In this document: positions 1 to 64,000 of the stretch, piece by piece
How positions within the stretch are numbered: the stretch's first letter is position 1
Layout of the letters: every line of letters begins with the position of its first letter
From: an uncultured Thermoleophilia bacterium
GTDB taxonomy: Bacteria; Actinomycetota; Thermoleophilia; UBA2241
Direction: 5' to 3'
Length of the DNA: 64,000 nt
Assembly: GCA_963715985.1 (NCBI GenBank)
Contig: CAVQSP010000013.1
Span: 384,001-448,000, forward strand
Position numbers and translations under genes: made by a program
The notes under the pieces: model-generated
What the model saw: the letters and a program-made list of their open reading frames with translations, nothing else
Told to the model about the DNA's origin: nothing
Database searches by the model: none

Positions 1-141
1 GCGGCCCTCTCGATCCCCTCGTGCAGGGAGACTCACTACCGCAAGGGCGACGTCCACCGTTCCGCGACGCTTGACTCTTCACGGCGTGCGCGGATGGTGT
101 CTTCATGAGGTCATCAAGTGATTACACTTTGAGGTGACGGA

Positions 142-390
142 GTGCTGCGTACTCAGATCCAGCTCAGTGAGGAGGAAGCGGCCGCCGTCAAGCGCCTGGC
201 GCGCGAGCGCTCGGTATCCATGGCTTCCGTCATTCGCGCCGCCGTCGACCAGTACGTGGAGCGCGAGTCGGTCGAGTCGCTGGATGAACGCTGGCGCCGC
301 TCTCTCGCCGCGCTCGGGGGCTTTCACTCCGGCGTCAAGAACCTCTCTGCCGTGCATGACGACGAGTTCGCGGCGTCCGCTTCGGAGTGA
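142..390 (+). CDS. vapB: Ribbon-helix-helix (CopG-type) antitoxin, VapB family
   Basis: MLRTQIQLSEEE...SMASVIRAAVDQY RHH pattern; overlaps the downstream PIN gene (GTGA); -10 TACACT at 123-128 and GAGGTG RBS. Confidence 0.85.
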   Translation: MLRTQIQLSEEEAAAVKRLARERSVSMASVIRAAVDQYVERESVESLDERWRRSLAALGGFHSGVKNLSAVHDDEFAASASE

Positions 391-788
391 GCGCCTTCGT
401 CGATACGTCGTTGCTCATCGCGCTGCTCGATGACGACGATGAGATGGCGCCGGTCGCGGCTCGCATCTGGCGGGCGGTCGCTGCGGCCGCCACGCCGGTG
501 TGGACGAGCAACTACGTCGTGCTCGAGGCCTGCGCAGTGGTCCAGAGACGTCTGGGGGTGGCGGCGGTGCGCCGCCTGTTGCGCGAGGTCCTCGCACCGG
601 TGACCGTGGACTGGGTCTCTCGAGACGATCACGCGCGCGCCGCGGAGGCACTCCTCCTCGCCGACAGGCGAGGACTGAGCCTCGTGGACTGCACCAGCTT
701 CGAGATGATGCGCCGCCTCGACGTGCGTCGCTGTCTCGCGCTCGACCCGCACTTCTCCGAGCAGGGCTTCGCCGTCCTGGCGGAGTGA
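387..788 (+). CDS. vapC: PIN-domain toxin, VapC family
   Basis: FVDTS...TSNYVVLE...SLVDCTSFEMM...DPHF acidic PIN motifs, 133 aa. Confidence 0.9.
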   Translation: MSAFVDTSLLIALLDDDDEMAPVAARIWRAVAAAATPVWTSNYVVLEACAVVQRRLGVAAVRRLLREVLAPVTVDWVSRDDHARAAEALLLADRRGLSLVDCTSFEMMRRLDVRRCLALDPHFSEQGFAVLAE

Positions 789-838
789 AGCGCGCATGTC
801 TGCCCAGGCCCCGCGCAACGGCCGCTGGGCGGCCGGGG

Positions 839-844
839 TACAAT
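839..844 (+). promoter_or_regulatory. -10 element for the glmS leader
   Basis: TACAAT about 48 nt upstream of the ribozyme core. Confidence 0.55.
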
Positions 845-889
845 AGCCGGGACAGAGCAGACCAGTGGTGCGGACACCCGTCAGCAACC

Positions 890-1050
890 TGAGCGCCTGG
901 CCCGTCGTGGGGCGACCCCGTAGTGTGGCCGCCCGGCGGGTGACGAGGTGGAGGTTCATCGAAAGACTCGGCGGATGCCTCCCGGCCCGGCACGGTCGTC
1001 ATCGAGTCGTCAAAACCCGCTGGTGACGGCGGAACAAAGCGGCTCGAAGG
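890..1050 (+). ncRNA. glmS ribozyme (GlcN6P-activated self-cleaving riboswitch)
   Basis: AGCGCC at 892, P1 stem CCCGTCG(901-907)/CGGCGGG(934-940), GACGAGGTGGAGGTTCATCGAAAGACTCGGCGGATGCCTCCCGG core, P4 with AAAAC...GTGA...ACAAA; directly upstream of glmS. Confidence 0.9.
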
Positions 1051-1101
1051 TGCCGTCCGCACGTTGCCCGTCTGCGCCCTCACAGCGGGAAGGGAGCCCG
1101 C

Positions 1102-2928
<1,827 letters not shown>

Positions 2929-2942
2929 TCGGCACAGCGGGA

Positions 2943-2982
2943 TCATCGACGCCGACCGACGAAGTCGCGGCGGCGTCGATGA
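2943..2982. terminator. Hairpin between convergent genes (probable bidirectional terminator)
   Basis: TCATCGACGCCG / CGGCGTCGATGA 12-bp inverted repeat. Confidence 0.55.
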
Positions 2983-2991
2983 CCTCGGGGG

Positions 2992-3411
2992 TCAGCGCGC
3001 GCGCATGCGGTTGTTGCGCGGGTTGTGCTCGAGCTCCGCGAGCCCGAGCGCCTCGAGCAGGGGCGGCAGGTACATCCCGAAGCGGCCGCGCAGGCCCTTC
3101 TTGAGCCCGTACCAGCCTCCCACCGGGTTGTCCGGCGAGCGGCCCCACGCCTCCACCGTTCCGTCCGCGGCGGTCTTCTGCTCGTCCGCTGCACCGAGGG
3201 GCACCCAATCGCCCTGTTCCCTGAGCCAGGCGTGCAGGTCGTCGATGGCCCGTAGCTGATAGCCGAGCCTTGTCTTGCCCACGACGCAGACGAGCGCCGG
3301 CGGGTCGGCCGACTCGTCGCGGTACATCAGGTACTCCGAGCTCCCGGGCGGCGTTTTGAGCACCCAGGGATCCTCCTGGGTGCCTGAGCCTGTGGCGTTG
3401 ACGTTCGACAT
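2992..3411 (-). CDS. Conserved hypothetical protein (resembles the DUF6855 family)
   Basis: GTQEDPWVLKTPPGSSEY...GGWYGLKKGLRGRFGMYLPP...NNRMRA; good codon usage; family assignment from memory. Confidence 0.7.
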   Translation of the reverse strand: MSNVNATGSGTQEDPWVLKTPPGSSEYLMYRDESADPPALVCVVGKTRLGYQLRAIDDLHAWLREQGDWVPLGAADEQKTAADGTVEAWGRSPDNPVGGWYGLKKGLRGRFGMYLPPLLEALGLAELEHNPRNNRMRAR

Positions 3412-3533
3412 CGCGTGGACCTTCGCTTTCTGGAGGGCTCCCGGGTGGGATGTACCCGGCAGCCGGGCCGGCCCAAGCGTCGGCCCGGGCCCTGCGCGGC
3501 GTGGACGGAGGCGCGGGCGGATAGAATGGCGGC

Positions 3534-3974
3534 GTGAGTGACCAGCGTACAGAGCGGGCGGGCGGCGGCTTCCCGCACATCCCGCCGGCCGGGCTGCTCT
3601 TCGGGCTGGGCATCGACGTCATCGAGGCCGACCGCATCAGGCGGCTGCTCGAACATCTGCCGCGTGCCTACGAGCGGCTCTTCAGTGAACAGGAGCGCGC
3701 CTACTGCGACCGGTTCTCGGACCGCTGGTCGCACTACGCGGCGCGCTTCGCCGCCAAGGAGGCGGTGGGCAAGGCTCTGGGAATCGGTATCATCGGGTTC
3801 GTGTGGCGTGACGTCGAAGTGCTCTCGGGAGGCAAGCCGCTCATCGCCCTGCATGGCGATGTGGCGCGCATCGCGGGACGACTCGGCGTGACGCGTGTGG
3901 AAGTCTCGCTGAGTCACACCGGCGGCGTGGCCTACGCTGTGGCCGCCGCCCTCAAGGAGGAAGCGCATGGATGA
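3534..3974 (+). CDS. acpS: Holo-ACP synthase
   Basis: GLGIDVIE, ARFAAKEAVGKALG, VSLSH; TAGAAT 6 nt before GTG (leaderless). Confidence 0.95.
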   Translation: MSDQRTERAGGGFPHIPPAGLLFGLGIDVIEADRIRRLLEHLPRAYERLFSEQERAYCDRFSDRWSHYAARFAAKEAVGKALGIGIIGFVWRDVEVLSGGKPLIALHGDVARIAGRLGVTRVEVSLSHTGGVAYAVAAALKEEAHG

Positions 3975-5547
3975 GTCGCTGCTGCTGCCGCTCTACTCGG
4001 CCGACGGCATGCGCACCGTGGACGACACCGCCATCCACGGCGTCGGCATCCCCGGCGGCCACCTCATGGAGCGTGCCGGTCTCGCCGTGGCCACGGAGAT
4101 CTTCGAGAGGTTCGACCCGGACGAAGCCGTGGTGTTCGCCGGCAAGGGCAACAACGGCGGTGACGGCTTCGTCGTGGCTCGCGAGCTCTTCAACGCCGGT
4201 GTGGAAGTGACGGTGTTCGTGCTGGCGGCGCCGGCCGAGTACACGGGCGACGCCGCCCTCAACCTGCACGTGCTCGAGCAGCTCGGCGTGGACGTGCTGC
4301 CCGCCGTGAACGACGACGGCGACCTGCACGAGGGCGTCGGCGCCCTCACCGAGATGGCCGACGTGGTGGTGGACGCCATCTTCGGCACCGGCTTCACCGG
4401 CGCGGCCAAGGGCCCCGCCGCCCTGGCGATCGAGCTCATCAACGAGGCGCCCGGCGCCGTGGTGAGCGTGGACATCGCCAGCGGGGTGGGGGCCGCCGCC
4501 GGCGCCGTGCACGGACCGGCGGTGCTGGCCGACGTCACCGTGGCGCTGCACGCGGCCAAGGCCGGCCACTTCATCACTCCCGGCGGCGCCTTCAGCGGCG
4601 AGGTCGTGGTGGTGCCCATCGGCATCCCGCCGCTCTGCGACCACGACACCGACACGTGGCTGCTCACAGAGGAGGGCGTGGCCGAGCTCGTCGTGCCCAA
4701 GAGCGCGCTCGACCACAAGCGCTCGGTGGGCACCGTGCTGGTCGTAGGCGGTTCGCGCGGCATGACCGGCGCCGCCCACATGGCCGCCATGGCGGCGCTG
4801 CGTGCCGGGGCGGGGCTGGTGCACGCCGCCCTGCCGCAAGGGGCGGGCGGCGGGAATCCCTTCCCCGAGGTCATCACGGTCGAGGTGCCGGGCGACGACG
4901 GGCAGTACTCGGCAGACGCGCGCGAGGCGCTCTTCGCGCAGGCGGAGGGGCTCAGGGCCGTGGCCGTGGGGCCCGGCCTGGGGCGAGCGGACGAGGCGCG
5001 GCTGCTCGTGCACGAGCTGCTCGGCGTCGACCGGCCCCTGCTGCTCGACGCCGACGGCCTCTACGCGCTCGGCGACAAGATGGAGCTGCTGGCCGAGCGG
5101 CACATGCCGACGGTCATCACGCCGCACGAGGGCGAGCTGGGCCGTCTCATCGGCCGCCCGGCGGCCGAGGTCGCGGCCCAGCGCCTCGAGTGCGCCCGGT
5201 CCGCCGCGAAGCGGGCCGACGCGACCGTCGTGCTCAAGGGCGAGGCGACCATCGTCGCCGATCCGTCGGGGCGGGCCTACGTGGTCCCGACCGGCAACCC
5301 GGGCCTCGCCACGCCGGGCACCGGCGACGTGCTCAGCGGCGCCATCGTGGCGCAGCTGGCCAAGGGCCTCAGCGCCACCGAGGCGGCCTGTCTGGGCGCC
5401 TATCTGCACGGCCTCGCCGCCGACCTGGCCGCCGAGCAGGCGGTCGGCACCGAGGGCATGGTGGCCGGCGACGTCATCCAGTTCCTGCCGGCCGCCGTGG
5501 AGCGGCTCAAGGCCGGCCCAGAGGAGGAGGGGCATGAGCACCACTGA
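3967..5547 (+). CDS. nnr: Bifunctional NAD(P)HX epimerase/dehydratase
   Basis: LMERAG, GKGNNGGDG, DAIFGTG, GPGLG, DADGL, TPHEGE, GTGDVL. Confidence 0.95.
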   Translation: MDESLLLPLYSADGMRTVDDTAIHGVGIPGGHLMERAGLAVATEIFERFDPDEAVVFAGKGNNGGDGFVVARELFNAGVEVTVFVLAAPAEYTGDAALNLHVLEQLGVDVLPAVNDDGDLHEGVGALTEMADVVVDAIFGTGFTGAAKGPAALAIELINEAPGAVVSVDIASGVGAAAGAVHGPAVLADVTVALHAAKAGHFITPGGAFSGEVVVVPIGIPPLCDHDTDTWLLTEEGVAELVVPKSALDHKRSVGTVLVVGGSRGMTGAAHMAAMAALRAGAGLVHAALPQGAGGGNPFPEVITVEVPGDDGQYSADAREALFAQAEGLRAVAVGPGLGRADEARLLVHELLGVDRPLLLDADGLYALGDKMELLAERHMPTVITPHEGELGRLIGRPAAEVAAQRLECARSAAKRADATVVLKGEATIVADPSGRAYVVPTGNPGLATPGTGDVLSGAIVAQLAKGLSATEAACLGAYLHGLAADLAAEQAVGTEGMVAGDVIQFLPAAVERLKAGPEEEGHEHH

Positions 5548-6019
5548 CACGCCGGCCGAGGGCGAGGCCCTCGCCCGCGACATCATGACCGCGCCCGTCA
5601 TCACGGTCGGACCAGACCTCACCGTCAAGGACCTCGCCGCCCTCTTTCGCGAGAAGCGCATCGGCGGCGTCCCCGTGGTCAGCGACGGCAAGCTCGTCGG
5701 CATCGTCACCGAGGGCGACCTCATGGCCCTGGACGCGGACATCCAGTTCCCGCACTGGTTCGAGCTCTTCGACAGCATCATCTACCTGGGCAGCCAGAAG
5801 AAGTTCAAGGAGCAGCTGGAGAAGGCGGCGGCCGCCAACGTGGAGCAGCTGATGACGCACCGCGACAAGGTGGAGACCGTGGGCCCGGACGAACCGGCAC
5901 GCACGGCCGCCACGCTGATGTCGAAGCACCATTTCGACCGCGTGCCGGTGGTCGACGAGGACGACACGCTCGTGGGCCTCATCACGCGGCACGACATCAT
6001 GAAGCTCATCGGCCTCTGA
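5534..6019 (+). CDS. Tandem CBS-domain protein
   Basis: ARDIMT...GGVPVV..GKLVGIVTEGDL and RVPVVD..LVGLITRHDI; GGAGG RBS, ATG at 5534. Confidence 0.9.
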   Translation: MSTTDTPAEGEALARDIMTAPVITVGPDLTVKDLAALFREKRIGGVPVVSDGKLVGIVTEGDLMALDADIQFPHWFELFDSIIYLGSQKKFKEQLEKAAAANVEQLMTHRDKVETVGPDEPARTAATLMSKHHFDRVPVVDEDDTLVGLITRHDIMKLIGL

Positions 6020-6020
6020 G

Positions 6021-7204
6021 ATGCTGCAGGGCTGCGAGCGAGCCCTGGCGGAGGTGGACCTCTCCGCCATCCGTCACAACGTCCGCAGGCTGAGGCGCGA
6101 TCTCGCGCCCGGCGCCGTGCTGTGCGCCGTGGTCAAGGCCAACGGCTACGGGCACGGCGCCGTGCCCGTAGCGACGGCGGCTCTCGAGGCCGGCGCCACG
6201 TGGCTGGGCGTGGCCGCTGCGGCCGAGGTCGAGGAGTTGCGCGCCGCCGGCCTCACGGCACCGGTGCTGGCGTTCGGGCCCATGACCGGCGCCGACCTGG
6301 AGCGGGCGGTGGCAGCCGGCGCCGACGTCGTGGTGTGGTCGAGCGCCTTCCTGGCCGCAGCGCGCCGCGCCGGAGCGCGCGTGCACGTCAAGTTCGACAG
6401 CGGCATGGGGAGGCTCGGCGTGCCCGAGGAGGAGACGCGCGTGCTCTGCGCCCGGGCCGCCGAGGACGGGCTCCTCGCGGGCCTCATGAGCCACTTCGCC
6501 ACCGCCGACGAGGCCGACACCGCGTTCTTCGAGCGCCAGCTGGAGCGGTTCAGCGGCGCTGGCCGCCGAGCTCGAAGAAGGTCTACCCGCACCTCCTCTG
6601 TCACACGGCCAACAGCGCGGCGGTGCTGCGCGGGCCGCGCGCCCATTTCGACATGGTACGCACGGGCATCGCCATGTATGGCCTGGCGCCGTCCAACGAC
6701 GACCCGTTCAAGGACGACCTGCGGCCGGCGATGAAGCTGAGCTCCTACGTGGCCGGGGTGCGTGTGGTGCGCCCGGGCCAGTCAGTCGGCTACGGACGGC
6801 GCTTCATCGCCGACGAGCCCACGCGGATCGGCATCGTGCCCATCGGCTACGCCGACGGCGTCCGCCGCGCGCTCACCGACCGCGGCGACGTGCTGGTCGC
6901 CGGGCGCCGCTGCCGCATCACCGGCACCGTGAGCATGGACCAGCTCACCGTGCGCCTGCCTGGGGACTGGGGCAAGCCCGGCGACGAGGTCGTGTTCTTC
7001 GGTGCGGCAGGTGACGGCGGCCGGGCCGGGATCGAGGCGCCCAACGGCGCCGGTGGACCCGGCCCTCGCGCCGACGAGCCCGGCGTCCCGCGCATCCTCT
7101 GCGAGGAGGTCGCCCGGCTGCTCGAGACCATCAACTACGAGGTCGCCTGCGACGTGGCGCCGCGGGTCGTGCGCCGCTACCGCGGCGCCGACCCCGCGGC
7201 CTGA
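6021..7204 (+). CDS. alr: Alanine racemase (apparent +1 insertions near 6555 and 6575)
   Basis: AVVKANGYGHG, DSGMGRLG, SHFATAD in the first frame; HTANSAA, VGYG, PIGYADG, VSMDQ, TINYE in the second. Confidence 0.9.
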
Positions 7205-7211
7205 CGTCGCC

Positions 7212-8681
7212 GTGAGCGACCCCTCCGACGTGATGAGCCGTCAGGCCCCGTCCCCCGACGAGGTGACGGCCGCCGCGCGTGCGAGTCTGGCGCCGGACGA
7301 GGCCGGCTGGCTGGTGGGCGGCTGCTTGCGTGACGAGCTCCTCGGCCAGCCGTCGGGCGACGTGGACATCGTCGTCGACGGCGACGCCACCCGTTTCTCG
7401 CGGGAGCTGGCCGACCGCCTCGGCGGCCCCGTGTTCGCCTCGTCGGACGCCTTCGGCACCTGGCGCATCCTCGTGGGCGGCGCGCACGTCGACGTGGCGC
7501 CGCTGCGCGCGGCTCCCGGCGCCGCCCCAGAGCCCGTCTCCTCCGGTCCCGAGGAGCGCGCCGCGCGCCTCGAGGCCGACCTGCGTACCCGCGACTTCAC
7601 GGTGGACGCCATCGCCCGCCCGCTGGGCGGAGGCGAGCTCGCCGACCCGCTGCGCGGTCAGCACGACCTCGCCGCGCGGCGCCTGCGGCTGTGCTCGCCG
7701 GCCGCCTTCGAGGACGATCCGCTGCGCGTGCTGCGCCTCGCGCGCCTCGCGCGCACCTACGAACTTGTGCCCGACGCCGCCGCGACCGAGGCTGTGGTGC
7801 GAGCGGCGCCGCTGCTCGCGCGTGTGAGCGGCGAGCGGGTCAGGGACGAGCTCTCCGCCATCCTCGCCGGCCGCTCCGCCGCTGTGACCTTCCGCGACCT
7901 GGCCGTGTGGGGAGCGCTGGCCGTGGTCCTCCCCGAGGTGGACCGCCTGCGCGGCGTCGGGCAGAACCCGTACCACCACCTCGACGTCTTCGAACACACG
8001 CTGGAGGCGCTCACCTTCGTGCGCGGGGTTGTGGCGCAGCTCGGTGGCGAGGGGCACCTGACGTCTCCCGAGGATGCCGGTCTGCCCGGCGTGGCCCCGC
8101 TGGTGCCGGTCGCGTGGGCCGTGCTGCTGCACGACATCGGCAAGCCCGAGGTCAAGGTCGTGGACGAGGAAGGGCGCATCATCTTCTGGCACCACGACGA
8201 GGTCGGCCGCCGCATGACCGGCGAGATCGCCGCGCGCCTGCGCATGAGCAACCGCTTCGCCCTGTACCTGGGCACGCTGGTCCGCCAGCACCTGCGCCTC
8301 GGCTTCCTCATCCGTGAGCACCCCCTCACGCGGCGAGCGCTGGCCCGCTACCGCCGCGACGTGAGCCCCTGGGTGTTCGAGTCGGTGGTCGTCTCGCTCT
8401 GCGACCGGCTGGCCACGCGCGGCGAGAAGACCCCTCCCACGTCCATGGCCCGGCACTACCGCGTGGCGCGTTCCGTGTGGACGGCGGTGAGCAAGGCGCC
8501 GGTGCCGCAGCTGCTCAGCGGCGACGACGTCATGGAGGTCCTCGGCATCGAGCCGGGGCCGGCCGTGGGCCAGGCGCTGGACGCGCTGGAGGAAGAGGTG
8601 GAGGCCGGTGAGGTGCGTAGCAGGGACGAGGCGCGCGCCTTCCTGCTCGCCTGGTGGGAGCGCGAGGGAGAGGAGGCCTGA
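7212..8681 (+). CDS. Class II tRNA nucleotidyltransferase/poly(A) polymerase family protein with HD domain
   Basis: VGGCLRD..DVD, RDFTVDAIA, DDPLRVLR, QNPYHHLDVFEHT, LLHDIGKP. Confidence 0.9.
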   Translation: MSDPSDVMSRQAPSPDEVTAAARASLAPDEAGWLVGGCLRDELLGQPSGDVDIVVDGDATRFSRELADRLGGPVFASSDAFGTWRILVGGAHVDVAPLRAAPGAAPEPVSSGPEERAARLEADLRTRDFTVDAIARPLGGGELADPLRGQHDLAARRLRLCSPAAFEDDPLRVLRLARLARTYELVPDAAATEAVVRAAPLLARVSGERVRDELSAILAGRSAAVTFRDLAVWGALAVVLPEVDRLRGVGQNPYHHLDVFEHTLEALTFVRGVVAQLGGEGHLTSPEDAGLPGVAPLVPVAWAVLLHDIGKPEVKVVDEEGRIIFWHHDEVGRRMTGEIAARLRMSNRFALYLGTLVRQHLRLGFLIREHPLTRRALARYRRDVSPWVFESVVVSLCDRLATRGEKTPPTSMARHYRVARSVWTAVSKAPVPQLLSGDDVMEVLGIEPGPAVGQALDALEEEVEAGEVRSRDEARAFLLAWWEREGEEA

Positions 8682-9682
8682 TGCCGGAACTGCCGGAGGT
8701 CGAGACCGTGCGCCGCCGGCTGCTCACCTGCCTGCCGGGGCTGCTGGTGCGCGACGTGGTCGTGAACGACGCGACGGTGAGCGGGCAGGGCGAGGCGGAG
8801 CTTCGCGCCCTGCTCGCCGGCCGTCGCGTCACAGGGCTGCGGCGGCGCGGCAAGCACCTGATCGTCGACCTCGGCGCGCCGGAGCCGGAGGCGGGCGCCG
8901 GCGGAGGCGCGCCGGAGCTGGGGCCGGGCGCCGCCGGAGGCGCGTCGGCAGGCGCAGGTGTGGCGGCCGGCGGCCCCACCGTCGCCGTCGTCCACCTGCG
9001 CATGACCGGGCAGCTGCTCTTTCGTCCGGAGCCGGGCGAGCGGCCGCCGCGCTGGGTGTGGAAGCTGGACCCGGACACGGAGCTCCACTTCCAGGACGTG
9101 CGACGCTTCGGCACGCTGTGCGCGTTCCCGCCCGAGGCCGAGGAGGCCTTCTTCGCGGCCATGGGTCCCGAGCCGTTCTCGCCCGCCTTCGACGTGATCT
9201 ACCTGCGCGGCGCCATGCAAGGGCGGCGGGCGCCGCTCAAGTCGTTCCTGCTCGACCAGCGCACCGTCGCCGGTGTGGGCAACATCTACGCCGACGAGGC
9301 GCTCTTCCGCGCGCGGCTGCATCCGCTGCGCGCCGCCGGAAGCGTCGGGCCGCGTGAGGCGCAGCGCCTGCACGCGGCCCTGCTCGAGACCCTGCAGGCC
9401 GGCATCGATCACGAGGGCTCGTCGATAGAGAGCTTCGTCGACCCGGCCGGGCAGCGCGGGAGCTTCCAGGAGATCCTCAGCGTGTACCAGCGCACCGGCG
9501 AGCCTTGCCGGGTCTGCGGCGCCCCCGTGCTTCGGATCGAGGTCGGCGGGCGCGGCACGCACTACTGCCCCTCGTGCCAGCCGCGCCGCGGCGGCATGTC
9601 GCCGGGCTCACGGCGGCTGCGCGGCAGCGCCGTGCCGCCGCGCGGCGGCAAGCCCGCCGACTGGGAGGCTCCGGACCGGTGA
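8681..9682 (+). CDS. mutM: Formamidopyrimidine-DNA glycosylase
   Basis: MPELPEVET, RRGK, HLRMTG, GVGNIYADE, C-terminal CxxC...CxxC zinc finger. Confidence 0.97.
   Translation: MPELPEVETVRRRLLTCLPGLLVRDVVVNDATVSGQGEAELRALLAGRRVTGLRRRGKHLIVDLGAPEPEAGAGGGAPELGPGAAGGASAGAGVAAGGPTVAVVHLRMTGQLLFRPEPGERPPRWVWKLDPDTELHFQDVRRFGTLCAFPPEAEEAFFAAMGPEPFSPAFDVIYLRGAMQGRRAPLKSFLLDQRTVAGVGNIYADEALFRARLHPLRAAGSVGPREAQRLHAALLETLQAGIDHEGSSIESFVDPAGQRGSFQEILSVYQRTGEPCRVCGAPVLRIEVGGRGTHYCPSCQPRRGGMSPGSRRLRGSAVPPRGGKPADWEAPDR
8873..8971 (+). repeat. Three degenerate in-frame 33-nt tandem repeats inside mutM
   Basis: Units starting 8873, 8906 and 8939 encode GAPEPEAGAGG / GAPELGPGAAG / GASAGAGVAAG. Confidence 0.7.
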
Positions 9683-9752
9683 GCCGGAGAGCGTCCGGGT
9701 CGGGTCCGACCGCGGTACCGGCCGGCTCCGGCCCCGGGTCGCCGCGCCGCCC

Positions 9753-10218
9753 ATGATGGGCACCACCGGCTCACCGCCGCTCTACATCGTCCTCACGTTC
9801 GTGCCGCGGCGGACCGTCGTCACGGTCGGCGAGAAGGGTCCCCTCGAGTTCCCGCGCGGTTGGTACGCCTACGTGGGCAGCGCCGTGCGCGCGCGGGAGG
9901 CGCGCGTGGCGCGGCACCTGGCGGCCGAGAAGCCGCTGCGCTGGCACGCGGACTACCTCTCGACGGCCATCCGGCCGCGGGCGGCCTGGCTCGTGGACGG
10001 CGCCCGCGGCGAGTGCGACCTCGCCGGCGCCCTGGCGGGCGCTGCCCGGCGCGGAGCGCCGCCCGCCCCGCTTCGGCGCCGGCGACTGCCGCTGCCCCGG
10101 TCATCTCGTGCGCTTCGCGCGCCGGCCCTTGCGCCGCGACCTGGCGGCCGCGGCGCACGCCGCCGGCGCGCCCGTCTCAGGCGCCGTACGGCGCTTCAGG
10201 ACCCGCCCCGCCGTCTAG
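9753..10218 (+). CDS. GIY-YIG (Uri superfamily, DUF123-type) nuclease, frameshifted near 10050-10070
   Basis: GWYAYVGSA, RVARH, RWHADYL, ECDLA, then FGAGDCRCPGHL in another frame; stop TAG 10216-10218. Confidence 0.8.
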
Positions 10219-10297
10219 CGGCGCCGTCCGCCCGGGACGGCGGCGATGCAGCCGGTGGCCGCTCCGTGAGGCCGTCCAGCCGAGGGCACACCTCGGT

Positions 10298-10573
10298 TCA
10301 GCGTCCGAACACCCGCCTCAGAAGGCCGCGCAAGCCGCCGGCTCCAGCGGGTGCCTCGCCGCTCCCGTCTTCCTCCATCGCGTGGCTCCGCCACGATCGG
10401 TCCTCGCGGACCTGGATGCCCTCGTCGCCGTGGCTGCTGAGGGCGGAAGCCGACAGCCGTGGCCCGGCGGCGCCCATCCCCACGGCGCCGCTCAGGTACG
10501 TGTCGTCGAGGAGTCGCTCCGACTTCTCGCCCGCCTCCTCCGCGCGGTGCAGCTGGGGGTACTCGTCGCTCAT
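10298..10573 (-). CDS. Small hypothetical protein (MSDEYPQL..., 91 aa)
   Basis: ATG 5 nt after the hps stop; fills the gap in the minus-strand operon. Confidence 0.45.
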   Translation of the reverse strand: MSDEYPQLHRAEEAGEKSERLLDDTYLSGAVGMGAAGPRLSASALSSHGDEGIQVREDRSWRSHAMEEDGSGEAPAGAGGLRGLLRRVFGR

Positions 10574-10578
10574 CGCCC

Positions 10579-11912
10579 TTACCGCGCCTTCTCCCACTTC
10601 TGCAGATAGGCGACCTCGGCCAGCGTCCTGCCGGCGTCGATCTCGCCGCGCATGCGGTTCTCCTTCTCGAGCACGTCCATGGCGCGGTTGGCGAGCTCCA
10701 CGGCCTGCTCCTTGGGGAGCACCATCACGCCGTCGTCGTCGCCCACGATCCAGTCGCCGGGACGCACCGTCTGGCCCGAGATCACGATGGGCACGCCGAT
10801 CTCGCCGAAGCCCTTGGGCTCGCCGGCGTTGGCGCAGACCTTGCTGCTGAAGGCGGGGAAGCCGAGGCGCGCGATCTCCGGTGTGTCGCGGATCGCTCCC
10901 CACACGACGAGGCCGGCCAGGCCCTTGACCATGGCGCTGTGCGTGGCCAGCTCGCCCCACATGGCCGGCGTGGCGTCGCAGGCGTCGATGACGAGCACGT
11001 CGCCCGGCTTGCAGTGATCGATCGCCTCGACGGGCTTGGCCCAGTCGCCGGCGTACGTGCGCACGGTGACGGCCGGGCCGCACATGTGTGCGCCCGGCAG
11101 CAGCGGCTTGATGCCCGGCAGGCTCGGCTGGCGGTGCCAGGCGTCGCTCACGTTGGCCGTCGAGACCTGATCGAGCACGGTGCGGATGTCGGCCACGCCG
11201 GCGCGCTTGTAGAGAGTGGTCTCGATGCAGACGCGCTCGTCCACAGCGCGGCGGATCTCGACCGTCGCGGCGGTGGCGTCGGCCGACTTGATGATGGCGC
11301 CGCCCACCACCACGATGCCGGCACCGGCATCCACGGCCGCGGCCGCCGTCTCGCTGTTGATGCCGCCGGCCACCGAGACGGGGATGACGACCGCCTCGGC
11401 CACGGCCCGAGCGTGTCGAACGGCGCCTCGCCGCGCATCTGCTGGTCGATGGCCGTGTGGATGCCGATGTAGTCGGCGCCGAGCTCCTGGGCGCGCTTCG
11501 CGCGCGCCACGGGGTCGGCGACCTCGATCATGTCGACGATGAGTTGACAGCCGTAGTTGCGCGCCGCCTCGGCGCACTCCTTGATGGTGCTGTCGGACGC
11601 GGCGCCGAGCACGCCCACCACGCCGGCGCCGGCCTTGGCCGCGTACTCCACCTCGGTGCGGCCGGCGTCCATGGTCTTCATGTCGGCGACGATGGTCTTG
11701 TCCGGGAACGCGGCCTTCAGGGCCCTGACGGCGTTCAGGCCCTCGGCCTTGATCAGCGGCGTGCCGGCCTCGATCCAGTCGGCGCCGCCGGCGACGGCCT
11801 CGCGCGCCACCTCGAGGGCGCGCGGCAGGTCGACGAAGTCGAGCGCGACCTGCAGGATGGGGCGCGGCCGGCTGGGGTCGGCGCCCGGCGCGCAGGCGGC
11901 CTCGTTCCTCAT
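10579..11912 (-). CDS. hxlA: 3-hexulose-6-phosphate synthase fused to an RraA/MenG-like domain (frameshift near 11410)
   Basis: LQVALD, IEAGTPLIKAEG, VADMKTMDAG, VAGGIN; C-terminal STANVSDA, GDVLVID, WGEL, GAIRD, GDWIVGDDDGV. Confidence 0.9.
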
Positions 11913-12382
11913 ACGCCCATCACCTGCACCACGACGGTGCGCTCGCGCGGGCGCGCGTCGAAGTCGCAGAACACGATGTTCTGGTAGCGGCCCAGCGTGA
12001 GGCGGCCGTCCACGAACGGGATCACCAGGGACGGCCCCACGAGGCCGGCGCGCACGTGCGAGTGCCCGTTGCCGTCGCCCAGGTTCACGTTGTGCTGGTA
12101 GAAGCGGTCGGCCGGCGCCACGACGTCGAGCGCCTTCTGCACGTCCTCTACCACGCCGGGCTCGTACTCGAGCGTGGTGAGCGCGCCGGTGGCGCCGGGG
12201 ACGAAGAGCGTCGCGGTGCCGTCGCTGAGACCGGTCTGGCGCACGGCCTCGGCGACCTCCTCGGTGATCTTGATCATGTCGGCGTCGCCGTTGCTCGCGA
12301 ACTCGATCGAGCCCGTGATCACGCGGACGAGGCCTTCACGCACGTGGTCCTTGTGCTTGCCGTTGACGAATACGGTCGCCAT
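11909..12382 (-). CDS. yjbQ: YjbQ family (secondary thiamine-phosphate synthase-like) protein
   Basis: FVPGATGALTTLEYEPG, HN..DGNGHSHVRA, LGRYQNI..CDFD. Confidence 0.9.
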   Translation of the reverse strand: MATVFVNGKHKDHVREGLVRVITGSIEFASNGDADMIKITEEVAEAVRQTGLSDGTATLFVPGATGALTTLEYEPGVVEDVQKALDVVAPADRFYQHNVNLGDGNGHSHVRAGLVGPSLVIPFVDGRLTLGRYQNIVFCDFDARPRERTVVVQVMGV

Positions 12383-12396
12383 TGGGTCCCTTCCTC

Positions 12397-14214
12397 TCAG
12401 GTGGTCGCGTCCTCGGCGGGGTACGCGCAGGGGGTAAGTGAGACGTTGTCGACGAGGCGGATGGCGCCCAGGCGGGCGGCGGCGATGAGCAGCGAGCCGG
12501 GGGCGATGTGCATGCGTGGCTCGAAGGTGTCCGGGTCCACGATGGCGAGGTAGTCCAGGTCGAAGGCGGTGGCTGCGGGCGGCGCCTCGCCGCGCAGGGC
12601 GGCCGCGCGCTCGTCCAGGGCGAGGCTAGCCCCCGGCATGAGCAGCGCACTGGCCGCAGCTACGACCACGTCCTTGACGCCGGCGCGCGGCCCGCCTGCG
12701 GCGGCCGCGCCCGCCATGAGGGCGGCGTACAGGTTGGGGGCCACGGCGCGCTGCTCGGCCGTAAGGTAGGCGTTGCGCGAGCTCATGGCGAGGCCGTCCG
12801 GCTCGCGCACCGTGGGCACTCCCACGACGTCGACGGAGATGTCCAGGTCGCGCACGAAGCGGCGCACCACGGCGAGCTGCTGGGCGTCCTTCTGGCCCAG
12901 AAGCAGGACGTCCGGGCGCACGATGCCCAGCAGCTTGGTGACGACGAGTGCCATGCCGTCGAAGTGCCCGGGGCGGTGAGCGCCCTCGTACTGGTCGGTG
13001 AGCGGTCCGCGCACCTGCACGCCGGTAGCGGACGCCTCCGGGTACATCTCCGTGGCCGCCGGGGCGAACACGAGCTCCACGCCGCGACCCTCGAGCAGGG
13101 CGAAGTCGCGCGCCTCGTCGCGGGGGTACGCGGCGAAGTCCTCGCCGGCGCCGAACTGCGTCGGGTTCACGAAGACGGACGCGGCCACCGTCGCGCAGCG
13201 CGACCGGGCCGCGTCCACCAGGCTGAGGTGGCCCTCGTGGAGGGCGCCCATCGTGGGCACGAAGCCGAGCGGCCGCGGCAGGCCGGCGAGGGCGGCGCGC
13301 GCCTCTGCCTTGGTGCGCGCGACGATCACTGGTCGCCCTCCGGCGCCGAGCAGCTCGCGCAGCGTGGCGACCTGCTCGTCGTCGAGGCGCGGCGCCGCCA
13401 GCGTGAGCGCCTCGAGGCTCAGGGCCCGGTACGTCGCCGCGAGCCGCGGGCTCTCGCGGTCGAGCAGGCGCAGGTGGGCGCGCACGGTGCCCACGTCGCC
13501 GCGCGCCACCGGACCGGTGAGCGCGTGCGCGGGGTCGCCGCTCATCAGCAGGTTGTCCATGGTGGTGCGCAGCAGGATGGAGAGGTGCTGGAGGCCCTGG
13601 CCGTCGCGGGTGGCCTCGTCCATGAGGCGTTTGGCCTCGCTCTCCAGGGCCACGAGCAGGTTGCAGCCGACCACCGCCGAGAGGTGGTAGAGCGTCTTGC
13701 GCTCGTCGTCGAGACGGAACGGCTTCATGCCGAGCCGGACGGCGAGCTGCTCGCCGAGCTCCAGGTCGCGCTCCTCGTGCGCCGTCACGGCGCACGGTAC
13801 GTCGCGCAGCAACTCGGCGCGGGACTCGCCGGCGAACGTCTGCAGGGGGTGCAGGCACAGCACGCGCACCCCCTGCTCGTACAGCGGCTTGAGCAGGTGG
13901 ATGGAGCCGAGGCCGCTGGAGTGGACGGCGACCGGCTGAGGCGCGCCGGGGCGCCTGGCGCCCTGCATGCTCTCAGCGATCCTGCCGGCCACGGGGTAGA
14001 TCTCGTCGTCCGGCACGGCCAGCCACCAGGCGTCCGCCTCCAGGGCGGCGTCGCGCACGCGCACGTGGGGGATGCCGTCGAACAGGATCGCGTCGTCGTC
14101 GGCGTGCACGCCGACAGCGGTGACGGTGAGTCTGGCCTCGAGCAGGCCGGCGAGCAGCGTCGACCCCAGGCGTCCCGGGCCGATCACGCTGAAGCGATAC
14201 GCGTCGATATCCAA
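12397..14214 (-). CDS. panC: Rossmann-like/DUF2520 (PanG-type ketopantoate reductase) domain in frame with pantothenate synthetase; panC moiety 12397-13329
   Basis: N-part IGPGRLG, AVPDD, HSSG, HPLQTF, YH, LTGPVARGD; C-part FVPTMGALHEGH, FVNPTQF, RPGHF, GQKDAQQ, GLAMSSRN, RLVDN. Confidence 0.88.
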   Translation of the reverse strand: MDIDAYRFSVIGPGRLGSTLLAGLLEARLTVTAVGVHADDDAILFDGIPHVRVRDAALEADAWWLAVPDDEIYPVAGRIAESMQGARRPGAPQPVAVHSSGLGSIHLLKPLYEQGVRVLCLHPLQTFAGESRAELLRDVPCAVTAHEERDLELGEQLAVRLGMKPFRLDDERKTLYHLSAVVGCNLLVALESEAKRLMDEATRDGQGLQHLSILLRTTMDNLLMSGDPAHALTGPVARGDVGTVRAHLRLLDRESPRLAATYRALSLEALTLAAPRLDDEQVATLRELLGAGGRPVIVARTKAEARAALAGLPRPLGFVPTMGALHEGHLSLVDAARSRCATVAASVFVNPTQFGAGEDFAAYPRDEARDFALLEGRGVELVFAPAATEMYPEASATGVQVRGPLTDQYEGAHRPGHFDGMALVVTKLLGIVRPDVLLLGQKDAQQLAVVRRFVRDLDISVDVVGVPTVREPDGLAMSSRNAYLTAEQRAVAPNLYAALMAGAAAAGGPRAGVKDVVVAAASALLMPGASLALDERAAALRGEAPPAATAFDLDYLAIVDPDTFEPRMHIAPGSLLIAAARLGAIRLVDNVSLTPCAYPAEDATT

Positions 14215-14381
14215 GCCTTCGACCTCTCCGGCTGCGGTCCCTCCCTGGGGAAGGTACCGCGCCAGCCGCAGGCCTGTGAGACACAGGCGAGATCCCCGTC
14301 TCCCGCACGATGCTGGGAGCGAGGCCTTTGCGAGGGTAGCGTCTCGCGCGCGCGCGGTCAATCACCTGCTACACTACGCCC

Positions 14382-14600
14382 ATGCCGATCTACGAATTCT
14401 GCTGCAACCAGTGCGGTACCGCCTTCGAGGAGCTGGTCCGCAACGGCACGAAGCCGGTCTGCCCGGAGTGTCAGTCCGGCGACGTCTGCCGGCTGCTGTC
14501 GACGTTCGCCGTGCACTCGTCGTCCGCCAACCTCGGCGGCAAGGGGGCCACCAAGAGTTGCTCCTCCTGCGCCAGCTCCTCCTGTGGCTCCTGCCACTGA
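14382..14600 (+). CDS. FmdB family zinc-ribbon protein
   Basis: MPIYEFCCNQCG..FE...CPECQS...LSTF, Cys-rich tail; TACACT 6 nt before ATG. Confidence 0.9.
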   Translation: MPIYEFCCNQCGTAFEELVRNGTKPVCPECQSGDVCRLLSTFAVHSSSANLGGKGATKSCSSCASSSCGSCH

Positions 14601-15626
14601 CGACGTCCTCGCCGCGCTCTGGGCGCTTCGCGCTGAGGTGGAGGCCTGCACGCGCTGCGACCTCCACGGCACACGCACTCGCGCGGTACCCGGCGAAGGA
14701 GATGCCGCCGCCGACCTGATGTTCGTCGGCGAGGCCCCGGGCTATCACGAAGACCAGCAGGGCCGGCCGTTCGTCGGCCAGGCCGGCCGCCTGCTCGAGC
14801 AGCTGCTCGCCTCCATCGGACTCTCCCGCGAGCAGGTCTTCATCGCCAACGTGCTCAAGAGCCGTCCGCCCAACAACCGTGACCCGCGCCCGGACGAGAT
14901 CGCCGCCTGCCAGCCGTACCTCTGGCGGCAGATCGAGCTCATCCGGCCCAAGGTGGTCTGCACGCTGGGCAACCACGCCACCAAGCTCCTCACGGGCAAC
15001 CCGGCAGGTATCACGCGGGTGCACGGGCAGCCCCAGGCCACGGTCATCAACGGCGTGGACCTGTACCTGTACCCGATCTTCCACCCGGCCGCGGCACTGT
15101 ACACGCCGGCCATGCTCACGACGCTCAAAGAGGACTTCCTGCGGCTGCCGGACCTGCTGGCGCACGTGTCGCCGAAGGGCGGGGAGGGGGACGCCTCGGC
15201 GTCACCGGAGCGGCCGGTCTGGCGACCGGCCTACCACGCCGCGCCTTCGCGCGAGGCCACGCCGGCTGCGCAGGCGGACCTGCTCACTGCCGCGCGTGCG
15301 GCTCCGCCTGATCCGCACCTGCCCCCTACGGCGCCCGAGCCCGTCGCGGCGCCGGCGCCGCCGGACCCGGCGTCGCCCGAAGTGGTCGCGCCGCCGAGTC
15401 GATCAGCCCACCGGCGCCGCCCGAAGAGGTCGCGTCGCCGATCGACACGGCGCCGCCCGCCCCGGCCCAGCCGCTTGCGGCCGAGGCTGCCTCCGATGCC
15501 GCGCCACCGCCTGCGGCCGCATCCGTGTCGGGCGCTGCGCAGCCACCCGCGGCCGAGCCGCGACCCGCCGACTCCGTTGCCGCGGCGGCCGACTCCGGCC
15601 CGCCGGAGCAGCTCGGCCTCTTCTAG
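14584..15626 (+). CDS. Family-4 uracil-DNA glycosylase with long Pro/Ala-rich tail (frameshift near 15393)
   Basis: CTRCDL, GEAPG, PFVG.AG, RPPNNRDP, HPAA; tail resumes in a shifted frame ending PEQLGLF-TAG directly before the tsaE ATG. Confidence 0.88.
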
Positions 15627-16142
15627 ATGATCGTCCTCACACTCGCTTCGGCGGCGCAGACGAGGCGCTTCGCGCGCGTTCTGGCCGCGCTGCTCGAGCC
15701 CCCTGCGCTCATCACCGTGGAGGGCGACCTGGGCACAGGCAAGACGACGCTCGTGCGCGAGGTCCTGCGTGCTCGCGGCGTGCGCGGCGCCGTCACCAGC
15801 CCTTCCTTCACGCTGGCGCAGACCTATCACGGCCGCGGCGGCGAGCCACTGCATCACCTTGACCTCTACCGCCTGAGCCGTGGAACGGACGTGGACCTGT
15901 TCGCCTGGGACGACTACCTGGGCGGCGAGTCGCTTACCTTCGTGGAGTGGCCGGCCGCAGGCCAGGACGTGCTGCCGCCGGCCGATGTGCGCCTCGAGCT
16001 CGAGCACCGGTCGCTACGCACGCGGGTCGCTCGCCTGTACGCGAGCGCCGCCTTCGAACGCGCCACCGCCGAGGGGGCGGCTGCGGCGGGCATCCGCGTG
16101 GAGTCCGGCGAGACTGCGCCGGCGATGGAGGCACGCCGGTGA
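15627..16142 (+). CDS. tsaE: t6A biosynthesis ATPase
   Basis: GDLGTGKTT, VTSPSFTL, HLDLYRL, VEW. Confidence 0.95.
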   Translation: MIVLTLASAAQTRRFARVLAALLEPPALITVEGDLGTGKTTLVREVLRARGVRGAVTSPSFTLAQTYHGRGGEPLHHLDLYRLSRGTDVDLFAWDDYLGGESLTFVEWPAAGQDVLPPADVRLELEHRSLRTRVARLYASAAFERATAEGAAAAGIRVESGETAPAMEARR

Positions 16143-16873
16143 TCCTCGCCCTGGAGACGGCGACGACGGCGTGCTCGGCGGCGCTCTGCGCCGCCGACGG
16201 CGCCGTCGTGGCCGAGACCGTCGCCCTGGACGGGCCCGCGCACACGCAGCGGTTGCTGCCCGGCGTGCACGAGGTGCTGGAGGCCGCGGGCGCCGGGTGG
16301 GGCGACGTGGACACCGTCGCCGTCGGTCTGGGCCCGGGCGCCTTCACGGGGCTGCGCATCGGTGTGGCCACAGCGCGCGCCCTCGCCCAAGCCGACGGCT
16401 GCGTGCGGCTGGCGGGGGTGCCCACCCTGGCGGCGCTGGCGCTGGCCTTGGCCGAGCTCGCACCGGGGGCCCGCACCCTGGTGCCGCTCATCGACGGCAG
16501 ACGTCGCGAGCTCTTCGCCGCCGTGTATGGGCCGGACGGGCAGGGCGGCGTCGAGCTGGTCGAAGACGTGTGCGTGGTGCCGGTCGCTGGGGCCGCCGAG
16601 TGGCTCGACCGGCTGGACCGGCCGCTTGTCGGCGGCGACGGAGTCGCGTTGTGCGCCGGTCTCCTGCCGGCGTCCGTCACGGACGCCGGCGTCGCGGCGC
16701 CCACGGCCGCCATGGTCGGCAGGGCGTTCGCACGCGGCGTGCCCGGCGCGGTGGTCGGGCCGGACGACGTGCTCCCGCTCTACGGCCGCGCCCCCGACGC
16801 CGCACGCTGGCAGGGTGACGGGGGACGGGGCATGCCCGCACGTCGTGAGTCCGGCGTGGAGGCCGGCCCATGA
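16139..16873 (+). CDS. tsaB: t6A biosynthesis protein TsaB
   Basis: ILALETAT, GPGAFTGLRIG, PLY; GTG overlaps the tsaE stop. Confidence 0.95.
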   Translation: MILALETATTACSAALCAADGAVVAETVALDGPAHTQRLLPGVHEVLEAAGAGWGDVDTVAVGLGPGAFTGLRIGVATARALAQADGCVRLAGVPTLAALALALAELAPGARTLVPLIDGRRRELFAAVYGPDGQGGVELVEDVCVVPVAGAAEWLDRLDRPLVGGDGVALCAGLLPASVTDAGVAAPTAAMVGRAFARGVPGAVVGPDDVLPLYGRAPDAARWQGDGGRGMPARRESGVEAGP

Positions 16874-17358
16874 GCCTCGAGATCGTCCGCGACGGGCCCG
16901 GCGAGGAGTCCACCATCCGGGGGATGCACTTCACCGACCTCGAGGCGGTCGCGGCGCTCGAACGGCGCACGTTCGCGCTGCCGTGGTCGCTCGCCATCTT
17001 CAGCGGCCAGCTCGCCCGAGAGAACGGGATCTGCCTGGTCGCCGAGGCGGACGGGGTGGTGGTGGGGTATCTCGTCGCGGACATGTTCGTGGACGTCTGG
17101 CACCTCATGAACGTGGCCGTCGAGGAGCGGTACCGGCGCAAGCACCTCGCCTCCGCCCTCATCGAGGCCTACTTCGCCATCACGGAGATGCAGGGCCACC
17201 GCGGCCACACGCTCGAGGTGAGGGTCTCCAACACGTCGGCCATCGAGCTGTACCGGAGCTTCGGCTTCGTGGCCACGGGCGTGCGCCCTGGCTACTACAG
17301 CGACGACCGTGAGGACGCGCTCATCATGTGGAAGGACTGGGAGGGGGAGTCGGCGTGA
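16870..17358 (+). CDS. rimI: Ribosomal protein S18 alanine N-acetyltransferase
   Basis: PWS, NVAV...RRK, LEVRVSN..AI.LY..FGF, R.GYY...EDALIM. Confidence 0.92.
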   Translation: MSLEIVRDGPGEESTIRGMHFTDLEAVAALERRTFALPWSLAIFSGQLARENGICLVAEADGVVVGYLVADMFVDVWHLMNVAVEERYRRKHLASALIEAYFAITEMQGHRGHTLEVRVSNTSAIELYRSFGFVATGVRPGYYSDDREDALIMWKDWEGESA

Positions 17359-18431
17359 CATCTCTCCCAGGCGGCGGGCCGGCTCCCGGAGTCACACGGC
17401 CCGCCGGCGCGTTGCTCTGCATCGAGACCTCGTGCGACGACACCAGCGCGGCGGTGGTCAGCGGCCGCGAGGTGCTCTCGTCGGTGGTCTCGTCGCAGAA
17501 CGAGCTGCACGCGCAGTTCGGCGGTGTGGTGCCGGAGGTCGCCTCACGCCGCCACACCGAGCTCGTCAACGTGGTCGTCGCCGAGGCGCTCGCGGAGGCC
17601 GGGACACGCTGGGACGACCTGGCCGGCGTCGCCACCACCCAGGGTCCGGGGCTCATCGGGGCGCTGCTCGTGGGTCTGGCGGCGGCCAAGGCCATCGCCT
17701 ACCGCCGCCGCCTCCCGCTTGTACCGGTCAACCATCTGCAGGGCCACATCGCCGCCAACTACGCGCTTGGCGTGGAGGCGCCGTTCGTGTGCCTCGTGGC
17801 CAGCGGCGGGCACACCCTGCTGGCCGTGGTCGAGGACGGCGTCGAGTACCGCGTCGCGGCGCGGACCATGGACGACGCCGCCGGCGAGGCCTTCGACAAG
17901 GGCGCCCGCCTGCTGGGGCTCGGCTACCCGGGCGGCAAGGAGCTCGACGCGCTTGCGGCGACCGGGGACCCCGGCTACGCGCGCTTCCCGCGCGCCGTCC
18001 CGCGCGGGCGCGACTTCAGCTTCAGTGGGCTCAAGACGGCCCTGCTCTACGACCTGCGGGGCCGCGACGAGGGCGAGATCGAGGCGCATCGCGCCGACAT
18101 CGCGGCCTCGTACCAGGCGACCATCGTCACGCAGCTCGTGGAGAAGACCGTCGCCTGCGCCGCCGCGGAGGGCCTGCGCCGCGTGGCCATCGCCGGCGGC
18201 GTGGCCGCCAACTCCGGCCTGCGCGGCGCCCTCGCGGCCCGCTGCGAAGCCGAGGGCCTGCAGCTGTCGCTGCCGCCGCTCAGCCTGTGCACCGACAACG
18301 CGGCCATGATCGGCCTGGCGGCCGGCTTCCTGCCGGCGGTGCCGTGGCCCGGCTATCTCGCGCTGGACGCGTTCGCCAGCGACAGCGAGGCCAAGGCGGC
18401 GCGGCCCGCCTCACGGCGGCCGCGCCGCTGA
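17355..18431 (+). CDS. tsaD: t6A N6-threonylcarbamoyltransferase
   Basis: IETSCDDT, GGVVPEVASRRH, NHLQGH, SGGHT, GEAFDK, FSFSGLKT, TDNAAMI. Confidence 0.98.
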   Translation: MTSLPGGGPAPGVTRPAGALLCIETSCDDTSAAVVSGREVLSSVVSSQNELHAQFGGVVPEVASRRHTELVNVVVAEALAEAGTRWDDLAGVATTQGPGLIGALLVGLAAAKAIAYRRRLPLVPVNHLQGHIAANYALGVEAPFVCLVASGGHTLLAVVEDGVEYRVAARTMDDAAGEAFDKGARLLGLGYPGGKELDALAATGDPGYARFPRAVPRGRDFSFSGLKTALLYDLRGRDEGEIEAHRADIAASYQATIVTQLVEKTVACAAAEGLRRVAIAGGVAANSGLRGALAARCEAEGLQLSLPPLSLCTDNAAMIGLAAGFLPAVPWPGYLALDAFASDSEAKAARPASRRPRR

Positions 18432-18594
18432 CCACCGCGCCGCTGACCATCGCCTGCCGGCCCGGCGCGCCGCCGCTCGCCGTTCTCACGCCCGACGCTC
18501 CGCCCGCCGCCGTGCCCGTGTGGCGCTCTCACGCTCCGATCAGGACCATTTCGGCGACCCTGCCTGCATACGCCCTCTGGTACACTCCCGAGGC

Positions 18595-20292
18595 ATGAGC
18601 CGTCAGCGCAAGCCTCAGGCCGCCACGGACCCCCGGGATGTGCCGCGCCGCGCTGCCGAGATCTTCGTGGAGTGTCTGGAGCACGAGGGCGTCGAGTACG
18701 TCTTCGGCATCCCCGGCGAGGAGACGCTGGACCTCAACGAGGCCCTGGACCGCTCCGAGCCCATCACCTTCATCCCCGTGCGCCACGAGCAGGGCGCAGC
18801 CTTCATGGCCGACGCGTACGGGCGCCTCACCGGCAAGCCCGGCGTGTGCCTCGCCACGCTCGGGCCGGGGGCCACCAACCTGGCCACCGGCATCGGGGAC
18901 GCGAACCTGGACAACGCCCCACTGGTGGCGCTCACCGGGCAGACAGACCTCTCCGGCATGCACAAGGAGACGCACCAGTTCATCGAGACCGTGGCCATGC
19001 TGCGGCCGATGACCAAGTGGAACACGCGCGTCCACCACCCCCGCATGATCCCTGAGGCGGTGCGCAAGGCCTTCTTCACGGCCGCCGCCGAGAAGCCGGG
19101 AGCCACGCACCTGGAGCTCCCGGCCGACATCATGGCGACCTCGGTGGTCGGGCGCCCGCTGCCGCACGGCCCGGGCGGGATCGTGGAGGCCGACCCGGTG
19201 AGCCTGCTGCGCGCCGCCGAGCTCATCCAGGAGGCCAAGGAGCCGGTGCTGCTCGTCGGCAACGGGGTGGTGCGCATGCGCGCCGCCAAGGCGTTGCGCG
19301 CCTTCTGCGAGGAGACCGGGCTGCGGGTGATCTGCACGTTCATGGGCAAAGGCGTCGTGGACTCCTCGTCCGACCAGTTCCTGTTCACCGCCGGCCTGCG
19401 CGCCCAGGACTACCCCAAGGGGCTCATGGGGCGCGCCGACCTCATGGTGTGCGTCGGGTACGACATGATCGAGTGGCCGCCGTCCGCCTGGAACCCGGAC
19501 GGCCGCCAGCGCATCGTGTGTATCGACACCGTTTCGCCGGAGATCGACGCCAACTTCGTGCCCGAGGTCGAGCTCATCGGGGACCTCGGGCACATCCTGT
19601 ACCAGCTCACCGGCCTGCTCCAGGGCAAGCCGGTCGCCAAGGTCAAGGTGCGGCCCTACCGGCGCGCCTTCGCGCGCCTGCTGGACGTGGGCGCCGACGA
19701 CGACTTCCCGGTCAAGCCCCAGCGCGTCCTGCACGACTTGCGCGCCGCACTGGACCCGGAGGACGTTCTCGTCTCGGACGTGGGCGCGCACAAGCTGTGG
19801 GTGGCGCGCTTCTGGGAGGCGCGGGAGCCCAACACGGTGCTCATCAGCAACGGGTTCGCCGCCATGGGCTTCGGGCTGCCGGCGAGCATCGCCGCGGCCC
19901 TCGCCGGCCGCGGCCGCACTCGCGTGGTCTGCATCACCGGCGACGGCGGCTTCCTGATGAACGTGCAGGAGCTCGAGACGGCCAAGCGGCTGCGCCTGCC
20001 GTTCGTCGTGCTGGTGTGGAGCGACGGCGGCTACGGCCTCATCGAGATGCACCAGCGGCGGCAGTTCGGCCGCGTGGCCGGCACGCGCTTCGACAACCCG
20101 GACTTCGTGGCCCTGGCGCACTCCTTCGGCGTCCAGGGTGTGCGCGTGGAGCGCGCCGGTGACCTGCCGGGCGTGCTCGCCAAGGCGCTGTCGGCCTCCG
20201 GTCCCGTCGTCGTCGACATTCCGATAGACTACGCCGAGAACGAGAAGCTCGGCGTCGACCTCTGGAAACTGGCGCCGGAAGCACTAGGCTAG
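18595..20292 (+). CDS. Acetolactate synthase large-subunit family ThDP enzyme (no regulatory subunit adjacent)
   Basis: VFGIPGEE, RHEQGAAFMA, TLGPGATN, GDGGFLMN..E; TACACT 8 nt upstream of ATG. Confidence 0.88.
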   Translation: MSRQRKPQAATDPRDVPRRAAEIFVECLEHEGVEYVFGIPGEETLDLNEALDRSEPITFIPVRHEQGAAFMADAYGRLTGKPGVCLATLGPGATNLATGIGDANLDNAPLVALTGQTDLSGMHKETHQFIETVAMLRPMTKWNTRVHHPRMIPEAVRKAFFTAAAEKPGATHLELPADIMATSVVGRPLPHGPGGIVEADPVSLLRAAELIQEAKEPVLLVGNGVVRMRAAKALRAFCEETGLRVICTFMGKGVVDSSSDQFLFTAGLRAQDYPKGLMGRADLMVCVGYDMIEWPPSAWNPDGRQRIVCIDTVSPEIDANFVPEVELIGDLGHILYQLTGLLQGKPVAKVKVRPYRRAFARLLDVGADDDFPVKPQRVLHDLRAALDPEDVLVSDVGAHKLWVARFWEAREPNTVLISNGFAAMGFGLPASIAAALAGRGRTRVVCITGDGGFLMNVQELETAKRLRLPFVVLVWSDGGYGLIEMHQRRQFGRVAGTRFDNPDFVALAHSFGVQGVRVERAGDLPGVLAKALSASGPVVVDIPIDYAENEKLGVDLWKLAPEALG

Positions 20293-20323
20293 AACCTACG
20301 CAATCTTCATCGGGGGGGTCCGC

Positions 20324-21745
20324 ATGGAAGAGATGCTCCGCAACCAGGGCCTCAAGCGCGTCAGGATGCGCGTCATCACCGCGGTGGTGGTGGTCTTCAC
20401 CCTGACCTGCTCGGGGTCCTTCGGCATGGAGGACGTGGTCTCGTCGTCCGGCCCGGGCTTCACGCTGCTGATGATCCTCATCCTGCCGCTCGTGTGGAGT
20501 GTGCCGCTCGCCTTCGTCTCCTCCGAACTGGGAGCCATGATCCCGGAGGCCGGCGGCCTCTACCGCTGGATCCGCCGGGCGATGGGCGAGTACTGGAGCT
20601 TCCAGGCGGGCTGGTGGTGGACCCTGTCTCTGTACGTGGACTCCGCGGTCTACGTGGCGCTGGCACTCGACTACCTGCAGGCCAAGTACGGGTTCGGCAC
20701 CGACCTCCGGATCGTCATCGGGGTCTGTATCGTCGGGGTCTTCACGTTCATCAACATACGCGGGCTGGAGCTCACCGGGTGGTCGCTCACCATCATCCAG
20801 ATCGTCGTCATGGTGCCGCTGCTGATCTTCACGGTGCTCGGCATCGTGAAGGGGTCGGGCAACCCGTTCAGCCCGATGGTGCCGCCGGGGGAGGGCTTCG
20901 TCACGGCGGCCAACCTGGGCCTCGCCATCATGATGTGGATGTACTCAGGGTGGGAATCGATGTCCACGCTCAGCGGTGAGATCGAGAACCCGCAGAAGGT
21001 CATCCCCAGGGCGCTGATGATAGGCACGCCCCTCGTCATCCTCACGTACTTCATCACCGTGTTCGCCGCCATCCGCGTCGCGCACATGACCGGCGCGGAC
21101 GGCTGGGCCAACATGTGGACCGGCGGCGGCGGCATCGACTTCGTCGAGGCGGCCAAGATCGTCAGCGGCTCGGTGCTCGCGTACATGATGCTGATCTCGG
21201 CGGTGTTCTCCAACATCGGCCTGTACGCGGGCTACCTGGCCACAGGTGCCCGGCCCGCCTTCCAGATGTCGCGCGACCGCCTGCTCCCGCGCTTCTACGG
21301 CAAGACGCACAAGAGCTGGGGCACGCCGTGGGTGGCGATCCTCATCATGGGCATCGTCGACGCCGTGCTCATCCAGTTCAACTTCGACGTGCTCATCACC
21401 ATCGACGTCTTCCTCCTGATGTTCGCCTACATCCTCATCTACGTCTCGGTGATCGTGCTGCGCGTCAAAGAACCGAACACACCGCGCTCGTTCCGTGTGC
21501 CGCTGCCCACCTGGGGCCTCACGTTCTGGGTGGCCATCCCCATCGCCATCGCCGTGTTCGCCCTGTTCACCAACGGCTGGGACTACTTCATCGGCGGCTG
21601 GGTCGGCATCCTCAGCGGCCCCATCGGCTACCTGGTCTTCAAGTCGATCTACAAGGGCACGTCGGACAGGGCGCTCGAGGGTGCCACCATCACGCCGGAG
21701 GGTGAGCTCACGCAGTTCGGCGCCGTCGTCGAGGGGGTGGAGTGA
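20324..21745 (+). CDS. APC-superfamily amino acid/polyamine permease
   Basis: About 12 hydrophobic segments, GSFG, SELGAMIPEAGG.Y.W, YSGWE...GEIENP, TPWVAI. Confidence 0.9.
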   Translation: MEEMLRNQGLKRVRMRVITAVVVVFTLTCSGSFGMEDVVSSSGPGFTLLMILILPLVWSVPLAFVSSELGAMIPEAGGLYRWIRRAMGEYWSFQAGWWWTLSLYVDSAVYVALALDYLQAKYGFGTDLRIVIGVCIVGVFTFINIRGLELTGWSLTIIQIVVMVPLLIFTVLGIVKGSGNPFSPMVPPGEGFVTAANLGLAIMMWMYSGWESMSTLSGEIENPQKVIPRALMIGTPLVILTYFITVFAAIRVAHMTGADGWANMWTGGGGIDFVEAAKIVSGSVLAYMMLISAVFSNIGLYAGYLATGARPAFQMSRDRLLPRFYGKTHKSWGTPWVAILIMGIVDAVLIQFNFDVLITIDVFLLMFAYILIYVSVIVLRVKEPNTPRSFRVPLPTWGLTFWVAIPIAIAVFALFTNGWDYFIGGWVGILSGPIGYLVFKSIYKGTSDRALEGATITPEGELTQFGAVVEGVE

Positions 21746-22206
21746 TGGAGGCCAAGGACTTGCGCAAGTGGGCCGGCCTGGTCGGCATCCTCGGTGGCCT
21801 CGTCGCCATCCTCAGCGGCCTGCTCGCGCACTTCAGGGAACCGATGCTGGGCTATCCGTGGCGCCCGTTCATCACCGTGTTCGAGAACACGGCGGTGTTC
21901 TCCGCCGTGGGCATGCTCATCGGCATGGGCATCATCATGGTCGTCGGCGGCCTGCTCGCGTTCCGCAGCGCGCTGTGGGGCGGCCTCCTGGTCATCTTCC
22001 CGGCCGTGGTCGGCCTCGTCTACTGCTACACGCACGCGTGGCACCGGCTCGACCTCATCGCCTACTGGGCGGCGCCGGTGGTGCTGGCGTGGCTCTCCGG
22101 CATCTTCGCCGGCTACGCCCTGGCGAAGTCGATCGAGCCCTACGACATCGAGCCCGAAGAAGACAAGCCATATCAGCCGCACGAGGGCGCGACGCCCGCG
22201 AGCTGA
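21745..22206 (+). CDS. Hypothetical membrane protein (about 4 TM)
   Basis: Coupled to the permease (TGATG); hydrophobic segments. Confidence 0.75.
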   Translation: MEAKDLRKWAGLVGILGGLVAILSGLLAHFREPMLGYPWRPFITVFENTAVFSAVGMLIGMGIIMVVGGLLAFRSALWGGLLVIFPAVVGLVYCYTHAWHRLDLIAYWAAPVVLAWLSGIFAGYALAKSIEPYDIEPEEDKPYQPHEGATPAS

Positions 22207-22231
22207 CAGGGCCCGAGGGCCCGACGAGACT

Positions 22232-22269
22232 CGAGGGGCGGGGGCGGCGTGAGCCGCCCCCGCCCCTCG
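22232..22269. terminator. Perfect 17-bp hairpin between convergent genes
   Basis: CGAGGGGCGGGGGCGGC-GTGA-GCCGCCCCCGCCCCTCG. Confidence 0.75.
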
Positions 22270-22312
22270 TGCGTACGGCAGCCGGCCGGCGCGCGGTGCC
22301 GCGCGCCGGCGC

Positions 22313-22750
22313 TCAGGCCTCGAGCAGGATCGTCACCGGCCCGTCGTTGAGCAGTTCGACCTGCATGTGCGCGCCGAAGACGCCGGTCTGCACCGGCACG
22401 CCCTCGGCGCGCAGCGCCTCCACGTAGGCCTCGTAGACTATCTCGCCGACCTCGGGCGCGGCGGCGGCCACGAAGCTGGGGCGATTGCCGCGGCGGGCGT
22501 CGGCGTACAAGGTGAACTGCGAGACCGCCAGGACCTCGCCGCCCACGTCGGACAGGGCGAGGTTCATCAGGCCCGCCTCGTCGCTGAACACGCGCAGGCG
22601 GGCCGTCTTGGCGGCCAGCCTGGCGGCGGCGTCGCGGCCGTCGCCGTGGGCCACTCCCACGAGGGCCAGGAAGCCGCGTCCCGTCTCGGCCACGCGGCGG
22701 CCCTCCACGGTCACTGAGGCGCGGCTGACGCGTTGGATGAGGACGCGCAT
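22313..22750 (-). CDS. dtd: D-aminoacyl-tRNA deacylase
   Basis: [32 protein letters not shown]; TACACT 6 nt before ATG. Confidence 0.97.
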
Positions 22751-22942
22751 GGGCCGAGTGTAGCGACGGGTGCACGGGGGCGCCAGCGGCGGTGCGCGGG
22801 CCTGGCGAACGCTCTTCCGGTCCGGCACTCCCGAGCGGTGGTTGCCGAGCGCGGTATCCGCCGCCTCATCGAGACGTTAACACGAGCAAAACGGGCACTT
22901 TACGTGCATGCCGAGCCTCAGTTCCCGTCCGCCGGAGATGGT

Positions 22943-22971
22943 TTGACTTGCCCGCGAATCGGTCATACCAT
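22943..22971 (+). promoter_or_regulatory. SigA-type promoter of groESL
   Basis: TTGACT-N17-TACCAT. Confidence 0.7.
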
Positions 22972-22987
22972 TACGACCCCGCGTGAC

Positions 22988-23014
22988 TTAGCACTCTCCG
23001 CCGGAGAGTGCCAG
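22988..23014 (+). promoter_or_regulatory. CIRCE element (HrcA operator)
   Basis: TTAGCACTC-N9-GAGTGCCAG upstream of groES. Confidence 0.93.
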
Positions 23015-23045
23015 AACCTAGGTGAAAGAAGAGGAGGGTTGCTGC

Positions 23046-23339
23046 ATGAAGCTCAAGCCGCTCGAGGACCGCGTCATCATCAAGGCGGTCAAGGAAGAGG
23101 AGAAGACCGCCAGCGGCATCGTGTTGCCCGACACGGCCAAAGAGAAGCCGATGATGGGCGAGGTCGTCGCTGTTGGCGACGGCAAGTGGGATGAGGACGG
23201 CAAGAAGCGCGTCCCCGTCGACGTCAAGAAGGGCGACAAGGTCATCTACGGCAAGTACTCGGGCACCGAGTACAAGACGTCCGAAGGTGACGAGCTCCTG
23301 ATCCTGCGCGCCAGCGAGATCCTGGCCGTAGTCGTATAA
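23046..23339 (+). CDS. groES: Co-chaperonin GroES
   Basis: [31 protein letters not shown]. Confidence 0.99.
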
Positions 23340-23355
23340 CGAGAAGGGAGGCTGA

Positions 23356-24999
<1,644 letters not shown>

Positions 25000-25079
25000 G
25001 CCGATAGCCTTCGGCGATCGGCTCGATGCTTCGCCTGCGGCGAGCAAGAAGCCGACGAAGCACACAGCGCTTTCGCGTC

Positions 25080-25116
25080 GCGGCGGGCGGGCCCCAGGGC
25101 CCGCCCGCCGCTCTTT
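25080..25116 (+). terminator. Intrinsic terminator after groEL
   Basis: GCGGCGGGCGGGCC...GGCCCGCCCGCCGC followed by TCTTT. Confidence 0.75.
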
Positions 25117-25173
25117 GCGGCGCCGCGAGCGGTCATACTAAGGGCTCCGCCCCCCACCGGAAGGAGGCCTCCC

Positions 25174-25539
25174 GTGGCCCTGATCCAGTCGCTCGACTTC
25201 GTCGCCGTGCCCTCCACCGACGCCGCCCGCTCGCGCGCGTTCTACGTCGAGACGCTCGGCCTCCGCCCCGATGACCACGCGCGCTTCGAGTTCTGGGTCG
25301 GCGAGACGTGCTTCGGCATCTGGGAGCCCGAGAAGGTGGGCATGCCGTTCGCGCCACAGACCAGCGCCCATCTCGCCCTGCACGTCAACGACGTGGCTGC
25401 GGCCAGGGCCGAGCTCGAGGAGAAGGGCGTCAGCTTCCTCGGAGACACCCTGGACACCGGCGTATGCCACATGGCCCTGTTCACCGACCCCGACGGCAAC
25501 GGGCTCATGTTGCACCACCGGTACGCGCCGCACTCCTGA
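25174..25539 (+). CDS. VOC/glyoxalase family protein
   Basis: FYVETLGL, LHVNDVAAARAEL, FTDPDGN; AAGGAGG RBS. Confidence 0.9.
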   Translation: MALIQSLDFVAVPSTDAARSRAFYVETLGLRPDDHARFEFWVGETCFGIWEPEKVGMPFAPQTSAHLALHVNDVAAARAELEEKGVSFLGDTLDTGVCHMALFTDPDGNGLMLHHRYAPHS

Positions 25540-25610
25540 GTGACGCGGCGCCGGCCCGGGCCTTCGTCGGCTGCGGGGTGGGATCGGCGGCGCGTCGGGC
25601 GGACGATGTT

Positions 25611-27054
25611 CTAGAGGCGCTCCTCCAGGCGCGCCGCATACAGCCGCCATTTCTCGGGCACACCCTTGAGCTCGTGCTCGCCGCGGTCGTCGAAGACGAG
25701 GCCGGAGCCCGCGACGAGGTCCTTGACCGTGGAGCTGACGAGGACCTCGGAGGGGCCGGCGAGGGCGGCCACGCGGGCGCCGATGTGCACGGCGATGCCT
25801 CCGACATCGGACCCCATGAGCTCGATCTCGCCGGTGTGGCAGCCCGCGCGGACCTCCAGCCCCAGTGGCCGCACAGCCTCGCAGATCGCCTGCGCGCACT
25901 TGACGGCCCGCGCAGGTCCGTCGAAGGTGGCGAGGAAGCCGTCACCCGTGGTGCCGACCTCGGTGCCTCGGTAGCGCGCCAGCATCGCCCGCACCACGTG
26001 ATGGTGGCGCTCGAGGAGCTCGGTCCACCTGCGGTCGCCGAGCTCACAGGCCTTGTCCGTCGAGCCGACGATGTCGGTGAAGAGCACGGTCGCCAGCATG
26101 CGGTCGAGGGCGGCCTCCTCGTGCTGGACCGACTCGATGAAGGCGATCATCGCGTCGGCGTAGGCCTCCTCCTGGTCGAAGAAGGGGATCACGGCCGCTC
26201 CAGGAACGGTCACAAGTCGCGCACCCGGGATGAGGGAGGCGTTGTACTCGGCCACCCCATGGCTGGACAGGTCGCCGAGGCTGCATCGCCGGCGATCCTT
26301 CCGGTGGTCGGCTCAGGGCGGCGCCAACGCCCAGCCAGGAAGGCGCGGCGCGTTCCTTCACGAGCACAGCGGCCGGGACGTGGATGGTGCGAGCGACCTC
26401 GCGGGCATCGGTCTCATACTCCGTGCGCGTGAAGGCGAGGAAACCCCCAGGGGTCGTCGCGAAACGCGCCAGCTTGGCGTGCACGCGCACGAAGTCCTCG
26501 TCGTGCCACGGGCCGTCCTCGGGACGGTCGCCGCAGGTGAGCTGGCCGATCTCCAGGGCGTGCTCGTCCTGGCCCCAGATCTCGTACAGCCGGTTGACGT
26601 ACAGCTCCTCTTCCTCGGGTCTCGTCCCCCAGGGGTAGTCCGGAGCCCATTTCTGCCTCAGGTCGCCGTCGAGCAGGACGGCCAGCGTCTTCTCCGGGTA
26701 GGTGGCGGCGAACATCGCCGCAAGAGGCGCTGACTCGTACCAACCGTAGATCGCGGCCCGGTCCACACCGGCCGCCGCGAGCACCGCGTTGACATCGTCC
26801 AGGCTGCGCTCCAGCGTGGGGTCGTCTGTGACGCGGTCGGACATGCCCGTGCCGCGGCGGTCGAAGTGCAGCACCCGGAGGCTCGTCGAGAGACGCCGGA
26901 CGAAGCGCGCGAACTGCGGCCACTCCCAGTAGACCTCGATGTGCGAGTACATGCCGTTGACGAGGACGAGGGCCGGCCCGCTGCCCAAGTCCTGATAGGC
27001 GATGTACAAGCCGTCCGGGGTCTTCGCCCAGTGGACCTGGGGCACGGTGCTCAT
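25611..27054 (-). CDS. Alpha/beta-hydrolase-fold + class III nucleotidyl cyclase (LipJ/Rv1900c type), copy 1, frameshifted around 26260-26340
   Basis: IAYQ..G.GP, FDRRGTGMSDR, FAATYPE; ATVLFTDIVGST, TTGDGFLATFDGP, HTGEIE, GIAVHIGARV. Confidence 0.85.
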
Positions 27055-27065
27055 GGCTGCCTACC

Positions 27066-28007
27066 TCACGCGACAGGCGGAGCCGCCTGCTGCAGGTCGC
27101 GGATGGTGCCGACCAGGCCGTCGAGCAGGCCGACGGCGACGGCCGGCTCCGCCTTGAGCAGCTTCTCGAAGTCGGCGCGCGTGAGCTTCGCCGTCGTCAG
27201 ATCGCCGACGGCGGTCACCGTGGCCGAACGGGGAGCGCCGTCGATCAGCGCCAGTTCGCCGAAGCAGTCGTCCGCGCCGAGTGCACGCGTGTGGCCGCCG
27301 GGCGTGCGCACGCGTGCGCGACCGTTGAGGATGATGAACAGCGAGTCGCCGGGTTCGCCGGCGAGCACGACCGTGGAGCCGCCGGCGTAGCGCTCCACGG
27401 TGACGAAGCGCGCGATGCGCCGCAGGTGGCTCTCGGCGAGCGCCTCGAACAGGCCCACATGACGGAGCACGACGAGCCAGCCGAGCGCGTCCCTGCCCTC
27501 GAGCTCCTCGGGCACGGCTTCGACGGCGGGCCCGGCGCCCTCATCTCTCGGTCCGCTGTGGTCCGGGATCCTCTGGCTGTCCAAGCGCTGCAGGTCGCGC
27601 ACGACCAGAGTGAGCCCGGGGAGGAGGCCGACGGCCAGGGCCGGCTCGTCGTGCAGGGCAGTGCCGAAGTCGGCACGGCCGATGCACGCCGTCGTCACCG
27701 GCCCGACCGCCTTCACCGTCGCGGCTCGCGGGGCCCCGTCGATCAGCGAGAGCTCGCCGAAGCAGTCCGCGGACGTCAGCAGGGTCTCCCGGCCGGAGGA
27801 GGTCACGGCGAGCGCGTCTCCCGCCACGATGATGTGGAACGAGTCTCCGGGCTCGCCCTCGCGCACGATCACGTCGTCGTCGTGGTAGTGCATGAAGGCC
27901 GCAAGCTCGGCGATCCTGCCCCGGTGGTGGCGCGGCAGCGCCTGGAACAACGGAGTCTGCTCCAGGGCCTTGAGTTCCGCTTTCTGCTCCGCTGAGTCCT
28001 TGCTCAT
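27066..28007 (-). CDS. Tandem cyclic-nucleotide-binding domain protein without HTH or kinase
   Basis: Two cNMP domains with GELSLIDGAPRAAT and GELALIDGAPRSAT; start MSKDSAEQ with AGGAGGAG RBS. Confidence 0.88.
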   Translation of the reverse strand: MSKDSAEQKAELKALEQTPLFQALPRHHRGRIAELAAFMHYHDDDVIVREGEPGDSFHIIVAGDALAVTSSGRETLLTSADCFGELSLIDGAPRAATVKAVGPVTTACIGRADFGTALHDEPALAVGLLPGLTLVVRDLQRLDSQRIPDHSGPRDEGAGPAVEAVPEELEGRDALGWLVVLRHVGLFEALAESHLRRIARFVTVERYAGGSTVVLAGEPGDSLFIILNGRARVRTPGGHTRALGADDCFGELALIDGAPRSATVTAVGDLTTAKLTRADFEKLLKAEPAVAVGLLDGLVGTIRDLQQAAPPVA

Positions 28008-28057
28008 GGCCTCTCCTCCTGTGGGTCGTCCGGCTATGGACGACACGTCTGCCTGCG

Positions 28058-29431
28058 TCACGCGTCCGACGGTGCTAGGGCGTAGAGGCGCCACACCTCC
28101 GGCACACCCTTGAGCCGGTGCTCGCCGCGGTCCTGGAAGACGAGACCGGAGCCGGCGACGAGGTCCTTGACCGTGGAGCTGACGAGGACCTCGGAAGGCC
28201 CGGCGAGGGCGGCCACCCGGGCGCCGATGTGCACGGCGATGCCGCCGACGTCGGCGCCCAGCAGCTCGATCTCGCCGGTGTGGCAGCCGGCGCGCACCTC
28301 GAGGCCCAATGGCTTCACCGCCGCGCAGATGCTCTGCGCGCACTTCACGGCCCGGGCGGGGCCGTCGAAGGTCGCGAGAAAGCCGTCGCCGGTGGTCTTG
28401 ATCTCTGTGCCGCGGAACCTGGTGACGAGCGCCCGCACAGTCTGGTCGTGTCGTTCGAGGAGCTCGGTCCAGGCCCGGTCGCCGAGATCGCAAGCCCTGT
28501 CGGTCGACCCCACGACGTCGGTGAAGAGCACCGTAGCCAGCACGCGATCCAGCTCGGTCTCCTCTGCCCGGACGGACGTGATGAACTGCTCGATGGCCGA
28601 CACCATCGGCTCGGGGTCGTGCACCCAGATGACCTCCCAGGGCGTGGACACCGGCACGGACACGGCGCCCGGGATGAGGCCGGCCTGAGCGCGCGAGAAC
28701 TCCGCGTCCTCGCTTTGGCCGGCGGCGAAGAAGTCCGCCGTGGGGACGGAGATGGTCGGGAGGATCCTGCGCACGTCGGTCGCGAACCACATGCGCTCGA
28801 ACGCTTCGTAGCCCACCGGCGTGGCGGCGTTGCGTGCGAACCTGGCGCACCAGCGCAGGAACTCCGGTGTCCAGCACGGCGAGCCGTCCGCAGGCTCTGC
28901 CGTGAACCCGGTGCGCACGAACTCCCGCGCACCGGCCTCCGTGCCCCACGCCTTCAGACACCGCGCGAGTCCGTCCTCGAAGTCTTCCTCGCTCTCACCA
29001 TGGGGATAGTCGGGCTCCCGGCGGTAGTGGAGAGACCCGTTGAGCGCGAGACAGAGCGTCCTGTCCGGGTGGGTGGCTGCGAAGAAGGCGGCGAGCTCGG
29101 GACCGGGCCCGCCCCACGCGAGCAGGGCCGCCTTCTCGACGCCGGCGGCATCCATCACGGCGCGGACGTCGTCAAGGAGCACGCCGAGGTCGGGGGTTCC
29201 GCTGACCCGGTCCGACATGCCGATCCCGCGCTTGTCGAAGACGATCACGCGCATGTTCCTCGACAAGCGGCTCAAGAAGCGGACGTAGCGCGGCTGCTCC
29301 CAATACACCTCGAGGTGAGAGACCCAGCCGTGGATGACGACAAGCGTGACCGGGCCCCCACCGAGGTCCTGGTAGGCGATGCAGGCACCGTCGACCGTTC
29401 GCGCCCAGCGGACCTCGGGGACGCTGGTCAC
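28058..29431 (-). CDS. Alpha/beta-hydrolase-fold + class III nucleotidyl cyclase (LipJ/Rv1900c type), copy 2
   Basis: HGWVSHLE, FDKRGIGMSDR, FAATHPDR; VLFTDVVGST, IKTTGDGF, GIAVHIGARV. Confidence 0.92.
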   Translation of the reverse strand: MTSVPEVRWARTVDGACIAYQDLGGGPVTLVVIHGWVSHLEVYWEQPRYVRFLSRLSRNMRVIVFDKRGIGMSDRVSGTPDLGVLLDDVRAVMDAAGVEKAALLAWGGPGPELAAFFAATHPDRTLCLALNGSLHYRREPDYPHGESEEDFEDGLARCLKAWGTEAGAREFVRTGFTAEPADGSPCWTPEFLRWCARFARNAATPVGYEAFERMWFATDVRRILPTISVPTADFFAAGQSEDAEFSRAQAGLIPGAVSVPVSTPWEVIWVHDPEPMVSAIEQFITSVRAEETELDRVLATVLFTDVVGSTDRACDLGDRAWTELLERHDQTVRALVTRFRGTEIKTTGDGFLATFDGPARAVKCAQSICAAVKPLGLEVRAGCHTGEIELLGADVGGIAVHIGARVAALAGPSEVLVSSTVKDLVAGSGLVFQDRGEHRLKGVPEVWRLYALAPSDA

Positions 29432-29606
29432 CGAGCTCTCCGAGGTGCAGAGGATCTCATCGACCGGCCCCTTCGATGTACTACAGCACGCGCCGTGCGA
29501 CCAGCATAGTCAGGCCACGACGCTGGGACAACGTCACGTCGACGACGGCGCTCGATGTATCGTTGCGCCAGGCAGGGAGCCGGCACGCGGGACCGCGAGG
29601 TGGACC

Positions 29607-31046
29607 ATGGAGATGTGCAGCGATCTGATCGGCGGCGAGTGGGTGTCGGCGTCGGACCACGCGACCTTCGAGACGCGGGACCCGGCGCACGCCGACGACG
29701 TGCTCGCCGTCTTCCCCAGCGCGACGTCTGCCGACACGGCCCAGGCCGTGGCCGCCGCGGCCGAGGCGTTCCCGCAGTGGGCGGCCACGCCGGCCCCGGC
29801 GCGCGGCGCCATCCTCTTCCGCGCCGCGGAGCTGCTCACCGAGCGCCTCGAGGACGTGGCCCGCACGCTGACCCGGGAGGAGGGCAAGACGCTCGCCGAG
29901 GCGCGCGGCGAGGTGACGCGGGCGCGCGACATCCTGCGCTACTTCGCGGGCGAGGGGTGGCGCGCCGGCGGGGACGTCCTGCCGCCCAACACCGTGAACG
30001 CCATGCTCTTCAGCCGCCGCGAGCCGCTCGGCGTGGTGGCCGTCATCACGCCGTGGAACTTCCCCATCGCCATCCCGGCCTGGAAGATCGCCCCGGCGCT
30101 CGCCTACGGTGACACCGTGGTGTTCAAGCCGGCCTCGGCAACGCCGCTCACGGCGCTGCGCCTGGTCGAGTGCCTGGTGGACGCCGGCCTGCCGGCCGGC
30201 GTCCTGAACCTGGTGACCGGGTCCGGCGCCACCGTGGGCGGAGCCCTCGCCGGCGATCCGGTCGTCCGTGGTCTCACCTTCACCGGCTCGCACGCCACCG
30301 GGGCCGGCATCTACGCGCGCGCCACGGAGCACTTCGCGCGCGTCCAGCTGGAGATGGGCGGCAAGAACCCCACCATCGTGCTGCGCGACGCCGACCTCGA
30401 CCTCGCCGTGCGACTGGCCGTGACGGGCGGGTTCGGTCTCACCGGCCAGAGCTGCACGGCGACCAGCCGCGTCATCGTGGAGGAGGCCGTGGCCGACCGC
30501 TTCGCCGCGGCCTTGGCGGAGGCCGCCGCAGACCTCGCTGTGGGAGACGGCCTCGAGGACGGCGTCCAGATGGGACCGGCCGTCAGCGCGGAGCAGCTTG
30601 CCACCGACCTCGAGTACGTGCAGATCGCCCGCGACGAGGGTGCCGAGCTGCTGACGGGTGGGGGCCTGGCGGGCGAGGACGGCCACTTCATCCAGCCCAC
30701 GGTGTTCGACCGCGTGGAGGCGCGCAGCCGCCTGGCCCAGGAGGAGGTCTTCGGACCCGTGGTCGCCATCATCCGCGCGCGCGACCTCGACGACGCCATC
30801 TTCAAGGCCAACGCCGTGGGCTTCGGACTCGCGGCGAGCGTGGTCACAGGCGACCTGCACCGCGCCTTCTCGTTCGTGGACCGCATCGAGGCCGGCGTGG
30901 TCAAGGTCAACGAACCCACCACCGGCCTCGCCCTGCAGGCGCCGTTCGGGGGGTTCAAGCAGTCAAGCGCCAACACGTTCAAGGAGCAGGGACCCGCGGC
31001 CCTGGAGTTCTACACGCGCACCAAGACCGTGTACGTCACCTACTGA
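29607..31046 (+). CDS. Aldehyde dehydrogenase (alpha-ketoglutaric semialdehyde dehydrogenase-like)
   Basis: ITPWNFP, FKPAS, FTGS, LEMGGKNP, GQSCTATSR, EEVFGPV, PFGGFK. Confidence 0.9.
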   Translation: MEMCSDLIGGEWVSASDHATFETRDPAHADDVLAVFPSATSADTAQAVAAAAEAFPQWAATPAPARGAILFRAAELLTERLEDVARTLTREEGKTLAEARGEVTRARDILRYFAGEGWRAGGDVLPPNTVNAMLFSRREPLGVVAVITPWNFPIAIPAWKIAPALAYGDTVVFKPASATPLTALRLVECLVDAGLPAGVLNLVTGSGATVGGALAGDPVVRGLTFTGSHATGAGIYARATEHFARVQLEMGGKNPTIVLRDADLDLAVRLAVTGGFGLTGQSCTATSRVIVEEAVADRFAAALAEAAADLAVGDGLEDGVQMGPAVSAEQLATDLEYVQIARDEGAELLTGGGLAGEDGHFIQPTVFDRVEARSRLAQEEVFGPVVAIIRARDLDDAIFKANAVGFGLAASVVTGDLHRAFSFVDRIEAGVVKVNEPTTGLALQAPFGGFKQSSANTFKEQGPAALEFYTRTKTVYVTY

Positions 31047-31125
31047 GCCGCGGCAAGACCCGCGCGATCAGGGATAGGCAAATGTCCCGGGGGTCGTCCG
31101 GGCGCCGCACGGGTACTGTGAGCTC

Positions 31126-31353
31126 ATGGACAGGCTGGCCGAAGCCACGGAATACACGCTCGTCGTCCGGGGGCCGGCTCAAGACCTGCTGTACGAGCAC
31201 TTCTCCCGCCTCTTCCGAGGGCGGGATGGGGTCGTCGTGGTCAAGGACCGCCGCCGCGCCGAGCGTCGCAGGGCCTCGTATCCGTCGGCGCCGGAGCGCC
31301 GTCGCCACGAGCGCCGTGGGCGCGGCCCTGCCTGGCTCGTACCGCCCGAGTGA
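31126..31353 (+). CDS. Small Arg-rich hypothetical protein (DRR/ERR repeats)
   Basis: 75 aa; TACTGT exactly 6 nt before ATG (leaderless geometry). Confidence 0.6.
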   Translation: MDRLAEATEYTLVVRGPAQDLLYEHFSRLFRGRDGVVVVKDRRRAERRRASYPSAPERRRHERRGRGPAWLVPPE

Positions 31354-31465
31354 CTCTGCCGAAGTACCGCCCGCGTCGCGTTGAAACACGTGTACTTGTG
31401 TGCCGTGCTTCACATATACTTTCCGGACGTTCGTCACGCAGTCATTCGTCGTGGAGGTCTGGCAC

Positions 31466-32275
31466 ATGTTGTTGATGGGTGAATCGATCAACGGGACGCG
31501 CAAGCAGGTCGCCGAAGCGATCCAGGCGCGCAACACCGAGTTCATCAAGACTCTCGCCATGGATCAGGTCGAGGCTGGCGCGTCCGTCCTCGACGTCAAC
31601 GGCGGCGTGGCCGGCGGTGACGAGATCGCCGACATGACGTGGCTCATCGACACGGTCATGGAAGTCACCGACATGCAGCTCATGGTCGACTCGGCCAGCG
31701 CCTCCGTGCTCGAACACGGCGTCAAGCTGATCATCGACAAGGGCGGCAAGGTGCCGTTCATCAACTCGATCAGCGGTGAGCAGGCGCGCATCGACGCCGC
31801 CCTGCCGCTGGTGGAGAAGTACAAGACCCCGGTCATCGCCCTGTGCCTCAGCGAAGACGGCATCCCGCCGACCGCGCAGGACCGCTTCGACGTCGCCAAG
31901 CAGCTGCACGACCTGTGCACCGGCGTCGGCCTCCCGGCCGAGGACGTCTGGGTCGACCCGCTCGTGCTCTCCGTGTCCGCCGACGGCCAGGCCGCCGTCG
32001 TCACCATGCAGACCCTCGCCATGGTCAAGGCTCAGCTTCCCGTGCGCACCACCGGCGGCCTCAGCAACGTCAGCTTCGGCCTGCCGAACCGCCCGCTCCT
32101 CAACCGCACCTTCGTGGCGATGTGCGCCGGTCTGGGCATCGACGGCGCCGTCCTCGACGTGCGCAACAAGCAGATGATGGCCACCATCAAGGCGATCGAG
32201 GCCCTGCGCGGCGAGGACAACTTCTGCGGCGGCTACCTCACCGCGCACCGCGCCGGTATCCTCGAAGCCCAGTAG
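31466..32275 (+). CDS. Methyl-THF:corrinoid methyltransferase (AcsE/MT2, pterin-binding TIM barrel)
   Basis: MGESINGTRK, LDVNGG, LMVDS, INSI, DPLV, GGLSNVSFGLP.R..LN..F. Confidence 0.9.
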   Translation: MLLMGESINGTRKQVAEAIQARNTEFIKTLAMDQVEAGASVLDVNGGVAGGDEIADMTWLIDTVMEVTDMQLMVDSASASVLEHGVKLIIDKGGKVPFINSISGEQARIDAALPLVEKYKTPVIALCLSEDGIPPTAQDRFDVAKQLHDLCTGVGLPAEDVWVDPLVLSVSADGQAAVVTMQTLAMVKAQLPVRTTGGLSNVSFGLPNRPLLNRTFVAMCAGLGIDGAVLDVRNKQMMATIKAIEALRGEDNFCGGYLTAHRAGILEAQ

Positions 32276-32282
32276 CACTGCC

Positions 32283-33386
32283 GTGAACGAGCCGGCGCGC
32301 CCGCGCGCCCGTGAGCTGGGCATAGCTCCGGGCACCCTGCCCGCCGGCCCGCTCAACGCGATCACCGACGTGCCCGGCGTGCGCGTCGGCCACTGTACCG
32401 TCTCGTGGGGCGGGCCCGAGCTGCCTTCCGGCAGCGGGCCCGCCCGCACGGGCGTCACCGCCATCTTCCCTCACGACGGCGACCTCTGGCGCGAACGCGT
32501 CGTGGCCGGCGCGTTCGCCGCCAACGGCGTGGGCGAGGTCATCGGCATCAGCGCCATCCGCGAGTGGGGCCTCATCGAGACGCCGGTCATGCTCACCAAC
32601 TCGCAGAGCGCCGGCGCCGTGTACGACGCCACCGTGCGCTGGATGATGGACCGCGACCCGGGTGTGGGCATCGAGGACGCGGCCATGCCCGTCGTCGGCG
32701 AATGTGACGACGGCTTTCTCAACGACCTCCGCGGCATGCACGTGCACGAAGAGCACGTGCGACAGGCCTTGGACTCGGCCGCCGCCGGCCCCGTGGCCGA
32801 AGGCTGCGTCGGGGCCGGCACAGGCATGACCTGCTTCGACTTCAAGGGCGGCATCGGCACGTCGTCGCGCCTCGTCGGCGCGCACGGCCTGCCGTTCACT
32901 GTCGGCGTGCTCGCGCTCACCAACTTCGGCGAACGCCGCCGGCTGTCCGTGGACGGCGTCCCCGTGGGCAGCGCCATCACCGACCTCCTGCCGCTCGAGC
33001 ACCGCGAGGGCTCGTGCATCGTGGTCCTGGCCACCGACGCGCCGCTCACAGCACGGCAGTGCGAGCGGCTGGCCAAGCGCTGCGCTCTCGGCCTGGCCGT
33101 GACCGGCTCCGTGGCTGGGGACGGCAGCGGGGAGATCATGGTGGCCTTCAGCACCGCCCAGCGCGTGCCGCGCGCGTCCGCGGCGCCGCTGCAGTTCACC
33201 TCGGTGAGCAACGACCACATGCACGAGCTGTTCGAGGCCTCTGTGGATGCTACGGCCGAGAGCGTGCTCAACTCGCTGTGCGCGGCGCGGACCACCGTGG
33301 GGCGCGGCGGCAACACGGTCCATGAGCTGCCGCAGGATCGCCTCGTCGACGTCATGCGCGCCCACGCCTACCTGCCTCTCGCCTGA
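32283..33386 (+). CDS. DmpA/P1-family (peptidase S58) L-aminopeptidase/D-esterase
   Basis: GPLNAITDVPGVRVGH, RTGVT, PVVGECDD, GAGTGM..F.FKGGIGTSSR, EG/SCIVVLATDAP cleavage motif. Confidence 0.92.
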   Translation: MNEPARPRARELGIAPGTLPAGPLNAITDVPGVRVGHCTVSWGGPELPSGSGPARTGVTAIFPHDGDLWRERVVAGAFAANGVGEVIGISAIREWGLIETPVMLTNSQSAGAVYDATVRWMMDRDPGVGIEDAAMPVVGECDDGFLNDLRGMHVHEEHVRQALDSAAAGPVAEGCVGAGTGMTCFDFKGGIGTSSRLVGAHGLPFTVGVLALTNFGERRRLSVDGVPVGSAITDLLPLEHREGSCIVVLATDAPLTARQCERLAKRCALGLAVTGSVAGDGSGEIMVAFSTAQRVPRASAAPLQFTSVSNDHMHELFEASVDATAESVLNSLCAARTTVGRGGNTVHELPQDRLVDVMRAHAYLPLA

Positions 33387-33422
33387 CGGCGGGTGCCGGC
33401 GGCACGGCAGAGGCATCACGGC

Positions 33423-33452
33423 TTGCCCGGCCGCGCCCGGGAAGACTATTCT
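33423..33452 (+). promoter_or_regulatory. Candidate promoter of the ABC/MttB operon
   Basis: TTGCCC-N18-TATTCT, implying a leader of about 270 nt. Confidence 0.4.
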
Positions 33453-33727
33453 GACGCCAGCGACGACGGCCTCCGCGGCCGTCAGTCAGGTGTCCAGGGG
33501 GTGCATCGTCGAGGGAGTCGCACAGCCTTTGAGTCCCGCGTCCTCCGTGGGCACAGGTGTCGCCGCTCCGCTCCGCCGGGTCTCCGTCGTCGCCTCGTCG
33601 CGTCCGCAGCTGCGGAAGCGCCTCCAGCAGACCGACCACCAGCTCCGAGGTACGGCAACCGCGGATGTGAGAAGGAGGTAAGGGCTCGCGGCGTTCGGGG
33701 CCGAGCACCGGGCGAGCCCGGAGACAA

Positions 33728-34696
33728 GTGGACAAGCGACGATACTTCGTGCGGAAGATCCTGAACGCCGTGCTCACCATCGTACTGGTGGCGTCGTTCA
33801 ACTTCGCACTCTTCAGGATCCTCCCCGGCGACCCGGCGCGCCTGCTCCTGCCCAAGGGCAAGCAGGACCCGTCCGCCATCGAGAAGCAGCGCAAGACCTT
33901 CAACCTCGACAAGCCCATGTGGCAGCAGTTCGCCCTCTACTGGGGCGACACGCTGCAGGGCAAGTTCGGCATGTCCTTCTCCGAGAAGCGGCCGGTGACG
34001 GAGGTGGTGGCCGAGCGCATCTGGCCGACGGTGCTCCTTGTGGGCGTGGGTACGGTGTTCGCCACCATCGTCGGCATGATCCTGGGCGTGTTCGCGGGGT
34101 GGCGAAGAAACGGTGTCTTCGATGTGGTCACCACGAACACCGGCATGGTGCTGTACGCCATGCCGACGTTCTGGTTCGGCCTCCTCATGATCATGCTCTT
34201 CGCCACCAAGCTCCGCTGGTTCCCCACGGGCCGCATGGAAGAACCGGGAGTGGTGCTGAGCGGTTTCGCCGCCTTCCAGTCGCTGGCCAAGCACCTCTTC
34301 CTGCCCGCCTTCACGTTCGCCATCGCCTACGTGGGCGAGTACGAGCTCATCATGCGCAGCTCCATCACCGGCGTGATGAAGGAGGACTTCGCGCTCACGG
34401 CGCGCGCCAAGGGCCTCAGCGAGAACGCCGTGCTGTGGCGTCACGTGGTGCCCAACGCCATGCTGCCCACGGTCACCATCGTGATGATGAACCTGGGCTT
34501 CGTGATGTCCGGGGCGATCCTGGCCGAGAGCGTGTTCAACTGGCCCGGGCTGGGGCTGCTCTCGTATGAGTCGATGCAGAAGCGCGACTACCCGGTGATG
34601 CAGGCCGTGTTCCTCATCGCCAGCATCGCCGTGATCGTCGCCAACCTCATCGCCGACATCATGTACTACTACCTCGATCCGCGGGTGCACGCATGA
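33728..34696 (+). CDS. Peptide/nickel ABC permease (DppB/OppB type)
   Basis: LPGDPA, G.FG.SF, P.FW.GL, TARAKGL, ESVFNWPGLG, DYPV, YLDPRV. Confidence 0.93.
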   Translation: MDKRRYFVRKILNAVLTIVLVASFNFALFRILPGDPARLLLPKGKQDPSAIEKQRKTFNLDKPMWQQFALYWGDTLQGKFGMSFSEKRPVTEVVAERIWPTVLLVGVGTVFATIVGMILGVFAGWRRNGVFDVVTTNTGMVLYAMPTFWFGLLMIMLFATKLRWFPTGRMEEPGVVLSGFAAFQSLAKHLFLPAFTFAIAYVGEYELIMRSSITGVMKEDFALTARAKGLSENAVLWRHVVPNAMLPTVTIVMMNLGFVMSGAILAESVFNWPGLGLLSYESMQKRDYPVMQAVFLIASIAVIVANLIADIMYYYLDPRVHA

Positions 34697-36231
34697 TCCC
34701 CCGGCGGTTCAGGAACTGGATCCTCTTCTGGACGCCCATGACGTGGCTGATCCTGGAACTGGTCCTGTATCCCAAGGACGTGCCGCTCTCGGCCGGCTTC
34801 TCGGCGGTCGTCAAGGGCTTCTTCTCGGCGAGCATCGCCTCGTACCCGCCGTGGGTGATCATCCTGGCGGCGATCGTCACCATCGGGCTCGGCGTGCTTG
34901 GCCGGGTGCGCAAGACCAAGGCCGCGGCCTTCGACTACACGCTCATGCTCATGGGCGTCATCTTCGCCGTGTGGGCGTTCCTCGCCGGCGGCGGCACCTC
35001 CGGCTGGTCCGCCGGCGCCAGCGTCATCTCGTACGGCTGGGTGTTCCAGACCATCGAGGTCGTGCTCGGCGGTGTGGCCGCCTGGTTCTGGGCGTCCGGC
35101 AACGGCGAGCGCGCCGAACTGCTCGTGTGGAACACGCACCAGGTGTGGAAGCTCTACCGCGGCAACTGGCAGGGCATGGTGGGCCTCGGCATCCTCGTGG
35201 TCTTCCTGGCCATGGCGCTGCTGGCTCCGTTCCTCATCGACCACGCCCTGCTCGACCCCAACGCCCAGATCGCCGATCCGGCCACCGGCGAGCTCTTCGG
35301 CCCGTACCACCCGCCGACCTGGTACTGGCCGAACCTGTTCGGCACCGACCAGGTCGGGCAGTCGGTGCTGGCGCAGTTCATCTGGAGCGCGCGCATCTCG
35401 CTCATGGTCGGTCTGCTGGCCGCCATCATGTCCACCGTGGTGGGCGCGGGCATCGGCATCGCCGCCGGCTTCTACGGAGGCTGGCAGGGAGAGGTGTGGA
35501 TGCGGCTCACCGACGCGTTCCTCGTCATCCCCTGGCTGCCGCTCGCCATGGTGCTGGCCGCCGCCTGGGGACAGAACTACTGGATGATCATCGTGATCAT
35601 CGGCATCACCAGCTGGCCGGGTACCGCACGCGTGATCAGATCGGACGTGCTGCGCGTGCGCGAACTGCAGTTCATCGAACGCGCCAAGGCCATCGGCTCG
35701 AGCGGTGGGCACATCATGACCAAGCACGTCCTGCCCAACGTGATGCCGCTCATCTTCGCCAACCTCGTGCTGGTCGTGGCCATCGCCATCCTCTCCGAGA
35801 CCACGCTGTCGTTCCTCGGTCTCGGTGACCCCCTCAACTTCAGCTGGGGCACCATGCTCCACTACGCCTGGGTCAACGGCGCCGCCGGTCTGCCGGCCTG
35901 GTGGTACCTGCTCCCGCCGGGCATCGCGATCATCCTCGTGGTGCTGGCCTTCACCTTCATCGGTACGGCCTACGACGAGGTGCTCGATCCCAAGCTGCGC
36001 AAGCGCGAGGACAGCGGCACGGAGAGCCGCTTCGCGGCGCGTGGCGAGCCGGCGGTCGCCATGGGCGGCGCCGGCGTCGGCGGCGGCGGGGGCATCTTCA
36101 CGCCCGGCCAGCAGACCGACGACGCCATGCCCGACTTCAACAAGCCGGCCGGCGGTTCCATCGGCCGGCCTGAAGGCGGCGGCTGGGTCGGCGGCCACAT
36201 CCAGGACGACGAGGAAGGGGGCGAAGAATGA
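34693..36231 (+). CDS. Peptide/nickel ABC permease (DppC/OppC type) with extra N-terminal membrane domain
   Basis: LFGTD..G, ARISL.VG, FIERAKAIG, HVLPN, E..LSFLGLG, WG.ML. Confidence 0.92.
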   Translation: MIPRRFRNWILFWTPMTWLILELVLYPKDVPLSAGFSAVVKGFFSASIASYPPWVIILAAIVTIGLGVLGRVRKTKAAAFDYTLMLMGVIFAVWAFLAGGGTSGWSAGASVISYGWVFQTIEVVLGGVAAWFWASGNGERAELLVWNTHQVWKLYRGNWQGMVGLGILVVFLAMALLAPFLIDHALLDPNAQIADPATGELFGPYHPPTWYWPNLFGTDQVGQSVLAQFIWSARISLMVGLLAAIMSTVVGAGIGIAAGFYGGWQGEVWMRLTDAFLVIPWLPLAMVLAAAWGQNYWMIIVIIGITSWPGTARVIRSDVLRVRELQFIERAKAIGSSGGHIMTKHVLPNVMPLIFANLVLVVAIAILSETTLSFLGLGDPLNFSWGTMLHYAWVNGAAGLPAWWYLLPPGIAIILVVLAFTFIGTAYDEVLDPKLRKREDSGTESRFAARGEPAVAMGGAGVGGGGGIFTPGQQTDDAMPDFNKPAGGSIGRPEGGGWVGGHIQDDEEGGEE

Positions 36232-37253
36232 GCCCCACGAAGACGAAGGCCAAGGCTCCCGAGAAGAAGCCCGTCGAGCGCATCGAGCACGAAGGCCTGC
36301 TCGACGTGCGCGGTCTCACCACCTACTTCAAGCTCGGCGTCGGCGACGTCAAGGCCGTACAGGACGTGAGCTTCGTCCTCAAGCCCGGCGAGAGCCTCGG
36401 CCTCGCCGGCGAGTCCGGCTGCGGCAAGACCACGGCCGCACTCTCCATCCTCAAGCTGCTCCCCGAGAACGGGCGCATCGTGAGCGGCGACGTGCTCTTC
36501 GACGGCCGCAACCTCGCCAAGCGCACCGAGTACGGCATGAGCAAGATCCGCTGGAAGGAGATCAGCATCATCTTCCAGGGGGCGATGAACGCGCTGAACC
36601 CGGTGCAGGAGACGGGCAAGCAGATCGCCGAACCCATCCAGCTGCACGAAGGGCTCAGCGAGGGCAAGGCGATGGTGCGCGTCAAGGAGCTCTACGACCT
36701 CGTCGGCATCAGCCAGAAGCGCGTCATGGACTTCCCGCACCAGCTCTCCGGCGGCATGCGCCAGCGCGCCATGATCGCGATGGCCCTGGCCTGTAACCCC
36801 AAGCTGGTCATCGGCGACGAGCCCACCACAGCGCTCGACGTCATGGTGCAGGCGCAGATCCTCGAGCTCATCCACCGCCTGCGCACCGAGCTCAGCCTCT
36901 CCTTCATCCTCATCAGCCATGACCTCTCCGTGATGGCCGAGACCTGCGACAAGGGCGTCGTCATGTACGCGGGAGAGGTCGTCGAGAGCGGCACCACCGC
37001 CGACATCTTCAACAACGCCACGCACCCCTACACGCGGCAGCTCATCAAGGCGTTCCCCAACATCCACGAGAAACGCGAGATGGTCTCCTCCATCAAGGGC
37101 GACCCGCCCAACCTCGTGAACCCGCCCGCGGGCTGCGGCTTCTGCCCGCGCTGCGACGACAAGATCGCCAGCTGCGAGACCGAGCACCCCGGCCTCATCG
37201 AGGTCGAGCGCGGGCACTTCGTGCGCTGCGTCCACGCACAGAAGGGGGTGTGA
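36228..37253 (+). CDS. Peptide ABC ATPase (DppD/OppD type)
   Basis: [35 protein letters not shown]. Confidence 0.95.
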   Translation: MSPTKTKAKAPEKKPVERIEHEGLLDVRGLTTYFKLGVGDVKAVQDVSFVLKPGESLGLAGESGCGKTTAALSILKLLPENGRIVSGDVLFDGRNLAKRTEYGMSKIRWKEISIIFQGAMNALNPVQETGKQIAEPIQLHEGLSEGKAMVRVKELYDLVGISQKRVMDFPHQLSGGMRQRAMIAMALACNPKLVIGDEPTTALDVMVQAQILELIHRLRTELSLSFILISHDLSVMAETCDKGVVMYAGEVVESGTTADIFNNATHPYTRQLIKAFPNIHEKREMVSSIKGDPPNLVNPPAGCGFCPRCDDKIASCETEHPGLIEVERGHFVRCVHAQKGV

Positions 37254-37255
37254 GG

Positions 37256-38332
37256 ATGGCGGCCACCGAGAATCCGACCGCGCGCACCGACATCTACGAG
37301 AAGGGCACAGTCCACGCCGACGACCTCTCGTCGGCCACCGTCAAGGACGGCGTGCTCTTCGACGTCAAGGACCTGGAGGTCTACTTCCCCATCCGCGAGG
37401 GGTTCTTCAAGAGCATGGTCTCCAGCGAGAAGAAGTTCGTGAAGGCCGTGGACCACATCAGCTTCCAGGTGATGCAGGGGGAGATCCTCGCCCTCGTCGG
37501 CGAGTCGGGCTGCGGCAAGACGACCACGGGGCGCACGCTGCTGCGCCTCGAGGAGCCTACCGGCGGCCACATCCTCTACAAGGGGCTGCCGGTGGAGAAG
37601 TTCTCGGCCAAGACGCTGCGCGCGTACCGCAAGAAGGCGCAGATCATCTTCCAGGACCCCTACAACTCCATCAATCCCAAGCAGACGATCTTCGACATCG
37701 TCGCCGAACCCCTCGAGGTCAACAACATCACCTCCAGCGAGCGGGAGAAGGAAGAGCGGGTCATCACCGCGATCAGCGAGGCCGGCCTGCGGCCGGCCAC
37801 CGAATACCTCTACCGCTACCCGCACGAGCTCTCCGGCGGGCAGCGCCAGCGCGTGTGCATCGCCGGCGCCACGGTGCTCGACCCCGACGTGATCGTCGCC
37901 GACGAGCCGGTCGCCAGCCTGGACGTCTCCATCCGCAACGACATCCTCAAGCTGATGGTGGAGGAGAAGGAGAAGCTCGGCGTCACGTACATCTTCATCA
38001 CCCACGACCTCTCCCTGGCCTGGGTGATCAGCGACCGCATCGCCGTGATGTACCTGGGCCGCATCGTGGAGATCGGCGAGACCGAGGAGGTCGTCGCCAA
38101 CCCGCAGCACCCGTACACGCGGGCGCTCATCAGCGTGATCCCGGTGCCCGATCCTCTGGCCAAGCGCGAGCACGTGATCCTCAAGGGCGAGACGCCGAAC
38201 CCGGTGGACATCCCGTCGGGCTGCCGCTTCCACCCGCGCTGCCCCGAGGCGATCGAGGCGTGCAAGGAGATCGACCCGCCCGACGTGCACATCGGCGGCG
38301 ACCACTACGCCGCCTGCATCAGGATCAAGTAG
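37256..38332 (+). CDS. Peptide ABC ATPase (DppF/OppF type)
   Basis: [40 protein letters not shown]. Confidence 0.95.
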
Positions 38333-38345
38333 CAGAAGCACACCC

Positions 38346-38379
38346 GCGACGCGGGCGGCGGGACGCCGCCCGCGTCGCG
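38346..38379 (+). terminator. GC-rich hairpin between the ABC ATPase and mttB-like gene (terminator or stabiliser)
   Basis: GCGACGCGGGCGGCG...CGCCGCCCGCGTCGC. Confidence 0.55.
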
Positions 38380-38440
38380 TCAGGACCGGTGGACCGGGCG
38401 TGTGCCCGGCCGGCGCGTCCACAGACTGAGGGGGCACCCG

Positions 38441-39916
38441 TTGCGGGACTCACGTATCGACATCTGGCCCGACGAGGCCATCGAGGCCATGCATCTGGCG
38501 TCGCTCGAGCTGCTGGAACGCGCCGGCGTCAAGGTCGAGTCGCCGGTCGCGGTCGATCTCCTCACCGCGGCGGGCTGCACCGTCGCCGCCGGGCGCGTGC
38601 GCGTGCCGCGGCAGGTGGTGGAGGACGCGCTCGCGGCGTGCCCGGACTCGGCCACGCTGGCCGCCCGCGACCCGCACCGCTCGCTGGTGTTCGACGGCGA
38701 GCCCGGGCCGACCTACGTGCACAACATGGGCGGCGCCCGCGACGTGGCCGACCCGCGCAGCGGGTCGCTGCGGCGCGCCTGTCTGCGCGACCAGGTGCTC
38801 TCGGCACGCGTCATGCACAGCCTGGTACACCAGGACCAGGTCACGTCGTTGTGGCAGCCGGAGGACGTCCCCGACCCGCTCGAGCCCCTGTACTCGTACC
38901 TGGTGCTCGCGCACGAGACCGACAAGGCCATCGGCGGGCCCGGCATCTCCTACGATTTCCAGGCCCGCTACCTGCGGGAGATGGCCACCGCCGTGACCGG
39001 CGCCGACGGCGCCCACGGCGTGTACCCGGTGGACCTCGCCTTCTCGCCGGTGAGCCCGCTCGTGCTCGGCGGCGAGGTCACGGACGCTCTCGTGGCCCAG
39101 GTGCGGCTGGGTGGCATCATCGTCGAGATCCTGCCATGCCCCGCCGCCGCCACCACGGCCCCGGGGACGCTCTCGGCGGCCATCGCCCAGCAGAACGCCG
39201 AGGTGCTCGCCGGCATCACGCTCACGCAGCTCGTCGCCCCCGGCACGCCGGTCTACTACGGGCCCCGGCTGAGCGCCGTGGACCCGCGCAGCGGTGTGGT
39301 GGTGTCGGGCACGCCCGAGACCGGCGTGGCCTCTGTGGCGGCAGTGCTGCTGGCTCGGCGGTACGGTCTGGCCTGCGACTGCTACGGCCCGTGCAGTGAC
39401 AGCAAGGTCGTGGACACCCAGTTCGGCTACGAGCGCGCCGTCAATGCGCTGCTCGGCCTGGCCGCCAGGCCTCGTCTCCTGTCCGGCGTCGGCGAGATCC
39501 AGGCGGGCGTGGCCAGCTGCCTCGAGGTGCTCGTCATCGATGACGAGGTGCTCAACAACGCCTTCTACGCGCTGGCCGAGCGGCCCTGGGACGCCGACGC
39601 GCTGGACGTGGACGCCATGGTGGACGGCGTGCTGTCCGGCCGCGGCTTCCTCGGCACCAAGCACACGCGGCGCTACATCCGCAGCGAGTTCGTCACCCCG
39701 CTGCTGAGCTACCGTGGCGGGCTCAACGACTGGCTGGCGTCCGGGCGCGGCGGGGTGGTCGACCTGGCGTCCGAGCGCGTCGCCGCCTTGGTCCAACGTG
39801 AGCCGGTGGGGCTGCCCGGCGACGTGCTCGAGGAGCTGTGCGGGCTCATCGCCGCCTGCGCCGCCGAGATCGGCATCCCCGAGTATCCCGATCCGCGCCG
39901 CGCGCTGGTCGTGTAG
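38441..39916 (+). CDS. Trimethylamine methyltransferase (MttB) superfamily, non-pyrrolysine member
   Basis: H.ASLELLE..GV, SPL, TAPGTL..AIAQQNAEVLAG...Q...PGTP..YG, GTPE, SDSK..D.Q.GYE, DDE, FL...HT. Confidence 0.92.
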   Translation: MRDSRIDIWPDEAIEAMHLASLELLERAGVKVESPVAVDLLTAAGCTVAAGRVRVPRQVVEDALAACPDSATLAARDPHRSLVFDGEPGPTYVHNMGGARDVADPRSGSLRRACLRDQVLSARVMHSLVHQDQVTSLWQPEDVPDPLEPLYSYLVLAHETDKAIGGPGISYDFQARYLREMATAVTGADGAHGVYPVDLAFSPVSPLVLGGEVTDALVAQVRLGGIIVEILPCPAAATTAPGTLSAAIAQQNAEVLAGITLTQLVAPGTPVYYGPRLSAVDPRSGVVVSGTPETGVASVAAVLLARRYGLACDCYGPCSDSKVVDTQFGYERAVNALLGLAARPRLLSGVGEIQAGVASCLEVLVIDDEVLNNAFYALAERPWDADALDVDAMVDGVLSGRGFLGTKHTRRYIRSEFVTPLLSYRGGLNDWLASGRGGVVDLASERVAALVQREPVGLPGDVLEELCGLIAACAAEIGIPEYPDPRRALVV

Positions 39917-39931
39917 GGGCGGGGTCCGGGC

Positions 39932-41061
39932 ATGGCCATCCCATTTCCGTACATCCAGGCGCGGGGCTCGTACAGGGAACTTGGGCGCGCGGTGGGCGAG
40001 GGCGCCCGCGAACAGATCGGCGCGGCCATCGCGTTCTACGAAGAGCACTTCGCCGCGATGGCCGGCATCGACTTCACCGAGGCCGAGCGCCAGGCGCTCA
40101 CCTACCTCCCGTTCGCGCAGCGCTACCTGCCCCAGTATGTGGAGGAGCTCGAGGGCATGGCCGAGGGGTCCGGGCAGCCGTTCGTCAAGCTGCTCGTGCC
40201 CAACTGCGCCGAGGAGTTCACGTGCCCGGTGGACGAGGCCGGGGCCGCCCGACGGAGGTGACGGGCCGTATGAGGAGGGCCGCGGCCGCAGCCACGCGCC
40301 CGTGGCCGGTCACTTCTGCACGGCCGTGGCGGCCATGACGGACCACCGCCACCTGGTGGGCCACAACATGGACTGGTACGTGGTGGACGTGGACAAGAAC
40401 GTGCTGTTCGACCTCACCACGCCCACCGGCACGCGCATCGTCACGCTCGCGGGCGTTCCGTACCTGCCTATCCTCGGCATGAACTCCCACGGCGTGGCGT
40501 ACGTGGGCAACTCGGTGTACTCCAACGACGACCGCCTGGGCGTGCCCAACGTGTTCGTGCGCCGCTGGGCCCTCGAGGCCGAGAGCCTCGAGGAGGCGGC
40601 GGCGCGGGCCGCGATGCCGGTACGCGCGCGCGGCTCCAACCACCTCCTGGGGGATCGCGAGGGCCGCATCTGGGACGTGGAGACCTCGGCCCACGGCGCC
40701 GTGCTCACGGAGCACCAGGGCTTCGCCGCCCATACCAACCATTACGCGGCCCCGGCCATGGCCGTGTACGAGGGGTACCACAAGGCGGAGTCGCGGGTGC
40801 GTCTGGCCACGGCTGAAGGGGCGCTGAGCGCCGGCCTCGCGGAGCGGGGCCGACCCGATGGGCCTCATCGAGCGGGTGCTGCGCAGCCACGACAGGGAGC
40901 CGGACTGCATCTGCGGGCACCCGGACGAAGCCGAGCCGCTGGGCCGGCGCGTCATGACCGTGGCGAGCATGGTCTGCGACCTGGACGCCATGGAGCTGCG
41001 TGCCTGCGCCGGCCCGCCCTGCGAGAACCCCTACACCACGTGGTCGGTGGGGATCGGATGA
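39932..41061 (+). CDS. C45-family Ntn acyltransferase/amidase (frameshifts near 40245 and 40845)
   Basis: RGSYRELG..G, YLP...EELEGMAEGSG, FCTA nucleophile (TGC 40317), GHNMDW, GMNSHGV, HTNHY, ICGH, GPPC. Confidence 0.82.
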
Positions 41062-42707
41062 GCCGCCTGGACCTCGTCGTCGCCGGCGCCCGCGTGGTGG
41101 ACGGGTGCGGCAACCCGTGGTTCTACGGCGACGTGGGCATACGCGGCGACCGCGTGGCCGCCATCGGACGGCCGGGGACGCTGCGGGCGCCGGCCGTCGT
41201 CGAGGCCGGCGGCCGCTACGTGTGCCCGGGGTTCATCGATCCGCACACGCACTCCGACGTCTCGATCCTGCTGCACCCGCGCGCCGACTCCGCGGTACGC
41301 CAGGGCGTCACCACCCACGTCACCGGCAACTGCGGCATGTCGGCGGCGCCGGTGAGCGTCGCCCACCGCGACGACGCCGTACACAACTGGGGCCACTACG
41401 CCTGGGACCTCGCGGGCGTCGCCTGGGACTGGCGCACGTTCGGCCAGTACCTCAGGGCACTCGGCCGCGCCGGCCACGCCATCAACATCGCGCCGCTCGT
41501 AGGGCACGGGGCCCTGCGCCTGGCCGTGGTCGGGTTCGCCGAGCGGGCCGTCAGCGCGCGCGAACTGGCGCGCATGGAGCGCCTCCTCGACGAGGCCATG
41601 CGCGCCGGCGCCCACGGCATGTCGAGCGGCCTCGTCTATCCTCCCGGCTGCTTCGCCGACACCGGCGAGCTCCTGCGTCTGTGCCGCGTGGTGGCCAGGT
41701 ACGGCGGCATCTACACGTCGCACGTGCGCGGCGAGCGCGAGACCATCCTCGAGGCGGTCGCCGAGGCCATCGCCATCGGTCGCGCCGCCGGCGTGGCCGT
41801 GGAGGTCTCGCACAACGCGCCCAAATGGGGCGCGCCTGAGGACGCGAGCGCCAATCTGGCGCTCATGGAGCAGGCGCGCCGCGAGGGTCTGGACGTGACC
41901 ACCGACAACGACGCGCATCCGGAGCTGGCGCCACGCCTCTCCCGCGCCCTGCCGCAGCCGCTGCTGGATGTGAGCCGCGAGGAGCTGCTCGCGCTGCTCG
42001 CGGACCCGGCGCGGCGCGAGCAGCTGCGCCGCGACATCGCCGAGGACGTCCTCCCCGGCGCCGGCTACCTCGGCCTCGTCCGGCACGGCCGCTTCGACCG
42101 TATCGTCATCCTCCACGCCGGGCGGCATCCGGAGTTGCGCGGCCGCGCCGTCGCGGACATCGCCGCCGAGCGCGGCCGTGACCCCTTCGACGTCTTCCTC
42201 GACCTCATCGTCGAGGAGGACGACGACGTGGTCGGCATCTTCGACTACATCCTCGAGGACGACATCCGCGCCCTGCTGCGCAGCCCGCTCGCCATGGTGT
42301 CGTCGGATGGTCTGGTCATGCCGCCGGCCGACGAGATCGACGATCCCGCCCTGTACTGGCCCTGCAGCTACGGCGAGTACGCAGGCGTTCTGGCCCGCTT
42401 CGTGCGCGAGGAGGGTGTGCTGCGCCTCGAGGAGGCCGTGCGCAAGATGACCTCCTTCCCGGCGCAGCGCTTCGGCCTGCACGACCGCGGCGTGCTGCGT
42501 CCCGGCCTCAAGGCCGATCTCGTGGTGTTCGACCTCGAGAGGGTGCGGGACCGCGCCACCAACCGCTTCCCCCACACCTATCCCTTCGCGAACATCCCAC
42601 ACCGGCACGCCGAGGGCTTCGACTGGGTGATCGTCAACGGCGAGCCGGTGATCGCCGACGGCGAGCACACGGGAGCACTGCCCGGGCGGGTGCTTCGCCG
42701 CAGCTGA
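41058..42707 (+). CDS. N-acyl-D-amino-acid deacylase (D-aminoacylase) family
   Basis: VVDGCGNP...DVGI, PGFIDPHTHSD, QGVTT..GNCG, SSGL.YPPG, SHVRGE, KMTSFPA.RFGL, ADLVVFD. Confidence 0.93.
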   Translation: MSRLDLVVAGARVVDGCGNPWFYGDVGIRGDRVAAIGRPGTLRAPAVVEAGGRYVCPGFIDPHTHSDVSILLHPRADSAVRQGVTTHVTGNCGMSAAPVSVAHRDDAVHNWGHYAWDLAGVAWDWRTFGQYLRALGRAGHAINIAPLVGHGALRLAVVGFAERAVSARELARMERLLDEAMRAGAHGMSSGLVYPPGCFADTGELLRLCRVVARYGGIYTSHVRGERETILEAVAEAIAIGRAAGVAVEVSHNAPKWGAPEDASANLALMEQARREGLDVTTDNDAHPELAPRLSRALPQPLLDVSREELLALLADPARREQLRRDIAEDVLPGAGYLGLVRHGRFDRIVILHAGRHPELRGRAVADIAAERGRDPFDVFLDLIVEEDDDVVGIFDYILEDDIRALLRSPLAMVSSDGLVMPPADEIDDPALYWPCSYGEYAGVLARFVREEGVLRLEEAVRKMTSFPAQRFGLHDRGVLRPGLKADLVVFDLERVRDRATNRFPHTYPFANIPHRHAEGFDWVIVNGEPVIADGEHTGALPGRVLRRS

Positions 42708-42820
42708 TGGGCCACCGCGGCCAGAGCGCTCCCGCACCGAGGTCCAGAACGTACACGCCACCGCGGCCTCTTTTGTCACATGTTGTGGTGTCACACTTGG
42801 ACATGCTGTAGAATCTCCCC

Positions 42821-44479
42821 ATGATCACGGTCCAGGACATCCTCGAGATCCCGGATCTCGACCTCCGCCTGCTCGCCGGCACCAAGTCCACGAGCAACCC
42901 CGTGCGCTGGGTGCACATCACTGAAGTCCCCGACCCCACCAAGTGGCTCAAGGGCGGGGAACTGCTGCTCACCACCGGCTACGGCTTCGTCGGCAACGAA
43001 GAGGAGCAGGTGGCGCAGATGAAGCGCCTCATCGACCACAACATCTCGGGCCTCGGCTTCGGCACCGGGTTCAGTTTCGACAAGGTGCCCCCGGCTCTCG
43101 TCAGGGTGGCCGAAGAGTACGGCTTCCCGCTGTTCGAGGTGCCGTACCACGTGCCGTTCATCGCCATCACCGAGGCCGTGGCGTCCAAGATCGTCAACGA
43201 GCAGTACTCGCTTCTGCAGCGCAGCCTCGCCGTGCACGAGAAGCTCACCAAGATCGTGCTGGAGGAGAAGGGCCTCGAGGCCATCCTCTCGACGCTCTCG
43301 GCCCTCGTCGGCTGCTCCGCCGTGCTCTTCGACTTCCACGGCGTGGTGCTCTGCGAGGCCGCCTATCGCCGGCGCCTCGGCGGCGAGCTCATCGCCGACC
43401 TCTGGGGCCGCATCAGCGACCGCCGCGCGGACCGCCAGAACTTCGCCCTCACCATCGCCGGGGTGGCTTCCGGCGTCCAGGTGTACCCGGTGGTCGCCTC
43501 GCACCGCATCGGCGCGTTTCTCGCCGTGGTCAAGGACAGCGGCGACTTCAGCGAGTACGACCGCATCATCCTGCACAACGTGGTCACCGTGACGGCCCTC
43601 GAGCTGGTCAAGAAGAAGGCCGTCGCCGAGACCGAGAAGCGCCTCGCCGGCGACTTCTTCGACGAGCTCATCGCCAGCGACCTCTACGAGGAGGAGATCG
43701 CCCGCCGGCTCGCGTTCTTCGGGCTGGACCCGCTCTCGCCGCACCTCATCCTGCTCCTGGACATCGATGCGGCGCCCGAGGGCGGCGCGGATGCCGTCCA
43801 GGCCGGCGCCCAGGACGTGCGCGAGCGGCTCCACTGGGCGGTGGACGAGTTCATGGCGCGACGCGACGTGCTCTTCATCTCGGCTTCGAGGGCCGACTCG
43901 GTGGTCATCCTCGTGCAGCCGGGCAAGGCGGACGGCAGCGACGTCATCGGCCTGGCCGGGGAACTGCAGGCGGCCATCGGCCAGCTCCTCCCCGAGGTCA
44001 GCGTGTCACTCGGCATCGGCCGCCCGCACCGCCAGCTCATCGACCTGCGGCAGAGCTACTACGAGGCCAGCTACGCCATCAAGATCCGCACGCTCAAGGG
44101 CGAGCGCCGCGTCATCGCCAGCTTCGACGACCTCGGGTCCTACGGCCTGCTGCTCGGTCTGCAGGACACGCTGTCCCTGCAGGTCTTCTACGACAGCGTG
44201 CTCGGCAAGCTTCAGGAGTACGACGAGCAGAACTCCAGCGACCTCGTCAAGAGCCTCGCCTGCTTCCTCGAGGCCAACGGCCATTGGGGCGACGCTGCCG
44301 AGAAGCTGTACGTGCACCGGCACACCTTGCGGTACCGCATGAAGCGGGTGGAGGAGATCACCGGCCGCGACCTCGACCAGTCACAGGATCGCATGGAGTT
44401 CTGGCTGGCGCTCAAGGCCAAGGAGCTCATCGACCAGTCCCAGAAGGGCAAACCGGGCCCGGACGCACGGCGCTCCTGA
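42821..44479 (+). CDS. PucR-family transcriptional regulator
   Basis: VRWVHITEVPDP..WL.GGELLLTTG N-domain; C-terminal HTH LYVHRHTLRYR; TAGAAT 6 nt before ATG. Confidence 0.95.
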   Translation: MITVQDILEIPDLDLRLLAGTKSTSNPVRWVHITEVPDPTKWLKGGELLLTTGYGFVGNEEEQVAQMKRLIDHNISGLGFGTGFSFDKVPPALVRVAEEYGFPLFEVPYHVPFIAITEAVASKIVNEQYSLLQRSLAVHEKLTKIVLEEKGLEAILSTLSALVGCSAVLFDFHGVVLCEAAYRRRLGGELIADLWGRISDRRADRQNFALTIAGVASGVQVYPVVASHRIGAFLAVVKDSGDFSEYDRIILHNVVTVTALELVKKKAVAETEKRLAGDFFDELIASDLYEEEIARRLAFFGLDPLSPHLILLLDIDAAPEGGADAVQAGAQDVRERLHWAVDEFMARRDVLFISASRADSVVILVQPGKADGSDVIGLAGELQAAIGQLLPEVSVSLGIGRPHRQLIDLRQSYYEASYAIKIRTLKGERRVIASFDDLGSYGLLLGLQDTLSLQVFYDSVLGKLQEYDEQNSSDLVKSLACFLEANGHWGDAAEKLYVHRHTLRYRMKRVEEITGRDLDQSQDRMEFWLALKAKELIDQSQKGKPGPDARRS

Positions 44480-44584
44480 GCCCGCTCCGGGACGAGGCTC
44501 GCTAGCGGCCGCAGGCACTCCAGCGAGCGGGGCGCCAACGAGCTGGGGAACGGCTCGGATGTCGCAGACCAGGCACACCGCTCA

Positions 44585-45349
44585 CTAGGACGTCACCAGC
44601 GAGCCGTTGTCCACCACCACGTTGACGCCCGTCACCGCGTCCGTCCCCAGGCAGAACCGCACCGCGGCGCCGATGTCGCGCGTGCTCACGAGCCGCTCGG
44701 ACGCCACCTTGGAGGCGGCGCGCAACGTGGCCTCGCGGTGCTCGTCGTCATCGAGGTCCACGGGGCCCGGCGCCACGCCGCACACGCGCACGCCCTCGGG
44801 TGCCCAGGCGCGGGCCAGCTCCTTGACCAGGTGGATCTGCGCGGCTTTGGCGGCGCCGTGGGCGGCGAAGTTGGCCCACGGCTGCAGGCCGAGGTAGTCG
44901 GTGAGCGCGATGATGGCGCCGGCCGGCTCCGGGGCGCCGGCCACTCGGTCCGAGAGGAACTGCTCACGGGCCGCGCAGGCCGCGAAGAAGAACCCTTTCG
45001 CGATGGTGTCCAGCGAGCCGTCCCACGAGGCCTCGTCCAGGTCCTGCGGCGGCGTCGGCACGAAGGGCCCGCTGGCCGCGAACACGAGCCCGTCCAGCCC
45101 GCCGAGCGCCGCGGCCGCCTCGGAGACGAGCCGGGCGGCGGCCGCGGGCCGACGCACGTCGCCGGCCACGGCCGCGGCGTACGGCGCGCCGGCCGCGCGC
45201 AGCGCGGCGACCTGCGCCGCGGCGGCCTCGCCGGCCTCGCGCGAGGAGACGCAGACGGAGGCGCCGGCCCCGGCGAGGTCGAGCGCGATGGCCCTCCCCA
45301 GCCGGCGGACGCCGCCGATCACGAGCAGTCTGGCGCCGGCGACCTTCAT
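44585..45349 (-). CDS. Short-chain dehydrogenase, pteridine reductase (FolM)-like
   Basis: IGGVRRLGRAIA, HGAAK, VRV.GVAPGPV, VTG..V.VD.G. Confidence 0.85.
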   Translation of the reverse strand: MKVAGARLLVIGGVRRLGRAIALDLAGAGASVCVSSREAGEAAAAQVAALRAAGAPYAAAVAGDVRRPAAAARLVSEAAAALGGLDGLVFAASGPFVPTPPQDLDEASWDGSLDTIAKGFFFAACAAREQFLSDRVAGAPEPAGAIIALTDYLGLQPWANFAAHGAAKAAQIHLVKELARAWAPEGVRVCGVAPGPVDLDDDEHREATLRAASKVASERLVSTRDIGAAVRFCLGTDAVTGVNVVVDNGSLVTS

Positions 45350-46356
45350 GCCGGCTCCCCGAGGTGCTCGTACAGTTCTGCGGCGATGCTCGCGATGGCG
45401 GCCGAAGCCTGCCCCCGGCTGCGCTCGGGCAGGCCCTTCCAGAAGACCACCATCACCACGGGCGCGCCGGACGGAGTGAAGACGAGGGCGGCGTCGTTGC
45501 TCGTCCCGGTCACGCCGCCGGTCTTGTTGGCCACCAGCAGGCCGGGCGGCAGCCCGGCGGGGATCTTGTCGCGCCACTCCTGGCGGCTGAGGATCTCGAT
45601 CATGAGCCGGCAGCTCGGGGCAGAGGCGCAGCGTGCTTCGGCGATCATGGCCAGCAGCTCGGCCATGTCGCGCGGGGAGCCCTGGTTGTCCAGGGCCTGG
45701 TCGACGGCGAAGGCGTCGTCGTAACCCAGCGACTCGTCCGGTCCCCAGCGCTCGTCGTAGCGGTGCTGGAAGCCCGCACCGCTGAGCCGCTCGTTCTCCT
45801 CGAGCACGCGCGCGAACGCTGCTTCGCCCTCGCCGCGCGCCTCCAGCTCGTGCCACCGCGCCACGATCTGCGGGCCGCTCAGCGCGCTCCACTCGCTGCC
45901 CAGGCCGCACTCCATGAGGAAGTACTCGCGGTTGGGCATGCGGCAGTCGATGCTGTCGAGCCCCAGACCCCTCATCGTGTGGTTGACCGACCCGAGGCCC
46001 ACCAGCCGCCACAGCATGTCGGTGGCGGTGTTGTCGCTAAGGGTGATCATGAGGTAGAGGAGGTCTCTCACCGAAGGCTGCAGGCCTTCCTTGCAGTGAA
46101 TGAGGGTGCTCCCCGGGCTCTTGTCGCTCTCGTGCAAAGTGAGGCGGTCGTCGAGCCGGACGGCGCCGCCGTCGACCCTGCGCATCACCTCGACCATGAC
46201 GGGGATCTTGAAGCAGCTCGCCATCGGGAACAGCTCGTCGGCGTTGACGCAGACGGCCGCTTCGCTGGCGAGATTGCGGGCGGCCACGCCCACCGTACCG
46301 CCCAGCGCGGACGACACGGCCGCGACGCGCTCGTGGACCCCCTCCGGCCTGGCCAT
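45346..46356 (-). CDS. Serine hydrolase of class A beta-lactamase-like fold
   Basis: ASCFK (SxxK), SDNTAT (SxN), NKTG; no signal peptide. Confidence 0.88.
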   Translation of the reverse strand: MARPEGVHERVAAVSSALGGTVGVAARNLASEAAVCVNADELFPMASCFKIPVMVEVMRRVDGGAVRLDDRLTLHESDKSPGSTLIHCKEGLQPSVRDLLYLMITLSDNTATDMLWRLVGLGSVNHTMRGLGLDSIDCRMPNREYFLMECGLGSEWSALSGPQIVARWHELEARGEGEAAFARVLEENERLSGAGFQHRYDERWGPDESLGYDDAFAVDQALDNQGSPRDMAELLAMIAEARCASAPSCRLMIEILSRQEWRDKIPAGLPPGLLVANKTGGVTGTSNDAALVFTPSGAPVVMVVFWKGLPERSRGQASAAIASIAAELYEHLGEPA

Positions 46357-46492
46357 GGACACGCCTCCCTTCGGCTCGTGCGCCAACGATACACGAGCTG
46401 CGCGATGCGGAGCCAGTGAGCGCGCCCATCCTTTGGGCGCTGTGCAGCGGATGGGCGATTTCTTTGCATTGTGGGCTTTTCTGTGCGTTCCG

Positions 46493-46510
46493 TTGTGCTA
46501 GAGTGCACAA
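46493..46510. promoter_or_regulatory. Palindromic operator in the divergent hydrolase/ald region
   Basis: TTGTGC-TAGAGT-GCACAA plus several extra TGTGC half-sites in an AT-rich patch. Confidence 0.55.
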
Positions 46511-46578
46511 ACACGCACGACTCTGTGCATCCGCACGCGCGGAGAACGAAATCAACCGACAAGGAGCGAGGAGGAGCC

Positions 46579-47700
<1,122 letters not shown>

Positions 47701-47888
47701 CAGCGCTTTCGGCTCCCGTGCGGCCAGTGGCCGCCTGCGGGCTCACGTGCCAGAATGGAGCCGCGCTCGGACCGACGTCCGGGCGCGGCTCCATCCGTTC
47801 CGGGCGAGACTCCGGTGCGCGGGACATGCGGCGTGCGCGGAGGGGACGGGGGGAGCGCCGAAGCACCTCACGCGGCAAAGGAGCACGA

Positions 47889-49627
47889 ATGGGCGACCTT
47901 CTCCGTATCGACCTCACCACGCGGACCACCAGCGAAGAGACGGTGCCTCCGCAGCTCATCAAGGAGCTCATCGGCGCCAAGGGCATCGGCACGCACTATC
48001 TCTGCGAGGAGGTCGGGCCGGACGTCGACCCGCTGAGCCCCGGCAACAAGCTCATCTTCGTGGTCGGGCCCATGGGCGGCACCACCATGCTGGGCAGCAA
48101 CCGGTACTCCGTGTTCTTCGCCTCGCCGCTCACCAACGGCTACGGCGAGTGCTACTCGGGCGGCAACCTCACGCCGCAGTTCGCCAGACCGGCTACAAGG
48201 TGGTCATCGTCGAGGGCAAGGCCGATGGACCTGCCTACCTCGAAGATCAGCGAACAGGGTGCTGCGTTCCACGACGCCTCCGACTCTGTGGGGGATGGAC
48301 GCGTTCAAGGCCGAGGACGCGATGCTCGCGCGCACGCCAGCACCAGAAGGCGCAGGCCTGCGTCATCGGCCAGGCCGGCGAGCAGCTCGTGCGGTTCGCC
48401 TGCGTCAACAACAACTACTGGCACCAGCTCGGTCGCGGCGGCCCGGGCGCCGTGTTCGGCTCCAAGAACCTCAAGGGCGTGGTCTGGCACGGCGAGAAGA
48501 AGGTCGAGGTGGCGCGTCCGGACGACTACAAGGCCGTGGTCCGCGACCTCATCGAGCGCATGCAAGGACGATCCCGGCGTCGCCGCCTACCAGCGCGGCG
48601 GCACGCTCAACATGGTGCGCGACCATGAACGGTCAGAACGCGTTCCCCACGAAGTACTGGCGCAGCGGCTCATTCGAGACCTTCGAGCGCATCACGGTCG
48701 AGACCATGCTGGCGGAGCACGGCACGGTCAACCAGACTTGCCCGCCGTGCGTGTTCAAGTGCGTCAAGCGCAACACGGTGTTCAAGGGTCGCCACGAGGG
48801 CCTCGTCGTCGAAGGGCCCCGAGTACGAGACCGCCTACGTGTTCGGCGGCCTCTGCTGCATCGACGACTTCGCCGAGATCATGTGGCTCAACGACCTCTG
48901 CGACCGCTTCGGCGTGGACACTATGGACGCCGGTAACCTGTGCGCGCTGGCCATCGAGTGCAGCCAGCGCGGCATCATCGACGAGAAGCTCGGCTGGAAC
49001 GACCCTGTCGGCGTCGGCGCCTTCCTCGAGAAGCTCTGCCTGCGTGAGGGCATCGGCGACCTGTGGGCCGAGGGCATCCTCGCGGTCGAGAAGGAGTATG
49101 GGCTCGAGGGCCTCGCCGTGCACTGCAAAGGCATGGCGCCGGCCGGCTACGAGCCCCGCCGCATGAAGGGAATGGGCCTGGGCTTCGCGACCACGCCGCG
49201 TGGCGCCTGCCACCTGCGCGCCACGATGTACAAGCCCGAGATCACGGGCGTCATCGACCCCCAGGAGGTCGTGGGCAAGGCGGCCATCTACTGCGACTGG
49301 GAAGACCGCCTCACCATCATGGACACGCTGATCTACTGCCGCTTCTACCGGGACATGGTGCAGTGGCCGTACATCACAGCGGTGGTCAACGCCGTCATCG
49401 GCACCGACTACACCGAAGAGGACCTGCACCGCATCGCCAACCGCATCATCGGCATGGGCAGGGACTTCAACCTGGCGCGCGGCATCGGCAGGGAGACCGA
49501 GCGGCTGCCGGAGTGGGTCTCGGACAAGCCGCGCGAAGACACGGGCTGGACGTTCCCGCAGAGCGAGATGGAGTACATGCTCGCCGAGTACTACGAGATC
49601 CGCGGCTGGGGGCCGCTGCCTGCCTGA
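47889..49627 (+). CDS. Aldehyde:ferredoxin oxidoreductase (W-AOR family) with about seven single-base indels at 48185-48820
   Basis: LRIDLT, VDPLSP.N, SPLT, GRGG.GAVFGSKNLK, C..C...C, EGPEYET, CD..G.DT, GACH when frames are joined; no in-frame stops. Confidence 0.85.
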
Positions 49628-49648
49628 CCCCCGCGGCCGGGCCGGTGT

Positions 49649-49981
49649 TCAGAGACCCAGGTACTCCCGGACCTTGCGGTACGGCCGCAAGCCGTCGTTG
49701 AACGCCAGCAGGAGGACCTGAAGGCGACGCACTGAAGCGTCCAGGGCATCGAGGTTGAGGGCGATCGCGTCCACCTTGAGGCCGATGTGGTAGCTCACCG
49801 AGGCGAGCTCCTCGGACCTGTGCGCCAAGCCCTCGGCGAGCGGCAGCGCCACCTTCGAGATCCTGATGCCGCGCTTGGCCAGCTTCCACGCCCTGTGCGC
49901 GAAGTAGGCGGCGAAGACCAGCACGATGACGAAGCTGATGAGCCCGACGGTGAGCAGGCCGAGTCCGTTGAAGTGCGTCAT
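49649..49981 (-). CDS. Hypothetical single-pass membrane protein
   Basis: N-terminal TM then helical segment; TACACT 7 nt before ATG. Confidence 0.65.
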   Translation of the reverse strand: MTHFNGLGLLTVGLISFVIVLVFAAYFAHRAWKLAKRGIRISKVALPLAEGLAHRSEELASVSYHIGLKVDAIALNLDALDASVRRLQVLLLAFNDGLRPYRKVREYLGL

Positions 49982-50035
49982 GCAGCACAGTGTACCGCGT
50001 TGCGCCGCGCTGTGACAGACGGACCCTGCGGGGGG

Positions 50036-51115
50036 CTACTGCAGGCGGATGGGGTACCTGCAGGCGAGCGCTGCGCCGCGTCCGGCGAGCCTGCTGACCT
50101 TGACGACGTCGCCGGTGTGTGGCGCTTCGATGAAGAGCCCGTTGCCGATGTAGATGCCGACGTGGTGGTAGAAGGCGGGCGTGCCGAAGAAGACGAGGTC
50201 CGCCGGTTGCAGCTGGTCGAACGGGACCGGGGTGCCCTGGTACGCCTGCATGGTGGCGCCGTGGGGGAAGCTCACGCCGAACTTGGCGTACACATAGAGC
50301 ACCAGGCCGGAGCAGTCGAAGCCGCCCGAGGGCGTGGCGCCGGCCCACACGTAGGGGATGCCCAGGTACCGCATCGTCTCCTTGACGAGCGCGATCTGGG
50401 CGGCGGTGCCGTTGATGCTGTCGATGTCCACGCCGACGGAGTCGGCGAGGCGCTGCGCCGCCATGGCGTCACGCAGCGCCTGCTGGCGGAGGAGCTCTTT
50501 GACGCGCGCGTCCAGGTCGGCGAGCAGGGCTTTGCGCTGCGCGAGCTGGTCCTCCACGTCCGCGCGCTTGGCGCGCAGGTCCTTCTCGCGCTCGAGGGCT
50601 TTGGCGCGGTCGTCCTCGATCTGCCCGGTGAGCCGTGCCACGTTGGTCTCGAGCTCCTCGATGCCGGCGACTGCGTCCGCGTCTGCCTGGCTGATCTGCT
50701 GGAAGTAGCCGATCTGCGTGTCGATCTCGGTGAAATCGCCGGTGCTGAGCAGGATGTCGAGCACGCTCACGCCGCCGTTCTTGTAGATGTCCGCCATACG
50801 CTCGCCGAGCACCGAGCGCGCCACGTCCAGCTGCGTCTCTGCGCGCGCGAGGTCGCTGCGCATGGCGATGAGCTGGACGTTGAGGTCGTCGAGCTCGGCG
50901 CGCGCCATGTTGTACTTCTCGATGGCGACCTCGACCTGGCGGTCGAGCTTCGCGACCTCCCGGCGCACCGTCGCGGCCTGTGTCTGGGCGCCGGCGAGAT
51001 CCTGCGCGGGGGGTGTGGCAAGAGCGGGGGCGGCGATAGCGGCGACGTACGCGACGCAGGCGACGAGGATCGCCGCCGCTGCCCAGCGTGCTCTGGTGTG
51101 TGCCCGGTGCTTCAA
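50036..51115 (-). CDS. NlpC/P60 peptidoglycan endopeptidase with PcsB-type coiled coil (CwlO/RipC-like)
   Basis: Signal peptide, coiled coil, LGIPYVWAG..GFDCSGL, DLVFF, HHVGIYIG; start taken at TTG 51115. Confidence 0.92.
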   Translation of the reverse strand: MKHRAHTRARWAAAAILVACVAYVAAIAAPALATPPAQDLAGAQTQAATVRREVAKLDRQVEVAIEKYNMARAELDDLNVQLIAMRSDLARAETQLDVARSVLGERMADIYKNGGVSVLDILLSTGDFTEIDTQIGYFQQISQADADAVAGIEELETNVARLTGQIEDDRAKALEREKDLRAKRADVEDQLAQRKALLADLDARVKELLRQQALRDAMAAQRLADSVGVDIDSINGTAAQIALVKETMRYLGIPYVWAGATPSGGFDCSGLVLYVYAKFGVSFPHGATMQAYQGTPVPFDQLQPADLVFFGTPAFYHHVGIYIGNGLFIEAPHTGDVVKVSRLAGRGAALACRYPIRLQ

Positions 51116-51245
51116 ACTCGTCCTTGCCGTGTACAGCACAGTGTATCGGAAGATGCGGCGCTCCCTTTACCGTCACACCCGCGTCCGCACGGGCCGGCGT
51201 CTTTACAATCGCCGACAGCCGGGTATACAATCCTCAATCCAACGT

Positions 51246-51322
<77 letters not shown>

Positions 51323-51331
51323 AGCCCTCCT

Positions 51332-51358
51332 GGGCCCCCGTTCGGGGGCCTTTCTTGT
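51332..51358 (+). terminator. Intrinsic terminator after tRNA
   Basis: GGCCCCC-GTTC-GGGGGCC followed by TTTCTTGT. Confidence 0.8.
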
Positions 51359-51529
51359 TGCCGGTCCGCACCGACCCCCGCGTCGCCGCGCACGGCCTCG
51401 CAAGGCCCCCCGCGGGGCCGCCGCAGCGAGGCCCGGTGCGGGCTGTGCATCCACAGCGTTCTCCCGAAGCCTTCTGCTATGCTCGGTGCGGTCTCGACAG
51501 GCGGCCCGCGCCGCCACGAAGGAGGCGTG

Positions 51530-51877
51530 ATGTCAGTGCTGCTCGTGGTGTCCTCGGCCCCTTACGGCAGCGAGGGTCCCTACAATGCGTTCCGTCTTGC
51601 CGACGCCCTCGCCATCCGCGAGGAGCACGTCGAGATCTTCCTCATGGGCGACGCCGTGCACGCGGCGCGCGCCGGGCAGGATCCCCGGGGCGCCCACGCC
51701 TCCCTCGAGCAGATGCTCCTGAGTCTGCTGGAGAAGGGCGTCGACGTGACCTGCTGCGGCACCTGCTGCACCACGCGCGGCGTGACCGAGGGCGACCTCG
51801 TCCCCCTGGCGCGCATGGGCACCGTCCACGACCTGGCGGCTGCCACGCTCCGCAGCGACCGGGTCGTCTCCTTCTGA
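51530..51877 (+). CDS. DsrE/YchN family protein
   Basis: APYGSE..YNAFRLA, FLMGDAV..A..GQ, CGTC...RG; AAGGAGG RBS. Confidence 0.9.
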   Translation: MSVLLVVSSAPYGSEGPYNAFRLADALAIREEHVEIFLMGDAVHAARAGQDPRGAHASLEQMLLSLLEKGVDVTCCGTCCTTRGVTEGDLVPLARMGTVHDLAAATLRSDRVVSF

Positions 51878-51884
51878 CGCCGTC

Positions 51885-53366
51885 GTGGCGCGCCCCGACC
51901 CGGCTTCGTTGCGCCTGGAGCGGCGCGTCGCCGGCTTCGTGGCGCACCACGGGGTCCTCAGGCCCGCGGAGCGGGTCCTCCTGCTGCTCTCCGGCGGCGC
52001 CGACTCCATGGCGCTGCTCGCCATGCTGCCCGCCGTGGACCGCCGCCTCGGGCTGGGGCTCCACGTGGCGGCGGCGCACGTGGACTACCGCACGCGCGGC
52101 GCCGAGTCTGACCGCGACCGGCTGATCGTGGAGCGCGCCTGCCGCGCCGCCGGCGTGCCGCTGGCGGTGCTGCGCCTGCCGCGACGACCGGGCGGCGGTG
52201 ACTTCCAGGCGCGGGCGCGCGAGATCCGCTACCGGCACGCCCGTGAGGTGGCGGAGCGGGACGGTCTCACCGCCATCGTCACGGCGCACAATCGCGACGA
52301 CCAGGCCGAGACCGTGCTCTACCGGCTGAGCAAGTACGCGTCGCCGCGCGGGCTCTCGGGCATGCGGCCGCGCGACGGCGACCTGGCGCGGCCGCTGCTG
52401 TGCCTCGGGGCGCGCGAGATCCGCGACACTTGTCGCGCCCTCGGTGTGGAGTACGGCGAGGACGCGACCAACACCTCGCCCGTGTACGCACGCAACCTGC
52501 TGCGCCTCGAGGTGATCCCGCGGCTCGAGGCGCTCAACCCGCGCCTGGCAGAGACGCTCGCGGCGGCGGCGCTGCAGGCGGCGGCGGAGGAAGACGTGCT
52601 TGCCGCCGCCGCCGCCGAGGCGCGTGCTCGCGTGACGCCGCCGCCCGGCGCCCGTGATGACCCGGGTCCGGGCGTGGGGCGCGGCGGCGCACCGGGCGCC
52701 TTGGACGTGGCCGCCCTGGCGGCCGAGCCCCCGGCGCTGCGCGCGCTCGTGCTCCACGAGCTCGTGCGGGAAGCCATGGGCGGCGAGGCGCTCGTGGAGC
52801 GCCGCGTGGTGGAGGCGCTCCTGCAGCTCGCTGGGGGCCCCGGCGGGGGCGGGAGGGTGAGCCTGGGACGGGGCCTGGAAGCGATCCGTGCCGGAGGCGT
52901 GCTGAGCGTGCGTCCCGCCGCCGGTCCTCACATCTGCGCGCCGGTGGGCGTGGAGGGCACGGAGCTCGCCGCGTACGCGGACCCCCGACGGCTCGTCTTC
53001 TGCGGCCGCGAGGCGACCGTGCGCCTCGAACCCGGCCCTGTCTTCGAGGGCCGGGCCGCCGCCGCCGGTGATGCCTTCGTCGGGCTCGCCGGGACGCCGC
53101 ACCGCGTCACCCTGCGGCACGCGCGGCGCGGCGAGCGCTTCGCCCCCCGCGGCCTCGGCGGCGAGACCACGGTGGCGCGTTTCCTGGCCGCCGCGCGCGT
53201 GCCTGCGGACCGGCGGCCCCTTGCAGTGGTGGTCGACGTGGACGGGGCTGCGGCCTGGGTCGGGTTCACCGGCGCAGACGGCCGCCGGCGCGGCAGGGTT
53301 GCGCAGGCCTTCGGCGTGGACGAAAGTAGTCGATGTACGGTGCACGTCACTCTGGAGGGAACGTGA
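51885..53366 (+). CDS. tilS: tRNA(Ile)-lysidine synthetase
   Basis: SGGADS, AH..DDQAET, RPLL, D.TN...RN.LR; upstream of hpt-ftsH. Confidence 0.95.
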   Translation: MARPDPASLRLERRVAGFVAHHGVLRPAERVLLLLSGGADSMALLAMLPAVDRRLGLGLHVAAAHVDYRTRGAESDRDRLIVERACRAAGVPLAVLRLPRRPGGGDFQARAREIRYRHAREVAERDGLTAIVTAHNRDDQAETVLYRLSKYASPRGLSGMRPRDGDLARPLLCLGAREIRDTCRALGVEYGEDATNTSPVYARNLLRLEVIPRLEALNPRLAETLAAAALQAAAEEDVLAAAAAEARARVTPPPGARDDPGPGVGRGGAPGALDVAALAAEPPALRALVLHELVREAMGGEALVERRVVEALLQLAGGPGGGGRVSLGRGLEAIRAGGVLSVRPAAGPHICAPVGVEGTELAAYADPRRLVFCGREATVRLEPGPVFEGRAAAAGDAFVGLAGTPHRVTLRHARRGERFAPRGLGGETTVARFLAAARVPADRRPLAVVVDVDGAAAWVGFTGADGRRRGRVAQAFGVDESSRCTVHVTLEGT

Positions 53367-53929
53367 GCGGTCCCATCGGCGAGGTCCTGGTCGGCAGCGA
53401 AGAGCTCGCCCGTCGTGTCGACGACCTCGGCGCGCAGATATCGCGGGACTACGCAGGCAAGGAGCTGCTGCTCGTCGGCGTGCTCAAGGGCGCCGTGTTC
53501 TTCATGGCGGACCTGGCGCGGCGCATCGAGGTGCCGGTGTCGCTGGACTTCATGGCCGTGTCGAGCTACGGCTCGTCCACGGACTCGTCCGGCGTGGTGC
53601 GCATCCTCAAGGACCTCGATCTCGAGATCGCCGACCGCCACGTGCTCATCATCGAGGACATCATCGACTCGGGCCTCACGCTGAGCTACCTGCTCAAGAA
53701 CCTGCGCAGCCGCCGGCCGGCGTCGCTGGAGGTGTGCGCGCTACTCACCAAGCCGTCGCGGCGCCGCATCGAGATCCCCTGCAAGTACATCGGCTTCGAG
53801 ATCGAGGACAAGTTCGTCGTCGGCTACGGTCTCGACCTCGCCGACCGCTTCCGCACCCTCGACTTCATCGGCGTGCTGACCCCGGAGGCGGCCGCCGGCA
53901 TCATGGACCAGGCGGGTTCTTTGCTGTAG
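53363..53929 (+). CDS. hpt: Hypoxanthine phosphoribosyltransferase
   Basis: GVLKGA, SSYG, IIEDIIDSGLTL, FVVGYGLD. Confidence 0.97.
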   Translation: MSGPIGEVLVGSEELARRVDDLGAQISRDYAGKELLLVGVLKGAVFFMADLARRIEVPVSLDFMAVSSYGSSTDSSGVVRILKDLDLEIADRHVLIIEDIIDSGLTLSYLLKNLRSRRPASLEVCALLTKPSRRRIEIPCKYIGFEIEDKFVVGYGLDLADRFRTLDFIGVLTPEAAAGIMDQAGSLL

Positions 53930-54021
53930 CCCAGGGGGTATGCTAGGGAGGCAGCGTGGCCTTGACGGGCCGCGTTGGCGTGTCCATCGATCGTCCTTTC
54001 GTCCTTCAGAGAAGGGTGTAC

Positions 54022-56208
<2,187 letters not shown>

Positions 56209-56234
56209 CGGCCTCCGGCCGGCCGGGGAGACAC

Positions 56235-56804
56235 GTGGACAGAGACAAGATCCAGCAGGGCGTACGTCTGATCCTGGAGGGCATCGGCGAGGATCTCGAC
56301 CGGCCCGGCCTGATCGGCACCCCTCGCCGTGTGGCCGACATGTACGAGGACATCTTCTCGGGCATCGCCGCGCCCGACCCCGCGATCCTGCTCACGGCCA
56401 TGGAGGGCGACAACCATCGCGAGATGGTGATCATCCGCGACATCGACTTCTACTCCGTCTGCGAGCACCACCTGCTGCCGTTCTCGGGCATGGCGCACGT
56501 GGCGTACATCCCCAGCAAGGAGGGCCACATCACGGGCCTCTCCAAGCTGGCCCGTGTGGTGCGCCAGGTGGCGGCGCGCCCGCAGCTGCAGGAGCGCATC
56601 ACGACCGAGGTCGCCGACGCCATCGTGCGGGCGCTGAACCCCGCCGGCGCTCTGGTGCTCATCCAGGCCGAGCACCTCTGCATGTCCATGCGTGGCGTAC
56701 GCACGCCGGGCACGCGCACCGTGACCAGTGCGGTGCGCGGCATCATCCAATCTCACGACGCCACCCGCGCCGAGGCGTTCGCGCTCATCAACGCCCCGCG
56801 CTGA
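56235..56804 (+). CDS. folE: GTP cyclohydrolase I
   Basis: TP.RVA, CEHHLLPF, GLSKLAR, QER, HLCM.MRG. Confidence 0.97.
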   Translation: MDRDKIQQGVRLILEGIGEDLDRPGLIGTPRRVADMYEDIFSGIAAPDPAILLTAMEGDNHREMVIIRDIDFYSVCEHHLLPFSGMAHVAYIPSKEGHITGLSKLARVVRQVAARPQLQERITTEVADAIVRALNPAGALVLIQAEHLCMSMRGVRTPGTRTVTSAVRGIIQSHDATRAEAFALINAPR

Positions 56805-56815
56805 GCCCCCAGCCG

Positions 56816-57655
56816 ATGACGGTGCTCCCCACCTGCGTGCTGGACCTGCCCTTCCCCTGCCTCATGGGCGTGCTCAACGTCACGCCCGACTCGTTTTCGG
56901 ACGGCGGCCGCTTCCTCGGCGCCGACGACGCGCTCGCCCAGGGGCTCACGCTGGTGCGCGAGGGCGCCGCCATCGTGGACATCGGCGGGGAGTCGACGCG
57001 GCCGGGCTCCGACCCGGTGAGCGCCGACGAGGAGGTCCGGCGCGTGGTGCCGGTGGTCGAGGCGCTGGCGGGCCGCGTGGGCGTGCCCATCTCCGTCGAC
57101 ACCATGAAGGCGGAGGTCGCGCGACGGGCGCTGGACGCCGGGGCGAGCTTCATCAATGACGTGAGCGCGTTGCGCTGGGACGACGAGATGGTGGACGTGG
57201 TCGCGCAGGCGGGCTGCCCCGTGTGCCTCATGCACATGAAGGGCGAACCCAAGACGATGCAGGACGACCCGCGGTACGGCGACGTGGTGGACGAGGTGCT
57301 CCGCTTCCTCGAGGAGCGCATGACGTTCGCCCTGGCGCGCGGTCTGCGCGAGGACCAGCTGATGGTGGATCCGGGCATCGGGTTCGGCAAGACCGTGGAA
57401 CACAATCTGGCGTTGCTGCGCCACCTGGACCGCTTCACGGCGCTAGGCCGGCCGCTCATCCTGGGCGCGTCGCGCAAGCGGTTCCTGGGCGCCATCCTCG
57501 GCGCCGAGCCCACGGCCCGCACGACGGGGACGGTCGCCACCACGGTCATCGGCCTGCTCGCCGGGGCGCACGTGTTCCGCGTCCACGACGTGCGGCCCAA
57601 CTTCGAGGCGCTTCGCGTCACGCTGGCCGTCCTGGAGGGCGCGCCGGCCGCGTGA
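56816..57655 (+). CDS. folP: Dihydropteroate synthase
   Basis: MGVLNVTPDSFSDGG, GGESTRPG, DPGIGFGK, SRK, RVHDV. Confidence 0.97.
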   Translation: MTVLPTCVLDLPFPCLMGVLNVTPDSFSDGGRFLGADDALAQGLTLVREGAAIVDIGGESTRPGSDPVSADEEVRRVVPVVEALAGRVGVPISVDTMKAEVARRALDAGASFINDVSALRWDDEMVDVVAQAGCPVCLMHMKGEPKTMQDDPRYGDVVDEVLRFLEERMTFALARGLREDQLMVDPGIGFGKTVEHNLALLRHLDRFTALGRPLILGASRKRFLGAILGAEPTARTTGTVATTVIGLLAGAHVFRVHDVRPNFEALRVTLAVLEGAPAA

Positions 57656-57699
57656 GCGCTCGCCGGCCGTGCGGCCGGCACGTCCCGGGAGGCCCCATC

Positions 57700-58065
57700 A
57701 TGGCGCACAAACTCACCATCTCCGTCGACGGCATCGAGCTCCGCGGCCGCTGCGGCGTCACGGCCGAGGAGAGGATGGTCGGGCAAACGCTCGCCGTCGA
57801 CCTGCGCCTGGAACCGGCGGAGTGCCGCGGCGGTCAGACCGACGAGCTCGAGGACACCGTCAACTACGGCCAGGTGGTACGGATCGTGCGCCAGATCGTG
57901 GAAGGCGGCGAGTTCAAGCTGCTGGAGCGTCTGGCCACGGTCATCAGCGACACGCTGTGGGACGAGTTCGAGCTCAGCTTCCTTGAGGTCGCGGTCGCCA
58001 AGATCGCGCCGCCCACCGTCATCCCGGTCTCGGCCGCGCGCGTCGAGGTCGTGCGCACGGCGTGA
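57700..58065 (+). CDS. folB: Dihydroneopterin aldolase
   Basis: GV..EER..GQ...VD, D.LEDTVNY, LLE.LA, K..PP. Confidence 0.92.
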   Translation: MAHKLTISVDGIELRGRCGVTAEERMVGQTLAVDLRLEPAECRGGQTDELEDTVNYGQVVRIVRQIVEGGEFKLLERLATVISDTLWDEFELSFLEVAVAKIAPPTVIPVSAARVEVVRTA

Positions 58066-58571
58066 GCGACGCGCCGGCCAGACGGGTCTTCGTCTCGCTC
58101 GGGTCCAACCTCGGCGACCGGGAGGTGACGCTGGCCGCGGCCCGCGAGGCCCTGGCGGCGCTTCCGGGGACGTCGGTGATCGCCGCCTCCGGGCTGTACC
58201 TCACGGCACCGCAGGATCTCGCAGGCCAGCCCGAGTTCCTCAACCAGGTCGTCTGCGTGGAGACGGCGCTGGAACCGCTCGACCTCCTCGCCGAGTGCCA
58301 GCGCATCGAGCGCGAGCACGGGCGCACCCGCGAGCTCAGGTTCGGGCCTCGCACACTCGATATCGATATACTCCTGTTCCAAGGTGTCGAATCCCAGGAT
58401 CCCGAGCTGACGCTGCCGCACCCGCGCTTGGCGCATCGTGCCTTCGTGCTCGTGCCTCTCTCCGAGATCTGGGACCGGGCCAAGGGCATGCCCGACCTCG
58501 ACATCACAGCCCTGGCGCAGGCCGCCGCACGTGAACAGGCCGTGCGTCCGTACCACGTCCCGGAGGCGTGA
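58062..58571 (+). CDS. folK: 2-amino-4-hydroxy-6-hydroxymethyldihydropteridine diphosphokinase
   Basis: LGSNLGDR, FLN.V, GPRTLDIDIL, PHP...R.FVL.PL. Confidence 0.96.
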   Translation: MSDAPARRVFVSLGSNLGDREVTLAAAREALAALPGTSVIAASGLYLTAPQDLAGQPEFLNQVVCVETALEPLDLLAECQRIEREHGRTRELRFGPRTLDIDILLFQGVESQDPELTLPHPRLAHRAFVLVPLSEIWDRAKGMPDLDITALAQAAAREQAVRPYHVPEA

Positions 58572-58652
58572 TCGGTGACGAGCGATGATGGTGCAGGCGC
58601 CCGTGGGAGCCGCGGCCGCGGCGTTGCCTCGGCGCGAGCCTGAGGGGCCCGC

Positions 58653-60293
58653 GTGGCGCGTCCCTACATCGCGAGCCGGTCGGCCGAGCCACTGAACCGG
58701 CGCACCTTCGACGTGCTGGTGCTGGGCGGGGGCATCGCCGGTCTCACCGCCGCCATCGGTGCCGCCCGTCGCTGGCGTGTGGGCCTGCTCACCAAGGCCA
58801 CCTTCGACGACACCACGACCTTCCTCGCCCAGGGGGGCATCGCCGCCGCCCTGGGCCCGTCGGATTCCCCCGAGCTCCACTTCCAGGACACCGTGAACGC
58901 CGGCGCCGGACTCTGCGACGAGGCGGCGGTACGCGTCCTCGTCAACGAGGGCCCCGACCGCGTGCGCGAGCTCATGGAGATCTGCCCGCGCTTCGACAAG
59001 GTCGAGGGGCAGATCGTGCTGGGCCGTGAAGGCGCCCACTCCGTGGCCCGGGTGGTGCACGCCGGCGGCGACGCCACCGGCAGCGAGGTCTCCAGCGCCC
59101 TCGCCGAGGCGGCCCGCGTGGGCAGCCGCGTCGAGCTCTACGAGAACGAGTTCGTCATCGACCTGCTCACCGTGGACGGCAAGTGCGTGGGCGCCCTCTC
59201 CCTCAACTTAGACGACGGCGGCCTTACCCTCAACGTGGCCATGGTGACCGTGCTGGCCACGGGCGGGGCAGGGCAGGTGTACGGCCGCACCACCAACCCG
59301 GCGGTGGCCACCGGCGACGGCATCGCCATGGCCTACCGCGCCGGGGCCGCCATCCGCGACCTCGAGTTCGTGCAGTTCCACCCCACGGGGCTCGCCGTCC
59401 CCGGGCAGGAGACGGTGCTCCTCATCACCGAGGCCCTCCGTGGCGAAGGCGCCTACCTGCGCAACGCCGCCGGAGAGCGCTTCATGAGCGCCATCGACCC
59501 GCGCGGCGAGCTGGCCTCCCGCGACGTCGTGGTGCGCGGCATGGTGGGGGAGATGCGCGCCGCCGGCAGCGATCACGTGTACCTCGACGCCACCCACCTC
59601 GACGCCGCCTGGCTGCAGGAGCGCTTCCCGCGCGTCACGGCGGGGCTCACGGCGCACGGGCTCGACCTCGCGACGCAGCTCATCCCGGTATCGCCGGTGT
59701 GCCACTACTTCGTCGGCGGGGTGATCACGGACGTGTGGGGGCGCACCACCGTGCCCGGCCTGTACGCGAGTGGCGAGGTGGCCAGCACTGGGGTGCACGG
59801 CGCCAACCGGCTGGCCAGCAACTCGCTCCTCGAGGGGCTGGTGTTCAGCGACCGCGTGGTGCGCGACCTCGACCGCTACATCGGGCACCTGGGCGAAGAC
59901 GTGCGGCGCCTCCGCTTCGACCTGCCGGAGGCGGCGGGCGGCGGAGACAGCGACGCCGCCGCCGCCCGCCGCCGCCTGACGGCGGTGATGTCGGAGAAGG
60001 TCGGCGTGGTGCGCAGCGCCGCCGAGCTCGAGGCGGCGCTCGCCGAGCTCGGCACGCTCACCTCCCAGCTGCAGTTCGACGCGCTCGCGGCGCCGCAGTA
60101 CGAAGTGTTCAACCTGCTCACGCTGGGCACGCAGATCGCCAAGTGTGCCCTGCTGCGCGAGGAGTCGCGCGGCGTGCACCTGCGCGAGGACTACCCCGAA
60201 GTGGACGACGCGGGCTGGCGCCGGCACATCACGCTCCGGTTGCCGCCGCACGAGCGCGAAGAGGGTGTGGTCGGCAAGGTGGAGCGCGTGTGA
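58653..60293 (+). CDS. nadB: L-aspartate oxidase
   Basis: AQGGIAA, EGAHS, GDATG, QFHPT, EALRGEG, HGANRLASNSLLE, ESRG.H. Confidence 0.95.
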   Translation: MARPYIASRSAEPLNRRTFDVLVLGGGIAGLTAAIGAARRWRVGLLTKATFDDTTTFLAQGGIAAALGPSDSPELHFQDTVNAGAGLCDEAAVRVLVNEGPDRVRELMEICPRFDKVEGQIVLGREGAHSVARVVHAGGDATGSEVSSALAEAARVGSRVELYENEFVIDLLTVDGKCVGALSLNLDDGGLTLNVAMVTVLATGGAGQVYGRTTNPAVATGDGIAMAYRAGAAIRDLEFVQFHPTGLAVPGQETVLLITEALRGEGAYLRNAAGERFMSAIDPRGELASRDVVVRGMVGEMRAAGSDHVYLDATHLDAAWLQERFPRVTAGLTAHGLDLATQLIPVSPVCHYFVGGVITDVWGRTTVPGLYASGEVASTGVHGANRLASNSLLEGLVFSDRVVRDLDRYIGHLGEDVRRLRFDLPEAAGGGDSDAAAARRRLTAVMSEKVGVVRSAAELEAALAELGTLTSQLQFDALAAPQYEVFNLLTLGTQIAKCALLREESRGVHLREDYPEVDDAGWRRHITLRLPPHEREEGVVGKVERV

Positions 60294-61129
60294 GCCGCGC
60301 CGCCTACGAGAGGGCGGCTCGCGAGGCCGCCGCGCGCGCCCTCGCCGAGGACCTGGCCGGGTACGGTGACCTCGCCGGCGCTGCGTTCCCGGGACCGGGC
60401 CGCGCGCTGGTCGTGGCGCGGGAGGCCGGCGTGCTCTCCGGGGCGGCCGCGTTCGCGGCTACGGCCGCGCTCGTCGACCCCGACCTCACCGTCGCCTTCC
60501 GCGTGGAGGACGGCGGCTCGTTCGCGGCCGGCGATGCGCTGGCCGAGATCGCCGGCCCGTTCGCCGGCATCCTCGCGGCGGAGCGCACGGGGCTCAACTT
60601 CCTCTGCCGTCTGAGCGGCGTGGCCACGCTGACGGCCCGGTACGTGGCCGAGACCGCAGGCACCTCCACGCGCATCGCCGCCACACGCAAGACCACGCCG
60701 GGTCTGCGCGCCCTGGAGAAGGAGGCGGTCGTACACGGCGGCGGCACGCCGCACCGCTTCGGCCTGTTCGACGGCGCCATGATCAAGGACAACCACATCG
60801 CCGCCGCCGGCGGCGTGACCGCCGCGGTCGCCGCCGTGCGCGCCTGCAGCGCCCACGTGCACAGCCTCGAGGTGGAGGTCGACACGCTCGACCAGCTGGA
60901 CGAGGCCATGGACGACGGTGTCGCCATCGTGCTGCTGGACAACATGGACACCGCCACTGTGCGCGAGGCGGTGGCGCGGGTCGCCGGGCGCGCCGTGGTC
61001 GAGGTCTCGGGCGGCGTGCGCCTGGGGCGCGTGCGCGAGCTTGCCGAGGCCGGCGTGGACATCATCTCGGTGGGCGCTCTCACCACTCACTCGCCCTGGC
61101 TCGATCTCGGCTTGGACGTGGAGGCCTGA
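60290..61129 (+). CDS. nadC: Quinolinate phosphoribosyltransferase
   Basis: ER..LNFL..LSG.AT, TRKTTPG, HRFGL.D..MIKDNH, EVEV, LDN, SGG. Confidence 0.96.
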   Translation: MSRAAYERAAREAAARALAEDLAGYGDLAGAAFPGPGRALVVAREAGVLSGAAAFAATAALVDPDLTVAFRVEDGGSFAAGDALAEIAGPFAGILAAERTGLNFLCRLSGVATLTARYVAETAGTSTRIAATRKTTPGLRALEKEAVVHGGGTPHRFGLFDGAMIKDNHIAAAGGVTAAVAAVRACSAHVHSLEVEVDTLDQLDEAMDDGVAIVLLDNMDTATVREAVARVAGRAVVEVSGGVRLGRVRELAEAGVDIISVGALTTHSPWLDLGLDVEA

Positions 61130-61131
61130 CG

Positions 61132-61905
61132 GTGCTTCTGGTCGTCGACGTGGGCAACACCCAGACTCACATCGGTCTGTCCGACGGCGGGGAGATCACC
61201 GGCGAGTGGCGCCTGGCCACCGTGCGGCACCGCACGGCCGACGAGATCGCCGGCCTGCTCCAAGGGTTCTTCTCGCTGATGGGCATGAGGGTGCGCGAGG
61301 CCGTAGATGAGGTCGGTGTCGCCTCCGTCGTCCCCCGGCTCACGCAGCAGTGGGTGGAGATGTGCCGGAAGCACCTCGGTGTGGAGGCGTTCGTCGTCGG
61401 GCCGGGGGCGCGCACGGGCATGCGCATCCTGATGAAGAACCCGGCCGAGGTGGGCGCCGACCGCATCGCCAACGCCGCGGCCGCCTTCGAGACCTACGGG
61501 GGGCCGTGCATCGTCGCCGACTACGGCACGGCCACGACGTTCGATGTCATCAACGCCGAGGGCGACTACATCGGCGGCGTCATCGCCCCCGGCATCGAGG
61601 TCTCGCTGGAGGCGCTCACCACGCGCGCCGCCAAGCTCATCAAGGTCGAGGTGGCCGAGCCGGAACACGCCATCGGCAAGTCCACCACCGAGGCGCTGCA
61701 GTCGGGCGCCGTATACGGGTTCGCCGGCGAGATCGAGGGCATCGTGCACGCCATCTGGAAGGAGCTCGGCGAGAATGTGCAGGTCATCGCCACCGGCGGG
61801 CTGGCCGAGCTCATCGCCCGGCACACCGACGTGATCTCGGCGGTGGACCAGCTGCTCACGCTGCGCGGCATCGAGCTCGTGATGCGCCGCCAGCAGCGCG
61901 CCTGA
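61132..61905 (+). CDS. coaX: Type III pantothenate kinase
   Basis: DVGNT, SVVP, GADR, D.GTATT, GG.I.PG, TGG. Confidence 0.96.
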   Translation: MLLVVDVGNTQTHIGLSDGGEITGEWRLATVRHRTADEIAGLLQGFFSLMGMRVREAVDEVGVASVVPRLTQQWVEMCRKHLGVEAFVVGPGARTGMRILMKNPAEVGADRIANAAAAFETYGGPCIVADYGTATTFDVINAEGDYIGGVIAPGIEVSLEALTTRAAKLIKVEVAEPEHAIGKSTTEALQSGAVYGFAGEIEGIVHAIWKELGENVQVIATGGLAELIARHTDVISAVDQLLTLRGIELVMRRQQRA

Positions 61906-61974
61906 GGCGGGCCGCGTGACGGCGCCGCCGGTGCCAGACGCCTCCGCCCCGAGTGCCGGGCCGCCTCCGCCCCT

Positions 61975-62991
61975 GTGCCGGACGCCCGCATCACCGCGCC
62001 TCGCCGCCCGGCCGACGACCGCCTCGCGGCTCCGCTCCGCATCGGCCGCCTCGAGGTGGACCGCCGCCTGTTCATGGCGCCCATGGCCGGCGTGACCACG
62101 CCGCCCTTCCGCGCCGCCGCGCGGCGCTGGGGCGCCGGCCTCGTGTACACGGAGATGATCTCCGCCTACGGCGTGCACTACGGCAACCGGCGCACGCTCG
62201 ACTACCTGGCCTGCCGCGACGAGGAGCACCCGGTGGGCTACCAGCTGTTCGGGGCCGAGCCGGACGTGCTCGCGGACGCGGCCGCCGTGTGCGTGCAGGC
62301 GGGCGCCGACCTGGTGGACCTCAACATGGCGTGCCCGGTGCGCAAGGTGGTGAAGACGGGCGCCGGCGCGGCCATGCTCGGCGACCCGCGGCGCGCGGAG
62401 GCGGCCGTGGCCGCGGTGGTGCGCGCCGCCGGTCCGGACGTGCCGGTCACGGTCAAGATCCGCTCGGGGCTGCGCGACGGCGACGAGGTGTGGCGCGAGG
62501 TGGTCCCGCGCCTCGTCGACGCCGGCGCGGCGGCCATCTGCGTCCACCCGCGCACGGCCGCCCAGCTCTATCGGGGACGCGCCGACCACGAGGTCACGCG
62601 GGCGCTGGCCGCGGAGGTGCCCGTCCCCGTGATCGCCTCCGGCGACGTGGACGGCCGCGCCGCGGCCCTCGCCCTGCTCGACGCCGGCGCCGCCGCCGTG
62701 ATGCTGGCGCGGTACGCGCTCGGGCAGCCCTGGCTCTTCGCCGAGATCCTGGACGGCGCGCCGCCGCCTGCGGCCGCGGCGCGCCTCGCGGAGCTGCGCG
62801 CTTTCGTCGCCGACGTGCTGGGCGAGATGGGCGCGCGCGGCGTCGGCCACCTGCGCCAGTTCTGGCCGCGCTTCCGGCGCAGCGGCACCATCGACAGGGA
62901 GCTGTCCGTCGCGCTCGATGCGAGCCGCCACGGGCGACGAGCTGCGCGGCCTTCTCGACCTGTGAGGCCGGCCTCCGCGGCGCCGTTGTGA
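61975..62991 (+). CDS. dusB: tRNA-dihydrouridine synthase (3' end uncertain, possible terminal frameshift)
   Basis: APMAGVT, YTEM, QLFG, DLNMACP, VTVKIRSG, H.RT, SGD. Confidence 0.9.
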   Translation: MPDARITAPRRPADDRLAAPLRIGRLEVDRRLFMAPMAGVTTPPFRAAARRWGAGLVYTEMISAYGVHYGNRRTLDYLACRDEEHPVGYQLFGAEPDVLADAAAVCVQAGADLVDLNMACPVRKVVKTGAGAAMLGDPRRAEAAVAAVVRAAGPDVPVTVKIRSGLRDGDEVWREVVPRLVDAGAAAICVHPRTAAQLYRGRADHEVTRALAAEVPVPVIASGDVDGRAAALALLDAGAAAVMLARYALGQPWLFAEILDGAPPPAAAARLAELRAFVADVLGEMGARGVGHLRQFWPRFRRSGTIDRELSVALDASRHGRRAARPSRPVRPASAAPL

Positions 62992-63089
62992 GCGTTTGCG
63001 CACGGTGAAGCCATGACCTATACTCTTCGACTTGTTCGGCGCGCGGTCTCTCTCCGGGGCCGCGTTGCCGTGTAGAAGAGGAGGCACCA

Positions 63090-63569
63090 GTGGTCGACCG
63101 CGAGATCATCCTCACCCCCGAGGGCTTCCAGCGCCTCAAAGAGGAGATCGAGTACCTTTCCAGCGTCAAGCGAGACGAGGTGGCGGAGCGCATCCGCGCG
63201 TCGCGCGACTTCGGCGATATCTCCGAGAACTCCGAGTACGACGACGCCAAGAACGAGCAGGCCATGCTCGAGGCGCGCATCTACGCCCTCGAGGAGCGGC
63301 TCCGCAGCGCCATCGTCATCGACTCCGACTCCATCACCACGGAGAAGGTCGGCGTGGGCACCAAGGTCACCCTGCAGGACATGAAGGCGGGGGACATCGT
63401 GCAGTACAGCATCGTGGGCTCCGCCGAGGCCGACCCGTCCGCGCACAAGCTCTCCAACGAGTCGCCCGTGGGCAGCGCCATCATGGGCCACAAGCCCGGC
63501 GACAAGATCACCGTGAGCGTCCCCCAGGGCTCCAAGAAGTTCAAGGTCCTGGCCATCGAGAAAGCCTAG
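63090..63569 (+). CDS. greA: Transcription elongation factor GreA
   Basis: LTPEG...L.EE, GDISENSEYDDAK.EQ, S.ESPVG. Confidence 0.97.
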   Translation: MVDREIILTPEGFQRLKEEIEYLSSVKRDEVAERIRASRDFGDISENSEYDDAKNEQAMLEARIYALEERLRSAIVIDSDSITTEKVGVGTKVTLQDMKAGDIVQYSIVGSAEADPSAHKLSNESPVGSAIMGHKPGDKITVSVPQGSKKFKVLAIEKA

Positions 63570-63580
63570 CCGTCTCCGCC

Positions 63581-64000
63581 GTGGACGAGCGGAGCGAGCA
63601 CGGCGACGTCTTCGCCGAGCGCCGCGCCAAGCTTGCGGCGTGGCGCGAGACGGGCGCCGCGTATCCCACCAGGTACCAGCCGCGCGACGAGATCGGGCCG
63701 CTGCACGACGCCTACGCGGCCCTTGAAGCGGGCCAGGACTCGGGCGACGTCCACCGCGTGGCCGGCCGCGTCATCGCCCGCCGCGTGCACGGCAAGCTCA
63801 CCTTCGTCGTGCTCAAGGACCTGAGCGGCGAGCTGCAGCTCTTCTGCCAGCTGGACGCCCTGGGTGAGGAGCGGTACACGGCGCTCGAGCACGTGGACCT
63901 CGGCGACTTCGTGGGCGCCGAGGGCACCGTGATGCGCACGCGCCGCGGCGAGCTCAGCCTGCGCATCACCTCCTGGGAGCTGCTCAGCAAGTCGCTGCGC
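63581..64000 (+). CDS. lysS: Lysyl-tRNA synthetase class II, 5' part (runs off the window)
   Basis: ERRAKL, VAGRV..RR.HGKLTF, DLSG.LQ, DLGDFVG.EG...RTRRGELS, LLSKSLR; follows greA. Confidence 0.93.
   Translation, partial: MDERSEHGDVFAERRAKLAAWRETGAAYPTRYQPRDEIGPLHDAYAALEAGQDSGDVHRVAGRVIARRVHGKLTFVVLKDLSGELQLFCQLDALGEERYTALEHVDLGDFVGAEGTVMRTRRGELSLRITSWELLSKSLR

Follow-up and report, generated by a model that had tools for sequence, protein, structure and literature searches.

The MttB-superfamily enzymes of known function in the literature cited here act on free small amines, namely trimethylamine, glycine betaine, proline betaine, carnitine, gamma-butyrobetaine and phosphocholine. In E. limosum, one MtqC/MtqA/RamQ set, encoded apart, serves MtpB, MtcB and MtyB, whose genes are, like the one described below, non-pyrrolysine (non-Pyl) MttB-superfamily MT1 genes located away from the corrinoid protein gene; these several MT1s share a single pterin-binding MT2 and a single activase, and methyl-tetrahydrofolate feeds the Wood-Ljungdahl pathway (PMC8604678). 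The substrates of these enzymes are free acidic quaternary amines, and the enzymes carry an Arg equivalent to R312 of MtgB; in the papers cited, we found no description that couples them with amide hydrolases and an importer of the Opp/Dpp type. MtgB, the glycine betaine:corrinoid methyltransferase of Desulfitobacterium hafniense (2qne, 9yce), shares the Pfam family MTTB with the protein considered here and is its best solved relative. Y97, R312, H348 and F356 are named as its glycine-betaine-binding residues, and members with a known function are said to keep the Arg equivalent to R312 (PMC13080624). The pyrrolysine MttB of Methanosarcina barkeri (7xcl) belongs to the same superfamily. Outside methyl transfer, the DmpA/BapA S58 aminopeptidases and the Alcaligenes D-aminoacylase (1b65, 3n2w, 1m7j) are clearly homologous, with catalytic positions kept, to two hydrolases of the present locus. 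These hydrolases are not known to be paired with a corrinoid methyltransferase, and a literature search gave no such pairing.

The locus analysed here lies in a window of 64,000 nucleotides from an uncultured Thermoleophilia bacterium, a high-GC host, whereas E. limosum is a Firmicute. An Opp/Dpp-type importer, three hydrolases (S58, C45 and D-aminoacylase-like) and a non-Pyl MttB are encoded in one closely packed block, which is passed on, or lost, as a whole (Table 1). The block is a real and conserved set, with import, hydrolysis and demethylation as the functions predicted from its gene families. We read it as one catabolic import-hydrolyse-demethylate cassette lying between a general MT2 gene and a PucR gene, a reading to which we assign a probability of about one half. 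We envision that the importer, working with a family-5 binding protein not encoded in cis in this genome, would bring in a small compound with amide linkages (peptide-like or N-acylated) and an N-methyl group, probably a quaternary ammonium, and that the three hydrolases, judged by family and conserved catalytic positions, would cut its amide bonds. The MttB, by virtue of its family, would then demethylate the amine, whether already freed or still bound, and hand the methyl group to a corrinoid protein whose gene lies elsewhere; the adjacent MT2 might pass this group to tetrahydrofolate and into the Wood-Ljungdahl route, as the MtqC/MtqA/RamQ set of E. limosum suggests.

Table 1. Features of the locus, in window coordinates
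Feature	Coordinates	Strand	Basis and remarks
Aldehyde dehydrogenase (ALDH)	29379-31046	+	PF00171 E 1e-165; upstream variable neighbour, outside cassette
MT2 methyl-corrinoid:tetrahydrofolate methyltransferase-like (AcsE/MtqA type)	31400-32275	+	Pterin_bind 76.8 bits
Cassette (S58 peptidase, DppBCDF, non-Pyl MttB, C45, D-aminoacylase-like)	32283-42707	+	
S58 (DmpA/BapA-type) self-processing aminopeptidase	32283-33386	+	PF03576 E 6e-115, 384 bits; first cassette gene
DppB	33728-34696	+	Opp/Dpp-type ABC importer; Pfam
DppC	34693-36231	+	Opp/Dpp-type ABC importer; Pfam
DppD	36228-37253	+	Opp/Dpp-type ABC importer; Pfam
DppF	37250-38332	+	Opp/Dpp-type ABC importer; Pfam
Non-pyrrolysine MttB-superfamily methyltransferase (MT1)	38402-39916	+	PF06253; no in-frame stop
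C45 (AAT-type) Ntn amidase/acyltransferase	39932-41052	+	PF03417; three frames in window
D-aminoacylase-like metallo-amidohydrolase	~41040-42707	+	Amidohydro_3; last cassette gene, start codon uncertain
PucR-family regulator	42821-44479	+	PucR, GGDEF_2, HTH_30; backbone gene
Short-chain dehydrogenase (SDR), pteridine-reductase-like	44585-45340	-	adh_short_C2; backbone gene
Class-A beta-lactamase-fold serine hydrolase	45346-46386	-	Beta-lactamase2 E 5.5e-59; variable neighbour
Ald, alanine dehydrogenase	46471-47700	+	TIGR00518 alaDH equivalog 477 bits, cut-off 391.85; backbone gene
AOR (aldehyde:ferredoxin oxidoreductase)	47889-49627	+	Partial AFOR_N + AFOR_C; frameshifted in window

The spacing is operon-like: the DppBCDF genes overlap by 4 bases each, DppF and MttB are separated by 69 bases and MttB and C45 by 15, and the 3' end of C45 runs into the region where the amidohydrolase gene starts. 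A preliminary description had treated the surroundings as one 18-kb island; the genes it listed are all present, with strands and families as named when compared with Pfam and NCBIfam profiles, and the island itself resolves into two parts, the 10.4-kb cassette, which holds together, and a set of backbone genes (MT2, PucR, SDR and Ald), which does not belong to it. In three genomes of the same genus (G007, G010, G041) the backbone is contiguous without the cassette, PucR, SDR and Ald following directly after MT2; across the genus, an MttB orthologue is missing from 5 of 24 genomes. Because they are adjacent there in its absence, these four genes cannot be read as parts of the pathway, and the role previously given to Ald, in handling the substrate backbone, is withdrawn; the SDR moreover lies on the minus strand. 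Three of four proposed amide hydrolases reside in the block, the fourth, the beta-lactamase-like enzyme, being an opposite-strand, variable neighbour that is absent from the G007, G010 and G041 loci (NF033103, 141.7 bits, cut-off 200). A proposed D-amino-acid content of the substrate goes back to the names of the hydrolase families and is not supported.

The flanking genes are assigned with differing precision. MT2 qualifies as a pterin-binding MT2 (NF005719, 288.9 bits, cut-off 259) and is 37% identical to an AcsE-like paralogue on contig C11. The best NCBIfam matches of the PucR regulator (PmfR and AdeR) are far under cut-off, and that of the SDR, NF006598 (pteridine reductase), reaches 123.9 bits, under its cut-off of 288; the GC3 frame pattern of the SDR fits the minus strand. 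For ALDH, the nearest models, 2,5-dioxovalerate and alpha-KG-semialdehyde dehydrogenase, both fall under cut-off, and no match to it was found in about 6 kb beyond MT2 in G007 (L173). An NlpC/P60 gene also lies near the locus.

Within the cassette, the S58 enzyme matches 2drh (E 7e-95) and DmpA 1b65 (E 1.4e-75) and, beyond the family profile, carries a Gly-Ser pair opposite Gly249-Ser250 in 1b65, which we take to be the self-processing and nucleophile site of DmpA. The amidohydrolase matches the A. faecalis D-aminoacylase (1m7j/1rjp, E 8e-77) and an N-acyl-D-Glu deacylase (3gip, E 4e-68), with no NCBIfam model above cut-off; its HxH, Cys (NCG), His (SH) and Asp (SDG) coincide with those of 1m7j, presumably the metal-ligand positions. 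The DppBCDF proteins carry the Pfam domains BPD_transp_1, OppC_N, ABC_tran and oligo_HPY, and all their matches to NCBIfam Opp/Dpp/Nik-type models are under cut-off. The transporter operon of the window contains no solute-binding protein gene and is therefore short of the full Opp/Dpp set of two permeases, two ATPases and a family-5 binding protein. Such a gene is an extra cassette member in about half of the relatives: of the 30 metagenome loci that could be tested, 14 have it in the DppF-MttB interval, and in L022 it encodes, at the same place, a 643-aa protein. The closest PDB entries of this binding protein (E 1.5e-32) and of C45 (E 4e-4) place both far from any characterised relative.

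How intact is the present copy? C45 occupies three frames, with shifts near 40235-40300 and near 40841; tblastn of intact relatives places frame 2 at 39932-40234, frame 3 at 40290-40841 and frame 1 at 40843-41052, and the middle fragment scores 105 bits against NF040521 (cut-off 85), so that C45 is recognisable in the window as a family member but not as one open gene. In relatives it is a single ORF of 365-385 aa, intact in the seven relatives listed. C45 and the amidohydrolase are two genes, which the frameshift alone joins into a single long ORF. AOR is similarly affected: its frame jumps at 47800-48800, intact relatives land in two frames by tblastn, and a 578-581-aa ORF is intact in L027, L040 and L089. 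With two shifts in C45 and no binding-protein gene, the cassette may not function in this genome. Conceivably, then, the copy is a decayed remnant, with C45 a pseudogene and the binding protein lost, which does nothing whatever the intact version does. The two C45 shifts, the frameshifted AOR nearby and the DppF-MttB interval empty of a binding-protein gene are consistent with this, as is the lack of a close copy elsewhere in the genome, where the best paralogue of the cassette binding protein is an orphan gene 52% identical (C4:49610-51271). Against decay, the other eight cassette genes are open with a strong GC3 coding signal, and an empty DppF-MttB interval is equally the state of about half of the related loci. 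Moreover, many MttB matches are split in this genome and in the loci of several relatives, a pattern that fits assembly indel errors, and short-read contigs of related strains lack the base at 40247 in both of the runs with cover (four runs were compared), although these strains are about 2% divergent and hence not decisive. In the same contigs a base is missing at 40844 in one run, and several 1-base differences occur at 48184-48812. We consider decay somewhat unlikely.

The combination of MttB, C45, D-aminoacylase and Opp/Dpp proposed earlier does recur elsewhere. The series S58-DppBCDF-MttB-C45-Amid (Amid being the amidohydrolase) is kept in 14 of 15 same-genus loci, and its order is found in at least eight further named Thermoleophilia/Actinomycetota loci, among 15 listed of 53. 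A survey of 80 metagenome loci, counted over testable loci and binned by MttB identity, gave at 74% identity or more C45 in 46/46, Amid in 31/33, Dpp or the binding protein in 28/28 and S58 in 16/16, and at 63-71% C45 in 7/10 and Dpp or the binding protein in 5/8. The cassette thus persists in Thermoleophilia genomes and in wetland and sediment contigs down to 63% MttB identity. This conservation is mostly within one Thermoleophilia clade, and part of it therefore reflects shared descent.

From an abstract perspective, the block might nonetheless combine two unrelated functions, with Dpp and the hydrolases scavenging ordinary or D-amino-acid peptides, for example from the cell wall, and MttB demethylating an unrelated free amine, both sharing a site only since the block landed by a shared MT2. 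MttB can indeed stand without the hydrolases: orthologues in Chloroflexota (66-70% identity) have no cassette, with unrelated neighbours in 4 of 5 annotated loci, while one (L074) adjoins a divergent Dpp operon, and G022 keeps MT2-SBP5-MttB-PucR without S58, DppBCDF, C45 or Amid. The hydrolase families are those of ordinary peptide and acyl-amino-acid hydrolases, an alanine dehydrogenase and the NlpC/P60 gene are nearby, and MT2, PucR, SDR and Ald are backbone genes. Such a split is nevertheless hard to reconcile with the position of MttB inside the run, immediately behind DppF and ahead of C45, and with the constancy of C45 after MttB in the metagenome loci. It also leaves aside that related MttB paralogues (49-55% identical, D-C-Y-G invariant) again lie beside family-5 binding proteins (SBP_bac_5 in 5 of 6 loci) with different peptidase-like genes, M24, DUF885 and OCD genes being nearby, and that the nearest paralogue of the own genome (45%, C9) stands in an SBP5-DppBCDF-MttB-MttB-amidohydrolase-like arrangement. 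We therefore regard two independent functions as rather unlikely.

If the single-cassette reading is right, methyl transfer would depend on functions encoded outside the block, as neither the window nor any of the related loci examined holds a corrinoid protein gene. Candidates for the machinery that it had been proposed to seek in the rest of the genome are there: 35 B12-binding matches, two RACo_C_ter matches (RACo/RamA-type activator), a CdhC/AcsB gene and the AcsE-like gene on C11, the last two being Wood-Ljungdahl genes. The genome encodes about 50 MttB paralogues and has four Pterin_bind matches, with one non-AcsE pterin-binding MT2 only; most genomes of the genus have about three, read as FolP, the cassette-adjacent MT2 and an AcsE-like protein. 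It follows that this MT2 is probably common to the roughly 50 paralogues, probably a shared hub resembling MtqA of E. limosum. Of the 50 paralogues, 11 have a family-5 binding protein no more than 6 kb away, and a Dpp-type importer is therefore no proof of a peptide substrate. The earlier proposal of a peptide-like or N-acylated, N-methylated substrate feeding the folate C1 pool thus retains the importer-hydrolase-MttB block and the accessory genes but loses MT2 and Ald as dedicated parts.

What might the methyl donor be? The MttB matches PF06253 over profile positions 29-499 of 500 (229 bits, cut-off 25), which places it in the superfamily, and lies outside the pyrrolysine type, with no in-frame TAG and 264.2 bits against a cut-off of 525 (TIGR02369). 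Its residues 188-482 align with the M. barkeri MttB (E 1e-34), the pyrrolysine of which (X in 7xcl) is replaced by Cys331, at a position that varies in relatives (C/T/D/A). MtgB aligns over residues 20-446 (9yce/2qne, E 2e-46), yet its Y97, R312, H348 and F356 correspond to Gly, Asp326, Ser361 and Gly369, the Y97 region being gapped and less certain. The cassette enzyme thus appears to lack all four glycine-betaine-binding residues and to fall outside the MtgB type; it further differs from MtgB in having no adjacent corrinoid protein gene. Asp326 takes the place of an Arg present in the characterised acidic quaternary-amine members (MtgB, MtcB, MtyB, MtpB, MthB), and the pocket is unlike that of every characterised member, those aligned with it being MtgB, M. 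barkeri MttB and the 4yyc protein. Asp326 belongs to a C-D-C-Y-G motif (residues 325-329), of which D326, C327, Y328 and G329 are invariant and C325 nearly so in 31 aligned sequences. Among the 133 nearest clusters in which the motif is aligned, 59 carry Asp at the R312-equivalent position. The AF2 model has a mean pLDDT of 79.1 and a pTM of 0.83, with values below 50 in the active-site loops (248-254, 332-341, 365-372).

MtgB holds the quaternary amine with two aromatic residues that the cassette enzyme lacks, which makes even the kind of methyl donor doubtful. That the enzyme acts on no quaternary amine and draws on some other donor (a secondary or tertiary N-methyl amine in protonated form, or a methyl group on sulphur or oxygen), possibly with a bound metal, would suit the missing aromatic pair, the conserved Cys-Asp-Cys and the Asp in place of a carboxylate-binding Arg said to be kept in all members of known function (PMC13080624), but this seems to us quite improbable, given that Asp is frequent in uncharacterised relatives and by itself no mark of new chemistry, that the Cys at the pyrrolysine-equivalent place is variable, and that the loops in question are modelled with low confidence.

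An MttB with a different pocket, joined to a peptide-type importer and three amidases, points to so far untried methyl donors in this wetland lineage. We tentatively raise the idea, doubtful as yet, that the D-C-Y-G clade opens a new substrate class, betaine-type N-methylated amino acids in, or freshly released from, small peptides or N-acyl conjugates, taken up by Opp/Dpp and trimmed by dedicated amidases. If true, anaerobic wetland Thermoleophilia would feed acetogenesis with methyl groups from methylated peptide-like compounds as well as from free methylamines and betaines. RBG-16-64-13, a genus of the phylum to which the host of the window also belongs, has been reported to live actively as an anaerobic methylotroph in a peat mire (PMC10805028). 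The gene set, intact in relatives, is concrete material for cloning and assay, and the locus suggests one MT2 gene for the whole MttB repertoire of these bacteria. The cassette, with its predicted functions, hints at a route by which an uncultured wetland actinobacterium may feed on a methylated peptide-like compound.

Within its genus, the gene run around MttB is best understood as a cassette set into a backbone. An MttB orthologue (77-85% identity) is found in 15 same-genus loci, and 14 of these keep the order MT2-S58-DppBCDF-MttB-C45-Amid-PucR-(SDR, Bla)-Ald-AOR, where MT2 is a pterin-binding methyl-corrinoid:THF methyltransferase gene and Amid a D-aminoacylase-like amidohydrolase. The lone exception, genome G022, reads ALDH-MT2-SBP5-MttB-PucR-SDR-Ald-AOR, SBP5 being a family-5 solute-binding protein. 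By genome, 19 members of the genus have the orthologue and 5 are without it. Three same-genus genomes (G007, completeness 100%; G010; G041) lack S58, Dpp, MttB, C45 and Amid at this site; there MT2 runs straight into PucR, SDR and Ald. Thus, the unit gained or lost runs from S58 to Amid (window 32283-42707), and MT2, PucR, SDR and Ald are backbone. The preliminary description had proposed a single import-deacylate-demethylate island; its S58-to-Amid part stands as one unit, whereas MT2, PucR, SDR and Ald, present without the cassette in those three genomes, drop out of it.

Because the window has a G+C content of ~70%, genes were called by third-position G+C together with Pfam and NCBIfam, and every gene listed earlier was recovered. 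Pfam identifies NlpC/P60, DsrE, TilS, Hpt, FtsH and FolP 3' of the island, a usual stretch in actinobacteria. A known-RNA search of the window found nothing in the island gaps, riboswitches included, its only matches being a plus-strand glmS ribozyme/riboswitch (881-1056; 93 bits, gathering score 37) upstream of an open reading frame at 1027-2928, and a plus-strand tRNA gene (51246-51319) between NlpC/P60 and DsrE. When 30900-46600 was scanned for promoter and terminator consensus sequences, the number of sites was not above that in shuffles. Upstream of ALDH, the minus strand (27066-29431) carries two genes, one with a pair of cyclic-nucleotide-binding domains and the other combining alpha/beta-hydrolase and adenylate cyclase; homologues of both adjoin ALDH in the related locus L176, and in L070 a homologue of the cyclase gene is the immediate upstream neighbour of MT2.

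Genes of the island and its flank, in window coordinates
Feature	Position	Strand
ALDH	29379-31046	+
MT2, pterin-binding	31400-32275	+
S58/DmpA	32283-33386	+
DppB/C/D/F	33728-38332	+
MttB	38402-39916	+
C45	39932-41052	+
D-aminoacylase homologue (Amid)	about 41040-42707	+
PucR	42821-44479	+
SDR	44585-45340	minus
Class-A beta-lactamase-like gene	45346-46386	minus
Alanine dehydrogenase (Ald)	46471-47700	+
AOR	47889-49627	+

Is the window's copy intact? The C45 of relatives, a single ORF of 365-385 aa, matches three different frames of the window (39932-40234, 40290-40841 and 40843-41052), which implies two frameshifts; AOR is also split in the window and is intact (578-581 aa) in the loci L027, L040 and L089. 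When contigs from four wetland short-read runs were compared with window 38400-49700, base 40247 (C45) was omitted in both covering runs, X2 and X4, base 40844 (C45) in X2 only, and several 1-base differences fell within AOR (48184-48812). An intact C45 form thus exists in near strains; since these contigs are ~2% divergent from the window (in the longest piece, of 1682 bases, another 39 letters differ), it is a property of those strains and no proof of an error in the window. Decay of the window's cassette copy, which would be compatible with either main reading of cassette function, is possible but rather unlikely, with a real C45 pseudogene standing at roughly one in three: the many adjacent split MttB matches in the window's own genome (G000) and in relatives' loci fit assembly indel errors instead.

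The gene combination, whose conservation was at issue in the preliminary description, is kept in same-genus, other Thermoleophilia/Actinomycetota and metagenome loci. Gene context was examined in 15 of 53 genome-contig loci, among which eight Thermoleophilia/Actinomycetota loci carry the cassette at best-segment identities of 46-85%, two of them split by frameshifts and some with extra genes before PucR. Extra genes between Amid and PucR in L070, L080, L084, L087, L163 and L164 include a second ABC ATPase (32-33% to DppF) and, in L163 and L164, also a second family-5 binding protein (39%). A metagenome contig scan with an MttB alignment gave 80 loci; counting only those with enough flank, at identities of at least 74% and of 63-71%, respectively, MttB is followed downstream by C45 in 46/46 and 7/10, Amid in 31/33 and 2/6, and PucR in 21/22 and 3/3, and preceded upstream by DppF or a binding protein in 28/28 and 5/8, S58 in 16/16 and 2/4, and a binding protein directly in 14/30 and 3/8. 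Cassette order is kept down to ~58% DppC and ~48% SDR identity. Conservation thus exceeds near-identical descent, yet stays within one broad lineage. Six Chloroflexota/Limnocylindrales loci with MttB at 66-70% identity have no S58, C45, Amid, MT2 or PucR (Pfam annotation of five, the sixth being a 4-kb fragment); in L074, one of this group, a divergent DppBCDF, a family-5 binding protein and an AsnC regulator adjoin MttB. In the Chloroflexota locus L077 (4749-8249, plus strand), one open frame of 1167 aa spans both the MttB orthologue and a SulP/STAS transporter, which may be a fusion or merely a missing stop between two genes. A second full cassette elsewhere in G000 was ruled out, the other C45 genes (contigs C17 and C10) and the lone other S58 (C3) lying in different contexts. 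Among 401 genomes sampled from the phylum, C45 has matches at E 1e-20 or better in 34, a tally that takes in G129 and G158, whose matches are all weak; all matches outside G000 are at most 36% identical.

Putative catalytic positions are kept in S58 and Amid: the S58 protein retains the Gly-Ser pair aligned to G249-S250 of DmpA, and Amid those residues of A. faecalis D-aminoacylase that we take to be its metal ligands, namely HxH, Cys, His and Asp. C45 has a remote likeness to a fungal acyltransferase (E 4e-4), and for the binding protein found in relatives' cassettes even the nearest solved protein, AppA, is distant (E 1.5e-32). The earlier idea of a D-amino-acid substrate drew on hydrolase family names.

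The main rival reading, that a peptide-scavenging operon is juxtaposed with an unrelated demethylase, is in our estimate unlikely. A functional link of this MttB clade to importer and hydrolases is best supported by recurrence: the clade and this type of importer turn up together with differing hydrolases. MttB paralogues at 49-55% identity share the invariant D-C-Y-G of the window MttB, and an SBP_bac_5 gene adjoins in five of six annotated loci: L038 has an M24 peptidase, an OCD/mu-crystallin gene and DUF885, L039 a full Dpp operon and OCD, and L036 DUF885; in L059 and L069 the paralogue is a second MttB within the cassette, and L037, the sixth, has an MFS transporter, not SBP_bac_5. In G000, contig C9 (116805-132280, minus strand) carries SBP5-DppB-DppC-DppD-DppF-MttB-MttB-Amidohydro_3-like on one strand, a second module of similar logic whose MttBs are 45% (G000's nearest paralogue) and 29%, and whose Amidohydro_3-like gene is 34%, identical to their window counterparts. 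An orphan family-5 binding-protein gene on C4 (49610-51271, plus strand; no Dpp genes adjoining), 52% identical to that of the L022 cassette, is a candidate partner of the window importer.

The best solved relatives of the window MttB are MtgB (9yce/2qne, E 2e-46) and M. barkeri MttB (7xcl), whose pyrrolysine aligns to Cys331. The glycine-betaine-binding residues reported for MtgB, Y97, R312, H348 and F356 (PMC13080624), are all different in the window MttB, aligning to Gly, Asp326, Ser361 and Gly369; R312 is described there as conserved in members of known function, all acting on acidic quaternary amines (PMC13080624). In 31 aligned relatives D326, C327, Y328 and G329 are invariant, C325 nearly so, and position 331 variable (C/T/D/A). 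A Cys-triad metal site (C325, C327, C331) is weakened by this variability and by Cys at the Pyl place in several other paralogues; non-Pyl examples in G000 (GGCSDAK-type motif) lie at C3:27095-27283, C3:25616-25807, C3:100770-100946, C9:122040-122219 and C13:284874-285068. Of the G000 paralogues alignable in the motif region, a single one carries Arg in the R312 position. In a 1.84-billion-protein library clustered at 50% identity, just six of the 150 clusters nearest to the window MttB are full-length and >44% identical to it; at the R312 place, Asp stands in 59 and Arg in 9 of the 133 clusters with an aligned motif, which rejects Asp326 as a unique mark. The window MttB is thus not MtgB/MtcB-like, although a broad, uncharacterised section of the superfamily has its Asp. 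Its AlphaFold model has good overall confidence (pLDDT 79.1, pTM 0.83) but is weak in three active-site loops. That MttB uses a different kind of methyl donor, compatible with either main reading, seems improbable.

How might the methyl group leave the cassette? No corrinoid protein gene was found in related loci with 12 B12-domain queries from G000. The preliminary description had made its scheme depend on a corrinoid protein and an activator in the genome, and G000 (4.35 Mb, 88.8% complete, 7.3% contaminated) has 35 B12-binding and two RACo/RamA-type matches, one of the latter on contig C11 beside CdhC/AcsB and an AcsE-like gene. There are also seven URO-D matches and no MtrH. The 89 MTTB-profile matches resolve into about 50 paralogues of at least 250 aa, about ten of which have one in-frame TAG aligned to the pyrrolysine position (LPSWVAG*GDSKV and similar; for example C3:56551-57957, C3:61572-62990, C4:32137-33549, C13:306720-308123 and C14:696701-698113). 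Runs containing the window stretch are labelled wetland or soil; in a peat mire, Actinobacteriota are reported to express Pyl-type mttB and mtbB, and RBG-16-64-13, a genus of the window's phylum, to be among the most active (PMC10805028). The 31 genus genomes have 1 to 6 Pterin_bind matches, typically three, which from scores and profile ranges we read as FolP, MT2 and the AcsE-like gene; most simply, then, MT2 would be shared by the whole MttB repertoire. E. limosum offers a likeness, in that one pterin-binding MT2, MtqA, is reported to serve MtpB, MtcB and MtyB, with MtqC, MtqA and RamQ encoded separately from these MT1s (PMC8604678).

The cassette is real and conserved. We envision, with a probability of about one half, that it is an import-hydrolyse-demethylate unit for a small amide-linked N-methylated compound. 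The importer would take up this putative substrate and the hydrolases cut it; MttB would demethylate it with a corrinoid protein encoded outside the cassette, and the adjacent shared MT2 would act as the next methyl acceptor step, passing the methyl group to the folate/Wood-Ljungdahl pool. At title and abstract level, we found no published description of the combination of MttB, importer and amidase genes. The corrinoid three-component methyltransferase scheme is known; what is new is a divergent-clade MT1 set in an importer-plus-amidase cassette. Since a family-5 binding protein lies within 6 kb of 11 of the 50 MttB paralogues in G000, this lineage may use Dpp-type importers for methylated compounds generally, and the label "peptide-type" may be misleading.
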